Shown: positions 1 to 64,000 of the stretch, one piece after another
Layout: every line of letters starts with the position of its first letter
Numbering within the stretch: position 1 is the stretch's first letter
IMG/VR virus record: IMGVR_UViG_2778261505_000002
Direction: 5' to 3' (one strand)
Length of the DNA stretch: 64,000 bases
Source of the DNA: a virus
Taxonomy: Duplodnaviria > Heunggongvirae > Uroviricota > Caudoviricetes
Notes under the pieces: model-generated
The model's database searches: none
Told to the model about the DNA's origin: nothing
Seen by the model: the letters and a program-made list of their open reading frames with translations, nothing else
Position numbers and translations under genes: made by a program

Positions 1-36
1 GAGAAAATTTCTATCTTTATATTATCCACGAGTAAA

Positions 37-306
37 CTACTCCATGCTTTTCAGACGATCAGCAGCTCGTTTCAGCTTGTCGTTCGGTGCCGGAGGATTG
101 CTTATAGCGTCCATAACCAGATTCCAGGATTCTTCATTCAGAACTAGTCTACGGTGTTGCTCTATAACTTTCACGGCACGTTCAGATGCACTGCTAACCA
201 TAAACTGAGTAATGCTCTGGTTAGACATTGCGGCAGCTTCCTCGATGATGCTTTTATCGTCATCGGTTAATCTCAAATCGATGCGCTGCTTTTTTAGTGC
301 TGACAT
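37..306 (-). CDS. RHH-type antitoxin, DUF1778/TacA-like; partner toxin expected just beyond window start
   Basis: Track ORF 37..345; likely start at internal ATG (304-306) preceded by GGAGG. 89 aa with RIDLRLT...QSITQF N-terminal segment and PPAPNDKLKRA tail, as I recall for DUF1778 antitoxins of GNAT toxins. Confidence 0.5.
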   Translation of the reverse strand: MSALKKQRIDLRLTDDDKSIIEEAAAMSNQSITQFMVSSASERAVKVIEQHRRLVLNEESWNLVMDAISNPPAPNDKLKRAADRLKSME

Positions 307-316
307 GTATTCCTCC

Positions 317-344
317 TGATGGCCGTGATGTAGGAAGGCCATCA
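317..344. promoter_or_regulatory. Inverted repeat TGATGGCC-N12-GGCCATCA upstream of antitoxin start (candidate operator)
   Basis: 8-bp perfect inverted arms read directly, 11-38 bp upstream of the minus-strand start codon. Confidence 0.3.
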
Positions 345-624
345 ATCTCCTCTGTTCAAACTGAGTTTTCGACTCAAAAATTACTTTAAAAGGCTATAGC
401 CCATTACGTGTGCATTATCAAATTGTGTACGGCATATCACCGTACTTGTAATATAGAGGTCATTGTTACTTTTTTCAACAGACAAATACAAGCTATGTTT
501 GCCAATTGTTAATCACAACCTACCATTTAACCTTTACACCGCAGCCGTAGGCATTTAGGCTATATCACATATAAGAAAACAAGTTGTTTCAGACGATAAT
601 TATATACGCAAAGGGAACTCTCCA

Positions 625-1293
625 ATGACCAAGATCTTTGTGGTTGGCGGCACAAAGGGCGGGCCTGGCAAATCCACCGTTGCCCAGCAAATTGCCGTTT
701 GCCTGAAAGTCAAAAAGAAGAAGAAGGTTTATATTACCGATATAGATATTCAGCGCACGACAACGAGCTGGTGTGAAGACCGTCGACAGAACGAAGACCT
801 TGAGCTGATTCCTTTTGCATACGTTCAGGATGACATCATTAAGCACCTAAAATCGCTTCAGGGTAGAGCTGAGTTTGTAGTGGTAGATGCTGGTGGCTTC
901 GACTCCGAAATTCAGCGACAAGCGATGCTGATGGCTGACGTTATCATTATCCCGCTGCGTCCTAAGCGTCGTGATTTGAAATCTTTACGTGACATCGATC
1001 CTATTATCGACAATGTTCGCAATGTAAACGATAAAGTGAAGGTCCGCGCGGTCATGAACCAGTGCCCGGCTTTGCCATCACAAGTGTCTCGCATTCTGGC
1101 GGCTAAAGAGATTGTTGAGACGTTTGGAATCGAGTCTGCGCCAGTCAATCTATATAACCGCAACGTCTATGATGATGCGGAAGAGTCTGGTCGTTCTATC
1201 TTTGAAATGACCGGTAGCGAGCGCGACAAAAAGGCGGAAGCCGAGTTTGAAGAATTTGTAGATTATCTGTTGAGTCTGGAGGAAGAAGAATAA
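625..1293 (+). CDS. parA: ParA/MinD-family partition ATPase (small, type Ib-like)
   Basis: 222 aa; deviant Walker A GGTKGGPGKST near N-terminus; stop overlaps start of a small downstream partner gene. Confidence 0.85.
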   Translation: MTKIFVVGGTKGGPGKSTVAQQIAVCLKVKKKKKVYITDIDIQRTTTSWCEDRRQNEDLELIPFAYVQDDIIKHLKSLQGRAEFVVVDAGGFDSEIQRQAMLMADVIIIPLRPKRRDLKSLRDIDPIIDNVRNVNDKVKVRAVMNQCPALPSQVSRILAAKEIVETFGIESAPVNLYNRNVYDDAEESGRSIFEMTGSERDKKAEAEFEEFVDYLLSLEEEE

Positions 1294-1652
1294 TGTCCAT
1301 GAAAATGGGTGACCTAGCAAAGCGCAAAGAGCCTGATGCACCGGCTAAGAACACAACTCCTTTGCGCCAACCAGTCAGACCACAGGGACGCCCGACTCGT
1401 GGCAAAGAGAAAATTAAAAGCCGCACAATGTCACTGGAGGACGAATACTTCGAACTGCTGGAGATGATGAAGTTCATCCCTCGCTTCGAGAAGTTCACTC
1501 GTTCTGACGTGATTCGAGCAGCCATTTTCCATCTGGCAGAGAAGTCACCGCAGGAAATCGAGGACATCGTGAAATTGAATGAGGCGATCACCGCTGCCGA
1601 TGTCACGATGCGTACCGATGAAATCAAACGAGAGTTGATGAAGAAAGGTTAA
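1293..1652 (+). CDS. Small partition partner protein (ParG/RHH-like centromere-binding protein candidate)
   Basis: 119 aa; start overlaps parA stop (TAATG); basic disordered N-terminus and small C-terminal domain; small-ParA plus small-partner arrangement typical of type Ib par loci. Confidence 0.45.
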   Translation: MSMKMGDLAKRKEPDAPAKNTTPLRQPVRPQGRPTRGKEKIKSRTMSLEDEYFELLEMMKFIPRFEKFTRSDVIRAAIFHLAEKSPQEIEDIVKLNEAITAADVTMRTDEIKRELMKKG

Positions 1653-1657
1653 AAATC

Positions 1658-1688
1658 ATGCATTGGCGCGTACATTGCGCCAATGCAT
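1658..1688. terminator. Bidirectional hairpin between convergent genes
   Basis: Perfect inverted repeat ATGCATTGGCGC-N7-GCGCCAATGCAT between + strand partner gene and - strand GIY-YIG gene. Confidence 0.45.
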
Positions 1689-1704
1689 AACTACAGTGTC
1701 AGCT

Positions 1705-2472
1705 TTATGCCGCGCTAACACTATGTTCAGTCCTAACCACCCCAACCTTCACAAAAGGGCTACCGTAGCTTGGTGGCTTCTTGATTAATTTGCCTACATA
1801 CAGTTTTCTAATATGCTCATCGGCTATTCTGCCAACAAATTCATAACGTTTTGTGTCGGGGCCAAGAGCTATATCCCTTGTAAAGTACTGCTGAGAACCG
1901 GCTTTGACCCAGCATTCAATCTGATAAACTTCCATTATCAGCCCACCATATGTAGCGTAGGCATATTTGAGATTCTCGTCTCTTGGAACCTTTGCCCATA
2001 CGCCACGCGTAGCTTCATATAATGCCAGAGCGGACATTCCTGACTTGTAGGTGCTGTTTAGCAGGAAGGCAAGACCGGCGTGCTCAGGAGCAATTTCAGT
2101 TTCCTCTTGCAGCACTAAGTGATGGTAGGCGTCTAGTGATATTCTGCCCATCATGGAACCACTTCCTCGTACCTTATTCGTAAGCTCTCCGACCCCCATA
2201 AGGTCGATGCATGTCGCCTCAACAAGTTTGGCTGTGGTTTCATCCATACCATGACGAAGTATATCTATGCCTAATTTTTTATTAGCCAAAAGTTCTTTGA
2301 TCCGCATGGATTTGGGAGAGTCATCGGGATACTTGATGTGATCGAGACAACGAGTCGATTTGCCTTTTCCTATGTAAAACGGTCTTTTCATCTTGTCTTC
2401 TGTATCATAGAGACAGTAAACATAGTATTTAGCCTTATCCAATGATCTCGCGTATACCGATAAATCGTCCAT
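1705..2472 (-). CDS. GIY-YIG-motif nuclease-like protein
   Basis: 255 aa; N-terminal YYVYCLYD...RPFYIGKGKSTRCLDH resembles the GIY-YIG catalytic motif (compare UvrC N-terminus); one of very few minus-strand genes in the element. Confidence 0.5.
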   Translation of the reverse strand: MDDLSVYARSLDKAKYYVYCLYDTEDKMKRPFYIGKGKSTRCLDHIKYPDDSPKSMRIKELLANKKLGIDILRHGMDETTAKLVEATCIDLMGVGELTNKVRGSGSMMGRISLDAYHHLVLQEETEIAPEHAGLAFLLNSTYKSGMSALALYEATRGVWAKVPRDENLKYAYATYGGLIMEVYQIECWVKAGSQQYFTRDIALGPDTKRYEFVGRIADEHIRKLYVGKLIKKPPSYGSPFVKVGVVRTEHSVSAA

Positions 2473-2583
2473 TATTGCATCTCTTTGCTACTGACTAATG
2501 CGTTCTATTTTACACATAAGTTTTTAATCAATTTAACAGGCTCAAAGTGTAGAGCTTCTGGGCGTCTAAGACGACAAGTTATG

Positions 2584-2638
2584 CCTGCTTCCGTATATAT
2601 AAATAATAAGTAACTTATTAAATATATACGGAAGCAGG
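2584..2638. repeat. Long hairpin element, copy 1 (17-bp perfect arms CCTGCTTCCGTATATAT, 21-nt loop)
   Basis: Read directly; loop itself is a near-palindrome TAATAAGTAACTTATTA; homologous copy at 48528..48584; followed by T-rich tract. Confidence 0.6.
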
Positions 2639-2754
2639 TCTTTTAAAAGACACCACCAGAACAACTCCCTTCCGTTTCCACTTCCAAAAACTGCCACCAG
2701 TCGCTATCATCCGCTCATTGTGATAAGTAAGTAACTACCTACCAGGTGAGCCAC

Positions 2755-3495
2755 ATGAGCCAAATCTTTTTCGATACCATCGACAACGACCAGTACGACT
2801 TCATGACAGAGTGGAATACCGCTGTTATGGACAAGTGGGTCGCTGAAAACATTGGTTTGTCGCGCTGTAAAGACGAGGCTGAACTCTTCGAGACGAAGTG
2901 GTTTGATTACCGCGACATGCATCCTCTCATGGCCACCTGTCTTTTTACGGAGGCATACAAACGTCAGTACTCAAATATCATGCTGACGCACGGTCGCGAA
3001 CACTTTGAAACAGCTCCGTTCACCACCGGGTTAAAACGTCTGCCTTATCAGGAGTTGTCGACTGCCAATAAAACGTCGCTATGGAAAGCACGCCAGTTTG
3101 CGGATCGCTATTGCTGCTCATACGACTACTTTATCTCCACCGTTCTTTCCGCAGCTGCACGACGGCTGTGGGACAAGCTGCCGCGCCCACAGCATTTATG
3201 GCAGCCAGAACTGATTGAGATATTTGAAGAGAAATTAGCCAGACGCGCAACAACCCGTCTGGATGACTCTCTGGTTAGCTTTAAGCATATGGGAGACATG
3301 CAGTTCAACCCGATTCAGGAAAGCTATTTTGAGTGGATTCTGGAGCGTTTGCGCACCATCCCTCGCAGCAAGCGCATACGCGCAATTTTCTCCGCTATCT
3401 GGCTAATGGAAATCGTTCCAGAGCGCCTTATTTCCGCCCACTTTCCAGAAGAACTGGAAGAAGCACGGCGGTTTATTGATCCCCTATCTAATTAA
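2755..3495 (+). CDS. Hypothetical protein
   Basis: Track ORF 2746..3495 (GTG); ATG at 2755 after AGGTGAG; no recognisable motif. Confidence 0.45.
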   Translation: MSQIFFDTIDNDQYDFMTEWNTAVMDKWVAENIGLSRCKDEAELFETKWFDYRDMHPLMATCLFTEAYKRQYSNIMLTHGREHFETAPFTTGLKRLPYQELSTANKTSLWKARQFADRYCCSYDYFISTVLSAAARRLWDKLPRPQHLWQPELIEIFEEKLARRATTRLDDSLVSFKHMGDMQFNPIQESYFEWILERLRTIPRSKRIRAIFSAIWLMEIVPERLISAHFPEELEEARRFIDPLSN

Positions 3496-3538
3496 CTAAT
3501 ACTAGAAAACAATTTGTTTAAAAAACAAAGGAAAGCAC

Positions 3539-4879
3539 ATGACCGAACTTTGCCATACAGGACGCGGGCTGTCCGAAGAATTTGATGAAGATTTCCAGAA
3601 CAGACTGACGGCATATTTTTGTCGTGATCACGAGTTTCTTACTCGTGCGGGAGATCTGGTTGTGCCTAGCCAGTTTGCCAATGCGGCCAATGCCATATTG
3701 GTTAATATGGTTTCGGGCTATTACCGTATGTACAAGAGCGCGCCCTCTTCATCTGCAATTCTGGATATGCTTAAGCGTGCGAAACGCGATAAGACTATCC
3801 GTGAGGAACTATTCGCCGATGTTGTTGCTGCGTTTAAGCGCATCCTTGCAGAAAAATTGTCCGATACCTCGTACATGGTTGACCAGGTATCAACCTTCGC
3901 AAAAAGTGTAGCGTTTGATGATGCTCTGATTAAGGCTGCTGAACTGAAAGAGAAAGGCGACTTTCAGGGGGCGATGGCAATCATGGCCAAGGTTCAGCAG
4001 ATTGGATCGAACGAAGCGACCGGAATCTATGACTACTACACCTCCGCAAGTGAGCGATTGAAAGCGCGTGAATATGAGGCTTCAGAGGAGTATGTACCAA
4101 ACAGTATTACAACTGGACTCCCTCTTCTCGATAGGTTGCTGTACCAAAAAGGCTGGGCAAAGCGCGAAATGGTGCTCTTCATGGGGTTCGCTAAATCCGG
4201 TAAATCGACCGCAATGGGGGAGTTTTCCATAAACGCAACACTTGCTGGCTACAATGTTCTGTATCTCTCGCTGGAGGTTCACACCACCATTTTATCCGAC
4301 CGTTTTGATGCAAGATTGTCGGAGACGGAAATGTCCAAGTTGGTGGAACGGCGCGATGAAGTTCATCGTAAGTTGGCAGAGTTGGGAGCCTCTAAGGGGA
4401 TTGGTAGTTTGTGGGTTGTTGAGCGTCCGTCAGGAAGTATGTCACCGGCAGATCTGGACCGTATGCTTAACAGTATGAAAGCCAATGGCATGGTGCCTGA
4501 CATGGTTGTTGTCGACTACGCAGATTTGATGCGTGCCAGTTATGACCTTCGTGATGATCGCGCCAACATTCGTAGTATCTACACCGATTTACGTGCTCTT
4601 TATGACAAGCATAACGTTGCTGGGATCACGGCATCGCAGACAAACCGTGAAGGTGGCGCGTCAGAAGTTGCCACAATGATGCACGCTGCCGACAACATCG
4701 AAAAAGTACGTATTGCTGACCTGGTAATAACGATCAACAAAACCGAAGAAGAAGAAGCGAAAGGAGAGGCTCGTCTCTACTTTGCTGGTTCACGTAACCA
4801 GCAGGGAGGGATCAGCATTCGCGTTAAACAAAACCTCGAACAAATGCGCTTCATTGAGCGAATCTTAGACGTTACCTAA
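3539..4879 (+). CDS. DnaB-like replicative DNA helicase
   Basis: 446 aa; RecA-fold core with Walker A GFAKSGKST and Walker B-like VVVDYADLM; conserved upstream AAAGGAAAGCACATG start context. Confidence 0.8.
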   Translation: MTELCHTGRGLSEEFDEDFQNRLTAYFCRDHEFLTRAGDLVVPSQFANAANAILVNMVSGYYRMYKSAPSSSAILDMLKRAKRDKTIREELFADVVAAFKRILAEKLSDTSYMVDQVSTFAKSVAFDDALIKAAELKEKGDFQGAMAIMAKVQQIGSNEATGIYDYYTSASERLKAREYEASEEYVPNSITTGLPLLDRLLYQKGWAKREMVLFMGFAKSGKSTAMGEFSINATLAGYNVLYLSLEVHTTILSDRFDARLSETEMSKLVERRDEVHRKLAELGASKGIGSLWVVERPSGSMSPADLDRMLNSMKANGMVPDMVVVDYADLMRASYDLRDDRANIRSIYTDLRALYDKHNVAGITASQTNREGGASEVATMMHAADNIEKVRIADLVITINKTEEEEAKGEARLYFAGSRNQQGGISIRVKQNLEQMRFIERILDVT

Positions 4880-4960
4880 AAAATAAGCGTGGAGAACACC
4901 TCCACGCTTGATTCATTGGTGAAACAACTTTTCTTTTGCCAAACCACAAAAGAAAAACAC

Positions 4961-6142
4961 ATGAGCCTTTATGTTATATCAACATTTAGGTTGGTCACAA
5001 TATTGCCTGTTAAAAGTGGAATTATCGTGAGCGAGCTGAAAGAGCTAATTACCGAATTAGATTTTGAACAATGGTTGGATACTGAAGGTATCGTTTATCG
5101 ACGTGGAGGCGTGAGTGCTCGCGGTCGTGAAGTGAATATCAAGGAGTGTCCGGTATGCGGCAGCTCCAACTGGAAGGTATATTTCAATCTGACCAGTGGC
5201 GTCGGTAAATGCTTCGCTGGTGATCATCCCGAAGAGATTCAGTTCAATAAGCTGGTCTTCCTCAAGCACTACAGCGGCAAATCACGACGACAGTTCGAGG
5301 AATATGTGCAGAACGCCCTTCTTTCCCAGGGGTGGGCACCAAAGAAAGAAGAGCTAGTGCTTGCAAGCACAGTCGAGTTAGAGGGGCCAGTTGCACTCCC
5401 TCGTCATTACGAGCTTCCTATAGATGGTCGTCTTCCAGACTATCTGGTTGAACGAAACATATCGCCTGAAATGGCAAAGTATTTTGACCTACGATACTGC
5501 GTCGAAGGCAAGCACGCCTATGTAGATCCGTATACAGATCAGGTTAAAGGACAGATATTCGATATGCGAATACTGATACCGGTTTACGATCTGGATGGGG
5601 TAATGAAGACATTTCAGGGACGAGACATTACCGGTACAGCAGAACGCCGCTACCTCTTTCCTATGCAGCTTCCAGCTTCAGGTAAATTTCTCTACAACGG
5701 CCATAATGCAGTCGGCAAACAGACTGTAGTTGTCTGTGAGGGTGCGTTCGATGTTATGGGGGTCAAACGAGCTATTTTCGACGAAGAAACATTACGTGAT
5801 TACGTGGAGCCAATAGGAACGTTCGGGATGCATCTATCTGGCAACACCACTCAGGATGCAGAAGATCAGTTGGGCGCGTTCCTGACGCTCAAGGCGCGTG
5901 GATTACGTAATGTGATCATGATGTGGGATAGTGAAAAGCAAGCTATACGCAACACGATGGCCGCAGCCAGGCGACTGACCAGTATTGGTCTTAATGTCAA
6001 AGTGGCGTGTTTGGGCGAGGAAGGACTCGACCCGGGCGATGCAACGCCAGAGCAAATCATCAAAGCCTATTATCGGGCAAAACCGTATACCAAGCAGTTG
6101 GAGTTGCAAAGCAAGGTTTTGGGCATTAAGGCTCTATCATAA
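4961..6142 (+). CDS. DNA primase (zinc-ribbon plus TOPRIM, DnaG-like)
   Basis: CPVCGSSNW zinc-ribbon and VVVCEGAFDVMG TOPRIM motif; start placed at ATG 4961 with AAAAGAAAAACACATG context (track ORF begins at 4889). Confidence 0.75.
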   Translation: MSLYVISTFRLVTILPVKSGIIVSELKELITELDFEQWLDTEGIVYRRGGVSARGREVNIKECPVCGSSNWKVYFNLTSGVGKCFAGDHPEEIQFNKLVFLKHYSGKSRRQFEEYVQNALLSQGWAPKKEELVLASTVELEGPVALPRHYELPIDGRLPDYLVERNISPEMAKYFDLRYCVEGKHAYVDPYTDQVKGQIFDMRILIPVYDLDGVMKTFQGRDITGTAERRYLFPMQLPASGKFLYNGHNAVGKQTVVVCEGAFDVMGVKRAIFDEETLRDYVEPIGTFGMHLSGNTTQDAEDQLGAFLTLKARGLRNVIMMWDSEKQAIRNTMAAARRLTSIGLNVKVACLGEEGLDPGDATPEQIIKAYYRAKPYTKQLELQSKVLGIKALS

Positions 6143-6217
6143 CAATCACCTTCAAAATAAGTAGATGATTACTTATCTTTCTGTGAGAATACTTTCATCT
6201 GTTAGCTAGGAGTTGGT

Positions 6218-7000
6218 ATGAAAGACGAAATTCAGAAATTAGCCTGCGACATCATTGATAAAACTGGTTTAGAAATCAGCGAGAGCAATCGGCTAGACAT
6301 CATTGAAAAAGCCGTAAAAACAGCAATGGATCATATCGCCACTCGTTTGGTCGAGATCCCGCTACCGGGGCTACCTTATCTGAAGGTTAAGTTACACGTA
6401 TGGGGTGAACCTTCTTGTGCACGGCGTTCTGCATTAGTTGTTTTTATTAGCAAAGAAAACCCGATCAGTCTTAAAGTGCAGGTTGGGGCATGGATGGATG
6501 GCAAAGTGATCTACACAAATACCGTTTTTTGTGCGTCAAATGACAGTATTATTGAAGAGGCTATTCAAGAATCACTTCTAACTATGCATAGCTTATTTTT
6601 GCTGGAAGACAAGCAAAACTACGAAGAGTACTTACGGTCGATAAAAGGTGAGAGAACATTGTCACTTAAAGCCGATTTCGTTACCCCGACAAACCTGTTG
6701 GAAGTCTTGCTTAATAAAGGGGCTAATGATGCCGTAAATGTAATCAGAGAGAGTGAGTATGCGTCTCTTTGCGACATGTGCAAAAGCCAGTTGGATCTGG
6801 TGCATATCGTTATTGATGCTGGGAAGGCATGTGATGGCGTAATGGCGGAGTTTGCTGGGAAGATGGTCAGGATTGCTAACGAATTACCGATGATAGAGCA
6901 AGAGGCTAAATCATACGCCACCAATCATGTCACAGAGCTTCTTGTCCCCTATCGCTTAGAAAGCGATCAGCGCAAGATGATTAGCTGGGGAAGTTGGTAA
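6218..7000 (+). CDS. Hypothetical protein
   Basis: 260-aa ORF, AGGAG RBS before ATG; no recognisable motif. Confidence 0.5.
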   Translation: MKDEIQKLACDIIDKTGLEISESNRLDIIEKAVKTAMDHIATRLVEIPLPGLPYLKVKLHVWGEPSCARRSALVVFISKENPISLKVQVGAWMDGKVIYTNTVFCASNDSIIEEAIQESLLTMHSLFLLEDKQNYEEYLRSIKGERTLSLKADFVTPTNLLEVLLNKGANDAVNVIRESEYASLCDMCKSQLDLVHIVIDAGKACDGVMAEFAGKMVRIANELPMIEQEAKSYATNHVTELLVPYRLESDQRKMISWGSW

Positions 7001-7055
7001 GCTCTCAGTGTGTCGTTTTTTACGCAAATAATGATAGGTAAGCACAAGATTATTT

Positions 7056-7538
7056 TTGGCGGTAATTGTGAAAGCTGATTTGTCAAAAATCCCCTCTATT
7101 TCAGGAAATAATGGTTATTCACTTCGTTGTGAGGAAGTAAAGATAAACGGTGAGTCGGCATATTGCAGCTACTCCGTTTGCCAGCACACCATTCTTGCCT
7201 TCAAAGAAAACCGTCTTCCTCGAACTTCATTCCAGTCGTGCGCAACCGCTATCAAAGCAGGCAAATGCAAGGCGTTAAAAATGATGGTTGAAGAGATTCG
7301 TAAAGGAGAATCTCTGTATTTCGAAGATATGACCGCGCTCATTAAGGAGGTTGAAGAACGGAATAAACAAGCCAGAACTTTAAAACGAAAACGTGACAGT
7401 GTAACGATTAATAGCATGGTTAAGAAGAGCGCCACATCACAAACAGCGATCACTGACGTGTATGCGGCGTTGCTTGAAGAAACAACAAAAGAAACACATG
7501 AGCAAATCGATCAACATATGGAGGTAAAACAACAATGA
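7056..7538 (+). CDS. Hypothetical Cys-rich protein (start uncertain)
   Basis: Track ORF starts at TTG; several Cys residues; true start may be an internal GTG/ATG. Confidence 0.35.
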   Translation: MAVIVKADLSKIPSISGNNGYSLRCEEVKINGESAYCSYSVCQHTILAFKENRLPRTSFQSCATAIKAGKCKALKMMVEEIRKGESLYFEDMTALIKEVEERNKQARTLKRKRDSVTINSMVKKSATSQTAITDVYAALLEETTKETHEQIDQHMEVKQQ

Positions 7539-8857
7539 AAAAGTTGATCGCACTTAAGCATAAGCTGGACGAAATGAAAGTTATGGGCACCAATGCAAAA
7601 AAAGAGGCATTGGCCAACATGGATGACTTTGAACAAAGCATGGTTTCATTGATGCTCAACCCTTTCATCCGTTTTGGGGTAAAGAAATACAAAGTGGCAG
7701 AGCCGCTTAGTGAGTCCATCCCAAGTGACGAAAAAGCCATTGATGTACTGAATAAGCTGGCCTCTCGCGAGCTAACGGGGAACGCAGCAATAGCAGCTGT
7801 TGAGTCTATCGTGGCGTCAATGTGCGCCGATGGGCAGGACGTGTTCCGTCGTTTCCTCTTAAAAGACCCGAAAGCTGGCGTTGGGATTAGCCTATGCAAC
7901 AAGGTTTTTGAAAATCCCATTCCGAAATTCGAGGTGCAGCTGGCGTCACCGTATAAAGAAAAAGGCGACAAATACCCCTTCAAGCCAAATCCTAAAGCAA
8001 AATGGCCGATGATTGGCAGTCTTAAGCTCGATGGTTTGCGAGTAATTTGCGAGGTTATTGTTGACGAGGAAGAGGTTAACTTCCTTTCTCGTACTGGTAA
8101 TCCAATCACGTCTCTCGATCACCTAAAGCCAGCCATGCTCGAATTAGGCAAACTTTCAGGCCACAAACACATCTTCTTCGATGGTGAAGGAACTGCCGGT
8201 TCATTTAACCAGTCCGTATCTGCATTGCGCAAAAAGAACGTGCAGGCAATTGGCGCTATTTATCATGTTTTCGACTTCTTCCTACCGGAATGGCGAGCAC
8301 AGGCTAAATCCAAAGAGTATGCAAAGACAGGTATGAAGCTGAAAGAGCGCCTGGCTATGCTGGTGGCGTTGTTCAAAAACGATCGCAGTGAAGGCTACAC
8401 ACAAGACATTCACCTGCATCCGTTCTATATCATCCATAGCCACGAAGACTTCATCGAACGCTTCATGAAACGCCTGGACGATAACGAAGAAGGGGAGATG
8501 GGCAAAGATCCGAACTCTGTTTACGAGTTTAAACGTACCCGCAGCTGGTGGAAGTTAAAAGACGAAGATTCAGAAGATGGTGAAATTATCGACTTTGAGC
8601 CGGGCGACCCGGACTCTGGTTTTGCCAACACACTTGGAAAAATTGTTATTCGTCTTGAAAACGGCGTCATCGTTCGTGCGAGCGGCATTAAGCATAAATA
8701 TCTGGATGAGATCTGGAACAACAAAGAGAAGTACCGTGGTCGTATTGTCGAGGTTCATTGTCACGAGAAAACACCGGACGGCAGCTTACGCCACCCACGA
8801 CTGAAATGGCCGCGTTGCTTACGCGATACAGAAGATCGAATCGGAGATAAAGAATGA
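7535..8857 (+). CDS. ATP-dependent DNA ligase
   Basis: 440 aa; adenylation motif I GSLKLDGLR (KxDG), FFDGEG, and C-terminal LRHPRL OB-fold signature. Confidence 0.8.
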   Translation: MKKLIALKHKLDEMKVMGTNAKKEALANMDDFEQSMVSLMLNPFIRFGVKKYKVAEPLSESIPSDEKAIDVLNKLASRELTGNAAIAAVESIVASMCADGQDVFRRFLLKDPKAGVGISLCNKVFENPIPKFEVQLASPYKEKGDKYPFKPNPKAKWPMIGSLKLDGLRVICEVIVDEEEVNFLSRTGNPITSLDHLKPAMLELGKLSGHKHIFFDGEGTAGSFNQSVSALRKKNVQAIGAIYHVFDFFLPEWRAQAKSKEYAKTGMKLKERLAMLVALFKNDRSEGYTQDIHLHPFYIIHSHEDFIERFMKRLDDNEEGEMGKDPNSVYEFKRTRSWWKLKDEDSEDGEIIDFEPGDPDSGFANTLGKIVIRLENGVIVRASGIKHKYLDEIWNNKEKYRGRIVEVHCHEKTPDGSLRHPRLKWPRCLRDTEDRIGDKE

Positions 8858-9033
8858 TGCTCGGCTGGATGATTGCATTTTTAGCAGTTGGTTTTTTCAT
8901 AGGTATTGTGGTGATGTCCAGTTGCATCAATGACTACATTAAAAGCGGTGTTATAGAAAGACGCGGTCGTATTTATCGCATTGTAGAAATAACCAACACC
9001 CTGAAGGAGATTAAGGATGATCGTATTAAGTAA
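8854..9033 (+). CDS. Small membrane protein (59 aa, not in ORF track)
   Basis: ATG overlaps ligase stop (ATGA); MMLGWMIAFLAVGFFIGIVVM hydrophobic helix. Confidence 0.35.
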   Translation: MMLGWMIAFLAVGFFIGIVVMSSCINDYIKSGVIERRGRIYRIVEITNTLKEIKDDRIK

Positions 9034-9232
9034 ACGGGAGAAGGAAACGCTTCATGAAATCAGTAAGTGGCCGGAGTTCCCTGAGTACTGGAAGCCTAAA
9101 ACGCGAGCTAAGTTAGAGCGTTTAGGGTTGGTTGCAAACGTTTCTGAAACGTGGTGTTCGGCCAACTACCAGTTAACTGATAAAGGGAAAGTATTGCTAC
9201 AGCAATTAGTAGAATCAGGAGCGTTAAAATGA
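9017..9232 (+). CDS. Hypothetical protein
   Basis: 71-aa ORF with AAGGAG RBS 7 nt upstream. Confidence 0.4.
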   Translation: MIVLSKREKETLHEISKWPEFPEYWKPKTRAKLERLGLVANVSETWCSANYQLTDKGKVLLQQLVESGALK

Positions 9233-9381
9233 TTCCATACATCTCATTAGCTTTTATGGGTGGCTTCCTTATCGGCTTCGGCATCTGTCGTGATTTAATT
9301 AAGCAGGAACTTAAAACCAAAACACTGTGCATCGGAAAGCGTGTGTATCGGGTAGTTCATGAAACAAAGGTGAAAATATGA
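9229..9381 (+). CDS. Small membrane protein (50 aa, not in ORF track)
   Basis: ATGA overlap with previous stop; MIPYISLAFMGGFLIGFGI helix; its first 16 nt recur at 10240 and 11892. Confidence 0.35.
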   Translation: MIPYISLAFMGGFLIGFGICRDLIKQELKTKTLCIGKRVYRVVHETKVKI

Positions 9382-9668
9382 GCAATTTAACTTCTTGGGA
9401 ATGGTGGTTGGCCACCTATTTCTTAGCGGCCGGAGTCGCATTCGCCTTTTACGTAGGTCAGTTAGTCGTAAAACTGTTGCTGATTAAATTTGCTAGTCAT
9501 AAACGTATCGATGATGGTCTGTGGCGTCTTGGCACCCTGGTGGAAACTCGCTACGGGCAACTTAAGGAGAACGAAACCATTACTATCCAAGCGAAACGAT
9601 TCACTGCCACCATTACAAGAACACCTAGTCGTAGAGTGGCCTTGATCAAAAAAGTCACAACCGAATAA
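9378..9668 (+). CDS. Hypothetical membrane protein
   Basis: 96 aa; N-terminal hydrophobic segment; start overlaps previous stop. Confidence 0.4.
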   Translation: MSNLTSWEWWLATYFLAAGVAFAFYVGQLVVKLLLIKFASHKRIDDGLWRLGTLVETRYGQLKENETITIQAKRFTATITRTPSRRVALIKKVTTE

Positions 9669-17714: not shown

Positions 17715-20700
17715 CTTCTCACTTGGGGAGTCGGCTCTAAAAGCAGAAAACGCGGTGAAGATTGCCAGAGAAGCTGGCTACACCGCTGTAATTTCAGCAG
17801 ATAGCATGAATATTGCGAGCGTTATTCCACTACAACGTGCCGCTGGTGACGACATGGCGGTTATTTGTGGTGTGAAACTAAACATTGTTGATGATCCCAC
17901 ATACGAGCACCGGGCTAAACTTGCTAAAGAATCTATGAGATGTATGGAATCATTAGAGCGAGGACGTAACTACTCGTTTACCGCTCTAATTAAAAATGAG
18001 AAAGGATATCGCGACATCTGCGAACTAATGACGGCGGCCAACACACGAGAACAGTTCTACTTTGTACCGCGTCTCTCGCTCGAACAGTTGGTTTCTACAT
18101 ATGCCAAAGGCAACATCATCCTGCTTACTTCCGACATCGGTAGCGTGTTCCAACGCAACGATTTTGCAAAAATCATAAGCACACTGATTACAGCGGGTGG
18201 AAAAGACAACTTCTATAGTGTGGTTTATCCGCACCCTACCCCATTCTACGACCAGATTAACGTCCGGGCGATGAAAGTCGCCAGCGCATTGAAAATAGAG
18301 CCAGTGGCGTTCTATCCCGCTTATTACGAATCGATCGACGATGCAGACATTAAAGACATTGCGCACATGGTTACGAACAACATCAAAATCGACCAGCCGC
18401 ATCGTCTGCGTATCCCCCACCAGCGAGATAACGCCGTCAATGGTCGCCGCCATCTCCTTGAGGCGCTTAAAGCCTTCTCCGTTCGCATGGATGTGCCGGT
18501 AACAGCTGCAATGGCCTCAACAACGCAGGATACCATTATCGATGCCTGCACATGGCGCTGGCATGAATTGCCGCCAGCACTGCCAAAGATGGCAGACGAC
18601 GAGCCTGCAACGCTGATGAAACTGGCTGTTGCAGGGCTGCGTAAACGTCTTACCACAAAAGAGTTTGGATACACACCACCTGCTTCTGAGAACAGGGTTT
18701 ATGTTGAGCGGCTAAAGTACGAAATGGACACGCTGACTCGCCTGGGATTCTGTGGTTACTTCCTGATGGTACGCGATCTGATGAATCACAGCCGTGAAAC
18801 TGGCATTCCTGTCGGGCCTGGTCGTGGTTCCTCCGCTGGATCTCTGGTGGCATGGTGCATAGGCATAACCAACGTCGACCCAATCCGTCACGGTCTTCTG
18901 TTTGAGCGTTTCATCAACCCTGAGCGTCTCGACTTGCCAGATGCGGATTTGGACTTCAGCCAGGCACGTCGCCATGAGGTGATCGAGTATCTGAATGAAC
19001 GATACGGCGAAGATTACGTTGCAGGTATTCCTAACTTCACATATCTGGGCGCAGCCTCTGCACTACGTGACACCGCTCGTATTTATGGTGTGGAGTCCGC
19101 AGATATGGCGGTATCAAAAGAGCTGAGGAACGTCGAGGATGATAGCCTTCCATTGGAAGAGCTGCGCGAACAACTGGCAAGTCTCGACAAATACGCGACA
19201 AAATACCCTGATGCATTCAATGCAGCCTGCAAGTTACAAAGCCTTATGCGTGGCTTTGGTAGACATGCGGCAGGGATGATTGTAGCAGGTGTTCCTCTGA
19301 CAGAACGTACACCGGTTGAACGACGTGGTGACGCGCGTTGTATCGCATTTGACAAGCGTTACTGCGAGGCTATGGGCCTAATTAAGCTGGACGTGCTTGG
19401 CCTGGCAACTCTCGATTTGCTCGATAGTGCAAAACGCTACATAAAAGAGAACACAGGTGAAGATATCAATCTTGATGCCATTTCTCTTGAAGATCGCAAG
19501 GTGCTGGATGGTTTTGCTGCTGGGTACACTCAAGGTGTTTTCCAGCTTGAATCAGGCCCAATGCGCAAGCTGCTTAAAGATTTAGGTGGTGGAATTGAGC
19601 CAATGAGCTTTAAAACGGTCGTTGCTACGACTGCGCTCTTCCGGCCGGGGCCAATTCAGTCAGGCATGTTGGATGATTATGTTTCTGTCGCCAAAGGCTT
19701 TATGACGCCGGAATCATTACACCCCGTTCTTGATGAACTTACCGCAGAAACAAATGGCGTGATTCTTTATCAGGAACAGACGATGAACGCGACTCGATTG
19801 CTTGCTGGCTTCACAATGGCTGAAGCTGACGGCGTTCGTAAAGCGATCGGCAAAAAAGACATGGAGAAAATGAAGAGCATGGGTGAGAAGTTCATCGTTC
19901 AGGCTCAAGCTGGCTGGATAGACGTTGAGCTGGAAGATGGCACTACACAGCGCATTCACCGTGCGGAACATTTTAAATGCGAAGACGGAACACTGAAAAC
20001 TGTCGAAGAGGCACTTGAGTACGGCGCAAAACTACCTATAAACGCAGTACGCGTTACAGCGTCACATCCAGGGCTATCAGAGATGAAAGCGAAGGAGATC
20101 TGGACCGCATTCGAAAAGAATGGTGCCTACCAGTTCAACAAATCACACTCTGTTGCTTACTCCTTAATCAGTTATCAATCTATGTGGTTGAAAACTCATT
20201 ATCCCGCAGAGTTTTTCGCTGCTGCTCTCACTATTCTTGGCGAAGATAAACACCAGGGGCTGGTTAAAGATGCGCTGACCTATGGTATTCGCGTATTGCC
20301 ACCAGACGTTAACGTGTCATCTAACCGAATCGAGATCCGCACGCTTGAAGATGGCAGCCAGGTGCTGTATGCGCCCTTCTCTGCTGTGAAAGGGTGTTCT
20401 GAGAATGGCTGCCAAGCCATCATGAGAGCGCGAGAAAAAGTTGGCGGCAAATTCGAGTCACTGGCGCAATTCGAAGAAGCTGTCGAGAAACGTGCCTGTA
20501 ATAGTCGAGTGCGCGAATCACTGCAAAAAGTAGGTGCGTTTGCATCCATCGAGCCAGGTAGTCTGCCAGCAACTGATCCAGAGCGTCTCCGCGACCAGGC
20601 TGAATTGATGGGAAACCTTGTCATAGACGCAGTTAAAGCCTCACGTCCGTTTGAGATGAACCCCAAACGTTCGGCTGAAATTAACGCACTCATGACACGG

Positions 20701-21207
20701 ATGGCGGCTGAAATGGGCTTAGGTGATGAACTAATCCGCCCCAGCATTGGTATTAAGCCGAAAATCATGATCATTCTGGACAATGCGAACGGCAATGATG
20801 CTCGAACCGGTTACTTCATGGAGAACGGATACGACGACTTTAAGGCCAAGCTATTGACGGCTGGAGATTTACGCATGGGCGATCTCTATGTCACAGGCGT
20901 TTGCAAGAAGGTTAAAGACAAAGAAAAAGACTACACCAAAGACGAGATCGGCCAGTTCACCGACTTTATACGTGAAGAGATCAATCTGGTGCGTCCGACC
21001 TATGTGCTGACGTGTGGCAGCCGGGCAACGGCATTGTTTAACAACAAAAACAAGCCATCCGATTTGGTCGGCAGGAAGGAGTATCTTCCAGACCTTGACG
21101 TTACTGTCTTTTACGGGTTTAACCCCAACATTCTTTACTTCAGACCTGAAGAGGGAGAACGACTAGAAGCGATATTAGCCGACGTAGCAGAAACTATTAA
21201 GACGTGA
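17689..21207 (+). CDS. DnaE-like DNA polymerase III alpha-type polymerase with degenerate PHP domain and C-terminal UDG-superfamily-like domain
   Basis: 1172 aa; core GPGRGSSAGSLVAWCIGITNVDP...LLFERFINPERLDLPDADLDFS and FNKSHSVAYSLISYQSMWLKTHYPAEF match DnaE; N-terminal metal-binding His replaced (MVRTDFS); C-terminus LYVTGVCK...LVRPTYVLTCG resembles family-4 UDG fold. Confidence 0.85.
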   Translation: MKALMVRTDFSLGESALKAENAVKIAREAGYTAVISADSMNIASVIPLQRAAGDDMAVICGVKLNIVDDPTYEHRAKLAKESMRCMESLERGRNYSFTALIKNEKGYRDICELMTAANTREQFYFVPRLSLEQLVSTYAKGNIILLTSDIGSVFQRNDFAKIISTLITAGGKDNFYSVVYPHPTPFYDQINVRAMKVASALKIEPVAFYPAYYESIDDADIKDIAHMVTNNIKIDQPHRLRIPHQRDNAVNGRRHLLEALKAFSVRMDVPVTAAMASTTQDTIIDACTWRWHELPPALPKMADDEPATLMKLAVAGLRKRLTTKEFGYTPPASENRVYVERLKYEMDTLTRLGFCGYFLMVRDLMNHSRETGIPVGPGRGSSAGSLVAWCIGITNVDPIRHGLLFERFINPERLDLPDADLDFSQARRHEVIEYLNERYGEDYVAGIPNFTYLGAASALRDTARIYGVESADMAVSKELRNVEDDSLPLEELREQLASLDKYATKYPDAFNAACKLQSLMRGFGRHAAGMIVAGVPLTERTPVERRGDARCIAFDKRYCEAMGLIKLDVLGLATLDLLDSAKRYIKENTGEDINLDAISLEDRKVLDGFAAGYTQGVFQLESGPMRKLLKDLGGGIEPMSFKTVVATTALFRPGPIQSGMLDDYVSVAKGFMTPESLHPVLDELTAETNGVILYQEQTMNATRLLAGFTMAEADGVRKAIGKKDMEKMKSMGEKFIVQAQAGWIDVELEDGTTQRIHRAEHFKCEDGTLKTVEEALEYGAKLPINAVRVTASHPGLSEMKAKEIWTAFEKNGAYQFNKSHSVAYSLISYQSMWLKTHYPAEFFAAALTILGEDKHQGLVKDALTYGIRVLPPDVNVSSNRIEIRTLEDGSQVLYAPFSAVKGCSENGCQAIMRAREKVGGKFESLAQFEEAVEKRACNSRVRESLQKVGAFASIEPGSLPATDPERLRDQAELMGNLVIDAVKASRPFEMNPKRSAEINALMTRMAAEMGLGDELIRPSIGIKPKIMIILDNANGNDARTGYFMENGYDDFKAKLLTAGDLRMGDLYVTGVCKKVKDKEKDYTKDEIGQFTDFIREEINLVRPTYVLTCGSRATALFNNKNKPSDLVGRKEYLPDLDVTVFYGFNPNILYFRPEEGERLEAILADVAETIKT

Positions 21208-21216
21208 TCCCATAAA

Positions 21217-21240
21217 CATGGCCTCTATGGCCATGTTTTC
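21217..21240 (+). terminator. Rho-independent terminator
   Basis: CATGGCC-TCTA-GGCCATG followed by TTTTCC. Confidence 0.5.
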
Positions 21241-21332
21241 CCTTATCCCCTCATATCCCCTATCCTCGAACTCCTTGCCTTATCATCACAATGATATAAT
21301 CAATATAAGATGATAAGTAAAAAGGAAAGCAC

Positions 21333-21764
21333 ATGATCACCGATATTTACGAGAAAATAATGTCTGATCTCGAGTTTGACCGAGACAATCTGGAGGAAGT
21401 CTGGCGTAGACAACCCCGCCTTTTAATGGAGTATGGCTCAAAACTCGCTCATGCAGAAAGAAGTGTCGCAGAGGCAAAACTTAACCTTGAAGCTGTTGAA
21501 GCAAAGCTATACGACACAGAGCGTAAGAACTTGAGTATGAACGGCATTAAGTTCAACGAATCTGTACTGGACGCTAAGGTTAAAACAAACCCACAGTATC
21601 TGTCTAAACGGCAGAAGTTGGATGAAGCACGGCACATCGCAGACATATACAAACATGCTGTCGCCGCCTTTTCGCATCGCCGAGACATGATCGTTCAGGC
21701 GTCAAAGATGGCCATCGTTGAATTAGAGCGATTAGGCTCTGAACGCTTTATTACTCCCCGTTGA
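21333..21764 (+). CDS. Hypothetical protein
   Basis: 143-aa ORF with AAAGGAAAGCACATG start context; sits between polymerase and SSB-like gene. Confidence 0.5.
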   Translation: MITDIYEKIMSDLEFDRDNLEEVWRRQPRLLMEYGSKLAHAERSVAEAKLNLEAVEAKLYDTERKNLSMNGIKFNESVLDAKVKTNPQYLSKRQKLDEARHIADIYKHAVAAFSHRRDMIVQASKMAIVELERLGSERFITPR

Positions 21765-21881
21765 TTTTTGATAGATAATAAGTAAGTACTGATCTATCAT
21801 TTAACAGCTCGAAAGAGCCACGAATGAACGAAAGCCCAACGCGCATAGCGCCATCGGCCAAATCACAACAAGGAGAAACAC

Positions 21882-22910
21882 ATGTCTAAGACATTACTTG
21901 ATTTGCTTAACAAAACTCGTGAAGACATTGCCGCCAAACGTGGTAACAACGTTGATCTGACTCGCTTAAAAGACGGCGTCAACTATATTCGCATCTTCCC
22001 GAATAAAGACGACCCAAACGGTAAGTTCTTCCAGACTTTCGGTATGCACTACGTTAAGTATCAGAACGAGGAAGGTAAAGAAGCAACCAACGCTTATATT
22101 TGTGAGCAACATACTCACGGTCGCGCTTGTCAGCTATGCGAAATGGTGATGGAAGGTCGCGCTCGTCACAAGGGTAACAAAGCAATGGAAGAACGCATCG
22201 GTCAAATGCGTGCCACTCCTCGCTACCTGGTCAACGGCATTCTTTCTGCTCGTGAGGATTTCGCAGATGCTGAGAAATGCCAGTTAATCGAGCTGCCGTC
22301 TACTGTATTCGATGATATCTGCAAAGCAATCACCGAAGACATCGCTGATGATATCGGCAATCCACTGAGCAAAGAGGAAGGCTACGCATTCCTGATTAAA
22401 CGTACTGGCTCTGGTCGCGATACCAAATATGACGTCTCGCCTAAGCGTAAAGTCTACAAAGGCGATATCGAAGATAAATTCTGGAATACCCAGCATGATC
22501 TGATCGCATACGCAAATCAGGCTGATGAAACTCGTCTTCTGTCGACAGTTCGCACTATGGGTCGTCTGATTGGCATCGCTGCACCAACTGCCGCAGCATC
22601 TGCACCAGCAATTTCCTCAACCGCGAAAACATCGGCTGCGGCACTACCTGGATTTGGCTCTGTCACTGGTCATACGGAGGGTGCGACTGCTGTAGCTACC
22701 GCTCATACCCCAGCTTCTGAACCAACCAGTCTGGTTGATGAAGAAATCCTCCGTGCCGTTGAAACTGAATTTAAACCAGAAGCAAGTCCCGCTGCCGTTG
22801 CAGTATCAGTCAAAGAGTCTGAAGCAGTCGCAGCGACATCTGTAGCAGCCGCATCTGCGACGGAAGATGAAGGTCTGGATGACCTACTGAGAGAGCTGGA
22901 CTCTCTGTAA
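21882..22910 (+). CDS. gp32-like single-stranded DNA-binding protein
   Basis: 342 aa; YIRIFPNKDD and Cys/His cluster CEQHTHGRACQLC resemble T4 gp32 zinc-binding core; A/S/T-rich linker and acidic C-terminal tail EDEGLDDLLRELDSL. Confidence 0.55.
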   Translation: MSKTLLDLLNKTREDIAAKRGNNVDLTRLKDGVNYIRIFPNKDDPNGKFFQTFGMHYVKYQNEEGKEATNAYICEQHTHGRACQLCEMVMEGRARHKGNKAMEERIGQMRATPRYLVNGILSAREDFADAEKCQLIELPSTVFDDICKAITEDIADDIGNPLSKEEGYAFLIKRTGSGRDTKYDVSPKRKVYKGDIEDKFWNTQHDLIAYANQADETRLLSTVRTMGRLIGIAAPTAAASAPAISSTAKTSAAALPGFGSVTGHTEGATAVATAHTPASEPTSLVDEEILRAVETEFKPEASPAAVAVSVKESEAVAATSVAAASATEDEGLDDLLRELDSL

Positions 22911-22926
22911 TCCCATTACGTGACCA

Positions 22927-22955
22927 GTAAGGCGTCTACGGACGCCTTACTTTTT
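22927..22955 (+). terminator. Rho-independent terminator
   Basis: GTAAGGCGTC-TACG-GACGCCTTAC followed by TTTTT. Confidence 0.7.
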
Positions 22956-22970
22956 GGAAGGAATGTACCG

Positions 22971-23915
22971 GTGAATTATCTCTTCGTAGATGGCAATAGC
23001 CTGGGTTATTACCACCAACAATCTGACAAATTGCACAACGGCGAAATGGAAGTACAGGCTGCTTTCGGCTTTGTTAAGAACGTCCGTCGTTATGCCTCCA
23101 TCCTTCATGCCCGACCTATGATTCTTTGGGATGGATTTAGTGACAAGCGTCGCGACTTTTACCCGGACTACAAAGCAAATCGCGACGACGATCCTGATAT
23201 GAAAAAGATGAAGGAAGGCTTTGCTATCCAGAAGCCATACATCCTCAAAATGATGACCGCGCTTGGAGTTACCCAACTCATTGCAAAAGATGCAGAAGCG
23301 GATGATCTGGCCGGGCTGCTGGTAGCCAGCATTGCACCGCAGCCAATCGTTGAACACATCTATCTGTTAACAGGCGATAGCGACTGGCTTCAGTTAGTTC
23401 GCGAAAACGTAAGCTGGGTAAGCCTGCGCGAAGACGCCAAAAACAAGCAGGTTAATTTTGAGCAATTTGCGGAACTGACAGGATTCGCTACTCCTCGCGC
23501 ATTTTTGGAAGCAAAAGCATTACAAGGCGATAACTCGGACAACATTAGCGGTGTTGGTGGCATTGGTGCTGGCGGTGCGAAAGAGCTGCTGCATGAATGG
23601 GGAAGTGTCGCAACGATGGTACGCGGCATCAACGACGGCTCAATCGTGGTTAATAAAGGGCGTCATAAGACCGCCTTCAACAAACTAGCGAAGAATGCCT
23701 TCAACGAGAAAACAGGCTGTCGAATGCTCGAAGCGTTCAAGAGAAACATCACGCTAATGAACCTGATTGAGACGAAGTTTCCGCCTACCGAAATCGAAAC
23801 AATCAAAGGCAATCGTGACGTGAAAGCATTCGAGCAACTGTGCTACGAGCTGAATTTCCGTTCGTTCCTTGAAGACCTTGAAGTGTTTGTTCTTCCATTC
23901 GAAAGGTATTGCTAA
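22971..23915 (+). CDS. 5'-3' exonuclease / flap endonuclease (FEN family)
   Basis: LFVDGNSLGYY, YKANRDD and H3TH-like GVGGIGAGGAKELL motifs; start placed at GTG 22971 after GGAAGG because the track start 22920 lies inside the upstream terminator. Confidence 0.75.
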   Translation: MNYLFVDGNSLGYYHQQSDKLHNGEMEVQAAFGFVKNVRRYASILHARPMILWDGFSDKRRDFYPDYKANRDDDPDMKKMKEGFAIQKPYILKMMTALGVTQLIAKDAEADDLAGLLVASIAPQPIVEHIYLLTGDSDWLQLVRENVSWVSLREDAKNKQVNFEQFAELTGFATPRAFLEAKALQGDNSDNISGVGGIGAGGAKELLHEWGSVATMVRGINDGSIVVNKGRHKTAFNKLAKNAFNEKTGCRMLEAFKRNITLMNLIETKFPPTEIETIKGNRDVKAFEQLCYELNFRSFLEDLEVFVLPFERYC

Positions 23916-24181
23916 TGCTTAAATCGATTATCAATGGCGCTACAACCACCCCTGCCCAACTGGCAAAAGAGATTGTCTTTTATCACGGTGAGTACGCTGT
24001 CATCGCACTGCCGTCAATTCTAGGCGCTGCCGGAATGAAAGCGACAGATCGCGAGTTTGGATTAGTCAGCGAGCAGGTCGTAAAAATCCTCGCTCGTGTA
24101 TCCAGACTCCTTAACCACGATGCGATTGTATTCGATGAATCCGCCGCTTTAAAACGAATCAACGAAACAAAAGGAGCCTGA
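23915..24181 (+). CDS. Hypothetical protein
   Basis: ATG overlaps FEN stop (TAATG); track ORF starts at TTG 23909. Confidence 0.4.
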   Translation: MLKSIINGATTTPAQLAKEIVFYHGEYAVIALPSILGAAGMKATDREFGLVSEQVVKILARVSRLLNHDAIVFDESAALKRINETKGA

Positions 24182-24183
24182 TC

Positions 24184-25257
24184 ATGGCAAAAGGAAAATC
24201 CGCACTGGCACTTGCTCTGAAAAAGAAAATCGGTAGCAACGACGAAATTCAGAAAGTAACTCATTGGATTGATACAGGCTTTCCACCGTTAAACAAAGCT
24301 ATTTCTGGTCGTTACGATGGCGGCTTCCCATGTGGTCGTATCGTCGAAGTATTCGGTCCTCCAAGTGCAGGGAAAACGTTCCTTGCAACAGCAGCGATGA
24401 TCTCCGCTCAAAAACAAGATGGTCTGGCGGTATTCCTCGATCATGAAAACAGTTTTGACGTTGGCCTGGCTGTCGCCAATGGCCTGAACGCAGATGAGGA
24501 TGACGGTCAGTGGGTATACAAGCAGCCTGACACCTTCGAAGACTCTGTAGAGTTGATCGGCACAATACTTAAATTGGTACGTGATGAAGAGCTTATCCCT
24601 GAATCAGCACCTATCTGTATCGTGGCTGACTCACTTGCGTCTATGGTTCCGAACTCCAAAGCCGAGAAGTTCGAAAAGATGGCTGAAGGCACTGCCAAAG
24701 ACAAAGATCAGCTAAACATGAACGACAATACGGCACTGGCTCGTGCGACAAGTGCGAACTTCCCTACTCTGGCTTTGTGGGCACGCAAATACAACGCCTG
24801 CATCATCTTCTTGAATCAGGTTCGCACAAAAATCGGTGTAATGTTTGGCGACCCTACTACGTCGCCAGGTGGAGATTCACCGAAGTTCTACGCTTCTGTA
24901 CGTATCCGTCTTGGTGCATCGGTGATGAAGGATGGTAAAGAGAAGATCGGCCAGGACGTAGGCGCAGAATGCATCAAAAACAAAGTTGCACCACCGTATG
25001 GCAAATGCACCTGGAAATTCTACTTCGATCCTACTCGTGGCCTCGACGTTATCGAATCGCTCGTCGAGTACATGCTGGAAGAAGGATACCTGCCAAAGAA
25101 CGCCAGCGGGCGAGTTGAAATTGGTGACAAGAAATACACCAAATCACAGATCGTCGAGATGTATCGGGAGAAGCCACTGGCTGAAATCATTGCGGCTTTG
25201 CAGGCAATCGACGACCGAAGAGCAAAAGACAACCCCACCGAGTCAGTAGAAGAGTAA
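24184..25257 (+). CDS. RecA/UvsX-like recombinase
   Basis: 357 aa; Walker A GPPSAGKTFLA in a RecA-fold core, Walker B-like CIVADSLAS. Confidence 0.85.
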   Translation: MAKGKSALALALKKKIGSNDEIQKVTHWIDTGFPPLNKAISGRYDGGFPCGRIVEVFGPPSAGKTFLATAAMISAQKQDGLAVFLDHENSFDVGLAVANGLNADEDDGQWVYKQPDTFEDSVELIGTILKLVRDEELIPESAPICIVADSLASMVPNSKAEKFEKMAEGTAKDKDQLNMNDNTALARATSANFPTLALWARKYNACIIFLNQVRTKIGVMFGDPTTSPGGDSPKFYASVRIRLGASVMKDGKEKIGQDVGAECIKNKVAPPYGKCTWKFYFDPTRGLDVIESLVEYMLEEGYLPKNASGRVEIGDKKYTKSQIVEMYREKPLAEIIAALQAIDDRRAKDNPTESVEE

Positions 25258-25261
25258 ACAC

Positions 25262-25287
25262 AAGGCGTCCACAGGACGCCTTTTTTA
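25262..25287 (+). terminator. Rho-independent terminator
   Basis: AAGGCGTCC-ACA-GGACGCCTT followed by TTTTTAT. Confidence 0.7.
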
Positions 25288-25349
25288 TCTCTTGAAAATA
25301 TATAAGTACTTACTTATTATTTTCGCATAACAACCACATAGGAAAACAC

Positions 25350-25550
25350 ATGATCAAAATCTATCTATTGGCAGTAGCCACAGGCGTTTCAGTGGCTCTC
25401 ATCTACGGTTTACTGGTTCCGTCGCTGATTTCTACCAAGAGTGATTTAGCCGTCATGTTTGGAGTTATCGTTGGTTTTGGTGCTCCTGTAATCGGTCTTA
25501 TTGCTGGTCGTAAGTTTATCAACTCATTAATCAAAGCAAAGGGGAAATAA
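25350..25550 (+). CDS. Small two-helix membrane protein
   Basis: 66 aa; two hydrophobic segments; GGAAAACACATG start context; immediately upstream of the SPFH gene. Confidence 0.45.
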   Translation: MIKIYLLAVATGVSVALIYGLLVPSLISTKSDLAVMFGVIVGFGAPVIGLIAGRKFINSLIKAKGK

Positions 25551-25553
25551 GTA

Positions 25554-26384
25554 ATGAAGAAAGGTTTACTTGCAGTTGCTCTGGCGGCTATTTGCACAAT
25601 GGGTCTTACTGGCTGTGATCGCGTGGAGCCTGGATACGTTGGCATCAAAGTAAACAAATTAGGTGAAGACAAAGGGATCGGTGAAGTGGTTGGCGTTGGG
25701 CGCCAATGGACAGGTCTTAACACCGAACTTTACGTATTCCCGACCTTCAAACAAATGAAGACCTACGACGAACCGTTCACATTCCAGATGAGTGACGGTA
25801 CTGCTATTGGTCACAAAATTGGCGTTGCGTATCTGGTTAATCGTGACAAGGTAACGACGGTGTTCCAGACCTATCGCAAAGGCGTAGACGATATCACCGA
25901 ATCAGATCTGCGTCAGAAAATTGCCGACTCTCTAAACCGTTTGGCCAGCCGTATGACCACTGACTCATTTATCGACGGTGGTAAGGCGCAATTGCTGGAC
26001 AACGCACTGAAAGATATTCAGAAAGAGATGTCTCCGGTTGGTATTGAGGTACTGAGCCTGTCATGGGTTGGAAAGCCTGATTACCCAAAAACCGTCATTG
26101 AATCTATCAACGCCAAAGTAACGGCTAACCAGCGTACTCTGCAACGTCAGCAGGAAGTTGAACAACGTAAAGCTGAGGCGAATATGCTACGTGAACAGGC
26201 TAATGGTGAAGCTGATGCTATCCGTGCTCGCGCGCAAGCAGAAGCCGACGCCATTCGTCTGCGCGGTGAAGCTCTGCGTCAAAACCCGAACGTTATGGAG
26301 CTGGAAGCCATCAATAAATGGAATGGCCAGTTACCGCAGTACATGACTCAAGGGGCTAACACTCCTTTCATTACAGTGAAATAA
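25554..26384 (+). CDS. SPFH/band-7 domain lipoprotein
   Basis: 276 aa; lipoprotein signal with lipobox LTGC; SPFH-like core followed by Ala/Glu/Arg-rich coiled-coil EADAIRARAQAEADAIRLRGEALRQ. Confidence 0.65.
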   Translation: MKKGLLAVALAAICTMGLTGCDRVEPGYVGIKVNKLGEDKGIGEVVGVGRQWTGLNTELYVFPTFKQMKTYDEPFTFQMSDGTAIGHKIGVAYLVNRDKVTTVFQTYRKGVDDITESDLRQKIADSLNRLASRMTTDSFIDGGKAQLLDNALKDIQKEMSPVGIEVLSLSWVGKPDYPKTVIESINAKVTANQRTLQRQQEVEQRKAEANMLREQANGEADAIRARAQAEADAIRLRGEALRQNPNVMELEAINKWNGQLPQYMTQGANTPFITVK

Positions 26385-26402
26385 CTCTCATTAAGAAGAT
26401 CA

Positions 26403-26430
26403 GGCGTCCAGTTGGACGCCGTTTTATTCT
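26403..26430 (+). terminator. Rho-independent terminator
   Basis: GGCGTCCA-GTT-GGACGCC followed by GTTTTATTCT. Confidence 0.65.
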
Positions 26431-26479
26431 CGTTATTATCACACACAAGAAAACAATTTGTTAAAAGGTTAAGTTAATT

Positions 26480-27304
26480 ATGCCCAACCACATTACAAAC
26501 GAAATCCGAGTCATAGGTGGTACAAATAAACAACGCTTAGATTTCATACGTGCCATAACTAACAAAAAAGGTCTAATTGACTTTAATACCATTTGCAGAC
26601 GTCCGAAAAGTATAGAAATGGAAGAAAACAATCATATCAGGCGCATGGCCTCTGCAATGGCGGGCGAAACAGTTTACGACCACATGTTCGGTGAATTAAA
26701 AACTCCAGAACAGGTCGAATTAGCTATGCGTGAATCAGGAATGACACGCAAGGAAATTCGCAAAATCAAAGAGCAGGCTCTTATGCGGCTTGAGAATTAT
26801 CGTCGCTATGGCTATTACTCATGGTTTGACTGGTCGCGAGCTAATTGGGGAACAAAATGGAATGCCTACAACATCGAAATGCCCGTAAAACGTATCCCTA
26901 CACGTATTAAGTACGGCCATAATTTCCGCCATACACACGTTCGAGCATATGCAAAACGAATCTATAAAAAACGTCTTGCAAGACATGCCGCAACTGGTGG
27001 TGAGTTGGTGATTCGCTTTGAAACAGCATGGTCTATGCCAAAACCAATTTATCAGGCGATGGCTAGAAAGTTCCCGCACCTTGAGTTTGTAATACGTTAT
27101 GCAGACGAAGACTTCGGCAATAACTGCGGATTCATTTTACTTCGCAACGGCAAATGGGAATATGACTACATTGCACCGGCGAATAACGAACAATCGTCAG
27201 AAGAAAAAATCAAATGGTGCAAGTTCGCCTTTGAGTTATGTTGTCCTGGTATCACTCCACAAGAATACGGTCTAAATGAAAAATACGAATACGCCGGATA
27301 TTAA
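26480..27304 (+). CDS. Hypothetical protein
   Basis: 274-aa ORF; conserved WFDWSRANWGTKWNAY segment but no family I can name. Confidence 0.5.
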   Translation: MPNHITNEIRVIGGTNKQRLDFIRAITNKKGLIDFNTICRRPKSIEMEENNHIRRMASAMAGETVYDHMFGELKTPEQVELAMRESGMTRKEIRKIKEQALMRLENYRRYGYYSWFDWSRANWGTKWNAYNIEMPVKRIPTRIKYGHNFRHTHVRAYAKRIYKKRLARHAATGGELVIRFETAWSMPKPIYQAMARKFPHLEFVIRYADEDFGNNCGFILLRNGKWEYDYIAPANNEQSSEEKIKWCKFAFELCCPGITPQEYGLNEKYEYAGY

Positions 27305-28077
27305 TGCTTTACGCACGAAGCATAGAGGTTAAGAAGATGAAAAGAAAAATTGAAGAACCAAAAACGACCCTTAATAAACATGGGGAAAAAATTCAAACAC
27401 ACCCAGCGTTCGGTCTTGTGAAAACAAGCCGTGTTAGCACGACTGGCATTCGTCTATTTGATTCAGAACTGGAACATAGAGACTATATTGAAATAGGCGT
27501 TTACGAGGCTGAACTATCCTTGGATAATGAACGAACCCGGCCACAAAGGAGTAGCAATAGACGGCCTTTAGTTGAAATTAGACTTAGCCAGGCACAATGG
27601 GCTGCTATGGTTAGCAGTTTTGGTGTGGGCGAAGGTGTGCCATGCACTATTTCATATAAAACCATTGGCGACTCAATTAGAGTTCATGATATTGCCGAGC
27701 AAAAAAGTATTCGACAAAAATTCAACGATCAAATAAAGGCAGCTACGAATAGTGAGATTGATCGACTTAATCAGCAAGTATCAGAGCTAGGTGAGCTTGT
27801 GAAAAAAGGAAGAGCTGGAAAACGTGACCTTGAAGAACTATATAGAAAACTTGCATCTGCTGTAGCTAACCTTCCTGAAAATCTGTGCTTTGCTACCGAA
27901 TTAATGCAGGAGCAAATGGATGAAATTGTCTCATCTGGAAAGGCGGAGATTGAGGCGTATGTTGCAGGCACTGTTATGCGTAAAGGGTTAGCAGCATTAG
28001 GCACAGAATCATGCATTAACGATGCTCCTACTGTCTCTATCACCAAAATGGAAAGCGGTAAAGAATTACTGCCATAA
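27304..28077 (+). CDS. Hypothetical coiled-coil protein (start may be ATG 27337)
   Basis: 257-aa ORF; GAGG RBS precedes ATG 27337. Confidence 0.45.
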   Translation: MLYARSIEVKKMKRKIEEPKTTLNKHGEKIQTHPAFGLVKTSRVSTTGIRLFDSELEHRDYIEIGVYEAELSLDNERTRPQRSSNRRPLVEIRLSQAQWAAMVSSFGVGEGVPCTISYKTIGDSIRVHDIAEQKSIRQKFNDQIKAATNSEIDRLNQQVSELGELVKKGRAGKRDLEELYRKLASAVANLPENLCFATELMQEQMDEIVSSGKAEIEAYVAGTVMRKGLAALGTESCINDAPTVSITKMESGKELLP

Positions 28078-28097
28078 ATGTATCTGAGGTACTGACA

Positions 28098-28487
28098 ATG
28101 CTTTTAATTCAACCTGGGTTCGGTTTAAAGATAAAAAAAGGACATATGTTCGGTTTCAAAGAATCGAAACGAAAAATTCTGTCCATTAGATTGCCGTTTA
28201 TCACCATTCATTGGTTAAACAGAGAGTCAACCGATTATTGGTATAAATGTGCTCTGGCCGCATTTAACGACCCTGACTGGTTTATAGAAAACCACCATGC
28301 TGTTCGTCAGGCAAAGAGAAAAGCTAATACGACATACATGAAGGCGTATCGGAAGGCATGGAAAGAACACCGCGATCGATACCAAAAAGACATGGAGAAA
28401 CTTGAATTGGAAAATATGGATCTAAGAAGGAAGCTCGGTGAAGCACGGCGAGATATTGAAGCATATAAACGTCTTGTATCGGAGTGA
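28098..28487 (+). CDS. Hypothetical protein
   Basis: 129-aa ORF with GAGG RBS; basic coiled-coil C-terminus. Confidence 0.45.
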   Translation: MLLIQPGFGLKIKKGHMFGFKESKRKILSIRLPFITIHWLNRESTDYWYKCALAAFNDPDWFIENHHAVRQAKRKANTTYMKAYRKAWKEHRDRYQKDMEKLELENMDLRRKLGEARRDIEAYKRLVSE

Positions 28488-28489
28488 AT

Positions 28490-28624
28490 ATGACTTTACA
28501 TTGTTTTTTCAAAGGGCATTGCTTTTCACTATACAGAAACAGAAATAATAATGGGGCATTCTACATATGTAGTAAATGTGGGAGGACAAAATATCTTCCA
28601 GATGTCAAATTTGAAGGTCCTTGA
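28490..28624 (+). CDS. Small zinc-ribbon-like protein (44 aa, not in ORF track)
   Basis: HCFFKGHC...YICSKCG Cys pattern; ATG follows previous stop by 2 nt. Confidence 0.3.
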   Translation: MTLHCFFKGHCFSLYRNRNNNGAFYICSKCGRTKYLPDVKFEGP

Positions 28625-28650
28625 ATGTTTGCATTAAATGGGCAATACAG

Positions 28651-29067
28651 ATGATCACAACAGACTTTTCTAAATTAAGTGATTTTGAAATTAACAGACG
28701 AGTATGTGAGGCTTTAGATATGGAGGAGTATTTCTTCATACCTGATGACGAAGCAGATTTCGATTCGGAGATCCCCACTGACGAAAGAGGTCCTGTTTGG
28801 CAGACGTCAAAAAGGGATATTAATGGCTTCCGTGCTTCAAACGGAAATTGCTTCAATCCTTGCAACAACCCGGCGGACGCAAAGCCCATTATCGTAGAGA
28901 ACAGAATTGGCATTATTCCTGCGCCAGAAAATGGATTATGGAAGGCAGCGCATAGAAAGATTGGTAACGATAATACTCCATACCATATGACTCAAAATGT
29001 AAATCCACTCCGCGCCGCCATGATTGTCTTTCTGATGATGAAAGAAAGTGAGAGTTGTACCGATTAA
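28651..29067 (+). CDS. Hypothetical protein
   Basis: Track ORF 28621..29067 starts at TTG; first ATG at 28651. Confidence 0.45.
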   Translation: MITTDFSKLSDFEINRRVCEALDMEEYFFIPDDEADFDSEIPTDERGPVWQTSKRDINGFRASNGNCFNPCNNPADAKPIIVENRIGIIPAPENGLWKAAHRKIGNDNTPYHMTQNVNPLRAAMIVFLMMKESESCTD

Positions 29068-29366
29068 TGAATATATACGATTTTTTTAAAAAACCTAACA
29101 CATGTGTCAGAAAAGGGTATAAACCGTCAGTCATCGATTGCTGGTCGCTATCAGCAAATAATCTCAACAATGTATTCAAAATGCATTGGGAGTTTCTTTG
29201 TGAAGCGCGCGGCGTTCTCGACATGACAGTCAGAGAAGCAATTATCTGGATTCTTTGGTTTCCGGTAAGAACATTTATGACTCTGACGTACCCATTTACC
29301 TTCTGGATTTGGGGAACCGTCCTTTATTTCATATTAAAAGGAGAAGTAAAACATGGCAGCAATTAA
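29067..29366 (+). CDS. Hypothetical membrane protein
   Basis: Track ORF 29055..29366 (TTG); ATG at 29067 overlaps previous stop; hydrophobic Trp/Phe-rich C-terminus. Confidence 0.4.
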   Translation: MNIYDFFKKPNTCVRKGYKPSVIDCWSLSANNLNNVFKMHWEFLCEARGVLDMTVREAIIWILWFPVRTFMTLTYPFTFWIWGTVLYFILKGEVKHGSN

Positions 29367-29778
29367 GAAACTCTACGATGCCGCAAACGCGGCTCTGGAT
29401 GTTATTGATGATGAAGTATCAAAAGGCTTTCCTGAACCTGATTGGGCGCATCAGCTACGAAACGCTATCGCCGAAATGAATCCACCAGATCCGACCACCG
29501 ACGAGACAGACTGGCAGCGATTTATCCGTATGTACGCTCAGGAAATAGGTCCAACGCCAACGGCAGAGCAAGCAATGCTGCTGAAATACTTCAAAGAGGC
29601 GGGAGAGGATTTACCAATTGATGACTCAGCATATTGGTTCCACTGCGCATGGCGTAAGTATGACGTGATATTCACACAAGGCATGGGAAGCAAAGATATG
29701 GTTGTGTGGCATCTACTCCATATAGACACAGCCGTTGACAGAGTTATTGAACAGTTTTTCCCTAACCAAGAAGATTGA
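29353..29778 (+). CDS. Hypothetical protein
   Basis: 141-aa ORF with AAGGAGAAG RBS. Confidence 0.45.
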   Translation: MAAIKKLYDAANAALDVIDDEVSKGFPEPDWAHQLRNAIAEMNPPDPTTDETDWQRFIRMYAQEIGPTPTAEQAMLLKYFKEAGEDLPIDDSAYWFHCAWRKYDVIFTQGMGSKDMVVWHLLHIDTAVDRVIEQFFPNQED

Positions 29779-29833
29779 TCGCCTATTCATAACTAACAAA
29801 ATAAGTAAACACTAACCACAAAAGGAAAAACAC

Positions 29834-30109
29834 ATGAGAGTTTTAGTTCGAATCGTTACCAGCACTGTCTATGACGTGTTTCCGCTTTTTATGGTCAAAG
29901 TCGATGGCCTTAACGATGAAGAAACTGACGCGCTGATCCAGCGTACTCTTGTTGAATATACAGGTCATGACGCTGATTCAGTGATGGTTGATGATGATGG
30001 TGTTTGTTGGCATAACGGCAACTGTTGGTACGTAGAAGAGACTCAACAAATCAGTAATGAAGATGCTGAACATCTTGAGCGTATTTTAAGCATCAGCACT
30101 TTTGAGTGA
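29834..30109 (+). CDS. Hypothetical protein
   Basis: 91-aa ORF with AAAGGAAAAACACATG start context. Confidence 0.45.
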   Translation: MRVLVRIVTSTVYDVFPLFMVKVDGLNDEETDALIQRTLVEYTGHDADSVMVDDDGVCWHNGNCWYVEETQQISNEDAEHLERILSISTFE

Positions 30110-30148
30110 GTTTACAGTAAAGTTTATATAAGTTAGTATCTACCTATC

Positions 30149-30328
30149 ATGAAGATTTTTATTGAATACTTGTTACTCATCGTTTCAATAGCTTTTGTCA
30201 TCGACTGCATTTTCACTGGTGTCATTCGTAAAGTCTTTTCCCCGGTGCACGACGTAGTCATAAACGCTTTGGCTATCGTGCTCGTATTTAATTCAGCATT
30301 TGATGTAATCAAAGAGGTGGCAGCATGA
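30149..30328 (+). CDS. Small membrane protein (59 aa, not in ORF track; weak)
   Basis: Hydrophobic ORF MKIFIEYLLLIVSIAFVIDCIF; no clear RBS; start abuts a palindromic-motif copy. Confidence 0.3.
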   Translation: MKIFIEYLLLIVSIAFVIDCIFTGVIRKVFSPVHDVVINALAIVLVFNSAFDVIKEVAA

Positions 30329-30660
30329 AGACCATCCCATTCGCGCTGTTGTTTCTTTCTTCGATCGTTGTGGCCGACACCACTGTTTATCAGTGTGAAA
30401 TGTCTGTAGCCGACGTTAAGAATGGCACTCTTACCGACGTCATAAAAGCACCATATGGAGCGATGGTCGTAGACAGCGGCGACCAGTTCTATGTTGTGCG
30501 TGACGATCGAGTGTTGTCATCCCCATATCTCACAAATCGTAATGGCAAATTAACCGGCGTCGGAGAAGACCACTTCGTATACAACAAATACAAGGGCTTC
30601 TATGGCGTTCACGCTTCTCAGCAAAGCTACCTTTTCGATGACTGCAAGGAGGTTGGGTAA
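30325..30660 (+). CDS. Secreted/periplasmic hypothetical protein
   Basis: 111 aa; N-terminal signal-peptide-like MKTIPFALLFLSSIVVA. Confidence 0.45.
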   Translation: MKTIPFALLFLSSIVVADTTVYQCEMSVADVKNGTLTDVIKAPYGAMVVDSGDQFYVVRDDRVLSSPYLTNRNGKLTGVGEDHFVYNKYKGFYGVHASQQSYLFDDCKEVG

Positions 30661-30872
30661 TGGCATTAACACTGGCAGGTCTGGAAATCGAGAAAACAAG
30701 CGGCTACTGGCGTGCTAAGGGTTTCAAGCAGCCTGGCATTCTTGAGCGTCTGGAACGTGAAGATGGGTATATCGTCCACCAGCGGCGTGAATGGCGTATG
30801 TACGATCCAGAAACAGGAAAACTGACTACAAAAGCCGGAACACTTTGGGGTCTGTTAAAGAAAATACACTAA
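30660..30872 (+). CDS. Hypothetical protein
   Basis: 70-aa ORF, start overlaps previous stop. Confidence 0.4.
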   Translation: MALTLAGLEIEKTSGYWRAKGFKQPGILERLEREDGYIVHQRREWRMYDPETGKLTTKAGTLWGLLKKIH

Positions 30873-30918
30873 ATGCAAACTGACTGCGGAACGTGCCGCA
30901 GTCATATTTCATAGTCGT

Positions 30919-31452
30919 CACCGCTGACAGCATACACAATCAACTACCGCTGATAGCATATCGAGAGTCTATCTCACCGCTCACAGCATACATTACTCGA
31001 TTTTTTACCGCTGACAGCATACTTAAGAAATTGCATGAATAATGTGTCCCGGTATGGGTATAACCAGAACAAAATTACCGCTGGCAGCATACGAATGTCT
31101 GACATATACCATTAATTACCGCTGATAGCATATCCAAACAAAAATTCCTCAATAAAACACCGCTGACAGCATACATTCTATCAGAGAGTAGCAGGCAATA
31201 AATGCCTTTCACTACAAGCAATCAGCGCAATAGCAATAGAATGTTAGTGAGCGCAAACCTATATGGAATGCACTCTTCGAGGTTAGTAACCACTGGGGAG
31301 GTATGACAGAGCATTGAGTGGTGATAGATGATTTACCGCTCACAGCATACGTTCATCTCACTATACCGCTGGTAGCATATCTTTAACCGTTCACAGCATA
31401 CTTTTCAGAAAAATAGCCGCTGATAGCATACATTTCACCGCTGACAGCATAT
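30919..31452. repeat. Iteron array (about 12 copies of ~17-bp repeat ACCGCTGACAGCATAC) downstream of repA
   Basis: Copies counted by eye with minor variants (CTGATAGCATAT, CTCACAGCATAC, CTGGCAGCATAC); irregular spacing with a ~150-bp gap between copies 7 and 8. Confidence 0.8.
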
Positions 31453-32546
31453 CAAAGCAGTTTGAGACTATTGGAAAGGATCTCAATCATCTTGATATTT
31501 TCAGGCGTCAAATTCTGCGAAAGTTCGGTTATCTTGTTGATAATGTTCTGTTTGGCATCAATTTCCCCAGCTTTCTCATCTGGTTTTTTGGGTTCGATGT
31601 CTTCAGGTTTTGGCGGTGCGACTTTGAGTTTTGGATTGCGGCTGTGAATCTGGATATAGATCGACCGCCCACGCTTAATCTCGCTGTATTCGAGATAGCC
31701 CAAATCTTGGAGAGCTTTTAAGCCGTTACGTATAGTCTGATTCTGCGAGCTGACATTCCTGCTACTCAAATTGAGTCGCGCACGCAATCGAGCAAGCGAT
31801 ACCGGCGCAGGCTTGGTTGGAAGACTTTCGATGAAGGTGTACAGAGCCTGTGCTGTTTCTTTGCGTGGTAGCTTATTGATAACCTTTAACTGCAAAAGAA
31901 CCTTATGGTCAAAGCGATATAGTTCGGCCAGCTTCGGTTCTGCATAGAACACCACCGTATCTTTCTGCTCGTTGTAGTCCACGCTATTGATGAGGTGCAC
32001 CATCAGAAGCGAGATCTTGTTAGAGCCGTCGACGTTCTTTTCTTCATACGTTCTCTGGAAAGACAGAGTTGTACGCATGATCTTCAAAAGACTGTTTGTA
32101 AGCCGGTCGCGGAGTGTTTTGCGGATCTGTGACGATGGATAGCCACAAAACTTAGCAAATTTCGTGATACTTAACTCGACACGACCGTTAGGTTCGCCGT
32201 ATTCTGCCAGCGAACGCACAACGCCCACCCACGTTTTGAAATCATGATCCATGTCGAGACGAGGACCGGTTATCTTGATATCGGAATAGCCTTCAGAACG
32301 GGCTACTTCGAGCTGGACAAGCTCCTTTGAAGCATCGATCTCATTTGGCTTGTTACGTTTACTGTATTTTGTTCCCTTAAGCGTGGGGACGAACAACCCC
32401 AGTCGCATCAACGCAATTGGTTGGACTGTATTGTTGCTATTAGGGACAAGTTCCCCTGTGTACAATTCAAGGGAACCTTCTTCAAAGTTGTCGATGTTAT
32501 CTTCTACTTCTTTGTTATTTTTACCTTTTTTATTTTTTGTGGACAT
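31452..32546 (-). CDS. repA: Iteron-binding replication initiator RepA
   Basis: 364 aa from Met at 32546 (track ORF extends into the upstream iterons); NSNNTVQPIALMRLGLFVP and IKITGPRLDMDHDFKTW segments match what I recall of P1/RepFIB-type RepA; flanked by iteron arrays. Confidence 0.8.
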   Translation of the reverse strand: MSTKNKKGKNNKEVEDNIDNFEEGSLELYTGELVPNSNNTVQPIALMRLGLFVPTLKGTKYSKRNKPNEIDASKELVQLEVARSEGYSDIKITGPRLDMDHDFKTWVGVVRSLAEYGEPNGRVELSITKFAKFCGYPSSQIRKTLRDRLTNSLLKIMRTTLSFQRTYEEKNVDGSNKISLLMVHLINSVDYNEQKDTVVFYAEPKLAELYRFDHKVLLQLKVINKLPRKETAQALYTFIESLPTKPAPVSLARLRARLNLSSRNVSSQNQTIRNGLKALQDLGYLEYSEIKRGRSIYIQIHSRNPKLKVAPPKPEDIEPKKPDEKAGEIDAKQNIINKITELSQNLTPENIKMIEILSNSLKLL

Positions 32547-32565
32547 GTGGACACCTTTGTCATTC

Positions 32566-32668
32566 AACCGCTGACAGCATACTTGATTTGCCGCTGACAG
32601 AATACCAAAAACAGTTGGCAGCATACGGTGAACCGCTGACAGACTATCAATTACCGCTGACAGCATAC
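32566..32668. repeat. Origin-side iterons (5 copies) upstream of repA
   Basis: Same CCGCTGACAGCATAC repeat family, five copies within ~100 bp immediately 5' of repA. Confidence 0.75.
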
Positions 32669-32708
32669 ATGAACATGACTTCAGACCAGTCGTGGCGCGG
32701 CTTACAGC

Positions 32709-32781
32709 GATCGGGGATCTTATTTGATCTATATAAGGATCTATCTATGGATCTCTTTATTAGGATCTATCCTGTGGATAT
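32709..32781. other. Candidate replication origin: GATC cluster plus DnaA-box-like site
   Basis: Six GATC sites within 59 bp (32709-32767) and TGTGGATAT at 32773-32781 (8/9 to DnaA box), adjacent to origin-side iterons. Confidence 0.5.
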
Positions 32782-32867
32782 GTGAATAATTAAAACAGGC
32801 ATTTACTACCTTCGGCGCACCTGGTGGGTTATCGTTGCCTCGGCTAACAATCACAGAAAAATGACAT

Positions 32868-33512
32868 ATGGATCTAAAACGCACGCGCTGGGTTCGTCGT
32901 CTTGAAGACGGCTCCTACACTATCGAATCAAATTCCAACCTGAATAAGCAGAAGTTGCTTTGTGACATCTGCGGTATAGCGGCGAAGTGCCCGATCTACG
33001 AAACCAGAATTAAACTTGATAAGGCTGGTGTGAATTTTCATTTAAACAGTTGCATCAGGTACGTTCCATTACTCGCATTTCGTAAACCGATCATCGGATT
33101 GGATGCCCCCTACTTCAACACACTCCGTTCAGGTGTGACGTGGCGAGATCGTTTATCACCAGACAAGCTGATTTGCCTCGTATCCGCAGACACAGGGAAA
33201 ATCATCCGTTTTGGGAAAGTAGACAAGGTTTACTCAGGCCCAGTAGACGAAATGTTGCGGAAACACAGCCGGTTTAATCATCTCTGTATGGGTGGTGAGA
33301 AAATCGAGAAGGTAGAAGAAGTGATCCGCAAATCCTACGGACACTTTCTGACCAAAGATAGCCTGCTCACCGCAATCTACATCAGACATGTAAAACGTGA
33401 GTTCGACCTCGAATACCACAGCGAAGAAGAGCTTAACCTTGTTGACCCACGTCCAAAAGCTGGCGTCATAAGCATAAACGCAGCGCGTAAAAAGCCCACT
33501 GACGCGCTGTAA
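32868..33512 (+). CDS. Hypothetical protein
   Basis: 214-aa ORF; Cys pairs near N-terminus (CDICGIAAKCP). Confidence 0.45.
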   Translation: MDLKRTRWVRRLEDGSYTIESNSNLNKQKLLCDICGIAAKCPIYETRIKLDKAGVNFHLNSCIRYVPLLAFRKPIIGLDAPYFNTLRSGVTWRDRLSPDKLICLVSADTGKIIRFGKVDKVYSGPVDEMLRKHSRFNHLCMGGEKIEKVEEVIRKSYGHFLTKDSLLTAIYIRHVKREFDLEYHSEEELNLVDPRPKAGVISINAARKKPTDAL

Positions 33513-33766
33513 CCCTCCAGATCGTATATTGGCGTAGATAGAATCTACGCCTCCTCAAAATAGCTCTCATAGCGTTCTACAGTGATCCTGTCTTATTTTT
33601 AGTCATACAGACAAGCAAAGTTGCGCCACAATAAATAGGTATATACTTACTTATAAATTTTGTATATTAAGACGCTCGTTTCATTCCTAACATACCGTTA
33701 TGCATAGTTGTTTACCTTCTCATTGCTCTTAAAATTTGTATCAAAATAACCACAAAGGAAAAACAC

Positions 33767-34852
33767 ATGACTTTGCCATACGGCGTCATTTCTGACTGCC
33801 ACTACCACAAATGGGATGCGTTCTCCACGACGAACGCAGAGGGGCTTAACTCCAGACTTGAAATACAGTTGGAAGCAACGAAAGAAGCAGCCATCGCCAT
33901 GAAGAAGGCCGGTTGTAAGTACATGTTGGTTGCCGGTGATACATTTCACGTCCGAGGAACTGTGTCCCCTTCTGTTTTGCATTACGTAACTGAAACGTAC
34001 AAGTGGATTATCAACGAGCTTGATCTGACAGTAGTAATGCTGGCCGGTAATCACGATCTTGAAACCAACGATTCAGTATATAGCGCCAACGCAGCAGCAT
34101 CGCTGAGTTCTATCGGCGTGGTAATCGTATGTGGCAAACGCCCACACTCAATAAAAATTGGTGATGTGACTGTCCACCTGATTAGCTGGCGTAACAATCA
34201 TGCGGAGCTTATCAGCGATCTGAAAGCATTACGTAAGAGCGTAGAAGGTGATAATCATGACGTTGTTATCCATACATCCATTAACAAAGCCATTCCAACA
34301 ATGCCTGACGTCGGTATCGATGCGCAGGAGTTAAAGGATATCGGCTTTCGTCTCGTGCTTAGTGGGCATTACCACAACCACAAAGAGGTCATTCCTGGAG
34401 TTATCAGTGTCGGTGCGCTGACCCATCAAAATTGGGGAGATGTTGGATCTCTGGCTGGTTACATGATCGTAAACCCGGACGGCAGTTTCAGTCACTACGA
34501 AACCAGTGCGCCTAAATTCATTAACCTGGAAGATTATGTTGCCGATGACCAAATTCGCGGCAACTACGTGCGTTTCCGCGCCGTAATTGAGAACGATGAA
34601 GAAGGCATTAAGTACCAGAACATCCTCAAAACAATGGGTGCAAAAGGTGTCGTGTGCAACTTCATCCGTAAGTCATCAATGATGGAAGGGACAGCAAGCA
34701 CAACGGAAACCAGCAAAATCGATAGCCTGGGAGAGTCGGTATCTGCTTATTGCAAGATTGTCCACGATACTGACGGCGGATTTGATCTGAGCAAGTTGGA
34801 TATTTTGTGTCAGGAAATCCTCACCGAAGCGGAGAGTTCGGAGGCTGTGTGA
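33767..34852 (+). CDS. SbcD/Mre11-family nuclease (calcineurin-like phosphoesterase)
   Basis: 361 aa; phosphoesterase motifs ISDCHYH, VAGDTFH, LAGNHD, LSGHYH. Confidence 0.8.
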   Translation: MTLPYGVISDCHYHKWDAFSTTNAEGLNSRLEIQLEATKEAAIAMKKAGCKYMLVAGDTFHVRGTVSPSVLHYVTETYKWIINELDLTVVMLAGNHDLETNDSVYSANAAASLSSIGVVIVCGKRPHSIKIGDVTVHLISWRNNHAELISDLKALRKSVEGDNHDVVIHTSINKAIPTMPDVGIDAQELKDIGFRLVLSGHYHNHKEVIPGVISVGALTHQNWGDVGSLAGYMIVNPDGSFSHYETSAPKFINLEDYVADDQIRGNYVRFRAVIENDEEGIKYQNILKTMGAKGVVCNFIRKSSMMEGTASTTETSKIDSLGESVSAYCKIVHDTDGGFDLSKLDILCQEILTEAESSEAV

Positions 34853-34893
34853 GGCAAAGTCGTTATGGGAGCTTTCGAGACTTTGCCATCACG

Positions 34894-35085
34894 ATGAAAA
34901 GACTTGAACGAGGCCAGACGGTGATGTTTCACAAGCCCTACCCGCCACAAGGAAATCCCGTAGCGTTTTATCTTGGAAGGTTAACCAGAAAAGGCGTATT
35001 GAGGCGCAGATCCTTCCCGGCGCATACGGAGTTCAGATTGAAAGAAGGTCAAAAGCTAACACACGGTATCAAAGGTGTTATATGA
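34894..35085 (+). CDS. Small basic hypothetical protein (weak)
   Basis: 63-aa segment of track ORF 34807..35085 from first ATG; sits between sbcD-like and sbcC-like genes. Confidence 0.25.
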   Translation: MKRLERGQTVMFHKPYPPQGNPVAFYLGRLTRKGVLRRRSFPAHTEFRLKEGQKLTHGIKGVI

Positions 35086-36998
35086 AGTTTTTAAAGCTCC
35101 AGGTTGAGAATTTTATGGCTATCGCCAGCGCGGAGGTCGAGTTAGATCAGCGTGGTTTAGTGCTCATTCAGGGTGTTAATAGTGATGATAGTTCCGCATC
35201 AAGTAATGGCTCTGGAAAGTCAACGCTAATGAATAGCCTGATGTGGTGTCTTTATGGCGAAACAGCTCATGGTGTGAAGGGTGACGATGTGTTGTCTACC
35301 GACCATGAAAAGAACTGTCGTGTTGCAGTAACCATCGAGGATGAAGGCAAGAGATATGCGATCATTCGTCACCGTAAACACAAAGAGTTCAAAAATCGGC
35401 TTATCGTTCGTGGTGAAGACGGCGATATGACGAAAGGCAAAGATGCGCTGACGCAAGAGTTCGTCGAGCGTCTGATCGGTGCATCTAAAGAGGTTTTCAT
35501 GGCTTCCATCTATGCGAGCCAAGAAGCTATGCCAGATTTACCTGGAATGTCCGACAAAAACCTCAAAACCATCGTAGAAGAAGCCGCTGGCGTTGACAGA
35601 CTGACACGCGCCTACGCTATTGCTCGTGAGCGAGCTAATGCAGCTGCCGCACGTATGGATGTGGTTAAAACCAAATTGGAGTCGACAATCTCGACCATTG
35701 AGGCAACACAGTCAGAAATTGAGTCAGCGAAAGCCTCCTCTGAATCATGGGAGCAAGAGCGTTCTAAACGTTATGACGATGCCCTGGCTGGGCTGGCCAG
35801 TGCCGAAGTTGAGTTAACGGAAGTTGAACTTGAGATCCGCACTCTTCCCGAACAGATCCGTGATACCGAGAAGGCAATCGAAAGTGAGCGCAAAAAGTTA
35901 GCCTCAAAAGAAGAACATGACGCCAAGTTGCTCAAAGTTCGTGGTGCGATAACTGATATTCGGGCAAGCATCAAAGCTACAGAAAATAGTCAGGCTGATG
36001 CAATGAGCCGCGCGCGTAATTTTAAGACCAAAGCAGAAGAGGTTGGTACTAAAGTGGGATCACCATGCCCTACTTGTGGCAAAGCCTACTGCGAAGAAGA
36101 TCTATCAACGGTGAAGGAGAATTTCATTGAACAAGCACGTCAGGAAATTGGTCAGGCGAAGACACTTGCAGAGGCAATGGCTAAACACAAAACGAATCTT
36201 GAGAAAGCGTTAAGCATTGAGTCTGCCCTTGTTAAAACGACACCTGATGTAACGGCTATCATTGCCCGGATTGAAGAGCTTACGAAACAACTCTCATCTT
36301 TGCGTCATCGTGAGAAGGAGGTTGTTGCTATTGAGTCTCTTGTGACTCGTGCTCGTACTGAGGTCGATCGTATATCAAAAGAGATTAATCCGTTTATTGC
36401 TCTTATCGCCAGACACGAAGATAACCTGGTATCCAGTAAGTCTACCTTCAAGTCCTTAAAAGATGAGTTGAAGGCTATTCAGGAACAAACGTTGCTATTG
36501 GAAAAAGCTCGTCAGGTCTACTCTCCTGCCGGGGTGCGTTCTCATATTTTGACGTCTGTTACGCCTTTCCTGAATACACGCACTGCCGAGTACCTCAATA
36601 CGTTGTCTGACGGGAATATTACTGCTGAGTGGTCGACGATGGATGTCACCAAAAAAGGTGAGTATCGCGACAAATTCAACATTAGTGTGCAGAAGAAAGG
36701 TTCAAGTAAGTCGTTCCAGACCCTCTCTGGTGGTGAGAAGCGGAAGGTTCGCATTGCGTGTTCTTTGGCATTGCAGGATCTGGTTAGTAACCGGGCGAGT
36801 AAAAACATCGATTTGTTTATCGGCGACGAAATTGACGATGCACTCGATACAGCCGGTCTTGAACGCCTCATGGGTATTCTGGAGTCCAAAGCTCGCGAGC
36901 GAGGTACTGTGCTGATTATCTCCCATAAAGAGATGAAGTCATGGTTCCGGGAAACTATTACGCTGGAAGTTAAAGAGGGGCGCAGCTATGTCGTTTAA
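35082..36998 (+). CDS. SbcC/Rad50-family ATPase
   Basis: 638 aa; Walker A GSGKST, central coiled coil with zinc-hook CPTCG, signature LSGGEKRKV, Walker B LFIGDEIDDALD. Confidence 0.8.
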   Translation: MKFLKLQVENFMAIASAEVELDQRGLVLIQGVNSDDSSASSNGSGKSTLMNSLMWCLYGETAHGVKGDDVLSTDHEKNCRVAVTIEDEGKRYAIIRHRKHKEFKNRLIVRGEDGDMTKGKDALTQEFVERLIGASKEVFMASIYASQEAMPDLPGMSDKNLKTIVEEAAGVDRLTRAYAIARERANAAAARMDVVKTKLESTISTIEATQSEIESAKASSESWEQERSKRYDDALAGLASAEVELTEVELEIRTLPEQIRDTEKAIESERKKLASKEEHDAKLLKVRGAITDIRASIKATENSQADAMSRARNFKTKAEEVGTKVGSPCPTCGKAYCEEDLSTVKENFIEQARQEIGQAKTLAEAMAKHKTNLEKALSIESALVKTTPDVTAIIARIEELTKQLSSLRHREKEVVAIESLVTRARTEVDRISKEINPFIALIARHEDNLVSSKSTFKSLKDELKAIQEQTLLLEKARQVYSPAGVRSHILTSVTPFLNTRTAEYLNTLSDGNITAEWSTMDVTKKGEYRDKFNISVQKKGSSKSFQTLSGGEKRKVRIACSLALQDLVSNRASKNIDLFIGDEIDDALDTAGLERLMGILESKARERGTVLIISHKEMKSWFRETITLEVKEGRSYVV

Positions 36999-37731
36999 AT
37001 TAAGCCGCTCGCAGTTTTTGCAGGTATTTGCAGTGATGCAGTCGATAAAACTGATCAATGGGCATACTTCCAATGGTGCGGCTCCACGTATTCTGTGGGG
37101 CAGCAACAATATTGACGGAGTACAATTTGCCGCGTTGCTTGGTCTAATATCCGAGACGCCATTGATGCAAAGTTTGAAATCACTACCACCTGGATGTATT
37201 GCGCCGATCCTGATTAATCCTTTTGTTGAGGGGGGATATCTTCCCAACGTCGGGCCTGGGTTTATTGCATCCCATGAAAATGAAGATCTTAACATTAATA
37301 GCGAAGGGTTCTTTGGGGGAATGGGTGCGCATCACTGTATGGCTTTCACGAACCTTATTCGACTTGCCAATAAGCGGGTGGATAGTTTGGCATCGCCAGG
37401 TGATGCTTTTACTGGTTTCCTTATCCAAAGGAGGGATAAAAAGTACAGTGCGGACAAACTACAGTTTGTTGGTAAGTATGGAGAAATGGTAGAAATCGAA
37501 CTTCAGCTCCCGCATGTTTTAGCAAACGATAGTGCAGACAGTCGGAGGCTGTTGGGCATCATGCGTCATTTCATAGCAAGTGGCGTTAAACATGCCGTAG
37601 ATAAACGTGTCACGCAGGAAAATGAGTATTCAGACTTTGCAAACTCTCCCCAACCAACGTTGCAAACGGCAATAGTAACCAATTCGTTGGAGGCGAGATT
37701 ATTGGAAAACCCTATATGGGGAACATGGTAA
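36988..37731 (+). CDS. Hypothetical protein
   Basis: 247-aa ORF overlapping sbcC-like stop; no recognisable motif. Confidence 0.45.
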   Translation: MSFKLSRSQFLQVFAVMQSIKLINGHTSNGAAPRILWGSNNIDGVQFAALLGLISETPLMQSLKSLPPGCIAPILINPFVEGGYLPNVGPGFIASHENEDLNINSEGFFGGMGAHHCMAFTNLIRLANKRVDSLASPGDAFTGFLIQRRDKKYSADKLQFVGKYGEMVEIELQLPHVLANDSADSRRLLGIMRHFIASGVKHAVDKRVTQENEYSDFANSPQPTLQTAIVTNSLEARLLENPIWGTW

Positions 37732-37740
37732 GGAGACTAT

Positions 37741-38310
37741 ATGAGTAAAAAAATCAGCGTAGTTGGTGTTGATCCCTCAATGAGCAACTTTGGGCTTGCT
37801 GTGGGCACTTTAGACCTTGAGACGGACGAACTTGAGATTCACGGCCTTACTCTTGTTGAGACTAAAGCGGGGAGTAACAAAAAGACCGTTCGTGTGAACA
37901 GTGACGATCTGCGCCGAGCCAGTGAAATATGGCGTGTTGCGAAGCCAATCATTGATAAGGCAAATATGGTTTTTTGTGAGCTACCGGTTGGGAGCCAAAG
38001 CTCTCGTTCGCAGACGTCTTACGGTATTTGTATCGGTGTACTTGCGTGTGTGGATAAGCCATTGATCCAGGTTACTCCAAACGAAATTAAGCATTTTGTC
38101 GGCAATAAACTTACTACATCGAAAGAAGAGATTATCCAGTGGGCTACGAAAAAACACCCTAAAGCACCGTGGCTGCGTCGTAAGCAATCTGGACAGGATG
38201 TTCTCGTGAACAAAAACGAACATTTGGCTGATGCGGTGGCTGCCATCCATACCGGTATGCAAACAGATCAGTTCCGCCAGGTGCGCGATGTTCTTAAGTC
38301 TCTCATTTGA
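37741..38310 (+). CDS. RuvC-like Holliday junction resolvase
   Basis: 189 aa; VVGVDPSMSNFGLAV, FCELP and HLADAVAAIH correspond to RuvC catalytic segments. Confidence 0.65.
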   Translation: MSKKISVVGVDPSMSNFGLAVGTLDLETDELEIHGLTLVETKAGSNKKTVRVNSDDLRRASEIWRVAKPIIDKANMVFCELPVGSQSSRSQTSYGICIGVLACVDKPLIQVTPNEIKHFVGNKLTTSKEEIIQWATKKHPKAPWLRRKQSGQDVLVNKNEHLADAVAAIHTGMQTDQFRQVRDVLKSLI

Positions 38311-38344
38311 TTTCATTGATAGGTAAGTACTTATCTATTAACAT

Positions 38345-38375
38345 GGGCCACTATATTTAGTGGCCCTCTTTATTT
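38345..38375 (+). terminator. Rho-independent terminator
   Basis: GGGCCACTA-TATT-TAGTGGCCC followed by TCTTTATTT. Confidence 0.6.
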
Positions 38376-38383
38376 GGTGATAC

Positions 38384-40699
38384 ATGATAAGCATCGTAAA
38401 ACGTAACGGCCAAACAGAGCCGTTATCCGAAGAAAAATACAACCGCGTCGTAATGTATGGCGTAGAAGGCATTCGTGGTGTAAGCGCATCCGCTGTAGCA
38501 ATGGGAGCTGCGGCCAGCATTTTTGATGGGATGACCACCAGCCAGTTGCATGAGGCTTTGGTTAAATCTGCCGCTGATTTGATCTCACCAGAAGCACCAA
38601 ATTACTCACAGGTGGCTGCCCGCCTGAACATTTTTAAAATCCGCAAAGATGCCTTCGGTCGTTACGACTATCCGAACTTCTACCAACACATTGTCAAGAA
38701 CGTTAACAAGGGCGTTTATGACAAGGATTTGCTGACACATTATTCGTTTGAAGAGATCGAAGAACTCGGCAATTACATTAAGCCTAAACGTGACGATCTT
38801 TTTGGCTATGCAGCTACGGTGCAGTTGCAAAGCAAATACCTCGTTCAAAACCGTGTTACTGGTGAGATTCATGAGGGGCCGCAACATATCTATATGCTGG
38901 TAGGCATGTGTCTGTTCCAGAATTGGGAAGACGACTGCGCTGGCAAAACACGTATGGAGATGGTCAAAGGTTTCTATGACGTTACAAGTACGTTCAAACT
39001 GTCTCTGCCCACACCAATCATGGCCGGCGTCCGTACTCCAACCCGTCAGTTCTCCAGTTGTGTGCTGATTGAGTCTGGCGATAGTCTGAAAGGGATTAGT
39101 GCAGCTTCAGCCGCAATTATCGACTACGTTTCACGTCGTGCTGGAATTGGTATTGGTTTTGGCCGTATCCGTGCGCTGGGCAGCGAGATCCGCAATGGTG
39201 AAGCCACCCATACCGGAGTTATTCCATTCCTGAAGCATTTCCAGACAGCTGTTAAATCTTGTTCGCAAGGTGGTGTTCGTGGTGGCGCAGCAACAGCGTT
39301 TTACCCGATCTGGCATCTTGAAGTTGAAAGTCTGCTGGTGGTGAAAAATAACCGTGGTATTGATGAAAACCGCGTTCGCCATCTTGATTACGGCGTCATG
39401 AGTAACCGTCTAATGTACCGTCGACTCGTCAGAAGCGAGAACATCACTCTGTTCAGCCCGCATGATGTGCCTGATATGTACGAAGCCTTCTTCACAGACC
39501 AGGAGCTGTTTGAAAAGCTGTACCATAAATACGAAGCCGATGATTCAATTCGCAAGAAGTCAGTACCTGCCATTGAGCTGTTCTCATCTCTGATGCAGGA
39601 ACGAGCGTCCACGGGCCGAATTTATATTGCGAACGTCGATCATATTAATGAGCATGGCGCTTTCATTCCTGCTCTTGCACCTGTCCGCCAGTCAAACCTG
39701 TGTATGGAGATCACCCTACCCACCCGTCCACTGGCATTTACCGACGACCCGAACGGTGAGATCGCGCTATGCACTTTATCCGCTTTTAACCTCGGAGCCA
39801 TCCGTTCACTGGAGTCTCTTAAAGAGGTGGCGTTCTATGCCGTTGCTGCACTGGATTCGTTACTGGATTATCAAGACTATCCGATGGAGGCAGCCGAAGT
39901 GCCTGCCAAAGCTCGTCGTAGCTTGGGAATTGGTGTAACCAACTTTGCTTATTACCTGGCAAAGAATGGCGTTCGTTATTCTGATACCGCTGGTAATAAA
40001 CTGGTGCATGAAACATTCGAAGCTATCCAGTATTACCTTCTTGATGCCAGCTGCCGACTTGCTGAAGCAAAAGGTGAGTGTGACTGGTTTGAGCAGACCA
40101 AGTACGCAATTGGTCAGTTGCCGATCGACCATTACCGTTCTTCATTAGACGAAAGTGGCGAAACCAACTTTGAGTTAAAGATGCCGTGGGAAGAACTGCG
40201 TGAACGTATTGCAAAATACGGCCTTCGCAACTCCACACTGACGGCACAAATGCCATGCGAGACTTCCAGCCAGATCACTAATTCCACCAACGGCATCGAA
40301 CCGCCTCGTGGCCCGGTGTCGGTGAAATCTTCTAAGGACGGCATCGTTAAGATGGTCGTGCCTGAGTTTGAAAAACTGAAGGAACAGTATGAATACCTGT
40401 GGGATATGCCGGACAACCGCGGCTATCTGACAAAGGTGGCGATCATCCAGAAGTTCTTTGACCAGGCTATTTCAGCCAATACCAACTATGACCCTTCTCG
40501 CTTTGAAGGCGATAAAGTCCCAATGATGACGCTACTGTCAGATTTGCTTCTCGCCTACAAGATGGGAGTTAAAACGCTTTACTACCACAACACCAGAGAT
40601 GGTGCAGGAAAGCGTGATGACGACGAACCGCAGAATCCACTGGCGCAAGCTGTAGCCGTCGAGCCAGAAGATGAGTGCGACGGAGCCTGCAAAATCTGA
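38384..40699 (+). CDS. nrdA: Ribonucleoside-diphosphate reductase alpha subunit (class Ia)
   Basis: 771 aa; collinear and highly similar to enterobacterial NrdA as I recall it (VQNRVTGEI, TRQFSSCVLIE, SNLCMEI, C-terminal CxxC tail). Confidence 0.9.
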   Translation: MISIVKRNGQTEPLSEEKYNRVVMYGVEGIRGVSASAVAMGAAASIFDGMTTSQLHEALVKSAADLISPEAPNYSQVAARLNIFKIRKDAFGRYDYPNFYQHIVKNVNKGVYDKDLLTHYSFEEIEELGNYIKPKRDDLFGYAATVQLQSKYLVQNRVTGEIHEGPQHIYMLVGMCLFQNWEDDCAGKTRMEMVKGFYDVTSTFKLSLPTPIMAGVRTPTRQFSSCVLIESGDSLKGISAASAAIIDYVSRRAGIGIGFGRIRALGSEIRNGEATHTGVIPFLKHFQTAVKSCSQGGVRGGAATAFYPIWHLEVESLLVVKNNRGIDENRVRHLDYGVMSNRLMYRRLVRSENITLFSPHDVPDMYEAFFTDQELFEKLYHKYEADDSIRKKSVPAIELFSSLMQERASTGRIYIANVDHINEHGAFIPALAPVRQSNLCMEITLPTRPLAFTDDPNGEIALCTLSAFNLGAIRSLESLKEVAFYAVAALDSLLDYQDYPMEAAEVPAKARRSLGIGVTNFAYYLAKNGVRYSDTAGNKLVHETFEAIQYYLLDASCRLAEAKGECDWFEQTKYAIGQLPIDHYRSSLDESGETNFELKMPWEELRERIAKYGLRNSTLTAQMPCETSSQITNSTNGIEPPRGPVSVKSSKDGIVKMVVPEFEKLKEQYEYLWDMPDNRGYLTKVAIIQKFFDQAISANTNYDPSRFEGDKVPMMTLLSDLLLAYKMGVKTLYYHNTRDGAGKRDDDEPQNPLAQAVAVEPEDECDGACKI

Positions 40700-40704
40700 C
40701 ATAT

Positions 40705-40733
40705 GGTGGGGGATATCCCCACCTTCTCTTTGA
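40705..40733 (+). terminator. Rho-independent terminator
   Basis: GGTGGGGGAT-ATCCCCACC hairpin followed by T-rich tract. Confidence 0.55.
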
Positions 40734-40805
40734 TTTGTAAGCCTTGTTTAAACACATAAGATAACAACTTGTTTAAACGCACCAAAAAAGAAAAAGGAAA
40801 AACAC

Positions 40806-41948
40806 ATGTCATATTCAACGTTCCGTTTGGGTGCTAATGATGCAACCAAAGAGCCTATGTTCCTCGGACAATCTGTCAACGTGGCACGTTACGATCAGCA
40901 AAAATACCGTGATTTTGAAAAGTTGATTGAACGTCAATTGTCTTTCTTCTGGCGGCCGGAAGAAGTTGATATTTCGAGCGATCGTATCGACTTCAACACG
41001 AAGCTGCGGGACCACGAACGTCACATTTTTCTGAGCAATCTCCGTTATCAAACGTTACTCGATTCAGTTCAGGGACGTAGTCCAAATGCAACGCTGCTGC
41101 CGCTTATCTCTATTCCTGAACTGGAAACGTGGGTTGAAACGTGGTCTTTCTCTGAGACTATCCATAGCCGCAGCTACACCCACATTATTCGTGGCATGGT
41201 GGACGATCCGAGCATTGTTTTTGACGGTATTGTTACGGATGAAGAAATCATCAACCGAGCGATCAGTATCTCTGCTGAATATGACAGGCTTTATGGGATG
41301 ACCTGCGAGCGCCAGTCGTTAGGTGAGAAGGAATTTGAGCGTCTGTACGTAAATGAATATGGCTGGGAGCCATACCCTTTGCATCGTCAGCTTTTCCGCA
41401 CGTTGGTGTCCATTAATGCGCTTGAGGCGATCCGTTTCTACGTAAGTTTTGCATGTACGTTTGCCTTTGGTGAACGGAAGTTGCTTGAGGGTAACACCAA
41501 AATTATGCGCTTTATTGCCCGTGATGAAGCTCTGCATTGCGAAGGAACTGAACGCATGATCCGCTTCATGCGTACCGGTCGCGAAGGTTTATTGTGGAAA
41601 GAGATTGCTGCTGATGAAGAAAACGTCATTTACGACACCATGAAATCAGTCGCCGAACAAGAAATGAACTGGGCAGACTATCTCTTCAAAGACGGTTCGA
41701 TGATTGGTTTAAACGCGGATATTCTCAAAACCTATGTAAAATACCGCACCAATCTGGCTATGAATCGTCTTGGCCTGAAGGCTTTATTTCCAGAAGTTAC
41801 CACTGATCCGCTGGTCTGGATGAACAAGTGGTTGTTAACCGACACACTGCAAATTGCGCCACAAGAGGCAGAGCAAAGCACATATCTGGTAGGTCAGATC
41901 GATTCTACCGTGGATAAGGCTTCTCTAAGCCAGTTTGCAGACCTGTAA
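40806..41948 (+). CDS. nrdB: Ribonucleoside-diphosphate reductase beta subunit (class Ia)
   Basis: 380 aa; collinear with enterobacterial NrdB ([41 protein letters not shown]). Confidence 0.9.
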
Positions 41949-42025
41949 ACCGATACAAAGCATTATATGGCCTGGCAACGCTGGGCCACAATGGATCACA
42001 AGAATTAAGAAGGAGCAAAACTAGC

Positions 42026-42895
42026 ATGAACTTTACCAAACTGACTGACCACCTGAAACTTGCCACCGATCGACTCATTGGATTTAAGCCAGAACCATAT
42101 GAGTTGCATGAAGGCCATGGTGTAGCCACTGAAAGTATTTACAAGATGGTCGATCAGTTTCATGAACTCTTCCAGCATCCGAGACGCGTTATGCCGACAC
42201 CAGAGCTGCTTCGTCTCCGTGCAAGCCTGATTCATGAAGAAGCTGTAGTGGAAGGTATTCCAGCCGCAATGAATGGGGATATTGAGCAACTGCTGGATGC
42301 AATGGCCGACTTTTTATACGTTGGTGTTGGTACGATGGTCGCCATCAAAGGTGGTATTTCTACCGGCATGACTTATTACACGCAGGAACAGAGCATTGAT
42401 CGCTTTATGCAGACAATTTTTGTGCCTGGTAACACTGTTTTCGATGATATGGCAATGCCATTTCAGGAAGCTCGTGAGGCGTCATGTATGCTCGAAGAGC
42501 TGGCAGATAAACTTGAGAAGAAGACTGTTAAGGATTCTGAGCTGATTCAGGAACTGCGCCGTGTAATGAACAAAATCTATGTGGCGTGCATGATGACTTA
42601 TCGACTGGCTGATTTTCTCGGTATCAATGTCGTCGAGCTGGTTGGCGAAATTCATCGGTCCAACATGACAAAATTATGGCCTGCAGATGCCGAAGAGCGT
42701 CGCCATGCTGTGGCCAACTGCAAATACGACTCTTCTGACCTGGGATTTCGCCATGCTGATGGCACCGATAAGATGATCGGTTTTCGAATTTCCGATGGAA
42801 AGATTCTGAAGTCTCCAACCTATAGTGATGTCGATTTATCCTCCTTTGTTGAGCAAGCTAAAGCCTCAGCAATGTACGGAATGATCAAAAAATAA
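42026..42895 (+). CDS. Hypothetical protein; possible MazG/HisE-like nucleotide pyrophosphohydrolase
   Basis: 289 aa; acidic helix pairs IHEEAVVEG ... DIEQLLDAMADF loosely fit the MazG-type ExxE...ExxD pattern. Confidence 0.35.
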   Translation: MNFTKLTDHLKLATDRLIGFKPEPYELHEGHGVATESIYKMVDQFHELFQHPRRVMPTPELLRLRASLIHEEAVVEGIPAAMNGDIEQLLDAMADFLYVGVGTMVAIKGGISTGMTYYTQEQSIDRFMQTIFVPGNTVFDDMAMPFQEAREASCMLEELADKLEKKTVKDSELIQELRRVMNKIYVACMMTYRLADFLGINVVELVGEIHRSNMTKLWPADAEERRHAVANCKYDSSDLGFRHADGTDKMIGFRISDGKILKSPTYSDVDLSSFVEQAKASAMYGMIKK

Positions 42896-42964
42896 TTGTA
42901 GGTAGTTATCTATCTGTGTATATTGCGCTGGCGCGTTAAATTTCTGAAACAACTATTCGTTTTT

Positions 42965-42990
42965 GGTGGCCTATGGCCACCATTTTTTTA
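42965..42990 (+). terminator. Rho-independent terminator
   Basis: GGTGGCC-TAT-GGCCACC followed by TTTTTTT. Confidence 0.7.
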
Positions 42991-43039
42991 TCTGTCTGGT
43001 CTTGTTCTCTCAATAAATGTAAACTCACGCAATGAATAA

Positions 43040-44170
43040 GTGGTTACTTATCTTTGTGAGGTTTTTGTGTCACTCCTTTTGAATCGTGAGCATACGAACG
43101 GTCAGGTAACAAACGCATCGTATGCAAAAGTTATTGAGACGGTGCTTAAAAGCGGCGTGCAGGCTGATGATCGCACAGGCACTGGTACTTTAAGCACCTG
43201 CTACGTTCCCTCTTACTACATGCTTACTGGTGGGACTGTGCCGCTTATTTCTGGAAAGGCGGTAAATCTTAAGCCACTGCTTGTCGAACTTGAGTGGTAT
43301 CTGAAAGGCACGGGCAACATCCAATTTCTCAAGGATAACGGCGTTAAGATTTGGGATGCATGGGCCGATGAGAATGGCGATTTGGGGCCGGTTTACGGTA
43401 AGCAGTGGCGTCGATGGGAAGATACCCGCATCGTGAGCCATAGTGAATATCTGAGCAAGATCGCTACTTTCCGTGAACGCGGGTACAAAGTCGAGGGATA
43501 CCTGGGTATCAGTGAAGATCGCGTAGTGCTGTCCCGTGAAATCGATCAGCTACAGCGTATTGTCGATACACTGCGCACGAACCCTACCGATCGTCGCATC
43601 ATGCTTAACGCATGGAACGTAGGCGAGCTTGAGGATATGAAACTGCCACCTTGCCACTTTGTCTTCTCTTTGTGGAGTCGTGAACTGGATTTTGAAACCC
43701 GTTTAACGATGGCAACTGACATTGGTCTTCAACACAGTCGCCTCGGTTACGAGTCTATCTACACCAAGATGCTATACGATCTGGAGATGGACGGCAGTGT
43801 TACTGAAACTGAACTGGATGAACTTGGAATCCCCAAACGCATCCTCAACTCCTGCCTCGTACAGCGTAGCGTAGACACTTTTGTTGGTATGCCATTCAAT
43901 ATTGCTGGCTATGGCATTCTCACTCATTTTCTCGCGAAGATTACGGGTCACATGGCCGGTGCATTTGTGCATTTTGGCTTTGACGTGCATTTGTACAACA
44001 ACCACATGGAAGGTGTGTGTGAGCTAATGCAACGACAGGCTCCAGAGCATTCAGATCCGGTCGTTATATTCCCTAATGAATGGTCTGAGCTGGATGATTT
44101 CAAATGGGACGAGATTCTTATTCTTGGCTATGCCCCTCTACCGTGGATCAAGGTTCCAGTGGCGGTGTGA
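43040..44170 (+). CDS. thyA: Thymidylate synthase (ThyA family) with two internal insertions; start uncertain
   Basis: DRTGTGTLS, WADENGDLGPVYGKQWR, RRIMLNAWNVGELEDMKLPPCH, MPFNIAGY; ~30-aa and ~50-aa insertions relative to E. coli ThyA; track start is GTG 43040, alternative GTG 43067. Confidence 0.85.
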   Translation: MVTYLCEVFVSLLLNREHTNGQVTNASYAKVIETVLKSGVQADDRTGTGTLSTCYVPSYYMLTGGTVPLISGKAVNLKPLLVELEWYLKGTGNIQFLKDNGVKIWDAWADENGDLGPVYGKQWRRWEDTRIVSHSEYLSKIATFRERGYKVEGYLGISEDRVVLSREIDQLQRIVDTLRTNPTDRRIMLNAWNVGELEDMKLPPCHFVFSLWSRELDFETRLTMATDIGLQHSRLGYESIYTKMLYDLEMDGSVTETELDELGIPKRILNSCLVQRSVDTFVGMPFNIAGYGILTHFLAKITGHMAGAFVHFGFDVHLYNNHMEGVCELMQRQAPEHSDPVVIFPNEWSELDDFKWDEILILGYAPLPWIKVPVAV

Positions 44171-44171
44171 T

Positions 44172-44585
44172 ATGGCAAGAGGTATGTATGTCTTATGCGA
44201 AATTGAAGGTGTGCTGGCAAATACCAGCCATCGTAAATCTGTATCTGACTCGGATGCAGGCCAATTCATTGCCGGTGATGAACTCATTTTCCCCACCAGC
44301 CGTATGTTGCGTGGTTTTGCTCGCTCAGGGGCTGAAGTGGTGCTTATCAGTAGCCGCTCTGAAACTCTTGAAGCGCCCACTAAACGATGGCTGAAAGATT
44401 TTGGTGTTGATTACGACTGGCTTCACCTCGTACCGAATAGCACTAGTTATGAGAAGCATATTAAGCGCACATTAGCGGAGCATAAAGGCGATCTGCTTAT
44501 CGCTGCGCTGGTGCACGATCCTCGACTCCGTGCCGCTTTAGCTGACTCTCATCATAGACCGGTCATCTATGAGGTGAGCAAATGA
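44172..44585 (+). CDS. Hypothetical protein
   Basis: Track ORF 44076..44585 overlaps thyA; first ATG after thyA stop at 44172. Confidence 0.4.
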   Translation: MARGMYVLCEIEGVLANTSHRKSVSDSDAGQFIAGDELIFPTSRMLRGFARSGAEVVLISSRSETLEAPTKRWLKDFGVDYDWLHLVPNSTSYEKHIKRTLAEHKGDLLIAALVHDPRLRAALADSHHRPVIYEVSK

Positions 44586-45058
44586 AGATGATAGCTGCTG
44601 TTGGCCGTAACTATGAGATCGGCATAGCGAACGAACTGCCCTGGCGTTGTTCTACCGATCTGAAGCTATTTAAGAGACTCACCAAAAACGCCACTGTCGT
44701 TATGGGGCGTAAAACGATGGAAAGTCTCAAACGCCCTCTTCCAGAGCGTCATAACCTCGTTTTGACGCGCTCTCATGGCTTTGTACCAAATGGATTCTAC
44801 CCTGCTGGTGTGGATGATGTGTTGCGATTACCAGAGCCTGTGTGGGTGATTGGCGGGGAACAAATTTACTCGCTATTCATGCCGCATGTTGAAGAGATTT
44901 GGCTCTCCCACATCGGCGTTGATGTGCCAAACGCCGATGCATTCTTCCCGGCAAGCATGATGCGTAATTTAGGCTTTGTGCCTGTTGAAACAGCTTATAC
45001 CCAACGAGCCAGCGAGGAAGAGCCTGGCTTTTCGCAGATCGTATACAGAAGGTCGTAA
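44582..45058 (+). CDS. Dihydrofolate reductase
   Basis: 158 aa; IAAVGRNYEIG, LPW, VVMGRKT and VIGG segments align with FolA-type DHFR. Confidence 0.8.
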   Translation: MKMIAAVGRNYEIGIANELPWRCSTDLKLFKRLTKNATVVMGRKTMESLKRPLPERHNLVLTRSHGFVPNGFYPAGVDDVLRLPEPVWVIGGEQIYSLFMPHVEEIWLSHIGVDVPNADAFFPASMMRNLGFVPVETAYTQRASEEEPGFSQIVYRRS

Positions 45059-45702
45059 TGGATTACCGGATTGGGATCACTGGTGCTCAGGGCAGTGGGA
45101 AAACAACCCTGGCTAAATATATCGACAAACATTACGGAATCCCTTACGTGGATGCTGGTGTCGGAAGTTTGATGAGCCGCCTCGGTGTTCGAGTAAGTGA
45201 TTCTATGCCTCTATATGAGCGGCTTCAGATTCAAATGGAAATAGCAAAGCATATAGAGCTACTTACGCGTGGTGCTGAAGGCTTTGTTATCGATCGCACA
45301 CCTGCTGATGTTATGGCCTACACGTTGGATTTGGTCGGCCATACAAATGAAGATCGGTGTATTGAGTTAGCCCTCGATATCGAAAAGTTTTGCCACAAAA
45401 CTGCTATTTCAAACTTTAACGCCATTGCTGGCCTACGCCCGGGGGTCGCTCTCTCAGAGCGAGATTACTTGCGGTCACAACGAGCATCATTAGACCGTCT
45501 GTATGTCGCTCGTATTGATGCGTTGATGTGCGGGGAACTGACAAAAATTCACCTGCATCCGCAAAGGGGAGATCTGCAAACCTTCGTCGTTTCCAACCGG
45601 TATCGCACAGTTGAAGCAAGAGCCAGATCAGTGATGAGAATGCTAGATAACGCTGTAGAAAAGATAGAAAACCGGTTCTGTGGCCGAGTGACCGTTCATT
45701 AG
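45058..45702 (+). CDS. P-loop nucleotide kinase-like protein (dNMP kinase candidate)
   Basis: 214 aa; N-terminal Walker A ITGAQGSGKTTLA; FVIDRTPAD downstream. Confidence 0.5.
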   Translation: MDYRIGITGAQGSGKTTLAKYIDKHYGIPYVDAGVGSLMSRLGVRVSDSMPLYERLQIQMEIAKHIELLTRGAEGFVIDRTPADVMAYTLDLVGHTNEDRCIELALDIEKFCHKTAISNFNAIAGLRPGVALSERDYLRSQRASLDRLYVARIDALMCGELTKIHLHPQRGDLQTFVVSNRYRTVEARARSVMRMLDNAVEKIENRFCGRVTVH

Positions 45703-45763
45703 AAATTGTTCGCCTCTTCGACATTGCGACAATAAAACTCTCAAAATGGGTTAAGGATAAAAA

Positions 45764-46183
45764 ATGTTTAGTGAAATGTTGCTTGAAGATGAACTGGATC
45801 GGAAAACAACAGAGGCTTTGATTCGTGTAGCGGACGAACATTCCCGGTCGCTTATGAGCGATCGAGAGGCTCGTCTGGCTATTCGTGCCATATTCGAAAC
45901 TGCGCAGGGGCTTGTTGGTACACAAGTGGGTGAAGCCATTAACATCGCCATGTCTCAGTTCAGTGAAGGCAGTAAAAAGCCTCTGTTTCCTATGCATTTG
46001 ATGCTGGCTGGTGGCACGGTGCTTTATATCTCTGTTTGTCTGGATAGCAACCAAATCAATATTCTCAACACTGTGTCAGGTAAGTGGAAAGATCCGATTG
46101 TCTGTGAAACCAGTGAAGAAACTTTGAAAAAAGCGGCTCAATTTGTACGTAGCGCACTACTTAAGGGCGCTAAGAAGTTGTAA
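45764..46183 (+). CDS. Hypothetical protein
   Basis: 139-aa ORF; no recognisable motif. Confidence 0.45.
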   Translation: MFSEMLLEDELDRKTTEALIRVADEHSRSLMSDREARLAIRAIFETAQGLVGTQVGEAINIAMSQFSEGSKKPLFPMHLMLAGGTVLYISVCLDSNQINILNTVSGKWKDPIVCETSEETLKKAAQFVRSALLKGAKKL

Positions 46184-46192
46184 GGAGTTCTG

Positions 46193-46750
46193 ATGACAAC
46201 GATTGTTGCAGGCATCGATATCGAGTCTACGGGACTGGATTTCCTTGCTGGTCATAAAATTATTGAAATCGCAATTACCCGCTATGAACTGGAGACACAG
46301 AGACATATTGATAGTCTGGAGATGCGTTTTAACCCTCGCAGAAACATAGATCCGAAAGCTCAAGCCGTTCATGGCATTTCATTGGAACAGCTCGCAGCTG
46401 AACCTTTGTTGTCAAATCATGCCAGCGAAATTGGCGCTTATATGGGGGCATGTAGTGTGTGGGTTGCTCATAACGGCGAAGCATTTGATATACCATTTAT
46501 TCGACACGAGTTTTCAGGGTATGGAGTAAGACTGCCAGAAGTTCCTGTTATAGATACTATGTTATCGGGATTTTGGGCCACAGAAGACGGTAAACGTCCC
46601 CGCCTTGAAGAGTTGGCCTTCTCTCTTGGCTTTATATACGATCATGCCAAAGCACATAGTGCCTTATATGACACAAACTTAATGATGCAATGCTTCTTTA
46701 AGGCACGTAATAAGTACGGATTTTTTAAATTACCCTCTGAAATTGTGTAA
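46193..46750 (+). CDS. DnaQ-like DEDDh 3'-5' exonuclease
   Basis: 185 aa; Exo I GIDIESTGL, Exo II VAHNGEAFDIPF, Exo III HSALYD. Confidence 0.75.
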   Translation: MTTIVAGIDIESTGLDFLAGHKIIEIAITRYELETQRHIDSLEMRFNPRRNIDPKAQAVHGISLEQLAAEPLLSNHASEIGAYMGACSVWVAHNGEAFDIPFIRHEFSGYGVRLPEVPVIDTMLSGFWATEDGKRPRLEELAFSLGFIYDHAKAHSALYDTNLMMQCFFKARNKYGFFKLPSEIV

Positions 46751-46754
46751 AACA

Positions 46755-46793
46755 AAAGCCTACTTTAAAAAGTTTAAAGTAGGCTTTCTTTTA
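46755..46793 (+). terminator. Rho-independent terminator
   Basis: AAAGCCTACTTTAAA ... TTTAAAGTAGGCTTT long hairpin followed by CTTTT. Confidence 0.65.
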
Positions 46794-46908
46794 AAGAACA
46801 GTCGCCTTTCAATCATTTCCTGCCTGTATTTAATACTTTTCCGCCTGATAGGTTTAGTCAAAATGCAGCCATCGAAACGCAAATGTAACCAAACAGAAGG
46901 AGACTTAC

Positions 46909-47718
46909 ATGAGTTCGGTTGAAAATGTAATGACAAATGATGATCTGGACGAGCTGACAGCCATGTTGCAATCACTTGATGAACCAGTAAAAAAAGCTGC
47001 ACAGGTTGAAAATACTGATGATATTGACGATCTGCTGCTCGGCCTAGATGCTGGCGTAGCCATGAGTTCTGATGATGTTGCCGAAGAACTGTTCAATGAA
47101 GAAAAAGCAGGTGATTTCAGCTCTGCTTTAAATGAGTTGGAGTTAGCGCATGAGCCTATAAACGTAATTAACGCTGAAAGTGTTGAAGCTGCCGAAAACG
47201 AGCCAGAACAATTGGGATTTATTGAGGTTGAAGAGTGTGTTGAGGTTAATGATGAATTAAAAGTTCAACAGTCAAATGATAGCAATACAAATAAAAAAGC
47301 TCGTACTGCAAGAGGTCCTCGTTTTACTTTAAGTGATAAAGATGATTCGTTTTTCAATAAAGCGGGCTTAGAAAAAGATATTTTCTTAGACGCTTACGAT
47401 AACGCGCCTGTCAAAGCAAAGGATAAGATATTAAACCTTCTTAATTGGTTTAGCGGAGGTCCAGATATTAGTGTTTACACGGTAATTTCCATGAGACACC
47501 TTCTCACAGAAAAGAAGGCTACAAGTAATAGTATTAAGATTGCTTTAATGAGCAATCCAGAAAAACCGTATCCGCTTAATACTGCGTCAACTCAGGCTGG
47601 GCAAATGATGGCTGTATTTCCAGCGACAGGAATTGCCGTTAGAGACGGTGGAAATCTAACATTGAACGAAGAATCACCGATCGTTAAGAAGTTTGTCGCG
47701 GAGTACACTATTGGATGA
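46909..47718 (+). CDS. Hypothetical protein with strongly acidic N-terminal half
   Basis: 269 aa; first ~110 residues are D/E-rich. Confidence 0.45.
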   Translation: MSSVENVMTNDDLDELTAMLQSLDEPVKKAAQVENTDDIDDLLLGLDAGVAMSSDDVAEELFNEEKAGDFSSALNELELAHEPINVINAESVEAAENEPEQLGFIEVEECVEVNDELKVQQSNDSNTNKKARTARGPRFTLSDKDDSFFNKAGLEKDIFLDAYDNAPVKAKDKILNLLNWFSGGPDISVYTVISMRHLLTEKKATSNSIKIALMSNPEKPYPLNTASTQAGQMMAVFPATGIAVRDGGNLTLNEESPIVKKFVAEYTIG

Positions 47719-47901
47719 CGTTCCCCTACTTAAAATAAAGCCCATAGAGAGCTTTATAGTACTGGGTAAGCCAATCACATACCCAGCACCACAAAAACGC
47801 GCTAGAGAGCTTCTCGTTTGCATTTCTGGCGCGTTTTATTTGATTGCCAGACATAAAATCAAATGCAAAAATAGGTATATACTTACCTATCGAGAAAGAA
47901 G

Positions 47902-48495
47902 ATGATTGCAGCCGAAAAAATCAAACAGCGAAAGCGCGACAACTCTCTTCGTGACCTCTGGAGAACACCTGACTGGCTGTTTTCTGCCATTCAACGTTAT
48001 CTTGGAGTGACATTTGATGTTGACGTTGCCTGCAACAAGGACAATGCAAAGCTGCCTAATTTCATAGGCGTTGAGCGTGATGCTTTGAAATCTGAATGGG
48101 GACAGCCAGGTACAATTGCCTTCCTCAATCCACCCTACTCCAAAATCTACCCCTGGATTGATGCGGCTATACGTGAGCAGGCTCGCGGAGTTACAACAGT
48201 GATGCTAATTCCTCAATCCCTAGATACAAAGTGGTATGAGCGTGCAACAGAGTGTGCGAATGAGACGATTATTCTGTCTGGTGGCCGCGTAGCGTTTGTC
48301 GAGCCTGACGTAAATCTGGGGCAGGTAGAAGTAAACATCAACCCAGGTGGCAGTATGCTCGTTGTTTTTCGAGGATTCTGTCAGGACGCTGGGCACTCTA
48401 TAAGCAAGATCCCTTTGGACGTCATGAAAAGTCTGGGAGGGTATGATCCTGCGAATGTGATCAGGAAAAAAAGACCATCAAAGAAGGCTGCTTAG
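47902..48495 (+). CDS. DNA N6-adenine methyltransferase (phage Dam-like, orphan)
   Basis: 197 aa; WRTPDWLF N-terminal motif and catalytic NPPYS; no adjacent restriction endonuclease gene. Confidence 0.75.
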   Translation: MIAAEKIKQRKRDNSLRDLWRTPDWLFSAIQRYLGVTFDVDVACNKDNAKLPNFIGVERDALKSEWGQPGTIAFLNPPYSKIYPWIDAAIREQARGVTTVMLIPQSLDTKWYERATECANETIILSGGRVAFVEPDVNLGQVEVNINPGGSMLVVFRGFCQDAGHSISKIPLDVMKSLGGYDPANVIRKKRPSKKAA

Positions 48496-48527
48496 TTTGT
48501 TCTGGCGTCTGTAATTAGCCTGCTTCT

Positions 48528-48584
48528 GTATATATAAATAACTACATATTAATTATTAATATACGGAAGAAGGCTGTTTTGTAT
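48528..48584. repeat. Long hairpin element, copy 2 (homolog of 2584..2638)
   Basis: GCCTGCTTCTGTATATAT ... ATATACGGAAGAAGGC imperfect inverted repeat around an AT-rich loop; followed by GTTTTG. Confidence 0.6.
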
Positions 48585-48656
48585 CAGAGACTCCAGACCT
48601 GAACATCACTACAGAATCCACTAGAACCCCTTCCCAGACGCTTTAAAATCGATTTT

Positions 48657-48911
48657 ATGAACCACTTTAAGGAAACCAACATGTCATACCCGACTAATGT
48701 CGTTGCGCTCGTAGAGAGCGATTTTCTGGCCCAGGCTCGTGAAATGATGAAAGATCGTGAGCAGGCTTTCAACTTGTACGAATGGGCAATTAAGTGCTTG
48801 CATCTTGGCGAGCATCGCGAACTTGTTGAACAGCTTTTAGGTGAGTTGATCAATGAGGTGTTTGCCTTGAATGTTCAACTACATGGTAGAGAAAATAATC
48901 AATCACAATGA
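48657..48911 (+). CDS. Hypothetical protein
   Basis: 84-aa ORF; no recognisable motif. Confidence 0.4.
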   Translation: MNHFKETNMSYPTNVVALVESDFLAQAREMMKDREQAFNLYEWAIKCLHLGEHRELVEQLLGELINEVFALNVQLHGRENNQSQ

Positions 48912-49494
48912 TAGATAAGTACAAACTATTCATAAAGTGAATTGTAAGTGCTAAGATCTGATAGTTTCCAGTCGTAGACTGGAGACTCGACCTGATGGGT
49001 GGGGGTAAGCGTCACTGGCGTCAGGTTTAAAAAAAGCTCACTACCAGCGTAGAACTGGTGCCGTTTAGGTGTCGGGGAAGGGGGAACCAAAGTGAGCAGA
49101 GACAAGGGTCACTTTATGATTGTCGAGTCTGGGGTGTTTCGAGAGGTTGAATCCAGTACTCCCCTTCATAAAGTGTGGGAAGATCTCGGTTCTGGGGTGC
49201 TGTCATCCATAACTTCCCAAGTCTAAGCTGGCAGTAGACTTAGACCATAACTTTTCAGGTTATGAAACGACCAGGTTGGTGAGAGATTTTTATACTCACC
49301 TCCCTGGGAGAGTATTACCTGAAAAGACAACCTCTCACTTCGTTCGAGGTGAACTTCACTCACTTCGTTCGTTCAGTTCAGGTTTATAAAAACCTGTTCT
49401 GGGAAGTAATTTGTTTATTTTAATAATTATTAACACGCACGCGTGTGCGCACGCGCGAGGAAAAATCGGCGCGGCGCTTGATTCAGGAGTTTAT

Positions 49495-50085
49495 ATGACG
49501 ACGAAGACACCAGCCCGATCGCAAGCAAAAACTCGCAAAAAAGCCAAAAACAAAAATTCCCCCCGCACCAATCCCACAACGCCTGTCGTAGAGTTCAATC
49601 CCCAGCTTAAAACCGTGAAAATCTTTAGTGATGGCTCTTGCCTTAAAAATCCGGGTGGCCCGGGCGGTTACGGTATCGTTCTCCAGTATCGTGGTGAGGA
49701 ACGCGAGTTCTCAGATGGTTTTCATAGCACCACCAATAACCGCATGGAGATGATGGGGGCACTTATCGGGCTGGAGCGTTTGAAATATCCATGCAACGTT
49801 ATTTTGCACTCTGATAGCCAGTATCTGAAAAACGGCATGACACAGTGGATGAAATGGTGGAAACGCAATGGATGGATGACTTCTGACAAAAAACCAGTAA
49901 AGAATGTTGATCTGTGGAAGCGTCTGGATGAGGCCGCAAGTCGACATAATGTTCGCTGGAAGTGGGTTAAAGGTCACGCCGGGCATCGTGAAAATGAAAT
50001 ATGTGATCGACTCGCGAAGATCGCAGCTTTTTCAGCAGCAGATATGCCTCACAAGAAAGATATTGGTTTTGTTTATAATAAATAG
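49495..50085 (+). CDS. Ribonuclease HI with basic N-terminal extension
   Basis: Start at ATG 49495 after CAGGAG (track ORF begins 49411 inside a GC-rich palindromic tract); RNase H core IFSDGSC...[28 protein letters not shown]. Confidence 0.8.
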
Positions 50086-50522
50086 TAAGTAAGTGTTTAC
50101 CTATCATTTTAAATCATGTATCTTATCGGCGTCAGGATGACAATGTGTCGGTAAGACACAGTTCCAGGATGGAACGAGAAAGGCGGCTGGCAATCGCCAG
50201 CCGCAACTCTTTCTGACACTGGATGGAGTCCACATGGCACGTCAAACCTATTTCACTTCTGTAACTAAACGTCCTCGTTCTTTACGTCAAATTTTGGCCG
50301 AATTATTTAGCGGTCGGGTTATGTCACGCCTTGATGAACTAGAGACTACCGTTCGGTTGCTGAATGAACGTTTAGATAATCAAGCGTCAGTTGTTGCGAA
50401 CGTGGGGGCGATTGTTGCCTCTGGTTCTTCACGCGAAGCGAAAAATGCACGGCCTTTAGTGAAGGAGAAAAACAACAAGGACAGTTCGAATGGAAAATTT
50501 TCAAAGAAAGAGGCTGAAACCA

Positions 50523-50741
50523 ATGGCCTACGTTCTCATTATAGTTTCACTGGCGACGGTAGCCGTTCCAGCCGGTCAGAGCCTTTTGATGCCGGATTCA
50601 TCCATCACCACACCTTCGTCGACGACAATTACCACCACTCCAGTGGAGCGTCCTGTCACTCTGGATGGGATGGCGGTGGATGCGATACCTCAAGTTCATC
50701 CAGTTACTCAGGATCATGCTGTGACTAAGGCGGTTGTATGA
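50523..50741 (+). CDS. Small secreted/membrane protein with Thr/Pro-rich tail
   Basis: 72 aa from ATG 50523 after AGAGG; signal-like MAYVLIIVSLATVAVPA; overlaps alternative-frame ORF 50234..50728. Confidence 0.4.
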   Translation: MAYVLIIVSLATVAVPAGQSLLMPDSSITTPSSTTITTTPVERPVTLDGMAVDAIPQVHPVTQDHAVTKAVV

Positions 50742-50926
50742 ACTGGTTTTCAAATCACTTTGGAAAAATTTGGCTGGCAATTCTTGCCCTTATGGCCGCC
50801 GGTTGGGTATCGAACATTATAAAACTTGTTTGCTCTGGCGATCTCCAGTTTCAGGCTGGCATGACCTTGGCTCGTGTAGTTGGGATTTTTGTTTTTCCAG
50901 TTGGTTCGGTACTTGGTTATTTCTGA
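50738..50926 (+). CDS. Small membrane protein
   Basis: 62 aa; ATGA overlap with previous stop; two hydrophobic segments. Confidence 0.4.
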   Translation: MNWFSNHFGKIWLAILALMAAGWVSNIIKLVCSGDLQFQAGMTLARVVGIFVFPVGSVLGYF

Positions 50927-51019
50927 CGGCTGTTAGTGCATATGCATTGACCATCTCTGCGTAAGCTATTTATGTAATTAGAAAACAACTTGTTTTGACA
51001 AATAATAAAAGGAAAGCAC

Positions 51020-51445
51020 ATGTTAGGTTTCTTCAAAAAGAAAACTCGTAAAGCTGTTATCGAAGTCAAAAAAATGGAGAACCGTGATGCGGTTGAGGCC
51101 ACCGTGTGGGGCGCGTACATGATCTCCTATGCTGACGGCACATGTGACGCAAAAGAAATTGCCATTCTTGAGAAGACAATTGCAGCTCTGCCTGCGTTTT
51201 CTCCGTTTGCTGGTGAAATTGCCCAAATGAGCGCCAATATCCGTGCTCGTTACGAAGCGTCCCCTCGTTCTGCTAATGCACAGGCTATTCGTGAGCTGTC
51301 TGATATTGCGGGTACTCCAGAGGCGGTCGATGTTCTGTGTCTGTGCCTTGATATTGCCGATCAGGACGGCATTGGTGAACAAGAAGAGCAGGCACTGAAA
51401 AAGATCGCCCAGGCGCTTCAGTTGTCACTGGATGCTTATCTCTAA
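51020..51445 (+). CDS. TerB-like domain protein
   Basis: 141 aa; paired acidic helices (YADGTCDAKEIAILEK ... DIADQDGIGEQEEQALKKIAQAL) resembling the TerB fold. Confidence 0.5.
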   Translation: MLGFFKKKTRKAVIEVKKMENRDAVEATVWGAYMISYADGTCDAKEIAILEKTIAALPAFSPFAGEIAQMSANIRARYEASPRSANAQAIRELSDIAGTPEAVDVLCLCLDIADQDGIGEQEEQALKKIAQALQLSLDAYL

Positions 51446-51603
51446 TGCTTGAGAGATTCCGGCTTGTGATCGTCATTGCTCTTCTGGTGATGGCGGTGTT
51501 GGTGGATTTTACGGGAAAGATGATGTCTGTCATTTCTGATGGCGTCCTCATTGGTTTGGCGATCTACTTCGCTTATCCGTTAGTTCGTAAAGCAAAGTGT
51601 TAA
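51445..51603 (+). CDS. Small membrane protein (52 aa, not in ORF track)
   Basis: ATG overlaps TerB-like stop (TAATG); two hydrophobic helices; followed by strong terminator. Confidence 0.4.
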   Translation: MLERFRLVIVIALLVMAVLVDFTGKMMSVISDGVLIGLAIYFAYPLVRKAKC

Positions 51604-51604
51604 T

Positions 51605-51637
51605 GACAAGGGCCAAATGGCCCTTGTGTTTCGTTGA
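51605..51637 (+). terminator. Rho-independent terminator
   Basis: GACAAGGGCC-AAAT-GGCCCTTGTG followed by TTTCGTT. Confidence 0.7.
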
Positions 51638-51742
51638 CCGAAATAGAGAGTTTGCACCTTTACGTTTAGCTTGCTCCCCTTTTATGCCACATCACAATAA
51701 AGCCAATAAGAAAACAACTTGTTTAAGTATTAGGAAAAACAC

Positions 51743-52309
51743 ATGTGCAAGAAATGCAGAGCGATAGCTGATGAACAAAACGCCTTATTCGAAGAAATGG
51801 ATGCTAATGAACTGGTCAAAATGTTAGCCATTCTTCGAGGAATAGAAGACGTTTCCATATTTGAGAGACTGTTTACAATACTTAATTTTAATTCCACCTT
51901 TGAAGAGCCAACTCAGATTGTAGCTTTGGCACACCATTTCGGTGTTCATTACCTTGCTGAAAAAGAGAGAGCTGATAAGTTGCAAGCGACTTTGGATATG
52001 GTGAGCGAGACTCCAGGACCTCATGACGGTAACAAAAGTGAGACGATTATTGCCAGCAAAGATCGTGAAATTGCCGGGCTTAAATCCTCTCTAACGATGT
52101 TGATGTCTGCAATTAACCTTATGTCTTCTAAAGCAGGTTCTAAAATGCCATCACTAAACAGCGACGATCCGATGGCCGTTCGCCAGCTTTTAGGTGCAAT
52201 GGCCGACCAGCTCGACGACACAAAGAGTCGCCTTGAAGACATGATGCGGGAGCTCACGCATCGCCATGACTTGAATAAGCAGCCGCACAAAACGCAATAC
52301 GCACTCTAA
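51743..52309 (+). CDS. Hypothetical coiled-coil protein
   Basis: 188-aa ORF with GGAAAAACACATG start context. Confidence 0.5.
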   Translation: MCKKCRAIADEQNALFEEMDANELVKMLAILRGIEDVSIFERLFTILNFNSTFEEPTQIVALAHHFGVHYLAEKERADKLQATLDMVSETPGPHDGNKSETIIASKDREIAGLKSSLTMLMSAINLMSSKAGSKMPSLNSDDPMAVRQLLGAMADQLDDTKSRLEDMMRELTHRHDLNKQPHKTQYAL

Positions 52310-52326
52310 TACAGCACCAGTCGACA

Positions 52327-52348
52327 GGGGGCGACAGCCCCCATTTTT
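52327..52348 (+). terminator. Rho-independent terminator
   Basis: GGGGGC-GACA-GCCCCC followed by ATTTTT. Confidence 0.65.
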
Positions 52349-52450
52349 ACGCCTTAAATCTGCTGTAACGCCTATGAATGCAGCTTTTATGCCTTTTCAA
52401 GTTTGCGATAATTACACCAATCAGAAAACAAATTATTTAATGGTGTAATT

Positions 52451-54136
52451 ATGAATACAGCCCTTTCCATCATCGACGATGCCAGCTCAAACACGGCTAT
52501 CGACTATCGTCAGGAAATGAATGTCATCCACGAAATCGTGGCCGAGTGCGAGAAAGAGATCGCCTTCATGTATCAGGTTCACGACTTCGTTTATGGAGAC
52601 GAACGCCACAACATGATTAATCGCCTGCTGAGACTAAACCATCGACCAGATGAAGATCGCTCGCGTTTAAATCGAGGTTGGTTGGATAAAGTCGATCTGG
52701 AATGGGTGAAACAGAATATTTGGGCCGAGTACTGGAGGAAGGTCACGGACATGACTAACGTTTTGCTGATCATGCCAGCTTCCCGTCGAGATGAGTGGCG
52801 CGAGCAGTTTATAGAGGGCAAACAGGAAGTCATCAAAACTGACAGAACCGGCTACCAGATGAAGGTTAAAGAGTTCGTTGGTGTACCGGAGTTCAAAGCA
52901 GAAACGGTCATACCCACGATGCTTAATTTGCTGAATGACAGGCACAAATATCTCTCTGAGCGCGTGTATGGCTTGTTTAAGGCGCTGAGTCCTGCGCACA
53001 AGACAAATAAGACAAACGGTTTCAGCGAGCGTCTGATAATCGCTGACTGCATTTCTGATTTCTGGCGGGACAGCGTTAGCGTGAACTATCGCAAAGAGGA
53101 CTACATCGACGATCTGCGTGTCTTGCTTCATTTCTTCGCGCACAAAGAATTTATTACCATCAACCGCACTGCTGAGGTGCTATCAGCTGCGTATCGAGCA
53201 AACGACTGCCAGACCGGTGACTGGATGAACGTCGATGGAAATCTGATGCGCGTGAAGATGTTCAAGAACGGCAACGTTCACTTTGAAATACATCCTGACG
53301 TGGCCTGGAAGTTGAATGAGGTGCTGGCTTACAGTATGCCTGCTGCAATCCCCGCGCCATGCCGAACTGCGCCAAAAACACGGGCACCAAAGCAGTTCGG
53401 GTTAATCCAGAAGACGATCTCCGTGCCGGTTCGCACTGCGCTTCGTGACGGGCGATTGAGCAAAGACAAAGGCGTATGGTACTTCTCTGATTCAGCTCTC
53501 CAGAAGTCGCAGGTGGAAGAGCTTGAGCGCACACTGAGCTTCATTGGCGGCGTGCAGGAGAAAAAGCACTGGCAGTTCCCGTATGACATCGGCCATACGC
53601 TAAATACGATTGTGGCTACCGGTTTAATACCGGATACAAAATCACACCAGTTCTACCCTACCCCACGCTTGATTGCTGAGTACGTTGCCAGAGCCACTGA
53701 ATTGAAGCCTGGTGAGAAGCTGCTGGAGCCTCAAGCCGGACGTGGGGATCTTCTGGCCTATATTAACGCCGATCTGGAAGATGTTACCTGCATAGAAATC
53801 GCACCTCTCTTCGCTGATATCCTGCGTGGAAAAGGGTATACGAACACGATTTGCTGCGACTTCATAAAGTGGTCTGAGGACAACGCAGGTTATCAGTTCG
53901 ACAAAATCGTTATGAACCCGCCGTACTCGCTTGGTCGTCATAGAGAGCACACGCTGGCTGCGCTGGGGCATCTGAAAGTCGGCGGGCGTCTTGTAGCAGT
54001 ATTGCCGGGCACTGCGCCAATACTGGACTGGATGACGATGGATAATTACGTTTATGCCAGAGGGAAGTCGTTTACCAACGAGTTTGAAGACACAGGGATC
54101 ACAGTCAGCGTATACGTTTTCAAACGCGTTAAATGA
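52451..54136 (+). CDS. Putative N6-adenine DNA methyltransferase with large N-terminal domain of unknown function
   Basis: 561 aa; C-terminal ~180 aa carry FYPTPR, SAM-binding-like LEPQAGRGDLL and catalytic NPPYS (gamma-class order); N-terminal ~380 aa unassigned. Confidence 0.6.
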   Translation: MNTALSIIDDASSNTAIDYRQEMNVIHEIVAECEKEIAFMYQVHDFVYGDERHNMINRLLRLNHRPDEDRSRLNRGWLDKVDLEWVKQNIWAEYWRKVTDMTNVLLIMPASRRDEWREQFIEGKQEVIKTDRTGYQMKVKEFVGVPEFKAETVIPTMLNLLNDRHKYLSERVYGLFKALSPAHKTNKTNGFSERLIIADCISDFWRDSVSVNYRKEDYIDDLRVLLHFFAHKEFITINRTAEVLSAAYRANDCQTGDWMNVDGNLMRVKMFKNGNVHFEIHPDVAWKLNEVLAYSMPAAIPAPCRTAPKTRAPKQFGLIQKTISVPVRTALRDGRLSKDKGVWYFSDSALQKSQVEELERTLSFIGGVQEKKHWQFPYDIGHTLNTIVATGLIPDTKSHQFYPTPRLIAEYVARATELKPGEKLLEPQAGRGDLLAYINADLEDVTCIEIAPLFADILRGKGYTNTICCDFIKWSEDNAGYQFDKIVMNPPYSLGRHREHTLAALGHLKVGGRLVAVLPGTAPILDWMTMDNYVYARGKSFTNEFEDTGITVSVYVFKRVK

Positions 54137-54196
54137 TAGGTAAATACTTACTTAGTTTATGTAAGAATGTAGTAACTAAACGATAAGAGAAAACAC

Positions 54197-54901
54197 ATGA
54201 GCAACCTCCAGTTAGAGCATTTTAACGTCACAGGCCATTCCGATTTTCCTTTCAAGTTTACATTGAAAGGTTATGCAGAGGATGCGGTAGGCCAGATCAT
54301 TATTGATAAAGGCATCGTTAAGTTTGAGGGGAATTTTGATGAATCCGCGAAAACATTCATAGACTTCGTTGCCAAACGTTGGAGCGAGCAATGGAAAGAC
54401 CTGGAAAAGCGCGCTAGTGAGTTTGATCGGTTCATGGATGCAATGGATACAGCAAAAGAGGCTCTTGCTGCCGGTACTCCGTTAGATCTGGAGTCACTTT
54501 TCAACGGCGAAGTGGCCTCTGCGATGTTCGCCACCATGTTCGCGGGTGAGTTCGTCCGCAGCGGTGCCAAAAACTACCTTGAGCTGGATTACAACGTCCC
54601 TGCAATTGGCGACTTCGTCGTTACCATCCAACGCAAAGAAGGTAAGACGCCAGGTGAACGCGTCGCAGAGCTTGAGGCCGTTGTGGATCAGCGTAACGGA
54701 GAGTGTGACCGTTTGATCAACGAGCTTCATGCACTTCGGGAAGAAAGAATATGTGCGGGTAGCAATACACGTAATGCAGCGGATATCTACTTCCAGTTAG
54801 TTGAGGAATGCCAGATTCCACCAGGTGGCTCTCTTGTCGATTACGTCAGACATTTAATGGCGGAAGTTAACTCCAGCCATAAAGATGGTGAGGTGCGCTG
54901 A
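54197..54901 (+). CDS. Hypothetical protein
   Basis: 234-aa ORF with GAGAAAACACATG start context. Confidence 0.45.
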   Translation: MSNLQLEHFNVTGHSDFPFKFTLKGYAEDAVGQIIIDKGIVKFEGNFDESAKTFIDFVAKRWSEQWKDLEKRASEFDRFMDAMDTAKEALAAGTPLDLESLFNGEVASAMFATMFAGEFVRSGAKNYLELDYNVPAIGDFVVTIQRKEGKTPGERVAELEAVVDQRNGECDRLINELHALREERICAGSNTRNAADIYFQLVEECQIPPGGSLVDYVRHLMAEVNSSHKDGEVR

Positions 54902-55281
54902 TGTTTGGCATTGACGCACAGCGTATAGCCGCTTTTGCAAAAAGCCCTCTTGATAATCCCTTGTCTCGTAGTGAGCAAATGGAGCTGGCAAGGCTTTTTC
55001 TTCACATTCAAAAACAGGCAGACATTTTCAATAACATGCCTAATCAACCTATTCTGGATGGTCACATCCAGATGGTCATTAACAGTCATGAGAAAGGCTG
55101 GGCTGCAATCGTCCCCTGCACAATTACATACAAGTTGGCGAAAGAGGTTCAAGAGTTTCGAAAAGCCAGTGTCGAATCGGAGTCTACCAAAGCCGCAATA
55201 AACACTCTTATTCGCATGGGGTTCACATGGACCGGTGGAGCCTACTGGCAAGCACCTCACCCCATTTTATCCGGCAATTAG
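54901..55281 (+). CDS. Hypothetical protein
   Basis: 126-aa ORF, start overlaps previous stop. Confidence 0.4.
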   Translation: MFGIDAQRIAAFAKSPLDNPLSRSEQMELARLFLHIQKQADIFNNMPNQPILDGHIQMVINSHEKGWAAIVPCTITYKLAKEVQEFRKASVESESTKAAINTLIRMGFTWTGGAYWQAPHPILSGN

Positions 55282-55400
55282 ACGCTACAAATCCTTCGGC
55301 ATGAATAAATAAAGGCCATAAGTTGTGGCCTTAAATAAATTGTTTTCTACCTTTTCTTATTTGTGAAAATAACCACAACTAGAAAACAACGGAGTTAAGA

Positions 55401-56042
55401 ATGTCTAGTATTTCCGAAGCTCATATGTTCGCCGCTGGCGCTCATGGTGGCGTTGGTCAGAAAAGAAAATATACCGGCGAAGACTACATCAACCACCCGG
55501 TTGCTGTCCGAGAGATTGTTGCATTGCATGACGGAACCGTGGAGATGCAAATCGCGGCGCTTCTGCATGATGTGGTCGAAGACACCCATGTAACCATAGA
55601 GATGGTTCGTGATCACTTCGGTGAGCGCGTAGCTGAAATGGTTCAGGCTCTGACCAACATTGCAAGGCCAGAAGACGGCAATCGAATACAGCGTTTCATC
55701 ATCAATGTCCGGGAGCTGGAGCAAAATCTCGACATGCAGACGCGCATGATCAAGCTGGCTGACCTGCTCGACAATACCTCTTCTATCGTGAGTCGCGATC
55801 CCGAGTTTTCAGCTATCTACCTTGCAGAGAAAGAGCTGATGCTGGACGTACTTTTTAACGGGAAGGAGATTGGTGCCAACGCTGATGTTGTCGAGTACAT
55901 GGAGAGGATAGGTATAGAACACCCGTTGCTATTAAGCGCAATGGCGAAAGTCACTGAAGGTATTGCGCTTCTGAAACCGGAACACATCAAACGTTATGAA
56001 AAACACAAATCGCTGATCTGGAGCGCGTGGGAGGCTGCATGA
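55401..56042 (+). CDS. HD-domain (p)ppGpp hydrolase-like protein (small alarmone hydrolase candidate)
   Basis: 213 aa; HPVAVREIV...AALLHDVVEDT matches the RelA/SpoT hydrolase HD motif; no synthetase domain. Confidence 0.65.
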   Translation: MSSISEAHMFAAGAHGGVGQKRKYTGEDYINHPVAVREIVALHDGTVEMQIAALLHDVVEDTHVTIEMVRDHFGERVAEMVQALTNIARPEDGNRIQRFIINVRELEQNLDMQTRMIKLADLLDNTSSIVSRDPEFSAIYLAEKELMLDVLFNGKEIGANADVVEYMERIGIEHPLLLSAMAKVTEGIALLKPEHIKRYEKHKSLIWSAWEAA

Positions 56043-56581
56043 AGGTAGAAAAAATAGATGTTCTTTCCTTTGTGCTGACGGATCTGGAACGTCTCGATCC
56101 GGTTCGAGTGATGATTGAAAACTACGAACCTGGTAAGGGAAGAATCACCATCACCTGCTACGGAAAAGCGTGGACTGCGGCTTGGTTTGCTATGGGCGGT
56201 GATGATGTGCAGACGTTCATCAAGCGAGTTAGCAACGACTATCTAATCGACAATTTCGACCCTCAACTGCTAAGCACGGTCGACGATGACAACGATGCAA
56301 ATCTGCTTTTCGTGAAGTCAGAAATCATAAAGTTACGAAGAGAGAGAGAAATCGACGCCGTACTAGCTCGCGAAATGTGGGACGAGGCGGAAAACGCCGA
56401 TGACGTAAAAGAAAGCTGCTGCTGTTTCGGCGTCGGTAACAAACTACTGAATCTCTTTGGTGATGATCCGTGGTATGCCGACTGGCCAACGGTACCAAAC
56501 CCGAAATACCAGTATCTGGAACGCATTGTGAACGCGGTACGTGAAGGGCTGAAAGAGTTAGACAAGTTAGAGGCATCGTAA
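56039..56581 (+). CDS. Hypothetical protein
   Basis: Track ORF 56027 (GTG); ATG 56039 overlaps previous stop; Cys triplet CCCFG. Confidence 0.4.
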   Translation: MKVEKIDVLSFVLTDLERLDPVRVMIENYEPGKGRITITCYGKAWTAAWFAMGGDDVQTFIKRVSNDYLIDNFDPQLLSTVDDDNDANLLFVKSEIIKLRREREIDAVLAREMWDEAENADDVKESCCCFGVGNKLLNLFGDDPWYADWPTVPNPKYQYLERIVNAVREGLKELDKLEAS

Positions 56582-57087
56582 TGAGAGAGAAAATCAAGAA
56601 CCCGGTCGTCGTATTGTATAAACGGGAAACCAGCGATTCTTATGCGGTATCCATCACTGATGGAAGCCAGAACATGCACGATGGTCTGCTAATGGCCGCC
56701 GTATCTCCTGATGATTCGGACTACCCTTTCGCCACTTTCGCTATGGTTGGTTACTACATGGCTGCCGAAATTGAGAAGTTGCGGGCGCAGAGAGACGCAT
56801 TAGCGGCGGAGAATGTGGCATTGCGATCTAAGGCTGCGGAACTGGCACATGAAGCGTCAAAAATTTACTCGGCATATAACGCCACTATCACAGAGCCTGA
56901 CGGGGATTTTATGGACATGCAGACATTGCATGAAATGCAGTGCATAGAAACTCCAGCCACCGACGCTTTTCTGGCTGAAGTACGTGCGCAGGGCGTGGAG
57001 ATGTTTGCGGAGTGTGCATACACACTTGAACATCATGATCACGCAGTAGCTTTTGCCGCCGAGCTACGTGAAGGAGGCAACCAGTGA
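56581..57087 (+). CDS. Hypothetical protein
   Basis: 168-aa ORF; coiled-coil segment. Confidence 0.4.
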   Translation: MREKIKNPVVVLYKRETSDSYAVSITDGSQNMHDGLLMAAVSPDDSDYPFATFAMVGYYMAAEIEKLRAQRDALAAENVALRSKAAELAHEASKIYSAYNATITEPDGDFMDMQTLHEMQCIETPATDAFLAEVRAQGVEMFAECAYTLEHHDHAVAFAAELREGGNQ

Positions 57088-57383
57088 CTGTATGTCTTAT
57101 TGATAAACGTCGACGTGGGCAACAAATACCATCTGTTGAAATGCCGAATCACACATGGTTTTGCGTACTTGATATCGATGGTATGGATACGTTGATCGAC
57201 ACTCGTCATTACTGCGATACCGCAACAGCTACTCCTGCAAAAGCAAAGAAAATGGCTGCTCTGATAGAAAACTGGACTCCACCTGATGGTTGGTGCAATG
57301 GGAATGATCGAGATTGGCACGAAAAAATGAAGGGCTATATCTGCGATTTTTTACGTAAATGCAACGGATTCGGGGTGATGTGA
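57084..57383 (+). CDS. Hypothetical protein
   Basis: 99-aa ORF; several Cys/Trp residues. Confidence 0.4.
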   Translation: MTVCLIDKRRRGQQIPSVEMPNHTWFCVLDIDGMDTLIDTRHYCDTATATPAKAKKMAALIENWTPPDGWCNGNDRDWHEKMKGYICDFLRKCNGFGVM

Positions 57384-57384
57384 T

Positions 57385-58107
57385 ATGACCAAAATTAACT
57401 ATCAGGCACTGCGTGAGGCGGCAGAGCGTGCAATTCCGGCAATGGAACGCCTGTTAATGTTGCCAGTTGATGATGATCTGATAAGCGAGCAGGAACTTAA
57501 AGATAGCGGTGTTGATATTGATGCGCTCAACGCCTTCAAAATTCTGGCCGGACCAGAAACCGTGCTGGCGCTACTGGATGAACGGGAAAGAAACCAGCAA
57601 TACATCAAATCTCGCGACCAGGAGAACGAGGATATTGCGCTAACGGTAGGGAAGCTGTTAATCGAAAACGGTCAGCTTGTTGCCGATACGCTACGCCACT
57701 TAGCTGATAACGAAATCGACTCTGATTATTTTGCTATCACCTCAACTAATGAGAACGGTACTGAAATTGATCATGAGATGTCTATTACCGATTACGCACT
57801 GCAAGCTGCCGGAACTGTAGACGAATTGGTTGCGGCGCTGGAAGCCGCAAAATCAAAACTCAACGAGCAGCGTGAATATTACGAGGGAGTAATCGCGGAT
57901 GGAAGTAAGCGCATAGCAGAGTTAGAAAGTGGTTCTCAGGCACAAAAGTTAGTTGAAGCAATCATTGTTGCGATAGAAAACGAACAGGAACGTCTTTTTG
58001 ATGAAGATTACCTAATGGATTCGAAAGAATGCATTGACGTAATTCGTGAAGAAGTAAAGCGATGGAATGATTCCCGCGCCGCTGGCATTCGCATCAAAGG
58101 AGAGTGA
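57385..58107 (+). CDS. Ead/Ea22-like protein (lambdoid accessory family)
   Basis: 240 aa; N-terminal [13 protein letters not shown] resembles the conserved start of Ead/Ea22-like prophage proteins as I recall them; acidic coiled-coil body. Confidence 0.45.
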
Positions 58108-58108
58108 G

Positions 58109-58432
58109 ATGACCACATCGCATTCTGCTATTACCCAGGAAAAAGCCTTCAACATACTCGAACGACTAGAGACGCTCGCTACGGAGGAGGAGATATCCCC
58201 GGAGAAACTGGTTGAGTTCAGCCGTGTGATATTGCGTCGCAAGAACGATATGGAGCGGCTGACATCTGGCGCTCCATCCTTATCAGTCAGGCGAACACTT
58301 TGTTGCAGCTTCTGCAACAAATCCCAGTACGCCGTCAAAAAGTTAATTGCTGGGGACGCCGTTTTCATCTGCGACGAGTGTGTGGATGTGTGCAACAGAA
58401 TTATCCGGGGAGAGAAAGAGGGATCAACATGA
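58109..58432 (+). CDS. Small protein with C-terminal ClpX-type zinc-binding domain
   Basis: 107 aa from ATG 58109; [35 protein letters not shown] closely matches the ClpX N-terminal C4 zinc-binding domain; no AAA+ module follows. Confidence 0.6.
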
Positions 58433-58959
58433 AATTTTCCAAATTTTCTGAGTTGGTGAATCGTATTTTGTCCAACAACCACAGCCATCGTCGAGATATG
58501 GATGTAACGATCGTTGTTCATTCGCCTGGTCGCATCGGTTCAACACCATCAGTTGAGGTTCAGTCAATTAAGGCGGGTTTTGATTGGGATGCCGGGCAAG
58601 TGATGATTTTTCCATCACAGCCACTGACCACGCTAACACCAGAGCAGGTTGCTGATATCACTGATAGTGTGCGCAAAGGTCAGTCTTGGCACGCGTATCA
58701 GGAATACAAGAAGCATAAAGAGCAGTTGGAAAAATTGTCGATGGAGTTGGAAGCCGCTAAACAGCGGGAAAAAGATCTGTTTATGGAAAATGTTCGACTT
58801 AAGTCAGGTATAGCCGGTCTGATACACCTCGGTATTCGATATGCGGATGTTGAGGTCATGAAAATTGCTGGAGATGCCCAGCTTTCTACTCCATGCACTG
58901 ACAGCATCATAAACAGCATTGCAGCAGGCATTTTAACCAAAGAGGGGTCAGCACGATGA
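58429..58959 (+). CDS. Hypothetical protein
   Basis: 176 aa from ATG 58429 (ATGA overlap with previous stop); coiled-coil segment. Confidence 0.45.
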
Positions 58960-59141
58960 GAACACTAGAAGTTCGCGCTGAAGACGTAATCCCTGGTGAT
59001 GTGCTCATAACATCTAAAGGTCAACAATGTGCGGTTAAATCTTTTTGGATGGAAGATGACAAAGTGACTCTGTTCGGTACGGATGGTTCCGAAACTGATT
59101 ATGACTACGACGAATTGCTTGTTGTTGAGAGAGCTGCCTAA
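58956..59141 (+). CDS. Hypothetical protein
   Basis: 61-aa ORF, translationally coupled to neighbours. Confidence 0.35.
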   Translation: MRTLEVRAEDVIPGDVLITSKGQQCAVKSFWMEDDKVTLFGTDGSETDYDYDELLVVERAA

Positions 59142-59794
59142 TGACCACCGTTAACAATAAGAAATGCTACCCAAGCGAGAAATATCTTAATGAGCTGATC
59201 GCCAACATTGAGTTTGCTGCAAGGGCACCAGTTGAAGTCGTGAGAGCGATTGCAGCAGAGCTACAGAAGCACCGTAAGGCCTATGCCAATACAGCCGCAT
59301 CTAAGGATGGTTGGATAAGCTGTAGTGAGCGAATGCCTGTAATTGGCGAGCTAAATTGGAGAACTAGTTTTCCTTTACTGGTTACGTGTGAGATCGGCGT
59401 TATACCTGCTTATTACGGCTTTGTGAGCGTTAATGGTGATAGGCATTATGGCTTTATGGAGAGTCTTAAATACGGAGACGATAACGGCAACCATCCTCAA
59501 ACTAATGAATATGGTCTGATTAGCAATGTCACACACTGGATGCCACTACCAGAACGCCGCAGGAGTCGAACAGTGAATAAAGCAGAGTTATTTCAGAAAA
59601 TATCGGCTCTCGCGACTGAATGCCACGCTATAGCATCTGAGCTTGATGTTGGCGATGAACGAACCGAGATGTTCGAAATATACAGTGTGCTGCGCAATCT
59701 CTGTCGGCGTGGCTACGCCACTCAAGTAGGGCGAATGACTAACCCACTACTCTCATCCTGTGATGAGGATGACTCGGATGAGGATGACGAATGA
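59141..59794 (+). CDS. DUF551-like phage protein
   Basis: 217 aa; HWMPLPE motif typical of DUF551 as I recall; acidic C-terminal tail. Confidence 0.45.
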   Translation: MTTVNNKKCYPSEKYLNELIANIEFAARAPVEVVRAIAAELQKHRKAYANTAASKDGWISCSERMPVIGELNWRTSFPLLVTCEIGVIPAYYGFVSVNGDRHYGFMESLKYGDDNGNHPQTNEYGLISNVTHWMPLPERRRSRTVNKAELFQKISALATECHAIASELDVGDERTEMFEIYSVLRNLCRRGYATQVGRMTNPLLSSCDEDDSDEDDE

Positions 59795-60462
59795 TGCATA
59801 AATCAGTAGCCGGTGAGCTTCAGAAGGAAGTCGATAATACTACCGTTCTATTGGACGATATTTTAAGCATTCTCGCGCTGCTTGAGGCTGGCGATTGGTC
59901 AGAACATTGCACTAAAACAGAGCTAGGCGGTCGGCTTGAAAGAGAGATTACACGACTTATTGGTGATGCGCAGGAAGCTACAGTCACTAGTTATGAGTTA
60001 ATCGCTGAAGCCTGGCGTTTGATGGATGGACAAGATCCTAAAACCAGCGATTGGCATAGCAAGGCTTCGAAGTATTTAAATTCCAATAGGGTAGAAAAAG
60101 TTGATGATGTGAAACCGAAGCCAGTAGACCACGGTTTCCGCGATAACTGCGAATGCTCTAGTTGCCAGACCACGGCCCGTATTTGTTCCGAATTGATAGA
60201 TAAGTCCAGCCTAATCTACGAAGTTAATGTAGGCGGTAATACATGGGTCGAATGCACAAGAGCTGCATACGTAAGAGCAAAAGACAAGGGTGAATTAACC
60301 AGAGTTGTTACCCATCACCCAAATAATGAGCTTAAAGATCACCAGATTAGAGAACTGGTGAACGAGTTGCGGGATATTGCGGTTCAGTACCACGGAGCGC
60401 AGCAATTGCGGGAGAAAATTGCCAGAGCAGTGAACAACTCAATTAGATCAGAAAGTATGTAG
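59791..60462 (+). CDS. Hypothetical protein
   Basis: 223-aa ORF; Cys cluster CECSSC; last + strand gene of the element in this window. Confidence 0.45.
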   Translation: MMHKSVAGELQKEVDNTTVLLDDILSILALLEAGDWSEHCTKTELGGRLEREITRLIGDAQEATVTSYELIAEAWRLMDGQDPKTSDWHSKASKYLNSNRVEKVDDVKPKPVDHGFRDNCECSSCQTTARICSELIDKSSLIYEVNVGGNTWVECTRAAYVRAKDKGELTRVVTHHPNNELKDHQIRELVNELRDIAVQYHGAQQLREKIARAVNNSIRSESM

Positions 60463-61220
60463 TCAATACAATAAAATGGCCCCATTTGGATGGGGCCGGT
60501 AACAACTAGCATTATGGGCGCTGGTTGACGTACTCAATGATCGCTTCGATGATTGCGAACATAGGCGGCACGATTTTGAAAAGTAAGTTAAGCACTATAG
60601 GCCTCACTTAGTTTTATCGCACCTAGCTGCAAATACCTTTGAGCTTGCCTTTGCAGTTGCAATATCTGTAGTCGCCAGATACTTACGGCACGATTTCGAG
60701 TTAAGGTAAGGTTTTAGAGTCACCAAAAACCTGGACTTAAATCTTCTTTGAGAACAACGATGTTTGGTAAATGGTCATTATTACCTAGCATGACGGCTCA
60801 ACGTTTCTTGATGAATCCAGTACATTCGGTTAATCTTAGCTCAGTCGCCAGATACTTATGGCTCAGGAACAGAGCCGCAAACTCTGTTTCCTTTTAAAAA
60901 GCCCAGCCTAGTCAACTGGGCTTTTTAATGTCTATTTTTAACCCAACATACCCTCAATACTGCAACATCAGTGTCTTGCGAATTAAGATAGTGTGAATAG
61001 ATTTTTCATGCAAGTGCATAAGCCTGTGGATAACTCAGGAAGGAAAAAGTGACTTCTGCGCACTTTAGACCGGACAAGGCGTTCGAAAAAGTCAATGGGA
61101 AGAAAAAATTTGTTAAAAATAACGTTTGTTTGAATTGTATATATTTATGCCTTTCAATAGTTAGCATCTTATTAACATCTTTTTTAAGAGATAGAGTTCA
61201 AAAATATATAGCTTCAATAT

Positions 61221-61241
61221 ACACTGTATGTGTATACAGTA
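61221..61241. promoter_or_regulatory. LexA (SOS) box
   Basis: TACACTGTATGTGTATACAGTA fits CTGT-N8-ACAG; 17 bp upstream of the UmuD'-like start codon. Confidence 0.65.
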
Positions 61242-61257
61242 TTAAGAGGCGAGTATT

Positions 61258-61647
61258 ATGGGCTTCCCTTCTCCTGCGGCGGATTATGCTGAGAGCCGTA
61301 TTTCTCTTGATCAGCAGATAATTAGACATCCTTCAGCGACCTACTTCATGAGGGCAGCTGATAGTCATCATCGTGAGGGAATATTACAGGGTGCATTGCT
61401 GGTGGTCGATTCCTCACTTACCCCGGTTGATGGTTCTCTGCTTGTATGCGCTCTGGATGGGGAATATCGCGTAAAAAGATACCGGAAGTACCCACGTCAG
61501 CATCTGGAGGATTTAAGAACCGGTAAGAAGGAAGCATTGCCAAAGGATGACGATGGATGCACGGGCAGCAATGCCGTGTTTGGTGTGATCACTCACATTA
61601 TCAACGACGCAAGAAGTGGCGAGTTTGATGATTGTCCCGTGATGTAG
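61258..61647 (+). CDS. UmuD'-like protein (S24 peptidase family, natively lacking the UmuD N-terminal pro-segment)
   Basis: 129 aa; begins MGFPSPAADYAE, aligning with UmuD from the post-cleavage Gly onward; GAGG RBS; no umuC-like gene downstream. Confidence 0.7.
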   Translation: MGFPSPAADYAESRISLDQQIIRHPSATYFMRAADSHHREGILQGALLVVDSSLTPVDGSLLVCALDGEYRVKRYRKYPRQHLEDLRTGKKEALPKDDDGCTGSNAVFGVITHIINDARSGEFDDCPVM

Positions 61648-61659
61648 GAGAACTGATTA

Positions 61660-61683
61660 GGCGGTGCAATGCACCGCCTTTTT
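61660..61683. terminator. Hairpin terminator between convergent UmuD'-like and apbC genes
   Basis: GGCGGTGC-AAT-GCACCGCC followed by TTTTT. Confidence 0.6.
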
Positions 61684-61684
61684 A

Positions 61685-62785
61685 TCACACTGCGCGGAAT
61701 GCGATTTCGCCAGGTATTACTTCACCTTGCCAATACATTTGGGCAGCAACGCGATCTGCGAGGTCACGATAAATAGCTGTAAATTCGCTATCTGGACGAC
61801 TAATAACGGTTGGTGTTCCGTTATCCAGATCTTCACGAAGAGAGATATGAAGTGGCATTTGGCCTAACAACTGCGTGTTGTATTTCTCGGCCAGTTTCTG
61901 TGCGCCACCGGTGCCAAAAATTGGCTCGTGATGACCGCAGTTACTGCAAATATGCACACTCATGTTTTCAACGATACCCAGTACCGGCACTTCGACTTTT
62001 TCGAACATCACAATGCCTTTCTTCGCATCGATCAGCGCGATGTCTTGCGGCGTAGTTACCACAACCGCACCAGTTACAGGAATGTTCTGCGCCAGCGTCA
62101 ACTGAATATCACCAGTGCCCGGCGGCATATCGAGAACAAGATAGTCCAGATCAGGCCACAATGTTTCCTGCAACATCTGCATCAGCGCCTTGCTGGCCAT
62201 CGGTCCACGCCACACCATTGCATTGTCGTCGGTGACCAGATAACCAATAGAGTTGGTTGCCAGGCCATGAGACATGATAGGTGCCATGTGAGTACCGTCA
62301 GGTGAGGTTGGACGTTGGTTTTCCGCGCCCAGCATGGTTGGAATTGATGGACCATAGATATCGGCATCCAAAATACCAACTTTCGCACCTTCAGCAGCCA
62401 ACGCCAGTGCCAGGTTTACCGCCGTGGAGGATTTACCCACGCCGCCCTTGCCTGAGCTGACGGCGATAATGTTCTTAACGCCATTAATGCCTGGTTGGTT
62501 TTTGACGCGCTTAAGCGTGGCAATGTTGTACGACAGCTTCCAGTCAATAGCCTTTGCGCCAGTGATACGGAGCAGATCACCACTACATTGCTCTTTCAGG
62601 TCTTCAAAAGGCTTATTCCACACGAAAGGCATGATTAGTTCGACATGCAGTGTGTCATCCATCAACGCAACATGGTGTAACGCTTTAAGCGTAGTCAGGT
62701 TGTGTTTCAGGGTTGGGTGCTGAAAATTAGCCAGCGTACCGGCTACCATTGCTCTCAGGGCATCCGGCGATTTGGACTCGCTCAT
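61685..62785 (-). CDS. apbC: Fe-S cluster carrier ATPase ApbC/Mrp
   Basis: 366 aa; near-identical to enterobacterial Mrp/ApbC as I recall it (P-loop SGKGGVGKSS, CxxC); divergent from metG as in enterobacterial chromosomes. Confidence 0.9.
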   Translation of the reverse strand: MSESKSPDALRAMVAGTLANFQHPTLKHNLTTLKALHHVALMDDTLHVELIMPFVWNKPFEDLKEQCSGDLLRITGAKAIDWKLSYNIATLKRVKNQPGINGVKNIIAVSSGKGGVGKSSTAVNLALALAAEGAKVGILDADIYGPSIPTMLGAENQRPTSPDGTHMAPIMSHGLATNSIGYLVTDDNAMVWRGPMASKALMQMLQETLWPDLDYLVLDMPPGTGDIQLTLAQNIPVTGAVVVTTPQDIALIDAKKGIVMFEKVEVPVLGIVENMSVHICSNCGHHEPIFGTGGAQKLAEKYNTQLLGQMPLHISLREDLDNGTPTVISRPDSEFTAIYRDLADRVAAQMYWQGEVIPGEIAFRAV

Positions 62786-62942
62786 CCCGTCTCCTTTATT
62801 TTAATTTGCGCAATTGTCGCCTTGTAGTGTACTCCAGCTACGACATTTAATCATTTATGAGAAATGCTGTTATCACATGGCAGACATAAGGCCATTTTGT
62901 TACTATCAAGCCCCTTTTCACTACAAAGAAGTAATGCCTACT

Positions 62943-64000
62943 ATGACCCAAGTCGCGAAGAAAATTCTGGTGACGTGCGCGCTGCCGTACGCTAACGGCT
63001 CAATCCACCTCGGCCATATGCTGGAGCACATCCAGGCTGATGTCTGGGTTCGTTACCAGCGAATGCGCGGCCACGAGGTTAATTTCATCTGTGCCGACGA
63101 TGCCCACGGTACGCCAATCATGCTGAAAGCACAGCAGCTTGGTATCACACCGGAACAGATGATTGGCGAAATGAGTCAGGAACATCAGACTGATTTCGCA
63201 GGCTTTAACATCAGCTATGACAACTATCACTCGACGCACAGCGAAGAGAACCGTCAGTTGTCCGAGCTTATCTATACTCGCCTGAAAGAGAACGGTTTTA
63301 TTAAAAACCGCACCATCTCTCAGCTGTACGACCCGGAAAAAGGCATGTTCCTGCCGGACCGTTTTGTAAAAGGTACATGCCCGAAATGTAAAGCGCCGGA
63401 TCAATACGGCGATAACTGTGAAGTCTGCGGCGCGACATACAGCCCGACGGAACTGATCGAGCCGAAATCAGTGGTTTCTGGCGCTACACCGGTAATGCGT
63501 GATTCCGAACACTTCTTCTTTGATCTGCCTTCTTTCAGCGAAATGTTGCAGGCATGGACCCGCAGCGGTGCGTTGCAGGAGCAGGTGGCAAACAAAATGC
63601 AGGAGTGGTTTGAATCTGGCCTGCAACAGTGGGATATCTCCCGTGACGCACCTTACTTCGGTTTTGAAATCCCGAACGCACCGGGCAAATACTTCTACGT
63701 CTGGCTGGACGCGCCGATTGGCTACATGGGTTCTTTCAAGAATCTGTGCGACAAACGCGGCGACACTACCAGCTTCGACGAATACTGGAAGAAAGACTCC
63801 ACCGCCGAGCTGTACCACTTCATCGGCAAAGATATCGTTTACTTCCACAGCCTGTTCTGGCCTGCCATGCTGGAAGGCAGCAACTTCCGCAAGCCGACCA
63901 ACCTGTTTGTTCACGGCTATGTGACGGTGAACGGCGCGAAGATGTCCAAGTCTCGCGGCACCTTTATTAAAGCCAGCACCTGGCTGAATCATTTTGACGC
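62943..64000 (+). CDS. metG: Methionyl-tRNA synthetase, 5' partial (runs off window end)
   Basis: Translation from ATG 62943 gives [29 protein letters not shown] with HLGH motif and zinc knuckle CPKC...CEVCG; open to window end; absent from the ORF track because it has no stop. Confidence 0.9.

Follow-up and report, generated by a model that had tools for sequence, protein, structure and literature searches.

A conserved dyad at some twenty predicted promoters of SSU5-like phage-plasmids, probably the operator of a shared repressor

What reads the short AAACAA/TTGTTT dyad that recurs ahead of partition, replication and early genes in a tailed-phage genome, and is it read in the DNA or in the transcript? 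The question is raised by a 64,000-nucleotide stretch of DNA (the window, meaning the whole stretch that was analysed), which belongs to an SSU5-like phage-plasmid of E. coli and matches phage CMS-2020a at 98.8% and Cyrano/pLF82 at 97.5%. The original prediction, made from the letters of the window, held that at least ten plus-strand genes carry the dyad 20–45 bp before the ATG, that many more share a start context, and that the dyad is either the operator of a regulon-wide repressor or a translational control element. Its 16-base form, AGAAAACAAnTTGTTT, is referred to here as M2; it is found at about 20 promoters in phage-plasmids of the SSU5/pHCM2 type, and a search of the literature found no published description of the dyad. 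Most probably a single repressor binds to M2 and thereby switches the replication, partition and early genes as one set.

M2 recurs in the window far more often than in shuffled sequence. With up to two mismatches, GAAAACAANTTGTTT gives 14 matches, palindromic sites being counted on both strands; 100 dinucleotide shuffles average 1.03 and never exceed 5. A position weight matrix (PWM), itself trained on the window sites, returns nine sites at 18 bits or more where 0.12 are expected, and the independent genomes SSU5 and pCAV1015-111 still give about 20 sites each. Full copies of M2 stand 5′ of eight plus-strand genes, compared with about one by chance, and these are the eight genes from parA to the methyltransferase gene in Table 1. 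Of the ten genes originally named, these eight stand; the HD hydrolase gene has a reversed full copy plus a forward half-site, and the primase gene drops out altogether, its degenerate look-alike lying below every threshold and having no counterpart in relatives (none in SSU5 at 15 bits, none in pCAV at 14 bits). Across 57 distinct sites the conserved unit is longer than the dyad and asymmetric, A..AGAAAACAA-N-TTGTTT (about 30 bits), with a conserved left flank, AGA, and no conservation on the right. C9 is mirrored by G15 within the core, a perfect 6+6 palindrome, and this symmetry is expected of a site for a dimeric DNA binder. All strong sites in the window are intergenic and point in the same direction as the next gene; their centres lie 19–42 nt before the ATG, much as had been predicted, and often the motif abuts the Shine–Dalgarno sequence. 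The shared start context, AAGGAAA(A/G)CACATG, is real as well: in the form (A/G)(A/G)GGA-N3-6-CACATG it occurs seven times on the plus strand (0.33 expected, maximum 3), and CACATG occurs 28 times on the plus and nine times on the minus strand. The 'many more' genes amount to these seven strict and 12–15 relaxed instances, and the context looks like a family-wide ribosome-binding consensus.

Table 1. M2 sites, start-context copies and genes for candidate binding proteins in the window. Promoters and centres (relative to the transcription start) are predicted.
Feature	Position	Strand	Sequence	Predicted promoter, centre or basis
M2, 5′ of parA (ATG 625)	574..589	+	AGAAAACAAGTTGTTT	TTTACA (533-538)-17-TAGGCT (556-561); centre ~+16
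M2, 5′ of DnaB-like helicase gene (ATG 3539)	3504..3519	+	AGAAAACAATTTGTTT	TTGATC (3476-3481)-16-AATACT (3498-3503); centre ~+4
Weaker M2, 5′ of cobT-like gene (ATG 14069)	14034..14049	+	AGTAAATAATTTGTTT	-10 TACATT (14019-14024), TG extension; centre ~+13
M2, 5′ of gene 26480	26448..26463	+	AGAAAACAATTTGTTA	-10 TATTAT (26434-26439); centre ~+12; directly 3′ of a terminator hairpin
M2 variant, 5′ of nrdB (ATG 40806)	40759..40774	+	AGATAACAACTTGTTT	centre ~-1
M2, 5′ of terB/TciA-like gene (ATG 51020)	50980..50995	+		TTGACC (50947-50952)-17-TTATGT; centre ~+8
M2, 5′ of gene 51743	51709..51724	+		centre ~+14; orthologs SSU5 81739, pCAV 63395
M2, 5′ of DUF4942/methyltransferase gene (ATG 52451)	52423..52438	+	AGAAAACAAATTATTT	centre ~+14; orthologs SSU5 82462, pCAV 66945
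Reversed full M2, HD hydrolase promoter	55333..55348	-	GGTAGAAAACAATTTATTT	centre ~-38 relative to predicted promoter; after a terminator hairpin
Forward half-site, HD hydrolase gene (ATG 55401)	55381..55389	+	AGAAAACAA	3′ of -10 GAAAAT (55365-55370)
Degenerate look-alike before primase ATG 4961	4920..4935	+	GAAACAACTTTTCTTT	below 10-bit threshold
Strict start-context copies	3528, 21322, 21870, 29822, 33755, 40794, 51009	+		pattern search
Start-context example	3528..3541	+	AAGGAAAGCACATG	pattern search
C37, 71-aa MarR-like winged-helix protein	9017..9232	+		candidate binder, structure model
C29, 119-aa ParG/omega-like protein directly 3′ of parA	1293..1652	+		candidate binder, by inspection

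The sites are kept in related elements. Cyrano, SSU5 and pCAV1015-111 each hold 17–20 copies at orthologous positions, pMT1 retains its sites wherever their regions persist, and orthologous sites are retained between diverged flanks at helicase identities as low as 68%; positions are thus conserved in homologous elements, and the lack of such conservation, named beforehand as a point that would refute the prediction, is not seen. When the parA upstream regions of five diverged elements are aligned, the dyad is the sole invariant block. Orthologs of the site before gene 26480 lie at Cyrano 58589, SSU5 56842, pCAV 38047 and pMT1 50063, and the weaker site before the cobT-like gene is near-consensus in SSU5 and pMT1, its place in pCAV being taken by another palindrome (M1).

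Such constancy is unusual for a phage operator, and at 68% helicase identity a host factor would fit the unchanged site equally well. M2 is the same in elements from E. coli, Salmonella, Klebsiella, Kluyvera and Yersinia, while the elements' own proteins have diverged to 40–70% identity, and it was not found in any relative with a helicase identity of 47% or less, the Acinetobacter ones included, as would be expected if the phage-plasmid had recruited an Enterobacterales regulator to link host physiology with its early promoters. The half-sites AAACA/TGTTT also closely resemble the inverted GAACA/TGTTT of a dyad 5′ of E. coli kdgK, GGAACAcTGTTTT, which we take to be the KdgR box. However, the flanks differ, and the pentamers are one base apart at kdgK and three apart in M2, a different geometry on account of which the KdgR box was rejected as the identity of M2; to our knowledge, no E. 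coli regulator has the consensus AAACAA-N-TTGTTT. Moreover, the exact 17-mer occurs in 120 viral contigs, 102 of them SSU5-like, and the other 18 have one or two copies each, which is the level of chance. M2 is confined to one clade, and a recruited host regulator seems distinctly unlikely.

Sigma-70 promoters are predicted directly 5′ of the motif, in keeping with the earlier view that no promoter fits between dyad and ATG, and the dyad centre falls between -1 and +16. Some predicted hexamers are weak (TAGGCT, CACAAT); many of the promoters have a predicted extended -10 right after a terminator, and many have no -35. Within an ortholog group the predicted centre keeps its position, even between promoters with different hexamers: -1 at nrdB, +4 to +6 at the helicase gene (orthologs in SSU5, L009, L010 and pCAV), +7/+8 at terB, and +12 to +16 at parA, cobT, 26480, 51743 and the methyltransferase gene, with most small early genes at +14/+15. 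The methyltransferase promoter has a predicted extended -10, TGcGATAAT (GATAAT at 52407-52412). At nrdB an A-to-T change creates a predicted -10, TAAGAT (40757-40762), 16 nt after TTGTAA, and both the variant and the geometry TTGnnn-16/17-TAAGAT recur at SSU5 70213 and pCAV 39436; at this promoter, as at that of the helicase gene, transcription is predicted to start inside or beside the dyad. Reversed full copies, in turn, lie upstream of predicted promoters, at about -38. The one at the HD hydrolase promoter recurs at SSU5 85598 and Cyrano 85814, and together with its forward partner it forms a pair like those at SSU5 88315/88364 and Cyrano 93110/93159, the spacing being 49 bp in every pair found.

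A motif that covers the predicted start or the first ~20 transcribed bases occupies the classical position of a repressor operator. We favour, at a probability of roughly 0.55, the reading of M2 as a DNA operator at which a single sequence-specific DNA-binding protein of the phage-plasmid acts as regulon-wide repressor of about 20 sigma-70 promoters. This protein would bind M2, in dimeric or tetrameric form, at the start point or just 3′ of it and block open-complex formation or promoter escape; the partition operon, the helicase–primase–ligase string, cobT, nrdB and the methyltransferase and HD hydrolase genes would come under coordinate control, and so would the terS leader and a set of small early units of one gene each. 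In RNA-seq of Cyrano lysogens, values of 7.8 for cobT, 5.7 for CYRAN_58, 12.9 for nrdB, 7.0 for CYRAN_85, 7.1 for CYRAN_87 and 7.5 for CYRAN_101 compare with a median of 9.8, and the parA operon stands at 50–89 (PMC9928086 S1 Table). Genes behind M2 are at or near background in the lysogens, the parA operon being the exception; repression fits this pattern, and the absence of an activator would produce the same.

Between the operator and the translational element that had been offered as alternatives, the predicted promoter geometry speaks for the operator, and the RNA itself has little to show. As a hairpin M2 is worth 0 to -1.8 kcal/mol; the predicted leaders, whose folding had been suggested as a check, fold no better than shuffles (z-scores -0.45 to +1.3); the 57 distinct sites, which were picked by a sequence PWM, hold no compensatory changes, all 21 departures being one-sided; and an Rfam scan of the window returned three tRNAs only, with no match for M2. 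A structured RNA element, be it a riboregulator or a protective 5′ hairpin, was rejected in view of the negligible fold, the lack of compensation and the Rfam result.

An RNA-binding protein could nevertheless read M2 as sequence in the 5′ mRNA leader. The obvious candidate is the FljA-family protein CYRAN_114/SSU5_121, which would act as FljA does on fliC mRNA, by repressing translation and making the messages less stable; in a variant, host Hfq would read the A-rich (AACAA) and U-rich halves. CYRAN_114 matches Pfam Flag1_repress (PF03614) at 1e-80, and has homologues in SSU5, pCAV and pMT1; by inspection, two of its stretches look like the Sm/Hfq fold, and for one of these Pfam gives a weak match to the Hfq family. 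All the M2-bearing elements examined have a FljA-like gene, which the Acinetobacter relatives lack, and forward M2 sites are all sense-oriented as well as asymmetric. In Salmonella phase variation the FljA target likewise lies in the 5′ leader shortly before the Shine–Dalgarno sequence, and the fliC leader holds CAAGTTGT centred 23 nt before the AUG, within the range of M2 centres. The likeness is limited to this 8-mer, however, which is present in some M2 copies only and which E. coli fliC lacks in its leader; outside the 8-mer the fliC leader is unlike M2, and FljA has one known target rather than twenty. Given the predicted starts, M2 would lie wholly inside the leader in the +12 to +16 class but not at nrdB or the helicase gene, where the left half would not be transcribed, nor at reversed copies, which sit in untranscribed or antisense positions. 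The exact C9/G15 mirror symmetry would have no reason in a single-stranded RNA site. Finally, the FljA-like protein shows 78% identity between elements that are otherwise 97–99% identical, and 39% in pCAV, with M2 unchanged, and for this reason looks more like a host-directed accessory gene product. RNA-level control is unlikely, and the evidence favours a DNA operator over a translational or other RNA element because the hairpin is negligible, covariation is lacking, the predicted nrdB and helicase starts fall inside the dyad and reversed copies lie at about -38.

The asymmetry of M2 is not required by a purely steric repressor. Its AGA-bearing half almost always faces the -10, perhaps because M2 is read in the RNA, because RNA polymerase is contacted or because whole promoter cassettes are inherited. 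A core promoter element read by RNA polymerase was rejected, since the distance between -10 and motif varies across promoters from overlap (-2) to 14 nt, 12 nt being commonest (14 of 53 sites). The same lack of fixed geometry weighs against a promoter-proximal site at which an antiterminator or activator is loaded or RNA polymerase pauses. On that reading M2 would mark promoters or transcripts for modification by a phage factor, RNA polymerase would then read through the terminators found after nearly every gene, and the copy at -38 would be an activator site. Such a role would suit the many M2 units flanked on both sides by terminator hairpins, the terS leader of relatives (two M2 copies, a terminator-like hairpin, then terS), the promoters without a -35 and the fixed orientation towards the -10. 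Yet the left flank does not resemble a -10 (of 57 sites, 53 have A at position 6 and four have T), the extended -10 TGn would make many M2 promoters independent of an activator, and a stable nut-like hairpin is absent; this reading is highly improbable.

Under the preferred operator reading, which protein would bind? Two DNA-binding candidates, C37 and C29 (Table 1), co-occur with M2 and are found solely where it occurs; the FljA-family protein, a third candidate, also co-occurs with it. pMT1 has neither C29 nor C37 and keeps its M2 sites intact, although it may have been derived too recently for this to be informative. On an approximate ranking C37 tentatively comes first. Its structure model is similar to the winged helix with which MarR-family repressors bind DNA, and its gene, at background in Cyrano lysogens (6.4), lies downstream within the helicase–ligase gene string. 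C29 follows as a possible binder, level with other proteins of the element or host, and what is left falls to RNA-level readers. An invariant N-terminus (MGDLAKR), invariant IKSRTMS..EDE / FTRSDVIRAAI segments in a strand–helix–helix pattern and predicted helices at 48–60 and 70–84 would suggest, as a sequence pattern, a ribbon–helix–helix fold for C29; there was no Pfam or PDB sequence match, and the low-confidence AF2 model (pLDDT 63) gave no fold match, being too poor for a fold search. In the Cyrano lysogen C29 stands at 89 against a background of 9.8. Both proteins would likely be transcribed from M2 promoters, making the circuit autoregulated.

Should C29 be the binder, a partition adaptor might double as global silencer of early and replication promoters, the ~20 sites serving as dispersed centromeres; we consider this rather unlikely, but if true, plasmid maintenance and the lysogenic state would form a single circuit. 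KorB of RK2/IncP (with KorA) and omega of pSM19035 are alike in that a palindromic or repeated site lies at the partition-operon promoter and at others round the replicon and a centromere-binding protein is a global repressor; here M2 lies at the promoter of parA, and the gene for a small conserved protein follows parA. KorB, however, is of the ParB type, with a helix-turn-helix and another, 13-bp site. The targets of omega and ParG are arrays of several short repeats, and M2 comes as single dyads or pairs. In common with type Ib partition there is a site at the parA-operon promoter, but no repeat array of the type Ib centromere kind was found near the par genes.

In phage P1, dispersed operators for C1 overlap the promoters of replication and early genes. 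Both systems belong to enterobacterial phage-plasmids and spread many copies of one short site over the genome, at promoters that serve replication and early functions (a DnaB-type helicase and methyltransferase-type genes among them), so that one regulon would take the place of one immunity region; M2 shares with such dispersed operators the many conserved copies, above chance, at promoters round the replicon. The P1 operator, the 17-bp asymmetric sequence ATTGCTCTAATAAATTT, has no resemblance to the largely palindromic M2, and none of these elements has an annotated C1 homologue.

In the small-gene region of relatives (Cyrano 93–99 kb, SSU5 88–95 kb) each short variable gene comes with one shared cassette, in the order terminator hairpin, extended -10 promoter, M2, Shine–Dalgarno sequence. 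The arrangement is reminiscent of the PeSLs of T4-type phages, in which an early promoter plus stem-loop flanks variable ORFs, although PeSLs are defined by promoter and stem-loop rather than by an operator-like dyad after the start, and their sequences are unrelated to M2. The repeated M2 cassettes could also act as homology patches for gene shuffling.

The M2 dyad is real, conserved and limited to one clade of phage-plasmids, and its reading as a regulon-wide DNA operator is favoured with a probability of roughly 0.55. The window belongs to the SSU5 group (megablast), with 98.8% identity to Escherichia phage CMS-2020a over 96% of its first 20 kb, 97.5% to phage Cyrano (pLF82 of E. coli LF82) and ~80% to Salmonella phage SSU5; nearly all its genes lie on the + strand, and gene names are taken from the well-annotated Cyrano record. 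Phage-plasmids of the SSU5/pHCM2/pKpn type are frequent in clinical E. coli, Salmonella, Klebsiella and Yersinia and often have resistance genes aboard (PMC9600943, PMC7969092). Their regulation has hardly been studied; full-text literature searches returned no description of promoters, operators or repressors of the group, and no published description of M2. As a 16-bp element at about 20 promoters, M2 provides a direct handle on the circuit, delimits a regulon and can serve as a probe (pull-down, EMSA, DAP-seq) for regulator discovery. It also points to a way in which partition, replication and early lytic genes may be switched jointly.

Within the window, GAAAACAANTTGTTT is matched 14 times with up to two mismatches, whereas 100 dinucleotide shuffles average 1.03 matches and never exceed 5. 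The original prediction placed a dyad 20-45 bp before the ATG of ten genes; the measured centres lie 19-42 nt upstream, and eight of the ten genes carry a full copy, while the primase look-alike is degenerate and the HD hydrolase gene has a reversed copy plus a half-site. Alignment of 57 distinct sites from six genomes yields a 16-bp core, AGAAAACAA-N-TTGTTT, of ~30 bits, in which the six bases on either side of the centre mirror each other perfectly; of the two flanks, only the left (A..AGA) is conserved. The shared start context is likewise above chance, albeit to a more modest extent than first described: the + strand has 7 copies of its strict form, (A/G)(A/G)GGA-N3-6-CACATG, where 0.33 would be expected, and CACATG is found 28 times on the + and 9 times on the - strand. 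The context recurs throughout SSU5 and the Klebsiella oxytoca plasmid pCAV1015-111 (pCAV), and we tentatively read it as a ribosome-binding context favoured by the phage-plasmid family rather than a separate control element.

A search matrix built from eight window sites detects 17-20 M2 sites each in the whole of Cyrano, SSU5 and pCAV (helicase identity 68%), the majority preceding orthologous genes. Relatives at 70-80% helicase identity have M2 at the parA and helicase promoters, pMT1 of Yersinia pestis retains it wherever the regions survive, and upstream of parA no block other than the dyad is invariant when five genomes are aligned. Positions are kept in homologous elements, with an orthologous SSU5 site for seven of the eight full window sites; the exception is terB, at whose position SSU5 has a different gene. 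Across 78 loci around helicase relatives in viral contigs, M2 is present at >=68% identity and absent at <=47%; the motif is all-or-none, and no variant-M2 lineage was found for covariation with a candidate's DNA-reading residues. The exact 17-mer occurs in 120 viral contigs, 102 of them SSU5-like and the remainder with one or two copies each, matching chance; no unrelated phages sharing M2 and one regulator were found among them. In one Acinetobacter relative, read over its full length, dispersed M2 copies are missing. The par operator of the Acinetobacter relatives is another palindrome, TCTATATAGA, present twice at parA and three times in a single cluster, which was rejected as a parallel to M2 since it is not dispersed.

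The original prediction held that the dyad leaves no room for a promoter before the start codon, and this is borne out. Many M2 sites are directly preceded by a terminator hairpin, so transcription must start in the short stretch just upstream of the dyad. A -10-like hexamer (GATAAT, TATTAT and similar), often with a TGn extension, lies before M2; from its end to the G of AGAAAAC, 12 nt is the commonest distance (14 of 53 sites), and 26 of 53 fall within 10-14 nt. Promoter positions are predictions, obtained by scoring -35/spacer/-10 combinations per ortholog group, and the predicted dyad-centre positions agree within these groups even where the hexamers differ (see Table). In a second arrangement, seen in three genomes, a reversed full M2 near -38 is joined by a forward copy or half-site near +13, and in every arrangement the AGA-bearing half points to the -10. 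Searchable literature yielded no measured transcript starts for M2 promoters.

Table. Coordinates and predicted placement of M2 sites, candidate genes and other features (window positions unless a genome is named).
Feature	Position	Predicted dyad centre	Remark
M2: parA, cobT-like, 26480, 51743, methyltransferase genes		+12 to +16	full copy
M2: helicase gene		+4 to +6	full copy
M2: terB-like gene		+7/+8	full copy
M2: nrdB		-1	full copy; conserved A-to-T variant AGATAAC creates -10 TAAGAT, 16-17 bp after TTGnnn
M2: small early genes		mostly +14/+15	few divergent calls
M2: HD hydrolase gene (55401)	55333-55348; 55381-55389		reversed full copy; forward half-site
Primase look-alike	4920-4935		relatives without counterpart
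Reversed/forward M2 pairs	55329/55378; SSU5 88315/88364; Cyrano 93110/93159		each 49 bp apart
terS leader M2 pair	Cyrano 51-98; SSU5 50-97; pMT1 28494-28541		outside window
A+C-rich noncoding stretch	Cyrano 94271-95230; SSU5 90382-91140; pCAV 70902-72060		outside window
C29	1293-1652		119 aa, after parA
C37	9017-9232		71 aa, downstream in helicase gene string
FljA-family gene	Cyrano 100780-101301 (L003 20780-21301), - strand		outside window
CYRAN_45	13123-13506, - strand		Xre-type repressor beside integrase
Integrase + Xre-type module	12022-13506		upstream of cobT; missing at SSU5 42596-42760
M1 14-mer starts	9680, 16196, 21779, 25303, 29802, 33636, 38320, 43037, 47872, 50090, 54137
CYRAN_43 locus	11811-12022; Cyrano 40268-40822		coordinate mapping
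Inverted repeat	2584-2638		intergenic, par genes to next + strand gene
Iteron-like repeats	30918-30992; 32726-32779		26-nt tandem repeats
repA	31452-32546, - strand
tRNA cluster	10447-10690		three tRNA genes

Two noncoding regions outside the window also contain M2 elements. The terS leader has two M2 copies 25 bp apart, followed by a terminator-like GC-rich hairpin with a T run directly before the terS start, which suggests that the late operon too is under M2 control, perhaps requiring antitermination. A noncoding stretch of 0.5-1.1 kb, A+C-rich on the + strand, opens at an M2-type promoter followed by a conserved ATCAACG(A/T)AACGTCAA and contains GCCATTACCCAA repeats and several AAACAAC half-sites. 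Possible identities for this stretch are a lytic origin, a centromere and a long noncoding RNA.

The original prediction offered a repressor operator and a translational control element as alternatives, and the former is now favoured. Mirror symmetry, reversed upstream copies and two promoter classes with the predicted start inside the dyad argue for recognition of double-stranded DNA. As RNA the dyad reaches 0 to -1.8 kcal/mol, the predicted leaders, once folded, are no more stable than shuffled versions, and pairing departures across the 57 sites are all one-sided, with no compensatory change; an Rfam scan matched only three tRNAs and no family for M2. On folding energy, covariation and Rfam, an RNA hairpin or riboregulator was rejected. 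RNA-level control through the element's FljA-family protein is retained as an improbable rival: the M2 site is asymmetric and consistently oriented, the element encodes such a protein (Pfam PF03614 at 1e-80, plus a weak Hfq-like match), and the Salmonella fliC leader, recovered from metagenome contigs, has CAAGTTGT centred 23 nt before the AUG. The E. coli fliC leader, however, is without CAAGTTGT, and the protein has diverged (78% identity between the window's own element and Cyrano, 39% in pCAV) while M2 is unchanged, which keeps this reading at the level of a rival. As a DNA-level binder the FljA-like protein found no support. Its gene ('repressor of phase-1 flagellin') encodes two Sm/Hfq-like stretches by inspection, one coinciding with the weak Pfam Hfq match. 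This gene varies to an unusual degree even among elements that are almost identical, a pattern suggestive of an accessory gene aimed at the host, where it could switch off flagellin.

Expression in the lysogen is compatible with M2 as a DNA operator for a repressor. In the supplementary RNA-seq table of LF82 prophages, Cyrano genes have a median of 9.8, and M2-preceded genes lie at or near it (cobT 7.8, CYRAN_58 5.7, nrdB 12.9, CYRAN_85 7.0, CYRAN_87 7.1, CYRAN_101 7.5); the helicase gene reaches 21, and the parA operon is clearly on at 50, 89 and 55 (PMC9928086). The silence of M2 genes fits repression because many of their promoters, equipped with extended -10 elements, should fire unaided; a missing activator could also account for it. 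The level of the parA operon fits autoregulation. By far the highest-expressed Cyrano gene in lysogens is CYRAN_43 (7084 against the background of 9.8; PMC9928086), which appears to be missing from the window.

In full-genome and locus comparisons, five proteins accompany M2 and are missing from relatives that do not have it: C29, C37, the FljA-like protein and homologues of CYRAN_113 and CYRAN_62. In the C29 family, otherwise only 49% identical, the MGDLAKR N-terminus and a strand-helix-helix pattern are invariant; the C29 gene lies behind an M2 promoter and is active in the lysogen, which would suit a putative autoregulating partition adaptor of the ParG/omega type. Its fold was not confirmed by sequence match or model (a fold search is meaningless at pLDDT 63), and no repeat array typical of ParG/omega-type centromeres was found near C29 and the par genes. 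The model of C37 (pLDDT 78.5, moderate confidence) shows a winged helix resembling the DNA-binding domain of MarR-family repressors (TM-scores ~0.7), and its putative recognition helix, KTRAKLE, is almost invariant; its expression in the lysogen is at background level (PMC9928086). The loss of parA-C29 and C37 from pMT1 is uninformative for excluding candidates, because the regions pMT1 retains are nearly identical to SSU5. The Xre-type repressor CYRAN_45 is an unlikely binder: its upstream region has GGTAAGTGCTTACC instead of M2, its family reaches distant relatives without M2, and SSU5 keeps M2 though the repressor is missing. CYRAN_117 (92 aa, strand-helix-helix pattern by inspection, high lysogen expression) is also unlikely, as its putative DNA-reading strand differs in Cyrano, SSU5 and pCAV while M2 is constant. 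A host factor could bind M2 instead. The nearest known motif, we assume, is the KdgR box, with half-sites closely similar to M2; it was rejected as the identity of M2 since its spacing is two bases shorter.

Functionally, the M2 arrangement resembles the dispersed C1 operators of phage P1 and the global regulons of plasmid partition proteins (KorB of RK2, omega of pSM19035), and its terminator-promoter-M2 cassettes before small variable genes are like the PeSL cassettes of T4-type phages. The M2 sequence matches none of these, and family membership is not claimed.

A second dispersed palindrome, M1, (a/g)aTAAGTAnnTACTTA(c/t)cTAT, is more abundant than M2 and occurs throughout Cyrano, SSU5 and pCAV, structural genes included; together with M2 it indicates a two-signal architecture. 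Counting dyads de novo gave 8 exact occurrences of TAAGT-N4-ACTTA in Cyrano, where 0.08 are expected, and 10 in pCAV, where 0.06 are. Because M1 occupies intergenic regions without M2, neighbouring genes alternate between the two (cobT M2/cobS M1, nrdA M1/nrdB M2), and at 25303 a predicted TTGAAA-17-TATTAT promoter has its spacer filled by M1. Among distant relatives each lineage has a version of its own, TAGTAAGCGCTTACTATAAT in Acinetobacter (26 sites, one mismatch allowed) and AGTCA-N4-TGACT in others, and these versions follow the integrase-linked Xre-type repressor in its wider distribution; M1 is possibly the operator of the lysogeny repressor. The integrase and Xre-type module lies upstream of cobT in the window, Cyrano, pCAV, pMT1 and the Acinetobacter relative. 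SSU5 is without it and may therefore be a repressor-less derivative, which, if true, would suit its use as a lytic biocontrol phage.

Other features of the window include a perfect inverted repeat with 17-nt arms (CCTGCTTCCGTATATAT / ATATATACGGAAGCAGG) around a second AT-rich palindrome, and iteron-like repeats flanking repA. Unlike the remainder of the window, the tRNA stretch shares ~90% identity with the tRNA region of phages P7 and D6 and with an E. coli O157 Myoviridae phage.

Follow-up and report, generated by a model that had tools for sequence, protein, structure and literature searches.

A divergent PD-T4-3/CMoRE-like nuclease gene is probably a type IV restriction cassette in a variable cargo slot of SSU5-like phage-plasmids

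PD-T4-3 was first reported by Vassallo et al. 2022 (PMC9519451) and works in a native E. coli host. PD-T4-3/CMoRE (Cytosine Modification Restriction Endonuclease; structures 9U7U, 9U7Z, 9U75 and 9U8D) shows 5hmC- and ghmC-dependent cleavage and provides direct, non-abortive defence (PMC12923530): it cuts 5hmC and 5ghmC DNA with a CN11/N9G pattern, does not cut C or 5mC DNA, and protects against T-even phages. All published CMoRE systems are single-component. The sole described contact of CMoRE with 5hmC is made by a main-chain atom of Y127, and V92 and L96, at the tetramer (dimer) interface, are essential. An acidic loop acts as an autoinhibitory lid, which 'most' family members carry (PMC12923530) and which has been proposed to stop CMoRE from cutting host DNA; the 4A lid mutant is toxic and less specific, and cuts ordinary DNA. 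A 48%-identical Capnocytophaga homologue is likewise modification-dependent and also cuts Mu DNA, which bears carbamoylmethyl-adenine (PMC12366544), and PD-T4-3 homologues from functional screens are 'almost always' modification-dependent (PMC12366544). Both PD-T4-3 and PD-T7-5 have been recorded in the SSU5-group phage-plasmids of E. coli/Shigella by a DefenseFinder survey (10.1101/2025.09.12.675607). Phage-plasmids of the SSU5 type are found in multidrug-resistant lineages of Shigella sonnei, S. Typhi and E. coli, and their known antibiotic-resistance hotspot lies near PhoH and DNA ligase, i.e. elsewhere than the locus described here.

We analysed a 64,000-nucleotide stretch of DNA (the window; IMG/VR record IMGVR_UViG_2778261505_000002), the source of which is an SSU5/pHCM2-type E. 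coli phage-plasmid. A sequence-only reading of this DNA had pointed to a minus-strand GIY-YIG nuclease-like gene between the partition locus and the replication module, and had taken it to be either a homing endonuclease or an effector regulated together with a divergent neighbour. The open reading frame is present and encodes 255 aa, and its position was borne out, with ParA and a 119-aa gene on its left and a DnaB-like helicase and a primase on its right (Table 1). The same reading had counted only three minus-strand genes in the element, a figure that a crude census did not reproduce: up to 10 of the 64 open reading frames of at least 100 aa are on the minus strand, some of them spurious. 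An Rfam scan of positions 1-6200 returned no relevant family. The 119-aa gene, which had no match in a Pfam search, is presumed from its position to encode the small centromere-binding partner of ParA. From sequence comparison and structure modelling we conclude that the 255-aa gene probably encodes a type IV restriction endonuclease of the PD-T4-3/CMoRE type, carried as an autonomous cassette in a cargo slot of SSU5-like phage-plasmids; it adds a diverged representative to a type already known.

Table 1. Features of the partition-replication junction, in window coordinates.
Feature	Position	Strand	Basis and remarks
ParA-type partition ATPase	625..1293	+	Pfam MipZ, AAA_31, CbiA, ParA; PHROG 164 ParA-like; left side of the slot's operon
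Small par gene, 119 aa	1293..1652	+	PHROG 5111; translationally coupled to parA, ATGA overlap seen in sequence
Variable cargo cassette, 933 bp	1651..2583	.	Sole par-rep segment replaced in relatives
Cassette hairpin and T-run (GATTTTTAACC)	1658..1688	-	12-nt perfect arms; RNA fold -25.1 kcal/mol, z = -5.9
PD-T4-3/CMoRE-family nuclease gene, 255 aa	1705..2472	-	PADLOC, PDB, Foldseek, PHROG 5356
C-terminal domain (~residues 110-245)	1738..2145	-	Homologous to CMoRE modification-sensing domain (alignment through residue 230)
N-terminal GIY-YIG stretch	2161..2439	-	PF22945 above cut-off; invariant residues; UvrC next-best fold
Candidate weak nuclease promoter, TTAAAT, 18-nt spacer, TAAAAT	2507..2536	-	Relaxed hexamer scan, 8/12; ~35 nt upstream of ATG
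Backbone hairpin and TCTTTT tail	2584..2644	+	Intrinsic terminator closing par operon and slot; right edge of slot
Leader/promoter region of replication module, conserved backbone	2645..2754	+	Contains ATAAGTAAGTAAC motif
All-alpha backbone gene, 246 aa	2755..3495	+	PHROG 2500; directly upstream of helicase; outside nuclease system
DnaB-like helicase	3539-4879		Downstream of 246-aa gene
Primase	4889-6142		Replication side

The GIY-YIG assignment held up in a profile search, in which PF22945 (LEM-3_GIY-YIG) matched residues 32-104 with 30.1 bits, the Pfam call being made against the curated threshold of 27 bits for this family. The PADLOC PD-T4-3 profile matched over almost the whole protein (E 1.3e-23, 81.9 bits; residues 11-231 against profile positions 11-238 of 256), and the sole matches found by phmmer in the PDB were 9U7U/9U7Z and 9U75/9U8D (E 2e-15), with an alignment to 9U7U/9U75 that spans both domains (residues 12-230 against chain residues 17-243). 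When the AF2 model of the protein (pLDDT 84.5) was searched with Foldseek, the top four hits were PD-T4-3 crystal structures (E 4.7e-12 to 1.3e-10, probability 1.0), the best being 9u75 and 9u7u (E 4.7e-12, ~246 aligned columns), and the UvrC GIY-YIG domains (PDB 1YCZ and 1YD6) ranked next after CMoRE (probability 0.99). The global TM-scores between the model and the PD-T4-3 crystal structures, computed over both domains together, were low (0.35-0.38), which probably reflects a different placement of one domain against the other on either side of a flexible linker. We found at least 288 homologues in many contexts, at least 120 of which are 50-79% identical to the nuclease; the subfamily is named by NCBI 'LEM-3-like GIY-YIG domain-containing protein'.

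The catalytic Tyr, Arg and Glu proved intact. Residues Y17, Y19, Y33, R41, E85 and N99 (i.e. the Tyr, Arg, Glu and Asn positions) are invariant in 34 homologues and align with Y17, Y19, Y31, R39, E93 and N105 of CMoRE; the three-tyrosine 'GIYxY-YIG' motif of the CMoRE family is matched column for column, by Y17/Y19/Y33. The pattern also agrees with residues R39, E76 and N88 of UvrC, as reportedly described by Truglio et al. in 2005. The likeness to the UvrC N-terminal domain (1YCZ, 1YD6) includes the fold of the catalytic domain and its Y/Y/R/E/N set of residues, but it is limited to these ~90 residues, and UvrC, which acts in repair, carries other domains and no modification sensor. In contrast, the resemblance to PD-T4-3/CMoRE covers the C-terminal domain end to end as well as the N-terminal GIY-YIG domain with its family-specific YxY...YIG and its catalytic Arg, Glu and Asn, i.e. 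the type I (two-domain) architecture; both are also single genes of similar length (255 aa here, 262-residue solved chains for CMoRE) and both are borne by mobile elements. The nuclease belongs to a separate subfamily. As it is only about 26-30% identical to the characterised enzymes, its substrate specificity may differ.

The C-terminal domain was modelled with a pLDDT mostly of 85-95. Because the described 5hmC contact uses a main-chain atom, conservation of the ligand site is not readable from sequence. At the dimer interface, the equivalent of V92 is V84, which is conserved, whereas the equivalent of L96 is a Cys (C88), which is invariant in the subfamily. The lid differs too: the nuclease lacks the alpha2-alpha3 loop that carries four acidic residues in a row. 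The alpha2-alpha3 segment of CMoRE (HMRGEVAAVDDDELLNNK) has 18 residues with a DDDE run, whereas that of the nuclease (HIKYPDDSPKSMR) has 13, of which 2 are acidic and 3 basic; the 15-residue acidic autoinhibitory loop of CMoRE is thus 5 residues shorter and not acidic here. An acidic run of four occurs in just 4 of the 34 members of the subfamily.

The gene lies in a segment that is exchanged among relatives. In BLAST comparisons with phages Cyrano and SSU5 the breakpoints fall at 1650 and at 2574-2584, and the slot begins at the small par gene's stop codon, its left edge, where homology to relatives stops (1650), and extends to the conserved terminator hairpin (2584-2638). Across 77 related IMG/VR loci the slot is 31 to 2040 bp long and has at least 11 different contents: the nuclease (26 loci), PD-T7-5 (E 4.5e-139), DUF2971/PDC-S31, KAP-NTPase/PDC-S49 and unknown genes, with the slot empty in 5. 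The unannotated occupants are a 351-357-aa protein, a pair of membrane proteins (214 aa and 136 aa) and a 225-aa lipoprotein. The nuclease is thus polymorphic for presence and absence, both in these loci and in complete E. coli genomes, where the cassette was found in 107 of the 259 that carry the backbone gene, plasmid-borne without exception. The gene is 98-100% identical across the 107 genomes, and the cassette is 99% identical where the flanks share 85-93% identity, indicating transfer between lineages together with very little flanking DNA. Orthologues ~75% identical to the nuclease occur as single genes on the chromosomes of Providencia, Shewanella and others, where the surroundings are unrelated; their neighbours are different in each context looked at. 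In our literature search there was no description of a slot between par stop codon and terminator in SSU5-type phage-plasmids.

The nuclease cassette contains one open reading frame of at least 70 aa. The hairpin at its left end is likely to be the intrinsic terminator of the nuclease gene, which would also halt read-through from par, and other cassettes likewise open with a hairpin of their own directly after the par stop codon. A scan of positions 1500-3600 for consensus promoters and terminators returned no promoter and flagged neither hairpin, and strict and relaxed scans gave no clear sigma-70 promoter for the nuclease gene; the candidate in Table 1 is the weak one.

The intergenic hairpin noticed from the letters alone is real, with 17-nt perfect arms (2584-2600 and 2622-2638; -32.4 kcal/mol, z = -9.0), and recurs once more in the window, at 48519-48573. 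It was present in all 82 loci examined, in most of which TCTTT follows, and in loci with an empty slot it lies 31-32 nt past the par stop codon. Of its 46 sequence variants, 41 form the better fold as plus-strand RNA, owing to U-G wobbles. The idea of a shared operator or DNA cruciform was set aside, as only the plus strand keeps the wobbles, the hairpin is followed by a T-run, and the par operon directly precedes it in empty loci. The hairpin may nevertheless also serve as a binding site for a protein, since its loop includes a palindromic variant of the ATAAGTAAGTA motif. The half-site ATAAGTAAGTAAC is likewise present (2723-2735), and its motif occurs 8 times in the window, where 1.25 occurrences are expected. 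Downstream of the hairpin, the blocks CCCTTC.GTTTCCACTTCCAAAA, CCAGTCGCTATGAT and GATAAGTAAGTA..TACCTA are kept across elements that are ~80% identical overall. What had been read as one shared divergent control region is made up of two parts, one belonging to the cassette (2473-2583) and one to the backbone (2584-2754), and a terminator sets them apart.

The divergent neighbour exists, but its length was given as 247 aa; the open reading frame (2746-3495) encodes 249 aa from the GTG at 2746 and 246 aa from the conserved ATG at 2755, which is preceded by the Shine-Dalgarno sequence AGGTGAG and kept in 12 diverged relatives. The protein has no Pfam, NCBIfam or PADLOC match, and a fold search with its AF2 model (pLDDT 87.3) gave no significant match. 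Its family comprises 40 homologues, those in large contigs being on ~100-kb SSU5-like replicons. As a guess, it may be a loader for the adjacent DnaB-like helicase. The gene accompanies every slot content, and also the empty slot; it is part of the backbone and is cut off from the cassette by the terminator.

These data bear on both readings proposed for the gene at the outset. A free-standing homing endonuclease of the Seg or I-TevI type, which would cut cargo-free par-rep junctions and be copied in by recombinational repair, would share with the nuclease a GIY-YIG catalytic core, an intergenic location between conserved phage genes and a presence/absence polymorphism, and the 5 empty loci among 77 and the movement of a 99%-identical cassette amid 85-93%-identical flanks are what it would lead one to expect. 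However, the C-terminal half of the nuclease resembles the CMoRE sensor and not the NUMOD, zinc-finger or HTH modules of I-TevI and T4 Seg, and Pfam and NCBIfam searches at E-values up to 1 returned no other domain, i.e. no homing-type DNA-binding module. The slot is common to unrelated cargos (the 357-aa protein, DUF2971, the KAP NTPase and PD-T7-5), which are defence or candidate defence genes, in both backbone lineages, and since these non-nuclease cargos are exchanged likewise, slot exchange needs no resident endonuclease. In place of a simple filled/empty polymorphism with relatives confined to a homing site, we found at least ten other cargos, and orthologues ~75% identical that are single genes in bacterial chromosomes, in unrelated contexts. 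We therefore rejected homing, which we now consider very improbable. A system of two genes, with the nuclease as effector and the 246-aa gene as regulator or immunity protein, or with a control region common to both, could draw on the adjacent divergent arrangement and on a structured intergenic region with a hairpin and a recurrent motif. Against it, the 246-aa gene is present whatever the slot holds, its family seems confined to SSU5-like replicons while the nuclease family is found in many contexts, no 246-aa homologue lies beside the chromosomal nuclease orthologues, hairpin and motif are features of the backbone and not of the cassette, the hairpin behaves like a terminator in plus-strand RNA that separates the genes, and the published CMoRE systems are single-component. 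The co-occurrence data, together with the backbone/cassette boundary inside the intergenic region, led us to reject a divergent two-gene operon and with it co-regulation; there is hardly any probability left for it. As one of many interchangeable cargos in a fixed slot, the nuclease is most probably neither a homing endonuclease nor the partner of its neighbour.

A third alternative concerns specificity, namely that the protein shares the fold of CMoRE and acts in defence but has another trigger or specificity, e.g. modified adenine, arabinosyl-hmC or a looser dependence on modification. The low identity to CMoRE (about 30%) and the shortened, no longer acidic lid speak for this, as do the toxicity of the 4A lid mutant and its cleavage of ordinary DNA, and cleavage of Mu DNA by the Capnocytophaga homologue shows that specificity within the family is plastic (PMC12366544). 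On the other side, both domains of the nuclease are conserved end to end, homologues from functional screens are nearly all modification-dependent, and stable carriage in the 107 E. coli genomes argues against appreciable self-toxicity. We consider this alternative unlikely. The reading as a PD-T4-3/CMoRE-type enzyme is thus preferred. The data show family membership by sequence and fold, conservation of the catalytic residues, the limits of the cassette, the polymorphism of the slot and independence from the 246-aa gene; from these we infer for the 255-aa protein its nuclease activity, modification dependence, the modification recognised and the phage range.

By homology with CMoRE, the C-terminal domain would recognise hypermodified bases of incoming phage DNA, which in the characterised enzymes are 5-hydroxymethyl- and glucosyl-hydroxymethyl-cytosine, and the N-terminal GIY-YIG domain (Y17/Y19/Y33, R41, E85 and N99) would then cut the modified phage DNA. 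The host cell and the resident phage-plasmid would in this way be shielded from T-even-like phages without cell death. The nuclease cassette is autonomous, with its own likely terminator and candidate promoter, and the slot of SSU5-like phage-plasmids holds defence or candidate defence genes that vary by element, or nothing, with cassettes being swapped between diverged backbones. The slot has a fixed position between conserved genes, and its defence cassettes, which replace one another or are stacked, have their own insulating hairpins and are exchanged among relatives. In this it resembles the defence hotspots of temperate phages and satellites (P2/P4; PMC13586616) and the prophage and mobile-element cargo loci of Vassallo et al. 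2022; unlike these, it is at the par-rep junction of the SSU5 type, between the last stop codon of the par operon and the terminator of that operon.

Taken alone the nuclease is ordinary, being a diverged version of an enzyme whose structure was solved recently, in a place where defence surveys already detect PD-T4-3. The analysis proposes a function and a mechanism for a gene named only 'LEM-3-like GIY-YIG', which is present in ~40% of the complete E. coli genomes with an SSU5-like backbone gene. A more far-reaching proposal, which we put forward tentatively and regard as possible, is that the lid-less CMoRE-like subfamily of the nuclease has another safeguard or modification spectrum, and that the slot between par stop codon and terminator is an undescribed defence hotspot. 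Such a natural lid-less subfamily is a ready test of the lid model, because the lid was proposed to spare host DNA from CMoRE. The slot is precise and searchable (par stop codon, cargo, conserved terminator), with the AAAGG-stop end of the par gene and the CCTG[CT]TTC hairpin as its two anchors, and about 740 PLSDB plasmids have this backbone. It is a source of several uncharacterised candidate defence genes; if the hotspot reading is true, the 351-357-aa protein, the membrane pair and the lipoprotein would be new anti-phage genes. Because these phage-plasmids occur in multidrug-resistant lineages, their anti-phage cargo may be relevant to therapy with T-even-like phages.

The 255-aa GIY-YIG protein of the window belongs to a known and recently characterised defence family, PD-T4-3/CMoRE (Cytosine Modification Restriction Endonuclease), as a new and divergent member. 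Its GIY-YIG identity, as proposed in the sequence-only reading, is confirmed by Pfam family PF22945 (LEM-3_GIY-YIG; 30.1 bits against a curated cut-off of 27), and PADLOC matches it to PD-T4-3 over almost the entire profile (E 1.3e-23). When all PDB chains were searched by sequence, the sole matches were the PD-T4-3 structures 9U7U/9U7Z (E 2e-15) and 9U75/9U8D (E 3.5e-15), spanning residues 12-230 i.e. both domains. An AlphaFold2 model built from 34 homologues (pLDDT 84.5, pTM 0.80) was compared with known structures by Foldseek; the four PD-T4-3 entries ranked first (E 4.7e-12 to 1.3e-10, probability 1.0, 246-263 aligned columns), ahead of UvrC GIY-YIG domains. The global TM-score against the PD-T4-3 entries was low (0.35-0.38), most likely because the two domains are oriented differently relative to each other across a linker that is disordered in the model (pLDDT <50 at residues 95-107). 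Below the CMoRE and UvrC hits, the C-terminal domain gave many weak matches (E 0.3-1.5, probability 0.05-0.15) to YTH m6A-reader domains and to VcaM4I (6yex), a modification-dependent restriction enzyme; this domain might be distantly PUA-like/YTH-like.

Across 34 aligned family members (50-79% identity), residues Y17, Y19, Y33, R41, E85 and N99 never vary, and alignment together with the two crystallised proteins places them in the columns of CMoRE Y17, Y19, Y31, R39, E93 and N105; the third tyrosine (Y33), which defines the 'GIYxY-YIG' variant for the CMoRE authors, is kept. The Tyr/Arg/Glu residues that had been singled out for checking are thus conserved, and the window nuclease looks active.

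Vassallo et al. first recovered PD-T4-3 in a functional selection (PMC9519451), and later work described it as CMoRE, a single-component type IV restriction endonuclease that is active as a tetramer, binds 5hmC with its C-terminal domain, cuts 5hmC- or glucosyl-5hmC-DNA with its N-terminal GIY-YIG domain (pattern CN11/N9G) and protects directly and non-abortively against T2, T4 and T6; its authors report no structural homologue of the C-terminal domain (PMC12923530). The window nuclease is about 26-30% identical to CMoRE and differs in the alpha2-alpha3 'lid', which in CMoRE includes four consecutive acidic residues whose replacement makes the enzyme more active, less specific and toxic (PMC12923530). 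The lid segment is HMRGEVAAVDDDELLNNK in CMoRE and HIKYPDDSPKSMR in the window nuclease, where it is 5 residues shorter, with 2 acidic and 3 basic residues, i.e. the acidic lid is not conserved; an acidic run of four occurs in only 4 of the 34 subfamily members. The absent lid lessens the similarity to CMoRE and does not exclude membership, because 'most', not all, CMoRE systems have the acidic loop (PMC12923530). The specificity of the lid-less subfamily may differ from that of CMoRE, as may its way of sparing host DNA. Specificity within the family is plastic, since one Capnocytophaga homologue accepts as substrates not only T4 DNA but also Mu DNA with its modified adenine (PMC12366544).

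The nuclease gene lies in an element whose first 6.2 kb (window 1-6.2 kb) share 99.8% identity with the ∼110-kb E. coli plasmids NZ_CP023851 and CP056788, 98-99% with Escherichia phages CMS-2020a, PhiR41_1 and Cyrano, and 82% with Salmonella phage SSU5; judged by these identities, the element is an SSU5/pHCM2-type phage-plasmid. Both ORFs of the sequence-only reading exist, and the nuclease gene does sit between partition genes on the left and replication genes on the right (see table). Its neighbour, given in that reading as 247 aa, has 246 aa from the conserved ATG, the GTG at 2746 not being conserved in relatives. Minus-strand genes are indeed a small minority, although a count of exactly three could not be reproduced. 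The position and coupling of the 119-aa gene suggest a small centromere-binding partner of type Ib ParA; phage Cyrano labels it 'RelE/ParE putative toxin', an annotation that Pfam does not support and that is probably wrong. In matching plasmids the partner of the TacA-type antitoxin is a GNAT acetyltransferase toxin, which the phage Cyrano annotation calls KacT; SSU5 and PhiR41_1 have other genes in place of the antitoxin, which makes the region left of parA variable as well. Plasmids NZ_CP017847 and NZ_CP028433 carry IS100 or IS1203 insertions inside the par-rep region (window 1-6200 equivalent), which therefore tolerates IS insertion as well.

Features of the par-rep region and related elements (window positions)
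Feature	Position	Strand	Remark
tacA-like antitoxin	37-345	-	Pfam TacA1, E 8.6e-26; upstream of parA, runs past the window's left end
ParA	625-1293	+	
119-aa gene	1293-1652	+	translationally coupled to parA
Cassette hairpin	1658-1688		
255-aa GIY-YIG ORF	1705-2472	-	Pfam PF22945
Cassette-owned intergenic part	2473-2583		
Candidate weak promoter, at best	2507-2536		within cassette part
Backbone-owned intergenic part	2584-2754		
Backbone hairpin arms	2584-2600, 2622-2638		
Motif half-site	2723-2735		
246/249-aa ORF	end at 3495	+	conserved ATG 2755 (246 aa)
DnaB-like helicase	3539-4879	+	
DnaG-like primase	4889-6142	+	
Second hairpin copy	48519-48573		
Motif 13-mer starts	2723, 9686, 12258, 18755, 21778, 25305, 30128, 33642	both	

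Homology to phages Cyrano and SSU5 breaks off at 1650, at the stop codon of the 119-aa gene, and picks up again at 2574-2584, at the foot of the backbone hairpin. Using the 246-aa protein we collected 80 IMG/VR loci, and both anchors could be placed in 77 loci (74 of these plus three phage loci), with 31 to 2040 bp between them. The inserts were clustered and representatives scanned with PADLOC and Pfam. The GIY-YIG cassette filled the slot in 26 of the 77 loci and a 357-aa protein with no function assigned in 13. A DUF2971 protein (candidate PDC-S31) was found alone in 10, with two membrane proteins in 4, with a 351-aa homologue of the 357-aa protein in 4 and with PD-T7-5 in 2; the remainder held a KAP-type P-loop NTPase (PADLOC candidate PDC-S49; 6), PD-T7-5 alone (2; E 4.5e-139), the membrane-protein pair alone (4), a lipoprotein (1) or nothing (5, with 31-32 nt between par stop codon and hairpin). 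PADLOC gave no match to the 351-357-aa protein, the membrane-protein pair or the lipoprotein, nor did Pfam at its curated cut-off; their alternation with PD-T4-3, PD-T7-5, PDC-S31 and PDC-S49 makes them candidates for new defence or exclusion genes. The first occurs in 17 loci, the pair (214 aa and 136 aa) in 8 and the lipoprotein (225 aa) in 1; examples of slots are related loci L012 (3600-4840), L050 (3705-4827) and L067 (3919-4843). A recent DefenseFinder survey had already recorded both PD-T4-3 and PD-T7-5 in SSU5-group phage-plasmids of E. coli and Shigella (10.1101/2025.09.12.675607). In the literature searched we found no description of the par-rep cargo slot, which is cleanly defined here.

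Cassette identity is ∼99% among backbones whose 246-aa protein matches the window's at 98-100%, and just as high among those with a more distant version of the protein (90-92%) and flanking DNA at 85-93% identity, so the cassette is exchanged between lineages. Among 5,426 complete E. coli genomes, 107 carry the cassette and 259 the backbone gene, all copies being on plasmids and none on chromosomes. Of the cassette, plasmid NZ_CP107722 retains just the first 158 bp (the par-gene end, hairpin included), perhaps left over from a cassette replacement or from a deletion.

The sequence-only reading offered a homing endonuclease or a nuclease effector regulated together with its neighbour. The presence/absence polymorphism expected of the former is found among relatives, as the slot counts show. 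However, the 357-aa cargo is distributed across backbones in the same way, so exchange needs no resident nuclease, and orthologues sharing ∼75% identity with the window nuclease stand alone among unrelated neighbours (in Providencia in a variable segment close to mutS, in Shewanella baltica close to metH, and in an uncultured genome close to an integrase and IS110 elements), which speaks against a homing enzyme tied to one site. None of these three has a 246-aa-type neighbour, which likewise speaks against a two-gene system and agrees with the single-component nature of CMoRE. The 246-aa gene is not tied to the nuclease; invariably present and lying 44 nt upstream of the helicase gene, it may encode a replication accessory protein, e.g. 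a helicase loader or initiator. The sequence-only reading is therefore partly right: the nuclease-effector part stands, but neither homing nor co-regulation with the neighbour does.

Nor is the intergenic region a shared divergent control region: it is a composite of a cassette part and a backbone part with a probable terminator between them. The backbone hairpin, real as claimed, is very stable (-32.4 kcal/mol, z = -9) and kept in 82 of 82 loci examined. Its variants are mainly C-to-T changes in the 5' arm facing G in the 3' arm, i.e. U-G wobbles in plus-strand RNA and C-A mismatches in minus-strand RNA, and for 41 of 46 distinct variants the plus-strand RNA fold is the better one (mean -22.6 vs -18.3 kcal/mol), a trend rather than an independent statistic as the sequences are related. 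Given this bias, the TCTTT directly following in nearly all variants and the hairpin's place right after the par operon in empty loci, it is best read as a plus-strand intrinsic terminator closing the par operon and cargo slot. The hairpin's other copy (1 and 3 arm mismatches, -21.1 kcal/mol) lies just 3' of plus-strand ORF 47902-48495, is followed by TGTTTTG and looks like another terminator from this sequence family. Every cassette opens with its own hairpin directly after the par stop codon; the window's, followed on the minus-strand side by GATTTTT, would terminate the nuclease gene. Three blocks 3' of the backbone hairpin are conserved in elements only ∼80% identical overall, including GATAAGTAAGTA..TACCTA just upstream of the 246-aa gene, and are probably a promoter or operator of the replication module. 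The half-site noted earlier is also real and is kept in diverged relatives: motif ATAAGTAAGTA(AC) has 8 window sites, a number reached by none of 100 shuffles, where 1.25 are expected. Six or more of the sites lie in AT-rich, seemingly intergenic, promoter-like stretches, and the motif may be a phage-specific promoter or operator element. The loop of the backbone hairpin is a palindromic variant, AATAAGTAACTTATT.

Family membership, intact catalytic residues, cassette autonomy and hotspot context are the established steps of the mechanism that we propose. The resident phage-plasmid would express the CMoRE-like enzyme; when a T-even-like phage with hypermodified DNA injects its genome, the C-terminal domain would bind the modified bases and the GIY-YIG domain would then make double-strand cuts, stopping infection at the DNA stage with the cell not killed, and host and phage-plasmid DNA would be spared since they are unmodified. 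Here we infer activity, modification dependence, the exact modification recognised and the avoidance of self-cleavage without an acidic lid.

Follow-up and report, generated by a model that had tools for sequence, protein, structure and literature searches.

A conserved three-copy stem-loop of SSU5-like phage-plasmids as a candidate transcription terminator between gene blocks

The window analysed here, the whole 64,000-nt stretch of IMG/VR record IMGVR_UViG_2778261505_000002, comes from an SSU5-like phage-plasmid with 99.6% identity to Escherichia phage CMS-2020a. The genome of SSU5-like phage-plasmids is transcribed almost entirely rightward, and the phage encodes a T4-like UvsX/UvsY/UvsW/SbcCD-like machinery. 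Two hairpins are located in intergenic regions of the window, the first of which (copy 1) has the following surroundings.

625..1652, plus strand: parA (625-1293) and a 119-aa partner gene (1293-1652), a plasmid-maintenance operon
1705..2472, minus strand: GIY-YIG nuclease-domain gene (PF22945, E = 5.5e-7), lineage-specific cargo in the variable slot left of copy 1
2556..2567, plus strand: left outer segment of copy 1, TTCTGG..GTCT, complementary to 2648-2661 (AGAC..CCAGAA) in the MFE helices
2583..2639, plus strand: hairpin copy 1, with an 18-bp stem (2583-2600 / 2622-2639), a 3x1 internal loop and a 7-bp apical stem (2604-2610 / 2614-2620)
2640..2649, plus strand: U-rich tail of copy 1, CTTTTAAAAG, with T2639 just before it (read from the sequence)
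2640..2745, plus strand: C-rich, G-poor spacer (33% C, 11% G) that reaches the GATAAGTA motif and the ribosome-binding site of the next gene
2755..3495, plus strand: phrog_2500 gene (246 aa, function unknown), first in line past copy 1

The phrog_2500 gene heads a block that continues with a DnaB-like helicase (3539-4879) and a primase (4889-6142), and synteny downstream of the hairpin holds down to 48% identity. The C-over-G excess of the spacer is at the 99.99th percentile of the window, and the spacer is kept in relatives. The second hairpin (copy 2) follows a dam gene, with the stop codon 22 nt ahead of the stem.

47902..48495, plus strand: Dam-type adenine methyltransferase gene (PF05869, E = 2.9e-38), with the same annotation in Cyrano and SSU5
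48495..48510, plus strand: left outer segment of copy 2, GTTTGTTCTGGCGTCT, complementary to 48588-48604
48518..48576, plus strand: hairpin copy 2, with stems 48516-48521 / 48571-48576 and 48523-48533 / 48559-48569 and an AT-rich apex
48574..48584, plus strand: U-rich tail of copy 2, CTGTTTTGTAT (likewise read off directly)
48681..48911, plus strand: phrog_5343 gene (76 aa, function unknown), first in line past copy 2, 107 nt downstream

The homology of the two hairpins, proposed in the original prediction, is borne out: a gapless repeat (2583-2638 versus 48518-48573) is 79% identical, the repeat sequence quoted there is correct, and the 24-mer GCCTGCTTCYGTATATATAAATAA matches the window twice at up to 3 mismatches, with 0.00 matches expected (100 shuffles). 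The core of copy 1 is at 2583-2639, and the range first given for copy 2, 48528-48584, starts about 10 nt late relative to the core at 48518-48576. The stems of about 17 bp were also recovered by folding. Copy 1 forms a perfect 18-bp stem plus the 7-bp apical stem (-32.4 kcal/mol, z = -8.6); in copy 2 the stem spans 17 bp, including a G.A mismatch and a U.G pair (-22.4 kcal/mol, z = -3.6). The lower stem is G+C-rich (CCUGCUUCYG / CRGAAGCAGG), and the stems are followed by the T-rich stretches TCTTTTAAAA in copy 1 and CTGTTTTGTAT in copy 2. At the Rfam gathering score, tRNAs alone pass in the window, and the hairpins give sub-threshold matches to generic miRNA hairpins.

The search for further copies suggested in the original prediction was carried out with a hairpin profile built from 50 variants and run on the window, SSU5 and Cyrano. 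It detected no copy in the window beyond the two described, and exactly three copies in each of the complete relatives tested, SSU5 and Cyrano. The two hairpins of the window, hereafter sites A (copy 1) and B (copy 2), are thus two of the three copies of a stem-loop family that is present in hundreds of SSU5-like phage-plasmids; the third, site C, is beyond the window and in relatives precedes the small terminase gene by about 117 nt. All three occupy fixed intergenic positions in one shared orientation, 22-25 nt past a plus-strand stop codon and 107-117 nt ahead of the next start. The hairpin was recovered from 801 plasmid records, among them those of Yersinia pestis plasmids (about 96-101 kb), and its syntenic sites and orientation are constant in plasmids of Escherichia, Salmonella, Klebsiella, Enterobacter, Citrobacter, Cronobacter and Yersinia. 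The three hairpins are a paralogous, clade-specific, sequence-conserved stem-loop.

As to the suggested check of arm conservation, copy 1 has the same arms as sites A, B and C of relatives, and from position 1 to 14 the stem hardly changes between sites or genera. The loops and flanks are variable, with only ~76-80% identity in the flanks. Within CMS-2020a, the cores of sites A and C are identical at 55 of 55 positions. Purifying selection on the arms is strong, in contrast to the diverging flanks. Loops co-vary by lineage, and in two lineages the loop is inverted with nothing else changed, so its polarity is dispensable. In a Raoultella-type relative, the stem is kept through compensatory change of three consecutive pairs on both arms (GTA/TAC to CAT/ATG); inside the clade, the stem pairs never vary, so that covariation cannot be scored.

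An intergenic imperfect palindrome with inverted outer arms, near-identical within a genome and surviving as one copy in an unrelated IncF plasmid context beside IS elements, could be a selfish or neutral MITE- or REP-like repeat that spread to three places and merely persists. However, there are just three copies at constant syntenic sites and in constant orientation; every hairpin recovered in the IMG/VR scan was assigned to site A, B or C; neither presence/absence polymorphism nor a transposase partner was seen; and the selection on the arms is strong while the flanks diverge. We consider such an origin highly improbable.

The position and anatomy of the hairpins point to transcription. Both are stable stem-loops with a G+C-rich base that lie downstream of a co-oriented gene, copy 2 in the window and copy 1 in relatives. 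A T-run directly 3' of the core is present in 19 of 20 site A variants and 13 of 14 site B variants, despite the diverged sequence. Expression in a relative is informative for site A. In the Cyrano lysogen, normalised RNA-seq reads are 49.8 for parA, 89.1 for CYRAN_29, 54.6 for CYRAN_30 and 6.2 for CYRAN_31, against a background median of 9.8 (PMC9928086 S1 Table), and the log2 drop from CYRAN_30 to CYRAN_31, that is, across site A, is 2.9-7.9 in 10 of 10 samples, or 7- to 240-fold (PMC9928086). The hairpin is the sole structure in the 193-nt gap between these two genes. These data come at gene resolution from a relative, with both genes flanking site B at background, and show only a 2- to 4-fold drop at site C (PMC9928086).

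At site A, Morganella-type relatives, in which the downstream protein is 48-49% identical, have an ordinary terminator (ATGGGAGCA...TGCTCCCAT and then a T-run), and a Klebsiella michiganensis-type relative has a hairpin with T8 at site C. Within the window, 11812-12021 and 21208-21332 repeat the layout of stop codon, terminator, C-rich spacer, GATAAGTA motif and next gene, there with terminators of the ordinary kind. We therefore favor, with a probability of roughly 0.55, the reading that the hairpins are factor-independent terminators or 3'-end hairpins that punctuate the genome between gene blocks and also serve as recombination seams. The original assignment of copy 2 as a terminator after the Dam-like gene fits all these results, although copy 2 turns out to be one of three conserved paralogues rather than private to that gene.

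The element is most likely an unusual variant of an ordinary signal type. With the intrinsic terminators of enterobacterial phages and plasmids it shares the stem-loop with a G+C-rich base, the U-rich tail, the location just past a stop codon and the fall in transcript across the hairpin. It differs in the 17-18-bp stem with an AT-rich upper half, the second apical stem and the short tail, as well as in the conservation of its sequence over three paralogous sites and several genera, with no U-tract at the third site. The approximately 11 ordinary plus-strand terminators of the window, with 6-9-bp G+C-rich stems and 3-6-nt loops, do not resemble it, and a consensus terminator scan of the window called neither copy. 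Further points against termination are that the T-runs are short, each of the tails UCUUUUAAAA and CUGUUUUGUAU containing one run of four U, and that site C never has one. Furthermore, the near-invariance of stem positions 1-14 is more than termination alone requires.

A comparable arrangement is known in T4-type phages, where PeSLs are composite cassettes of an early promoter and a stem-loop terminator (PMC2839356, PMC4122927). Both are repeated, conserved intergenic regulatory cassettes with a terminator stem-loop at the edge of hyperplastic cargo regions that act as exchange points joining unrelated sequences. Unlike the dozens of PeSLs per genome, the hairpin has three copies, bears no sequence relationship to them, is found only at the right edge of the variable region and comes without a consensus sigma-70 promoter: no such promoter was found in or beside copy 1, and matches near copy 2 are at chance level.

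The excess conservation could instead reflect a role in DNA, with the element acting as a palindromic or cruciform site for a phage protein or complex. Candidates include one of several lytic origins, a pac site with secondary copies, a dispersed centromere, and a programmed break or recombination site for the UvsX/UvsY/UvsW/SbcCD-like machinery. Both arms are conserved as sequence, beyond the need of a terminator, around an AT-rich centre. With TCTGGG / CCCAGA outer arms, the palindrome reaches about 110 bp at site C and at the SSU5-lineage site B (z = -3.8 to -4.9 versus shuffled flanks), and CCAGA-like pentamers recur downstream. The neighbours are suggestive as well, site C preceding the small terminase gene and site A lying directly upstream of the helicase-primase block. 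The minus-strand RNA would fold about equally well, and better at the SSU5-lineage site B, so strand specificity is not proven; this lack of a clear plus-over-minus bias in RNA stability, like the dispensable loop polarity, would suit a site read in DNA. Several homologous palindromic origins with an AT-rich centre occur in one genome in herpesviruses (oriS/oriL) and phage SPP1 (oriL/oriR), and the hairpins likewise are two or three homologous AT-centred palindromes, one of them beside replication genes. Finally, in GenBank both SSU5 and Cyrano are linearised within the site C loop, although assembly breaks at a 55-nt repeat and palindrome would account equally well for record or contig ends at the hairpins. 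Against a DNA role, neither copy coincides with an inflection in cumulative GC skew, and no partner protein was recognised, the genes nearby having no informative homology. Cleavage or recombination sites present as three direct repeats would also break up the genome or cause deletions. The placement after stop codons, the T-tails conserved at A and B, the fall in RNA-seq reads and the ordinary terminators of distant relatives all point to RNA; in comparison with the herpesvirus and SPP1 origins, too, the post-stop placement and the transcript fall fit transcription better. We regard a role in DNA as unlikely.

Alternatively, the stem-loop could be a regulated RNA element, either an RNase III or retroregulation site, as in lambda sib/tI and the T7 R sites, or the sequence-specific target of an antiterminator that opens three blocks in turn, following nut/put logic. 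The core is a near-continuous duplex of about 25 bp with an asymmetric internal loop, and the sequence beyond the U-tail pairs with that before the stem, so that a longer duplex becomes possible only after read-through. Long gene-end hairpins with such extendable pairing and homologous co-oriented copies are what the lambda and T7 sites share with this family, the copies of which head three large gene blocks. Rut-like C-rich, G-poor tracts follow sites A and B, the sequence invariance would suit recognition by a trans-acting factor, and the 2- to 4-fold drop at site C is as expected of a leaky or regulated stop. In contrast to the lambda and T7 sites, strong extended pairing is confined to site C and the SSU5-lineage site B, and RNase III cleavage is putative here. 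In the window, the outer pairing of copy 1 is weak, with a flank gain not above that of shuffled flanks (z = -0.5), and that of copy 2 is marginal (z = -1.7; 24 of 500 shuffles). Nothing resembling an N, Q or put component was recognised, nor does the hairpin match an Rfam family; the tail is only weakly boxA-like, and it follows the hairpin where a boxA would have to precede it. This possibility appears rather doubtful.

A combined interpretation, which we hold only tentatively, is that the three elements are sequence-specific cis sites read by a phage factor in DNA or RNA, the copies at A and B being terminators in addition. In its possible but none too probable versions, the sites are palindromic lytic origins or programmed break sites that feed T4-like recombination-replication, with the 110-bp terminase-side palindrome as the master copy, or they are antiterminator targets. 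The conserved arms would then be the recognition sequence.

Copy 1 is a mosaic junction as well. Homology with SSU5, Klebsiella and most of the 801 plasmid records begins at 2583-2584 of the window, that is, at the first base of the hairpin, and to its left there are at least 10 different, unrelated contexts. The GIY-YIG gene is found in this slot also in CMS-2020a SCU-107 and PhiR41_1, and other genes in Cyrano, SSU5 and Klebsiella plasmids. This exchange accounts for the observation in the original prediction that copy 1 is without an upstream plus-strand gene: in the window there is indeed no co-oriented gene directly upstream, as the lineage swapped in the minus-strand GIY-YIG gene, but in Cyrano, SSU5 and Klebsiella plasmids (pJN2-26) a plus-strand gene stops 22-24 nt ahead of the hairpin. 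A small plus-strand RNA ending at copy 1, offered earlier as an explanation, is neither needed nor supported, with no consensus promoter in 2473-2582. The idea of a recombination site fares better in that homology starts precisely at the hairpin, but the pattern looks like homologous exchange at a conserved repeat rather than a dedicated site-specific system.

Under the terminator reading, the G+C-rich lower stem and the U-rich tail would act in the plus-strand RNA as a factor-independent terminator or 3'-end hairpin. Copy 1 would stop rightward transcription of the parA operon and shield the lytic replication block (phrog_2500 gene, DnaB-like helicase and primase) from the maintenance and cargo transcription to its left, which is on in lysogeny. 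Copy 2 would close the unit that finishes with dam, after which the C-rich spacer and a new start signal would lead into the next block. The near-identity of the copies suggests that they are homogenised by gene conversion and may be used as seams for homologous recombination; such use would account for the cargo region stopping exactly where copy 1 begins.

Clinical Enterobacterales commonly carry SSU5-like phage-plasmids. If the terminator reading is correct, the site A hairpin would be an insulator that lets the lysogen express cargo and maintenance genes while lytic replication stays off, and at the same time the fixed right-hand seam of the cargo hotspot. The hairpin may serve as an annotation landmark, as a place where short-read assemblies are expected to break and as a defined target for experiments on the tightness of phage-plasmid lysogeny, and the invariance of its sequence is a lead to a trans-acting factor.

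The flanks of both hairpin copies match Escherichia phage CMS-2020a at 99.5-99.6%, also match PhiR41_1 and Cyrano (OV696614), and are more divergent from Salmonella phage SSU5 and the phage-plasmids of Klebsiella (76-81%); on these matches, the window is 64 kb out of a ~108-kb SSU5-like phage-plasmid. Its genes run rightward almost throughout. The plasmid replication origin region consists of a Rep3-type repA (PF01051; 31452-32666, minus strand) between two arrays of ACCGCTGACAGCATA-like iterons (30926-31455 and 32586-32671), and three clustered tRNA genes lie at 10447-10690 (plus strand).

The original prediction of two homologous hairpins with ~80% identity holds: the gapless repeat of 2583-2638 against 48518-48573 is 79% identical, and the sequence was quoted correctly, but the start given for copy 2 was ~10 nt too far downstream. 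With <=3 mismatches, the window has two matches to the left-arm 24-mer, against 0.00 expected; the repeat is real, not a product of chance. In folding, copy 1 has an uninterrupted 18-bp stem topped by a 3x1 internal loop and an apical stem of 7 bp (-32.4 kcal/mol, z = -8.6); copy 2 is built alike, apart from one G.A mismatch and a single U.G pair (-22.4 kcal/mol, z = -3.6). As had been noticed, T-rich tails are present 3' of both, and copy 2 directly follows a Dam methylase gene (PF05869). When the window, SSU5 and Cyrano were searched with a profile of 50 distinct variants, exactly three copies were detected in SSU5, three in Cyrano and two in the window, each scoring higher on the plus than on the minus strand. 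In the complete relatives, the third copy maps outside the window, with the small terminase gene ~117 nt downstream of it. In a scan of IMG/VR, many contigs matched, and all true hairpins fall at one of three syntenic sites.

Sites of the hairpin element.
Site A: 2583-2639, plus strand, copy 1; before the phrog_2500 gene, the DnaB-like helicase and the primase
Site B: 48518-48576, plus strand, copy 2; after dam
Site C: outside the window, same orientation; before the small terminase gene

At each of these sites, the core starts 22-25 nt past a plus-strand stop codon and ends 107-117 nt ahead of the next start codon. The site A segment is found in 801 plasmid records of PLSDB (Klebsiella 314, Escherichia 237, Enterobacter 92, Yersinia 62, Salmonella 49, and others); the matching hairpin of a Yersinia pestis plasmid is that of site C. 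The fixed syntenic three-copy pattern speaks against a relationship to ERIC/REP elements, and no description of this element was found in the literature searched.

We favor, with a probability of roughly 0.55, the reading that copies 1 and 2 terminate rightward transcripts or form their 3' ends at block boundaries, with copy 1 insulating and the repeat also being a recombination seam. The T-run after the core is kept in 19/20 variants of site A and 13/14 of site B, with sequences that differ among lineages, and is never present at site C in the variants compared. The strongest evidence for termination is experimental and comes from a relative, namely, the gene-level RNA-seq of the LF82 lysogen, which provides normalised reads for Cyrano (S1 Table of PMC9928086).

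Normalised reads around site A in the Cyrano lysogen (PMC9928086).
parA (CYRAN_28): 49.8
CYRAN_29: 89.1
CYRAN_30, ending 24 nt before site A: 54.6
CYRAN_31, first gene past site A: 6.2
Background median: 9.8

From CYRAN_30 to CYRAN_31, the log2 drop is 2.9-7.9 in 10/10 samples, and the sole structure in the 193-nt gap between these genes is the site A hairpin. At site C, the drop in the same table is just 2- to 4-fold. The genes on both sides of site B are at background, and the one past the hairpin is usually above dam, suggesting that a start signal lies beyond the hairpin (PMC9928086). In the 80 nt 3' of copy 1, the excess of C over G reaches the 99.99th percentile of the window (98.4th 3' of copy 2). 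Two other junctions in the window, at 11812-12021 and 21208-21332, consist of a stop codon, an ordinary short terminator (AACGGCTC-ACAG-GAGCCGTT and AACATGGCC-TCTA-GGCCATGTT, respectively), a C-rich/G-poor spacer, a GATAAGTA motif and the next gene; the C-rich/G-poor tract and the GATAAGTA-type motif recur at the hairpins. Termination remains the most likely function of copy 2, as originally proposed, but the element is also one of three conserved copies. Some features are at odds with a plain terminator: the other plus-strand terminator candidates in the window are short, G+C-rich hairpins of unrelated sequences, whereas the three-copy element is far longer and sequence-conserved.

Across all genera and sites A to C, stem positions 1-14 hardly vary; the one pair with polymorphism is at position 9 (T.G in 31 variants, C.G in 10, C.A in 6, T.A in 3). 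The upper stem, which is AT-rich, the loop and the flanks are variable. The pairs of the core never vary, so RNAalifold detects no covariation there and is uninformative within the clade. Out-groups tell more. One whose downstream protein is 65% identical retains the arms, and another, of Raoultella type (59%), retains the stem with three pairs in a row altered on both sides. Morganella-type relatives (48-49%) carry at site A an ordinary terminator, ATGGGAGCA...TGCTCCCAT, followed by a T-run; a Klebsiella michiganensis-type relative carries at site C a hairpin followed by T8; and the hairpin is absent at site C in the Xenorhabdus and Moellerella types. Pattern scans of IMG/VR for hairpins of distant lineages gave chance matches only.

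The unexplained sequence invariance, together with the U-less full palindrome at site C, could be accounted for by a role at the DNA level, as an origin, packaging or protein-binding site, which we consider unlikely; GC skew, examined as an origin signal, is monotonic, with no inflection. A regulated RNA role, in RNase III processing or antitermination, could account for the same two features and appears somewhat less likely still. In single-sequence folds of most variants, the core is enclosed by an outer helix (TCTGGG / CCCAGA); compared with shuffled flanks, this pairing is strong at site C and at site B of the SSU5 lineage (z = -3.8 to -4.9), marginal at copy 2 (z = -1.7) and absent at copy 1 (z = -0.5). 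Plus- and minus-strand RNAs fold about equally well overall, with mixed results in the comparison. Rfam searches of the whole window and both loci returned only tRNAs and generic hairpin noise, with no family matching the hairpins, and the small genes next to the hairpins have no informative homology.

Several other candidates were rejected. The 246-aa protein encoded downstream of copy 1, considered as an initiator, has no homology in Pfam, NCBIfam or PDB. TATAAATA, considered as a T4-type late promoter, is present in both hairpins, but its total in the window is only 3, with 1.8 expected, and no gp55-like factor was seen. The shared right-arm motif GGRAGCANGG has no further copies as a dispersed promoter element. 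The GenBank linear records of SSU5 (JQ965645; loci L131/L133) and Cyrano (OV696614; L008/L010) are cut inside the site C loop, and many IMG/VR contigs end <200 nt from one of the three hairpins (L032, L045, L083, L084, L087, L092, L120); rather than physical genome ends, these are probably assembly breakage at a repeat of 55 nt that is also palindromic. The vB_KpnS_p4727 record simply starts with a gene, and no literature on termini was found.

Returning to termination at block boundaries with a recombination seam, the cores of sites A and C in CMS-2020a are identical at 55/55 positions, and the loops of these sites share lineage-specific variants, which points to homogenisation between the copies. 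Copy 1 had been described as having no upstream plus-strand gene; this is true in the window, where the slot left of site A holds, as in its lineage, a minus-strand gene with a GIY-YIG domain, but Cyrano, SSU5 and pJN2-26 have a plus-strand gene there. A small plus-strand RNA ending at copy 1 found no support, with no consensus promoter in 2473-2582. The suggestion of a recombination site fared better: alignments to SSU5, to Klebsiella phages and to most plasmids begin at 2583-2584, the first base of the hairpin, and site A has at least 10 unrelated left contexts, so that copy 1 is, judging by these data, the conserved seam that bounds a cargo hotspot on its right. The hairpin interior is inverted in two lineages that have a different left gene. 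This behavior as a seam of variable cargo resembles that of the PeSL cassettes of T4-type phages, for which exchange seams have been described (PMC2839356, PMC4122927). The lineage-specific gene in the variable slot directly left of copy 1 (1705-2472, minus strand; LEM-3-like GIY-YIG nuclease domain) could encode a free-standing nuclease of the homing type, with a link to the mosaic junction. A 141-kb IncF conjugative plasmid (L264; NZ_CP062900.1) has an embedded fragment with a parB-like gene, the GIY-YIG gene and hairpin A, cut off by an IS3 right past the hairpin region.

The palindrome AAACAAnTTGTTT (plus strand) occurs 9 times in the window against 0.31 expected (577, 3507, 14037, 26451, 40762, 50983, 51712, 52426, 55333), and every occurrence precedes a start codon by 20-45 nt (those of parA, the DnaB-like helicase and the RNR beta subunit, among others), with two more in the stretch from site C to the small terminase gene of Cyrano and SSU5; a phage regulator likely uses it as an operator or activator site. 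The intergenic inverted repeat ATAAGTA-N6-TACTTAT, with 22 matches against 2.3 expected (including 2723, 6157, 9679, 21778, 25298, 30128, 33635, 38319, 43032, 47871, 50085 and 54136), may be a promoter or operator motif; the apex of copy 1 (AATAAGTAACTTATT) resembles its compressed form. AAATGATTCCATAC repeats lie at 9227, 10239 and 11890 (plus strand) and 17935 (minus strand), some forming inverted pairs, such as 11891-11903 with 11911-11923. Downstream of site C, Cyrano (L008, 1-135) and SSU5 (L131, 1-134) carry a G+C-rich hairpin, AGAGCGC-N6-GCGCTCT, past two AAACAAGTTGTTT motifs and just ahead of the small terminase gene; this hairpin is followed by GTGTGTTTT and may be a regulated terminator in the late-operon leader.

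With termination at block boundaries, copy 1 would shield the lytic replication block from the maintenance and cargo genes expressed in lysogeny, and the repeat would serve additionally as a recombination seam.

Follow-up and report, generated by a model that had tools for sequence, protein, structure and literature searches.

A dispersed family of intergenic palindromes in an SSU5-like phage-plasmid and an XRE-type protein as its candidate ligand

A fixed palindrome between genes

The window, meaning the whole 64-kb stretch of DNA analysed, is from an SSU5-like E. coli phage-plasmid. It carries 12 strong and ~4 weak copies of one palindrome, together with the gene for a small XRE-family HTH protein (Table 1). 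An initial annotation had described a dispersed family of palindromic sites, and this family is real: all of the positions it listed carry the motif, and shuffled sequences give none. The spacer of 2-8 nt then placed between the half-sites is artefactual, as the element is a 22-bp palindrome, GATARGTAAGT/ACTTACYTATC, with one fixed centre (slash). Each half has TAAG-TAAG-T in tandem, and this produces apparent half-sites at several spacings. Palindromy of the consensus is perfect over 22 bp, or over 26 bp if the W flanks are included. The 22-26-bp site contains two TA.GTA blocks, 12 bp apart. The copy at 2721, formerly taken for a half-site, is a full site. The loop of the hairpin at 2585-2637 (ATAAGTAACTTAT) had been counted as a member but has only the outer half-sites, abutted (13 bits), and this hairpin is one of a separate three-copy hairpin family.

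Scored by matches out of 22 to the palindrome GATAAGTAAGTACTTACTTATC, the strong sites reach 17-20, and the background tail stops at ~14-15. They score 17-29 bits with a leave-one-out position weight matrix, and the closest complete genome has 20 sites of at least 16 bits versus 0 in Markov-1 shuffles. When coding and intergenic frequencies are compared, as had been proposed, 12 of the 12 strong sites fall in intergenic DNA, which makes up 12.8% of the window (binomial P=2e-11). No fixed distance to the start codon is kept, the next start lying 0-128 nt away. Over the whole ~108-kb genome, ~25 intergenic gaps have a site. Early and late operons carry them alike, and outside the window they also occur in the late structural operon and the lysis region.

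The offset of the site from promoter elements varies across copies and falls into three classes. In the first, the site lies within the spacer of a sigma-70 promoter (the 25297 copy); in the second, 2-5 nt separate its end from a conserved TGn extended -10 box downstream; in the third, it lies within an operon ahead of a terminator. Such variable geometry fits operators and roadblocks rather than a promoter element. The earlier suggestion of an element resembling the T4 late TATAAATA box is not borne out: the site is symmetric, it keeps no constant offset from start codons or -10-like hexamers, some copies are followed by a start codon after 9-15 nt or by a terminator hairpin at once, and both early and late operons have sites.

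Table 1. Palindrome copies and the candidate regulator in the window
Feature	Position	Context
Strong site, GATAAGTAAGTAACTACCTACC, 26 bits	2722..2743	11 nt before c31-like gene upstream of helicase; no recognisable promoter there; orthologous sites in Cyrano, SSU5 and pJN2-26
Strong site	6156..6177	Gap between primase and c34-like gene; 4 nt on, conserved extended -10 TGTGAGAAT (6182-6190); downstream gene leaky in LF82 lysogen
Strong site, GATAAGTATTTACTTACTTATC, best copy in window (20/22)	9678..9699	Followed by TGTATAAGAT (9705-9714); tRNA cluster downstream
Strong site	21777..21798	UvsY/SSB gap; overlaps promoter-like TAGATA-17-TATCAT (21772-21800)
Strong site	25297..25318	Fills spacer and -10 of near-consensus sigma-70 promoter TTGAAA-17-TATTAT (25292-25320); terminator 25262-25282 just before; membrane and stomatin genes downstream
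Strong site	30127..30148	Abuts ATG of c60-like gene; overlaps TTTATA-16-TATCAT (30123-30150)
Strong site	33634..33655	ASCH/SbcD gap; 5 nt downstream, extended -10 TGTATATTA (33661-33669), kept as TGnCATAAT in SSU5 and pJN2-26
Strong site, 30 bits; in-operon, stoperator-like class	38318..38339	7 nt past RuvC stop; intrinsic terminator 38345-38366 directly after, then NrdA
Strong site	43031..43052	MazG/ThyX gap, past terminator 42964-42982; then conserved TGTGAGGTT (43055-43063)
Strong site	47870..47891	10 nt before start codon of Dam-like methylase; a downstream -10 would not fit
Strong site	50084..50105	Overlaps RNase H stop codon; next gene 128 nt on
Strong site	54135..54156	Overlaps DUF4942 stop codon; then conserved extended -10 TGTAAGAAT (54160-54168)
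Weak copy, 13 bits	7033..7054	Good left and poor right half; 1 nt on, c35-like gene
Weak copy, GATAGATAAGTACAAACTATTC, 14 bits	48910..48931	SSU5 counterpart stronger
Left half-site only, GATAAGTAACC	16194..16215	CobT/CobS gap; 2 bits as full site
Left half-site only	from 21312
Weak site, 8.5 bits	from 60195
Putative autoregulatory operator, GGTAAGTGCTTACC	13538..13551	~30 nt upstream of XRE repressor gene; kept in pJN2-26
XRE-family HTH protein, CYRAN_45 orthologue, 128 aa	13123..13506 (- strand)	Candidate binder and prophage repressor

Conservation and symmetry of the site

Salmonella SSU5 and Klebsiella pJN2-26 keep the sites at orthologous gaps despite diverged flanks. More distant relatives have cognate variants, TATTAGTAAGCGCTTACTAATA in Acinetobacter (at least 30 copies) and TCAGTAAGTGTTTACTGA in Aeromonas (~30 copies), so that the consensus differs between the elements of Enterobacteria, Acinetobacter and Aeromonas; the latter two variants have the core AGTAAG-NN-YTTACT in common. 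Among 2.9 million viral contigs the exact motif is confined to SSU5-like contigs. A scan of 185,579 species genomes found the exact consensus as 13 scattered single copies in unrelated taxa and not in any enterobacterial record or chromosome. This distribution makes a host factor unlikely.

A dimeric regulator was one of the two original suggestions, and the form of the site upholds it. The palindrome is perfect, its halves deviate from consensus independently, no directional signal was found in the flanks of the copies, and there is no orientation bias. Orientation is unbiased even among copies of the Aeromonas variant, whose centre is asymmetric.

The candidate repressor and its rivals

The XRE-family regulator named in the initial annotation (there 13120..13536) is the best candidate for the binder. 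Its profile match to Pfam HTH_19 scores 19.7 bits, below the curated cut-off of 30.2, and it also matches phrog_8. An XRE-like HTH fold is seen in its AF2 model, for which Foldseek matches are weak and generic (best E 2.8e-3); the target-normalised TM-score of ~0.7 is limited to the HTH domain. The recognition helix is nearly invariant among alleles that are otherwise only 56-70% identical. Homologues are syntenic in the Acinetobacter (38% identity) and Aeromonas (33%) relatives, each with the variant site upstream. In the window, the corresponding site is the only perfect match to the pan-lineage 14-bp core RGTAAG-NN-CTTACY, but it is without the otherwise invariant T3/A20 and scores 7 bits under the dispersed-site matrix.

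The protein is found in 961 plasmid records, essentially every plasmid-state relative; its genus counts are close to those of TerL in enterobacterial genera, with 123 versus 197 in Acinetobacter. Only the lytic SSU5 is without the gene, which is deleted. SSU5 is a deletion derivative of plasmids with which it shares ~99% identity along the first 61% of the probed region, after which the match breaks off. The phyletic pattern is also compatible with two ParB_N proteins and the wHTH protein c123, all encoded outside the window. Expression separates the four, which are the DNA-binding candidates conserved in all lineages. In the S1 table of PMC9928086, which covers the Cyrano orthologues in the LF82 lysogen and in macrophage samples, the XRE gene alone is expressed in the lysogen (~96 vs background ~10), and the ParB-like protein is at the floor and c123 at background.

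We consider it somewhat better than an even chance that the palindromes are sites for a dimeric protein encoded by the element, most likely this XRE-type repressor, which would bind and repress there. In the plasmid (lysogenic) state, the repressor would sit on the sites across the genome. Where a site covers the sigma-70 spacer and -10, or the -35 region of an extended -10 promoter, initiation would be blocked, as at an operator. In the short gaps of long operons, often just before a terminator, bound protein would act in the manner of a stoperator as a roadblock to read-through. Acting jointly, the sites would silence genes for replication, recombination, nucleotide metabolism, structure and lysis, and loss of the repressor would derepress all of these units simultaneously. 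Induction would be SOS-linked, because Cyrano is ciprofloxacin-inducible. If this is true, one small repressor silences a whole ~100-kb virus during its plasmid life.

Expression at the Cyrano orthologue of the 25297 site, silent in the lysogen, is up by 3.6 log2 at 6 h in macrophages, a ~12-fold rise relative to the upstream neighbour under partial induction; that at the orthologue of the 30127 site is likewise silent and jumps by 3.65 log2 in MB6. The drop in lysogen RNA across site-containing gaps, measured on values mostly close to the detection floor, weakens with control for gap size and is significant in one of five conditions. In the macrophage sample, repressor mRNA goes up together with the ‘derepressed’ genes, and a mixed population is needed to explain this. 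The major tail gene shows its jump at a site without a recognisable -35, which an activator would fit too.

Such an activator, acting in the lytic phase through a site that stands in for the -35 at middle and late promoters, much as in T4 (MotA box) or P1 (Lpa late promoters), is an unlikely alternative. Several sites have their centre ~30 bp ahead of conserved extended -10 boxes lacking a -35, expression goes up at c11/c12, c55/c56 and c59/c60 under partial induction, and late genes with high expression (portal, scaffold, major tail, fibre and holin) have sites ahead of them. The candidates are the conserved wHTH protein c123, encoded upstream of TerS and found in all lineages, and a 71-aa wHTH protein at 9017-9232, which is not conserved in the Acinetobacter relative although the motif is kept there. 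Yet the geometry is not fixed: one site lies within the 17-bp spacer of a near-consensus promoter, where activators do not bind, and others leave 0-15 nt to a start codon or have a terminator immediately after them. No directionality is seen in the motif, and its use for early and late genes together argues against control of a temporal class.

The two ParB_N-domain proteins offer a less probable reading, in which the sites are parS- or OB-like targets of a KorB-like global regulator or serve genome condensation or partition. KorB and ParB are known to use dispersed palindromes of 13-16 bp. Both proteins are conserved in four of four lineages, and in Cyrano, pJN2-26, Acinetobacter and Aeromonas the first ParB-like gene has a good site 16-18 nt ahead of it. 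However, both have only the ParB N-terminal domain, with no HTH detected by profile search, and they are at floor or background level in the lysogen, the very state that requires partition and silencing. Their genes head an operon running on into terminase and structural genes, which suggests a role in the lytic cycle, and the ParA partner gene is elsewhere on the element, without an adjacent strong site.

It is very improbable that the palindromes act as RNA or extruded-DNA hairpins, whether as weak terminators, RNase III or other processing sites, mRNA stabilisers or a selfish REP/MITE-like repeat. The perfect consensus would form an 11-bp stem of -9.8 kcal/mol, and sites do occur directly past stop codons, often with T-rich sequence next. 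Mismatches in the arms are nevertheless independent and without compensatory changes: symmetric positions show no covariation (468 paired vs 476 expected, P=0.89), and the frequency of A·C mismatches at pair 5/18 is that predicted by chance. Nor do real sites show extra RNA stability over column-permuted ones (-4.42 versus -4.37 kcal/mol). Independent halves, absent pairing covariation and the lack of extra stability indicate a dimeric DNA-binding protein rather than a hairpin. Across genomes it is sequence that is conserved and not structure, whereas genuine terminators beside the sites do have compensatory changes; copies at fixed orthologous positions are also unlike mobility. Binding of a host global regulator such as Fur is the least credible reading, for the GATAAG...CTTATC and outer GATAAT-like hexamers bear a superficial likeness to Fur-box hexamers, but their spacing is unlike that of a Fur box, enterobacterial chromosomes lack the exact consensus and this consensus shifts between the three host groups.

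Comparison with known systems

The closest analogues of the proposed system are the stoperators of mycobacteriophage L5 and the C1 operators of P1. In L5 (Cluster A), gp71 has >20 copies of its site genome-wide, some within promoters and others in the short gaps between genes of early and late operons (PMC9283540). The element resembles L5 in having many copies of one motif across the genome, in promoters and short intergenic gaps, early and late, and in that the candidate repressor, like gp71, is a small HTH protein. SSU5 would parallel D29, described in PMC5712189 as a lytic relative that keeps the sites after losing the repressor gene. L5 sites are 13-bp, asymmetric, monomer-bound and active in one orientation relative to transcription, whereas the sites here are 22-bp palindromes without orientation bias, implying that a dimer binds. 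Further differences are the Gram-negative hosts, the plasmid-prophage nature of the element and the unrelated repressor family, and both binding and the block to elongation are putative here.

P1 is itself a plasmid-prophage, in which a single master repressor, C1, has many operators around a ~90-100-kb genome, preceding replication, recombination and regulatory genes. Dispersed sites in a plasmid-prophage and a candidate single master repressor are shared with the present element, but P1 operators are an asymmetric 17-bp sequence instead of a palindrome, P1 late operons have a separate Lpa-dependent promoter motif where one motif here spans early and late, and C1 is unlike the 128-aa XRE-type candidate.

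In plasmid RK2, KorB, of the ParB family, represses globally from 12 dispersed OB palindromes at variable distances from promoters. Dispersed palindromes on a large plasmid with variable promoter distance are common to both, but KorB has a ParB HTH and is expressed in plasmid maintenance, whereas the ParB_N proteins here, in which no HTH was detected, are silent in the lysogen.

XRE-type regulators (434 repressor, SinR, the controller C proteins of R-M systems, HigA) act as dimers on dyad-symmetric sites of 14-20 bp and typically govern one or a few loci, whereas the site here is longer (22-26 bp) and present ~25 times. Their five-helix HTH domain matches the fold predicted for the candidate.

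Form and spread of the palindrome

The sites scattered between the genes of this E. coli phage-plasmid are copies of one palindrome of fixed length. The initial annotation described half-sites separated by a variable spacer of 2-8 nt. Every copy that it claimed does carry the motif, and its spacer model served as a starting point, but this was abandoned when all copies were found to align without gaps around a single fixed centre as a 22-bp palindrome, GATARGTAAGT|ACTTACYTATC. The apparent variation is explained by the TAAG-TAAG-T inside each half, which creates ATARGTA-like half-sites at several apparent spacings. Positions T3, T7, A16 and A20 are invariant (60 sites, three genomes), and A/T flanks stretch the palindrome weakly to 26 bp. 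In the window, 12 sites match at 17-20 of 22 positions and score 17-29 bits with a leave-one-out PWM; the background ends at 14-15 matches, leaving a clean tail. The enrichment between genes that had been proposed is borne out: intergenic DNA makes up 12.8% of the window and contains all 12 strong sites (P = 2e-11). Avoidance of half-site hexamers in coding DNA was not significant (7 against 11.6 in codon shuffles, p = 0.12). Maximal-order Markov k-mer over-representation was too insensitive and missed the motif; an order-2 expectation with 10-mers recovered it.

The window, which carries genes for partition, replication, recombination, nucleotide metabolism and accessory functions, almost all on the + strand, is 97-99% identical to the E. 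coli SSU5-like phage-plasmids CMS-2020a, Cyrano/pLF82 and PhiR41_1, and corresponds to ~28.7-92 kb of Cyrano. Identity falls to ~80% with Salmonella phage SSU5 and ~78% with Klebsiella phage-plasmids. A matrix trained only on the window sites found 20 sites at ≥16 bits and 26 at ≥13 bits in Cyrano, and Markov shuffles gave none at ≥16 bits. The sites outside the window fall in the TerL-portal, M-L, J-fibre and UvsW-ParB-like gaps, inside the portal gene at its 3' end, downstream of the major capsid gene, and upstream of the major tail and holin genes. Seven are in-operon sites of the late and lysis region; the motif is thus genome-wide and not limited to early genes. SSU5 and the Klebsiella element pJN2-26 have 24 sites each (≥12 bits), nearly all in orthologous gaps, and the surrounding intergenic DNA has diverged. 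All three genomes therefore have more than 20 dispersed copies of one site.

The exact consensus occurs at 39 loci in 2.9 million viral contigs, all but one of which align extensively with SSU5-like genomes. Among 185,579 species, each represented by one genome, there were 13 scattered single copies in unrelated taxa, which makes a host regulon unlikely and led us to reject a host-regulator box. Variants were found de novo by k-mer analysis in more distant relatives: TATTAGTAAGC joined to GCTTACTAATA in an Acinetobacter relative (TerL 59% identical; at least 30 copies) and TCAGTAAGTGTTTACTGA in an Aeromonas relative (TerL 53% identical; ~30 copies). They differ at positions 1, 4/19 and 11/12, and the core AGTAAG-NN-YTTACT is common to all lineages. 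It is very probable that some DNA-binding protein encoded by the element recognises the palindrome.

Does the symmetry serve a nucleic acid structure or a protein? Paired arm positions form 468 Watson-Crick pairs, where independent columns would give 476 (P = 0.89), a result unchanged when G·U pairs are allowed, and real sites are no more stable than column-permuted ones (-4.42 and -4.37 kcal/mol). The stem is A+T-rich and no consistent T-run follows it. In the G+C-rich terminator hairpins lying 3' of several sites, unlike in the palindromes themselves, compensatory base changes are seen from genome to genome. On the covariation and stability tests we reject an RNA or DNA hairpin, an intrinsic terminator or a REP-like role. 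Since the arms deviate without compensation while the sequence of each half-site is itself conserved, the pattern is that expected of a protein bound to DNA as a symmetric dimer, and the dimeric regulator site first suggested by the initial annotation gains support. The arms and 6-bp centre also resemble a tyrosine-recombinase core site, a reading rejected by reasoning because as many as 25 such sites would have a destabilising effect and because the sites persist in SSU5, which lacks the integrase.

Position relative to promoters and terminators

Some sites overlap promoter-like hexamers and others lie in short intergenic gaps within operons, early as well as late. Their geometry with respect to promoter signals is variable, falling into three classes (Table). 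In class I the site overlaps a promoter-like sequence; that at 25297 follows directly on a terminator and overlaps the best promoter match in its 20-kb stretch. A site within the 17-bp promoter spacer is a repressor position. A class II site ends 2-5 nt before an extended -10 box, and this box too is kept in SSU5 and pJN2-26. An activating role for the binder is, in our judgement, unlikely. Class III sites have no recognisable promoter and lie either 9-15 nt before a start codon or immediately ahead of a terminator. The alternative proposal of a phage-specific promoter element resembling the T4 late TATAAATA box, or of a sigma-70 element, is not supported: the motif is symmetric, its distance to -10-like hexamers and start codons is not fixed but ranges from 0 to 128 nt, and some copies directly precede terminators.

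Sites, promoter-like boxes and neighbouring features (window coordinates unless another genome is named)
Feature	Coordinates	Sequence or place	Remark
Class I, site 25297	25292-25320	site in spacer and -10 of TTGAAA-17-TATTAT	sigma-70 match
Class I, sites 21777 and 30127		similar to 25297	promoter-like overlap
Class II extended -10	6182	TGTGAGAAT	kept in SSU5, pJN2-26
Class II extended -10	54160	TGTAAGAAT	kept in SSU5, pJN2-26
Class II extended -10	33661	TGTATATTA	TGnCATAAT in relatives
Class II extended -10	43055	TGTGAGGTT	kept in SSU5, pJN2-26
Class II extended -10	9705	TGTATAAGAT	kept in SSU5, pJN2-26
Class III, near start codon	47870	before Dam-like methylase gene	
Class III, near start codon		TerL-portal gap	
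Class III, before terminator	38318		terminator 38345-38366
Class III, before terminator, late operon		after capsid gene; M-L; J-fibre; Tc1-tail	
Late-operon hairpins after palindromes	Cyrano L001 9039-9075, 15550-15590, 22469-22490		G+C-rich
XRE HTH protein	13123-13506 (-)		conserved candidate binder
Two ParB_N-domain proteins	outside window		conserved candidate binders
88-aa wHTH protein	outside window	upstream of TerS	conserved candidate binder
71-aa wHTH protein	9017-9232		
CYRAN_114	Cyrano L003 780-1301 (outside window)		FljA-like
Sigma-70-family protein	Acinetobacter plasmid NZ_CP016299 (L049) 30780-31445	between cobS-like gene and dnaE	
Region of the integrase-XRE-c46 module	9.7-14.0 kb		module lacking in SSU5 (compared region L004 ~41.8-42.8 kb)
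LexA box	11978-11993	29 nt upstream of integrase gene	TACTGTATATAAACACAGTA in pJN2-26
LexA box	61224-61239	19 nt before S24 (UmuD-like) peptidase gene	
~53-bp hairpins	2585-2637; 48520-48572; Cyrano L003 ~8343-end joined to L001 1-16	CTGCTTCYGTATATA...TATATACGGAAGCAG	three copies per genome
UvsY-SSB leader	~21800-21880	CTCGAAAGAGCCACGAA...GCGCATAGCGCC	conserved in three genomes
Four tRNA genes (Asn, Tyr, Thr, Ser)	10447-10997	downstream of strongest palindrome and promoter-like box 9678-9714	
Differences from Cyrano	31452-32666; 26400-29300; 55300-58500; 24184-25257		

Positions 1-60000 of the window have fewer sigma-70 promoter-like matches than dinucleotide shuffles, by a factor of 1.5-3 (10, 20 and 16 per 20 kb against ~30 expected), and about 5 of the 21 on the + strand overlap or abut palindromes. 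The late-operon hairpins show compensatory base changes among Cyrano, SSU5 and pJN2-26 and are therefore genuine structured elements, terminators or attenuators, within the structural operon, which implies a need for read-through control in late transcription.

In published RNA-seq data from lysogens, the transcript drop is larger across gaps with sites in three of five conditions (p = 0.025, 0.001 and 0.045); after matching for gap size it is significant in one of five, many values being at the floor and terminators lying beside some sites, so that the drop is only a hint. A clearer result is that the orthologues of c56 and c60, genes behind class I sites, are at the floor in LB and 3.6 log2 above their upstream neighbours in a macrophage 6 h sample, in which capsid and tail genes are also up. 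This fits strong promoters that are shut in lysogenic cells and become active in a subpopulation undergoing induction.

The XRE protein and other candidate binders

Comparison of the proteins conserved between the E. coli and Acinetobacter elements leaves only four plausible DNA binders (Table), all of which also have Aeromonas counterparts. The XRE gene alone among them is expressed in the LF82 (Cyrano) lysogen, at ~96 against a background of ~10 (RNA-seq, S1 table of PMC9928086). Its product, a 128-aa HTH protein, matches Pfam HTH_19 below the gathering score (E = 8e-4) and phrog_8 with E = 7e-12. The AF2 model has a confident five-helix HTH (mean pLDDT ~80-88 in the region covering residues 11-80), for which a fold search gave C.AhdI, 434 repressor and SinR (target-normalised TM 0.7-0.79); the model resembles dimeric palindrome binders, though these fold-search matches are generic. 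A sequence search of the repressor against the PDB found nothing.

Homologues occur in 961 PLSDB plasmids, with enterobacterial genus counts that closely follow those of TerL. In Acinetobacter there are 123 against 197 for TerL, a shortfall probably due to homologues at the E-value limit. In protein databases, all homologues on contigs long enough to judge are on contigs of ~100-116 kb. The Aeromonas homologue is 33% identical and adjoins a cobT-like gene as in other lineages. Across XRE alleles with only 56-70% overall identity the recognition helix (NNLSLIKSGK) hardly varies, which matches the unchanged operator consensus among enterobacterial elements. The window's only perfect match to the pan-lineage 14-bp core, GGTAAGTGCTTACC, lies ~30 nt upstream of the XRE gene and is conserved there in pJN2-26; variant sites are found upstream of the XRE homologues in Acinetobacter and Aeromonas too.

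A ParB-like binder would be in keeping with dispersed palindromic sites, which are present. The two ParB_N proteins have no HTH by Pfam, the gene for the first is at the detection floor in the lysogen, and that for the second, like the wHTH gene, is at background (PMC9928086, S1 table); we regard this alternative as rather improbable. The remaining candidates were set aside on conservation. Neither CYRAN_114 nor the 71-aa wHTH protein is conserved in the Acinetobacter relative, where the motif persists, and the phage sigma factor is confined to that relative, tblastn detecting no homologue in the E. coli element.

A proposed repressor network, SSU5 and neighbouring elements

On balance, and with some reservation, we favour the reading that the sites form a genome-wide operator and roadblock network served by a dimeric repressor that the element itself encodes. 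This is most probably the XRE protein, which would bind them, repress promoters and block elongation. Its candidacy as the immunity repressor at these sites is supported indirectly by expression in the lysogen, co-distribution with the element, absence from lytic SSU5 and the core site ahead of its own gene. The nearest known system is that of mycobacteriophage L5, whose repressor acts at operators and stoperators and for which a mix of promoter-overlapping and in-operon sites, as seen here, is described (PMC9283540). The L5-type site is asymmetric and oriented with transcription, whereas the sites here are perfect palindromes with symmetric flanks, and the Aeromonas variant has an asymmetric centre in mixed orientation. 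Being palindromic and orientation-free, these sites represent a variant of the L5 stoperator kind rather than a member of it.

SSU5 was obtained as a free phage and is without the integrase-XRE-c46 module. Contiguous coverage of the probed SSU5 region is found in none of the related plasmids: 822 of 822 carry extra DNA at the junction, and the best matches run at ~99% identity up to the junction and then break. Judged from these alignments, SSU5 seems to be a lytic phage that derives recently from a plasmid-prophage by deletion and has retained the sites. A parallel is D29, a lytic L5-like phage that has lost the repressor gene and likewise kept the sites (PMC5712189).

Two matches to the LexA box (CTGT-N8-ACAG) are found where 0.9 is expected, a count not significant by itself. 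The first is kept in pJN2-26 despite diverged flanks, and the integrase gene behind it is transcribed convergently into the XRE gene. This points to SOS-driven transcription toward the XRE gene as a possible trigger of induction.

Taken further, and only tentatively, the whole SSU5 supergroup of Enterobacteria, Acinetobacter and Aeromonas might be silenced by a symmetric stoperator-like network, in which one 128-aa XRE dimer at ~25-30 palindromes would block initiation and read-through over 100 kb, site and repressor co-evolving, with induction maybe occurring via the LexA-controlled integrase promoter. We found no description of the motif, or of lysis-lysogeny control in the SSU5 group, in the searchable literature. 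If true, such a network would be the first system of stoperator type beyond the actinobacteriophages, and would give a clinically important phage-plasmid family that bears antibiotic-resistance genes its first regulatory code. Elements of the SSU5/pHCM2/pKpn type are common (~800-1000 PLSDB records) in E. coli, Klebsiella, Salmonella, Enterobacter, Yersinia pestis (pMT1) and Acinetobacter, with resistance genes aboard. If confirmed, the single conserved operator and the candidate master repressor would offer a direct means of studying induction, immunity and copy-number control in the laboratory, and would allow promoters and transcription units to be predicted family-wide. They would also give a reason why SSU5 is lytic and bring Gram-negative plasmid-prophages under the stoperator concept, here with symmetric sites bound by a dimer.

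Several other elements accompany the palindromes. The long hairpin at 2585-2637, whose loop the initial annotation assigned to the palindrome, belongs to a separate family of ~53-bp hairpins with a variable A+T core. One copy precedes the c31/helicase unit, another follows the Dam-like gene and the third separates the wHTH gene from TerS. These are conserved in SSU5 and pJN2-26, each followed by a T-rich tail, and are possible strong bidirectional terminators, origins or pac-related sites. The conserved UvsY-SSB leader block, upstream of a gp32-like SSB gene, may be a translational autoregulation operator like that of T4 gp32. CYRAN_114, an FljA-like protein (PF03614, repressor of phase-1 flagellin) that also weakly resembles Hfq, is conserved in enterobacterial elements, and the Aeromonas relative has an Hfq homologue instead; a post-transcriptional layer, or interference with host flagellin, is possible. 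Two accessory blocks of the window are absent from or different in Cyrano. The window RepA is only 50% identical to that of Cyrano, which suggests a replicon swap, and RecA is 357 aa in the window against a 779-aa gene in Cyrano, suggesting an insertion or intein in the latter. Three tRNAs of the window cluster are present in Cyrano and one in SSU5.
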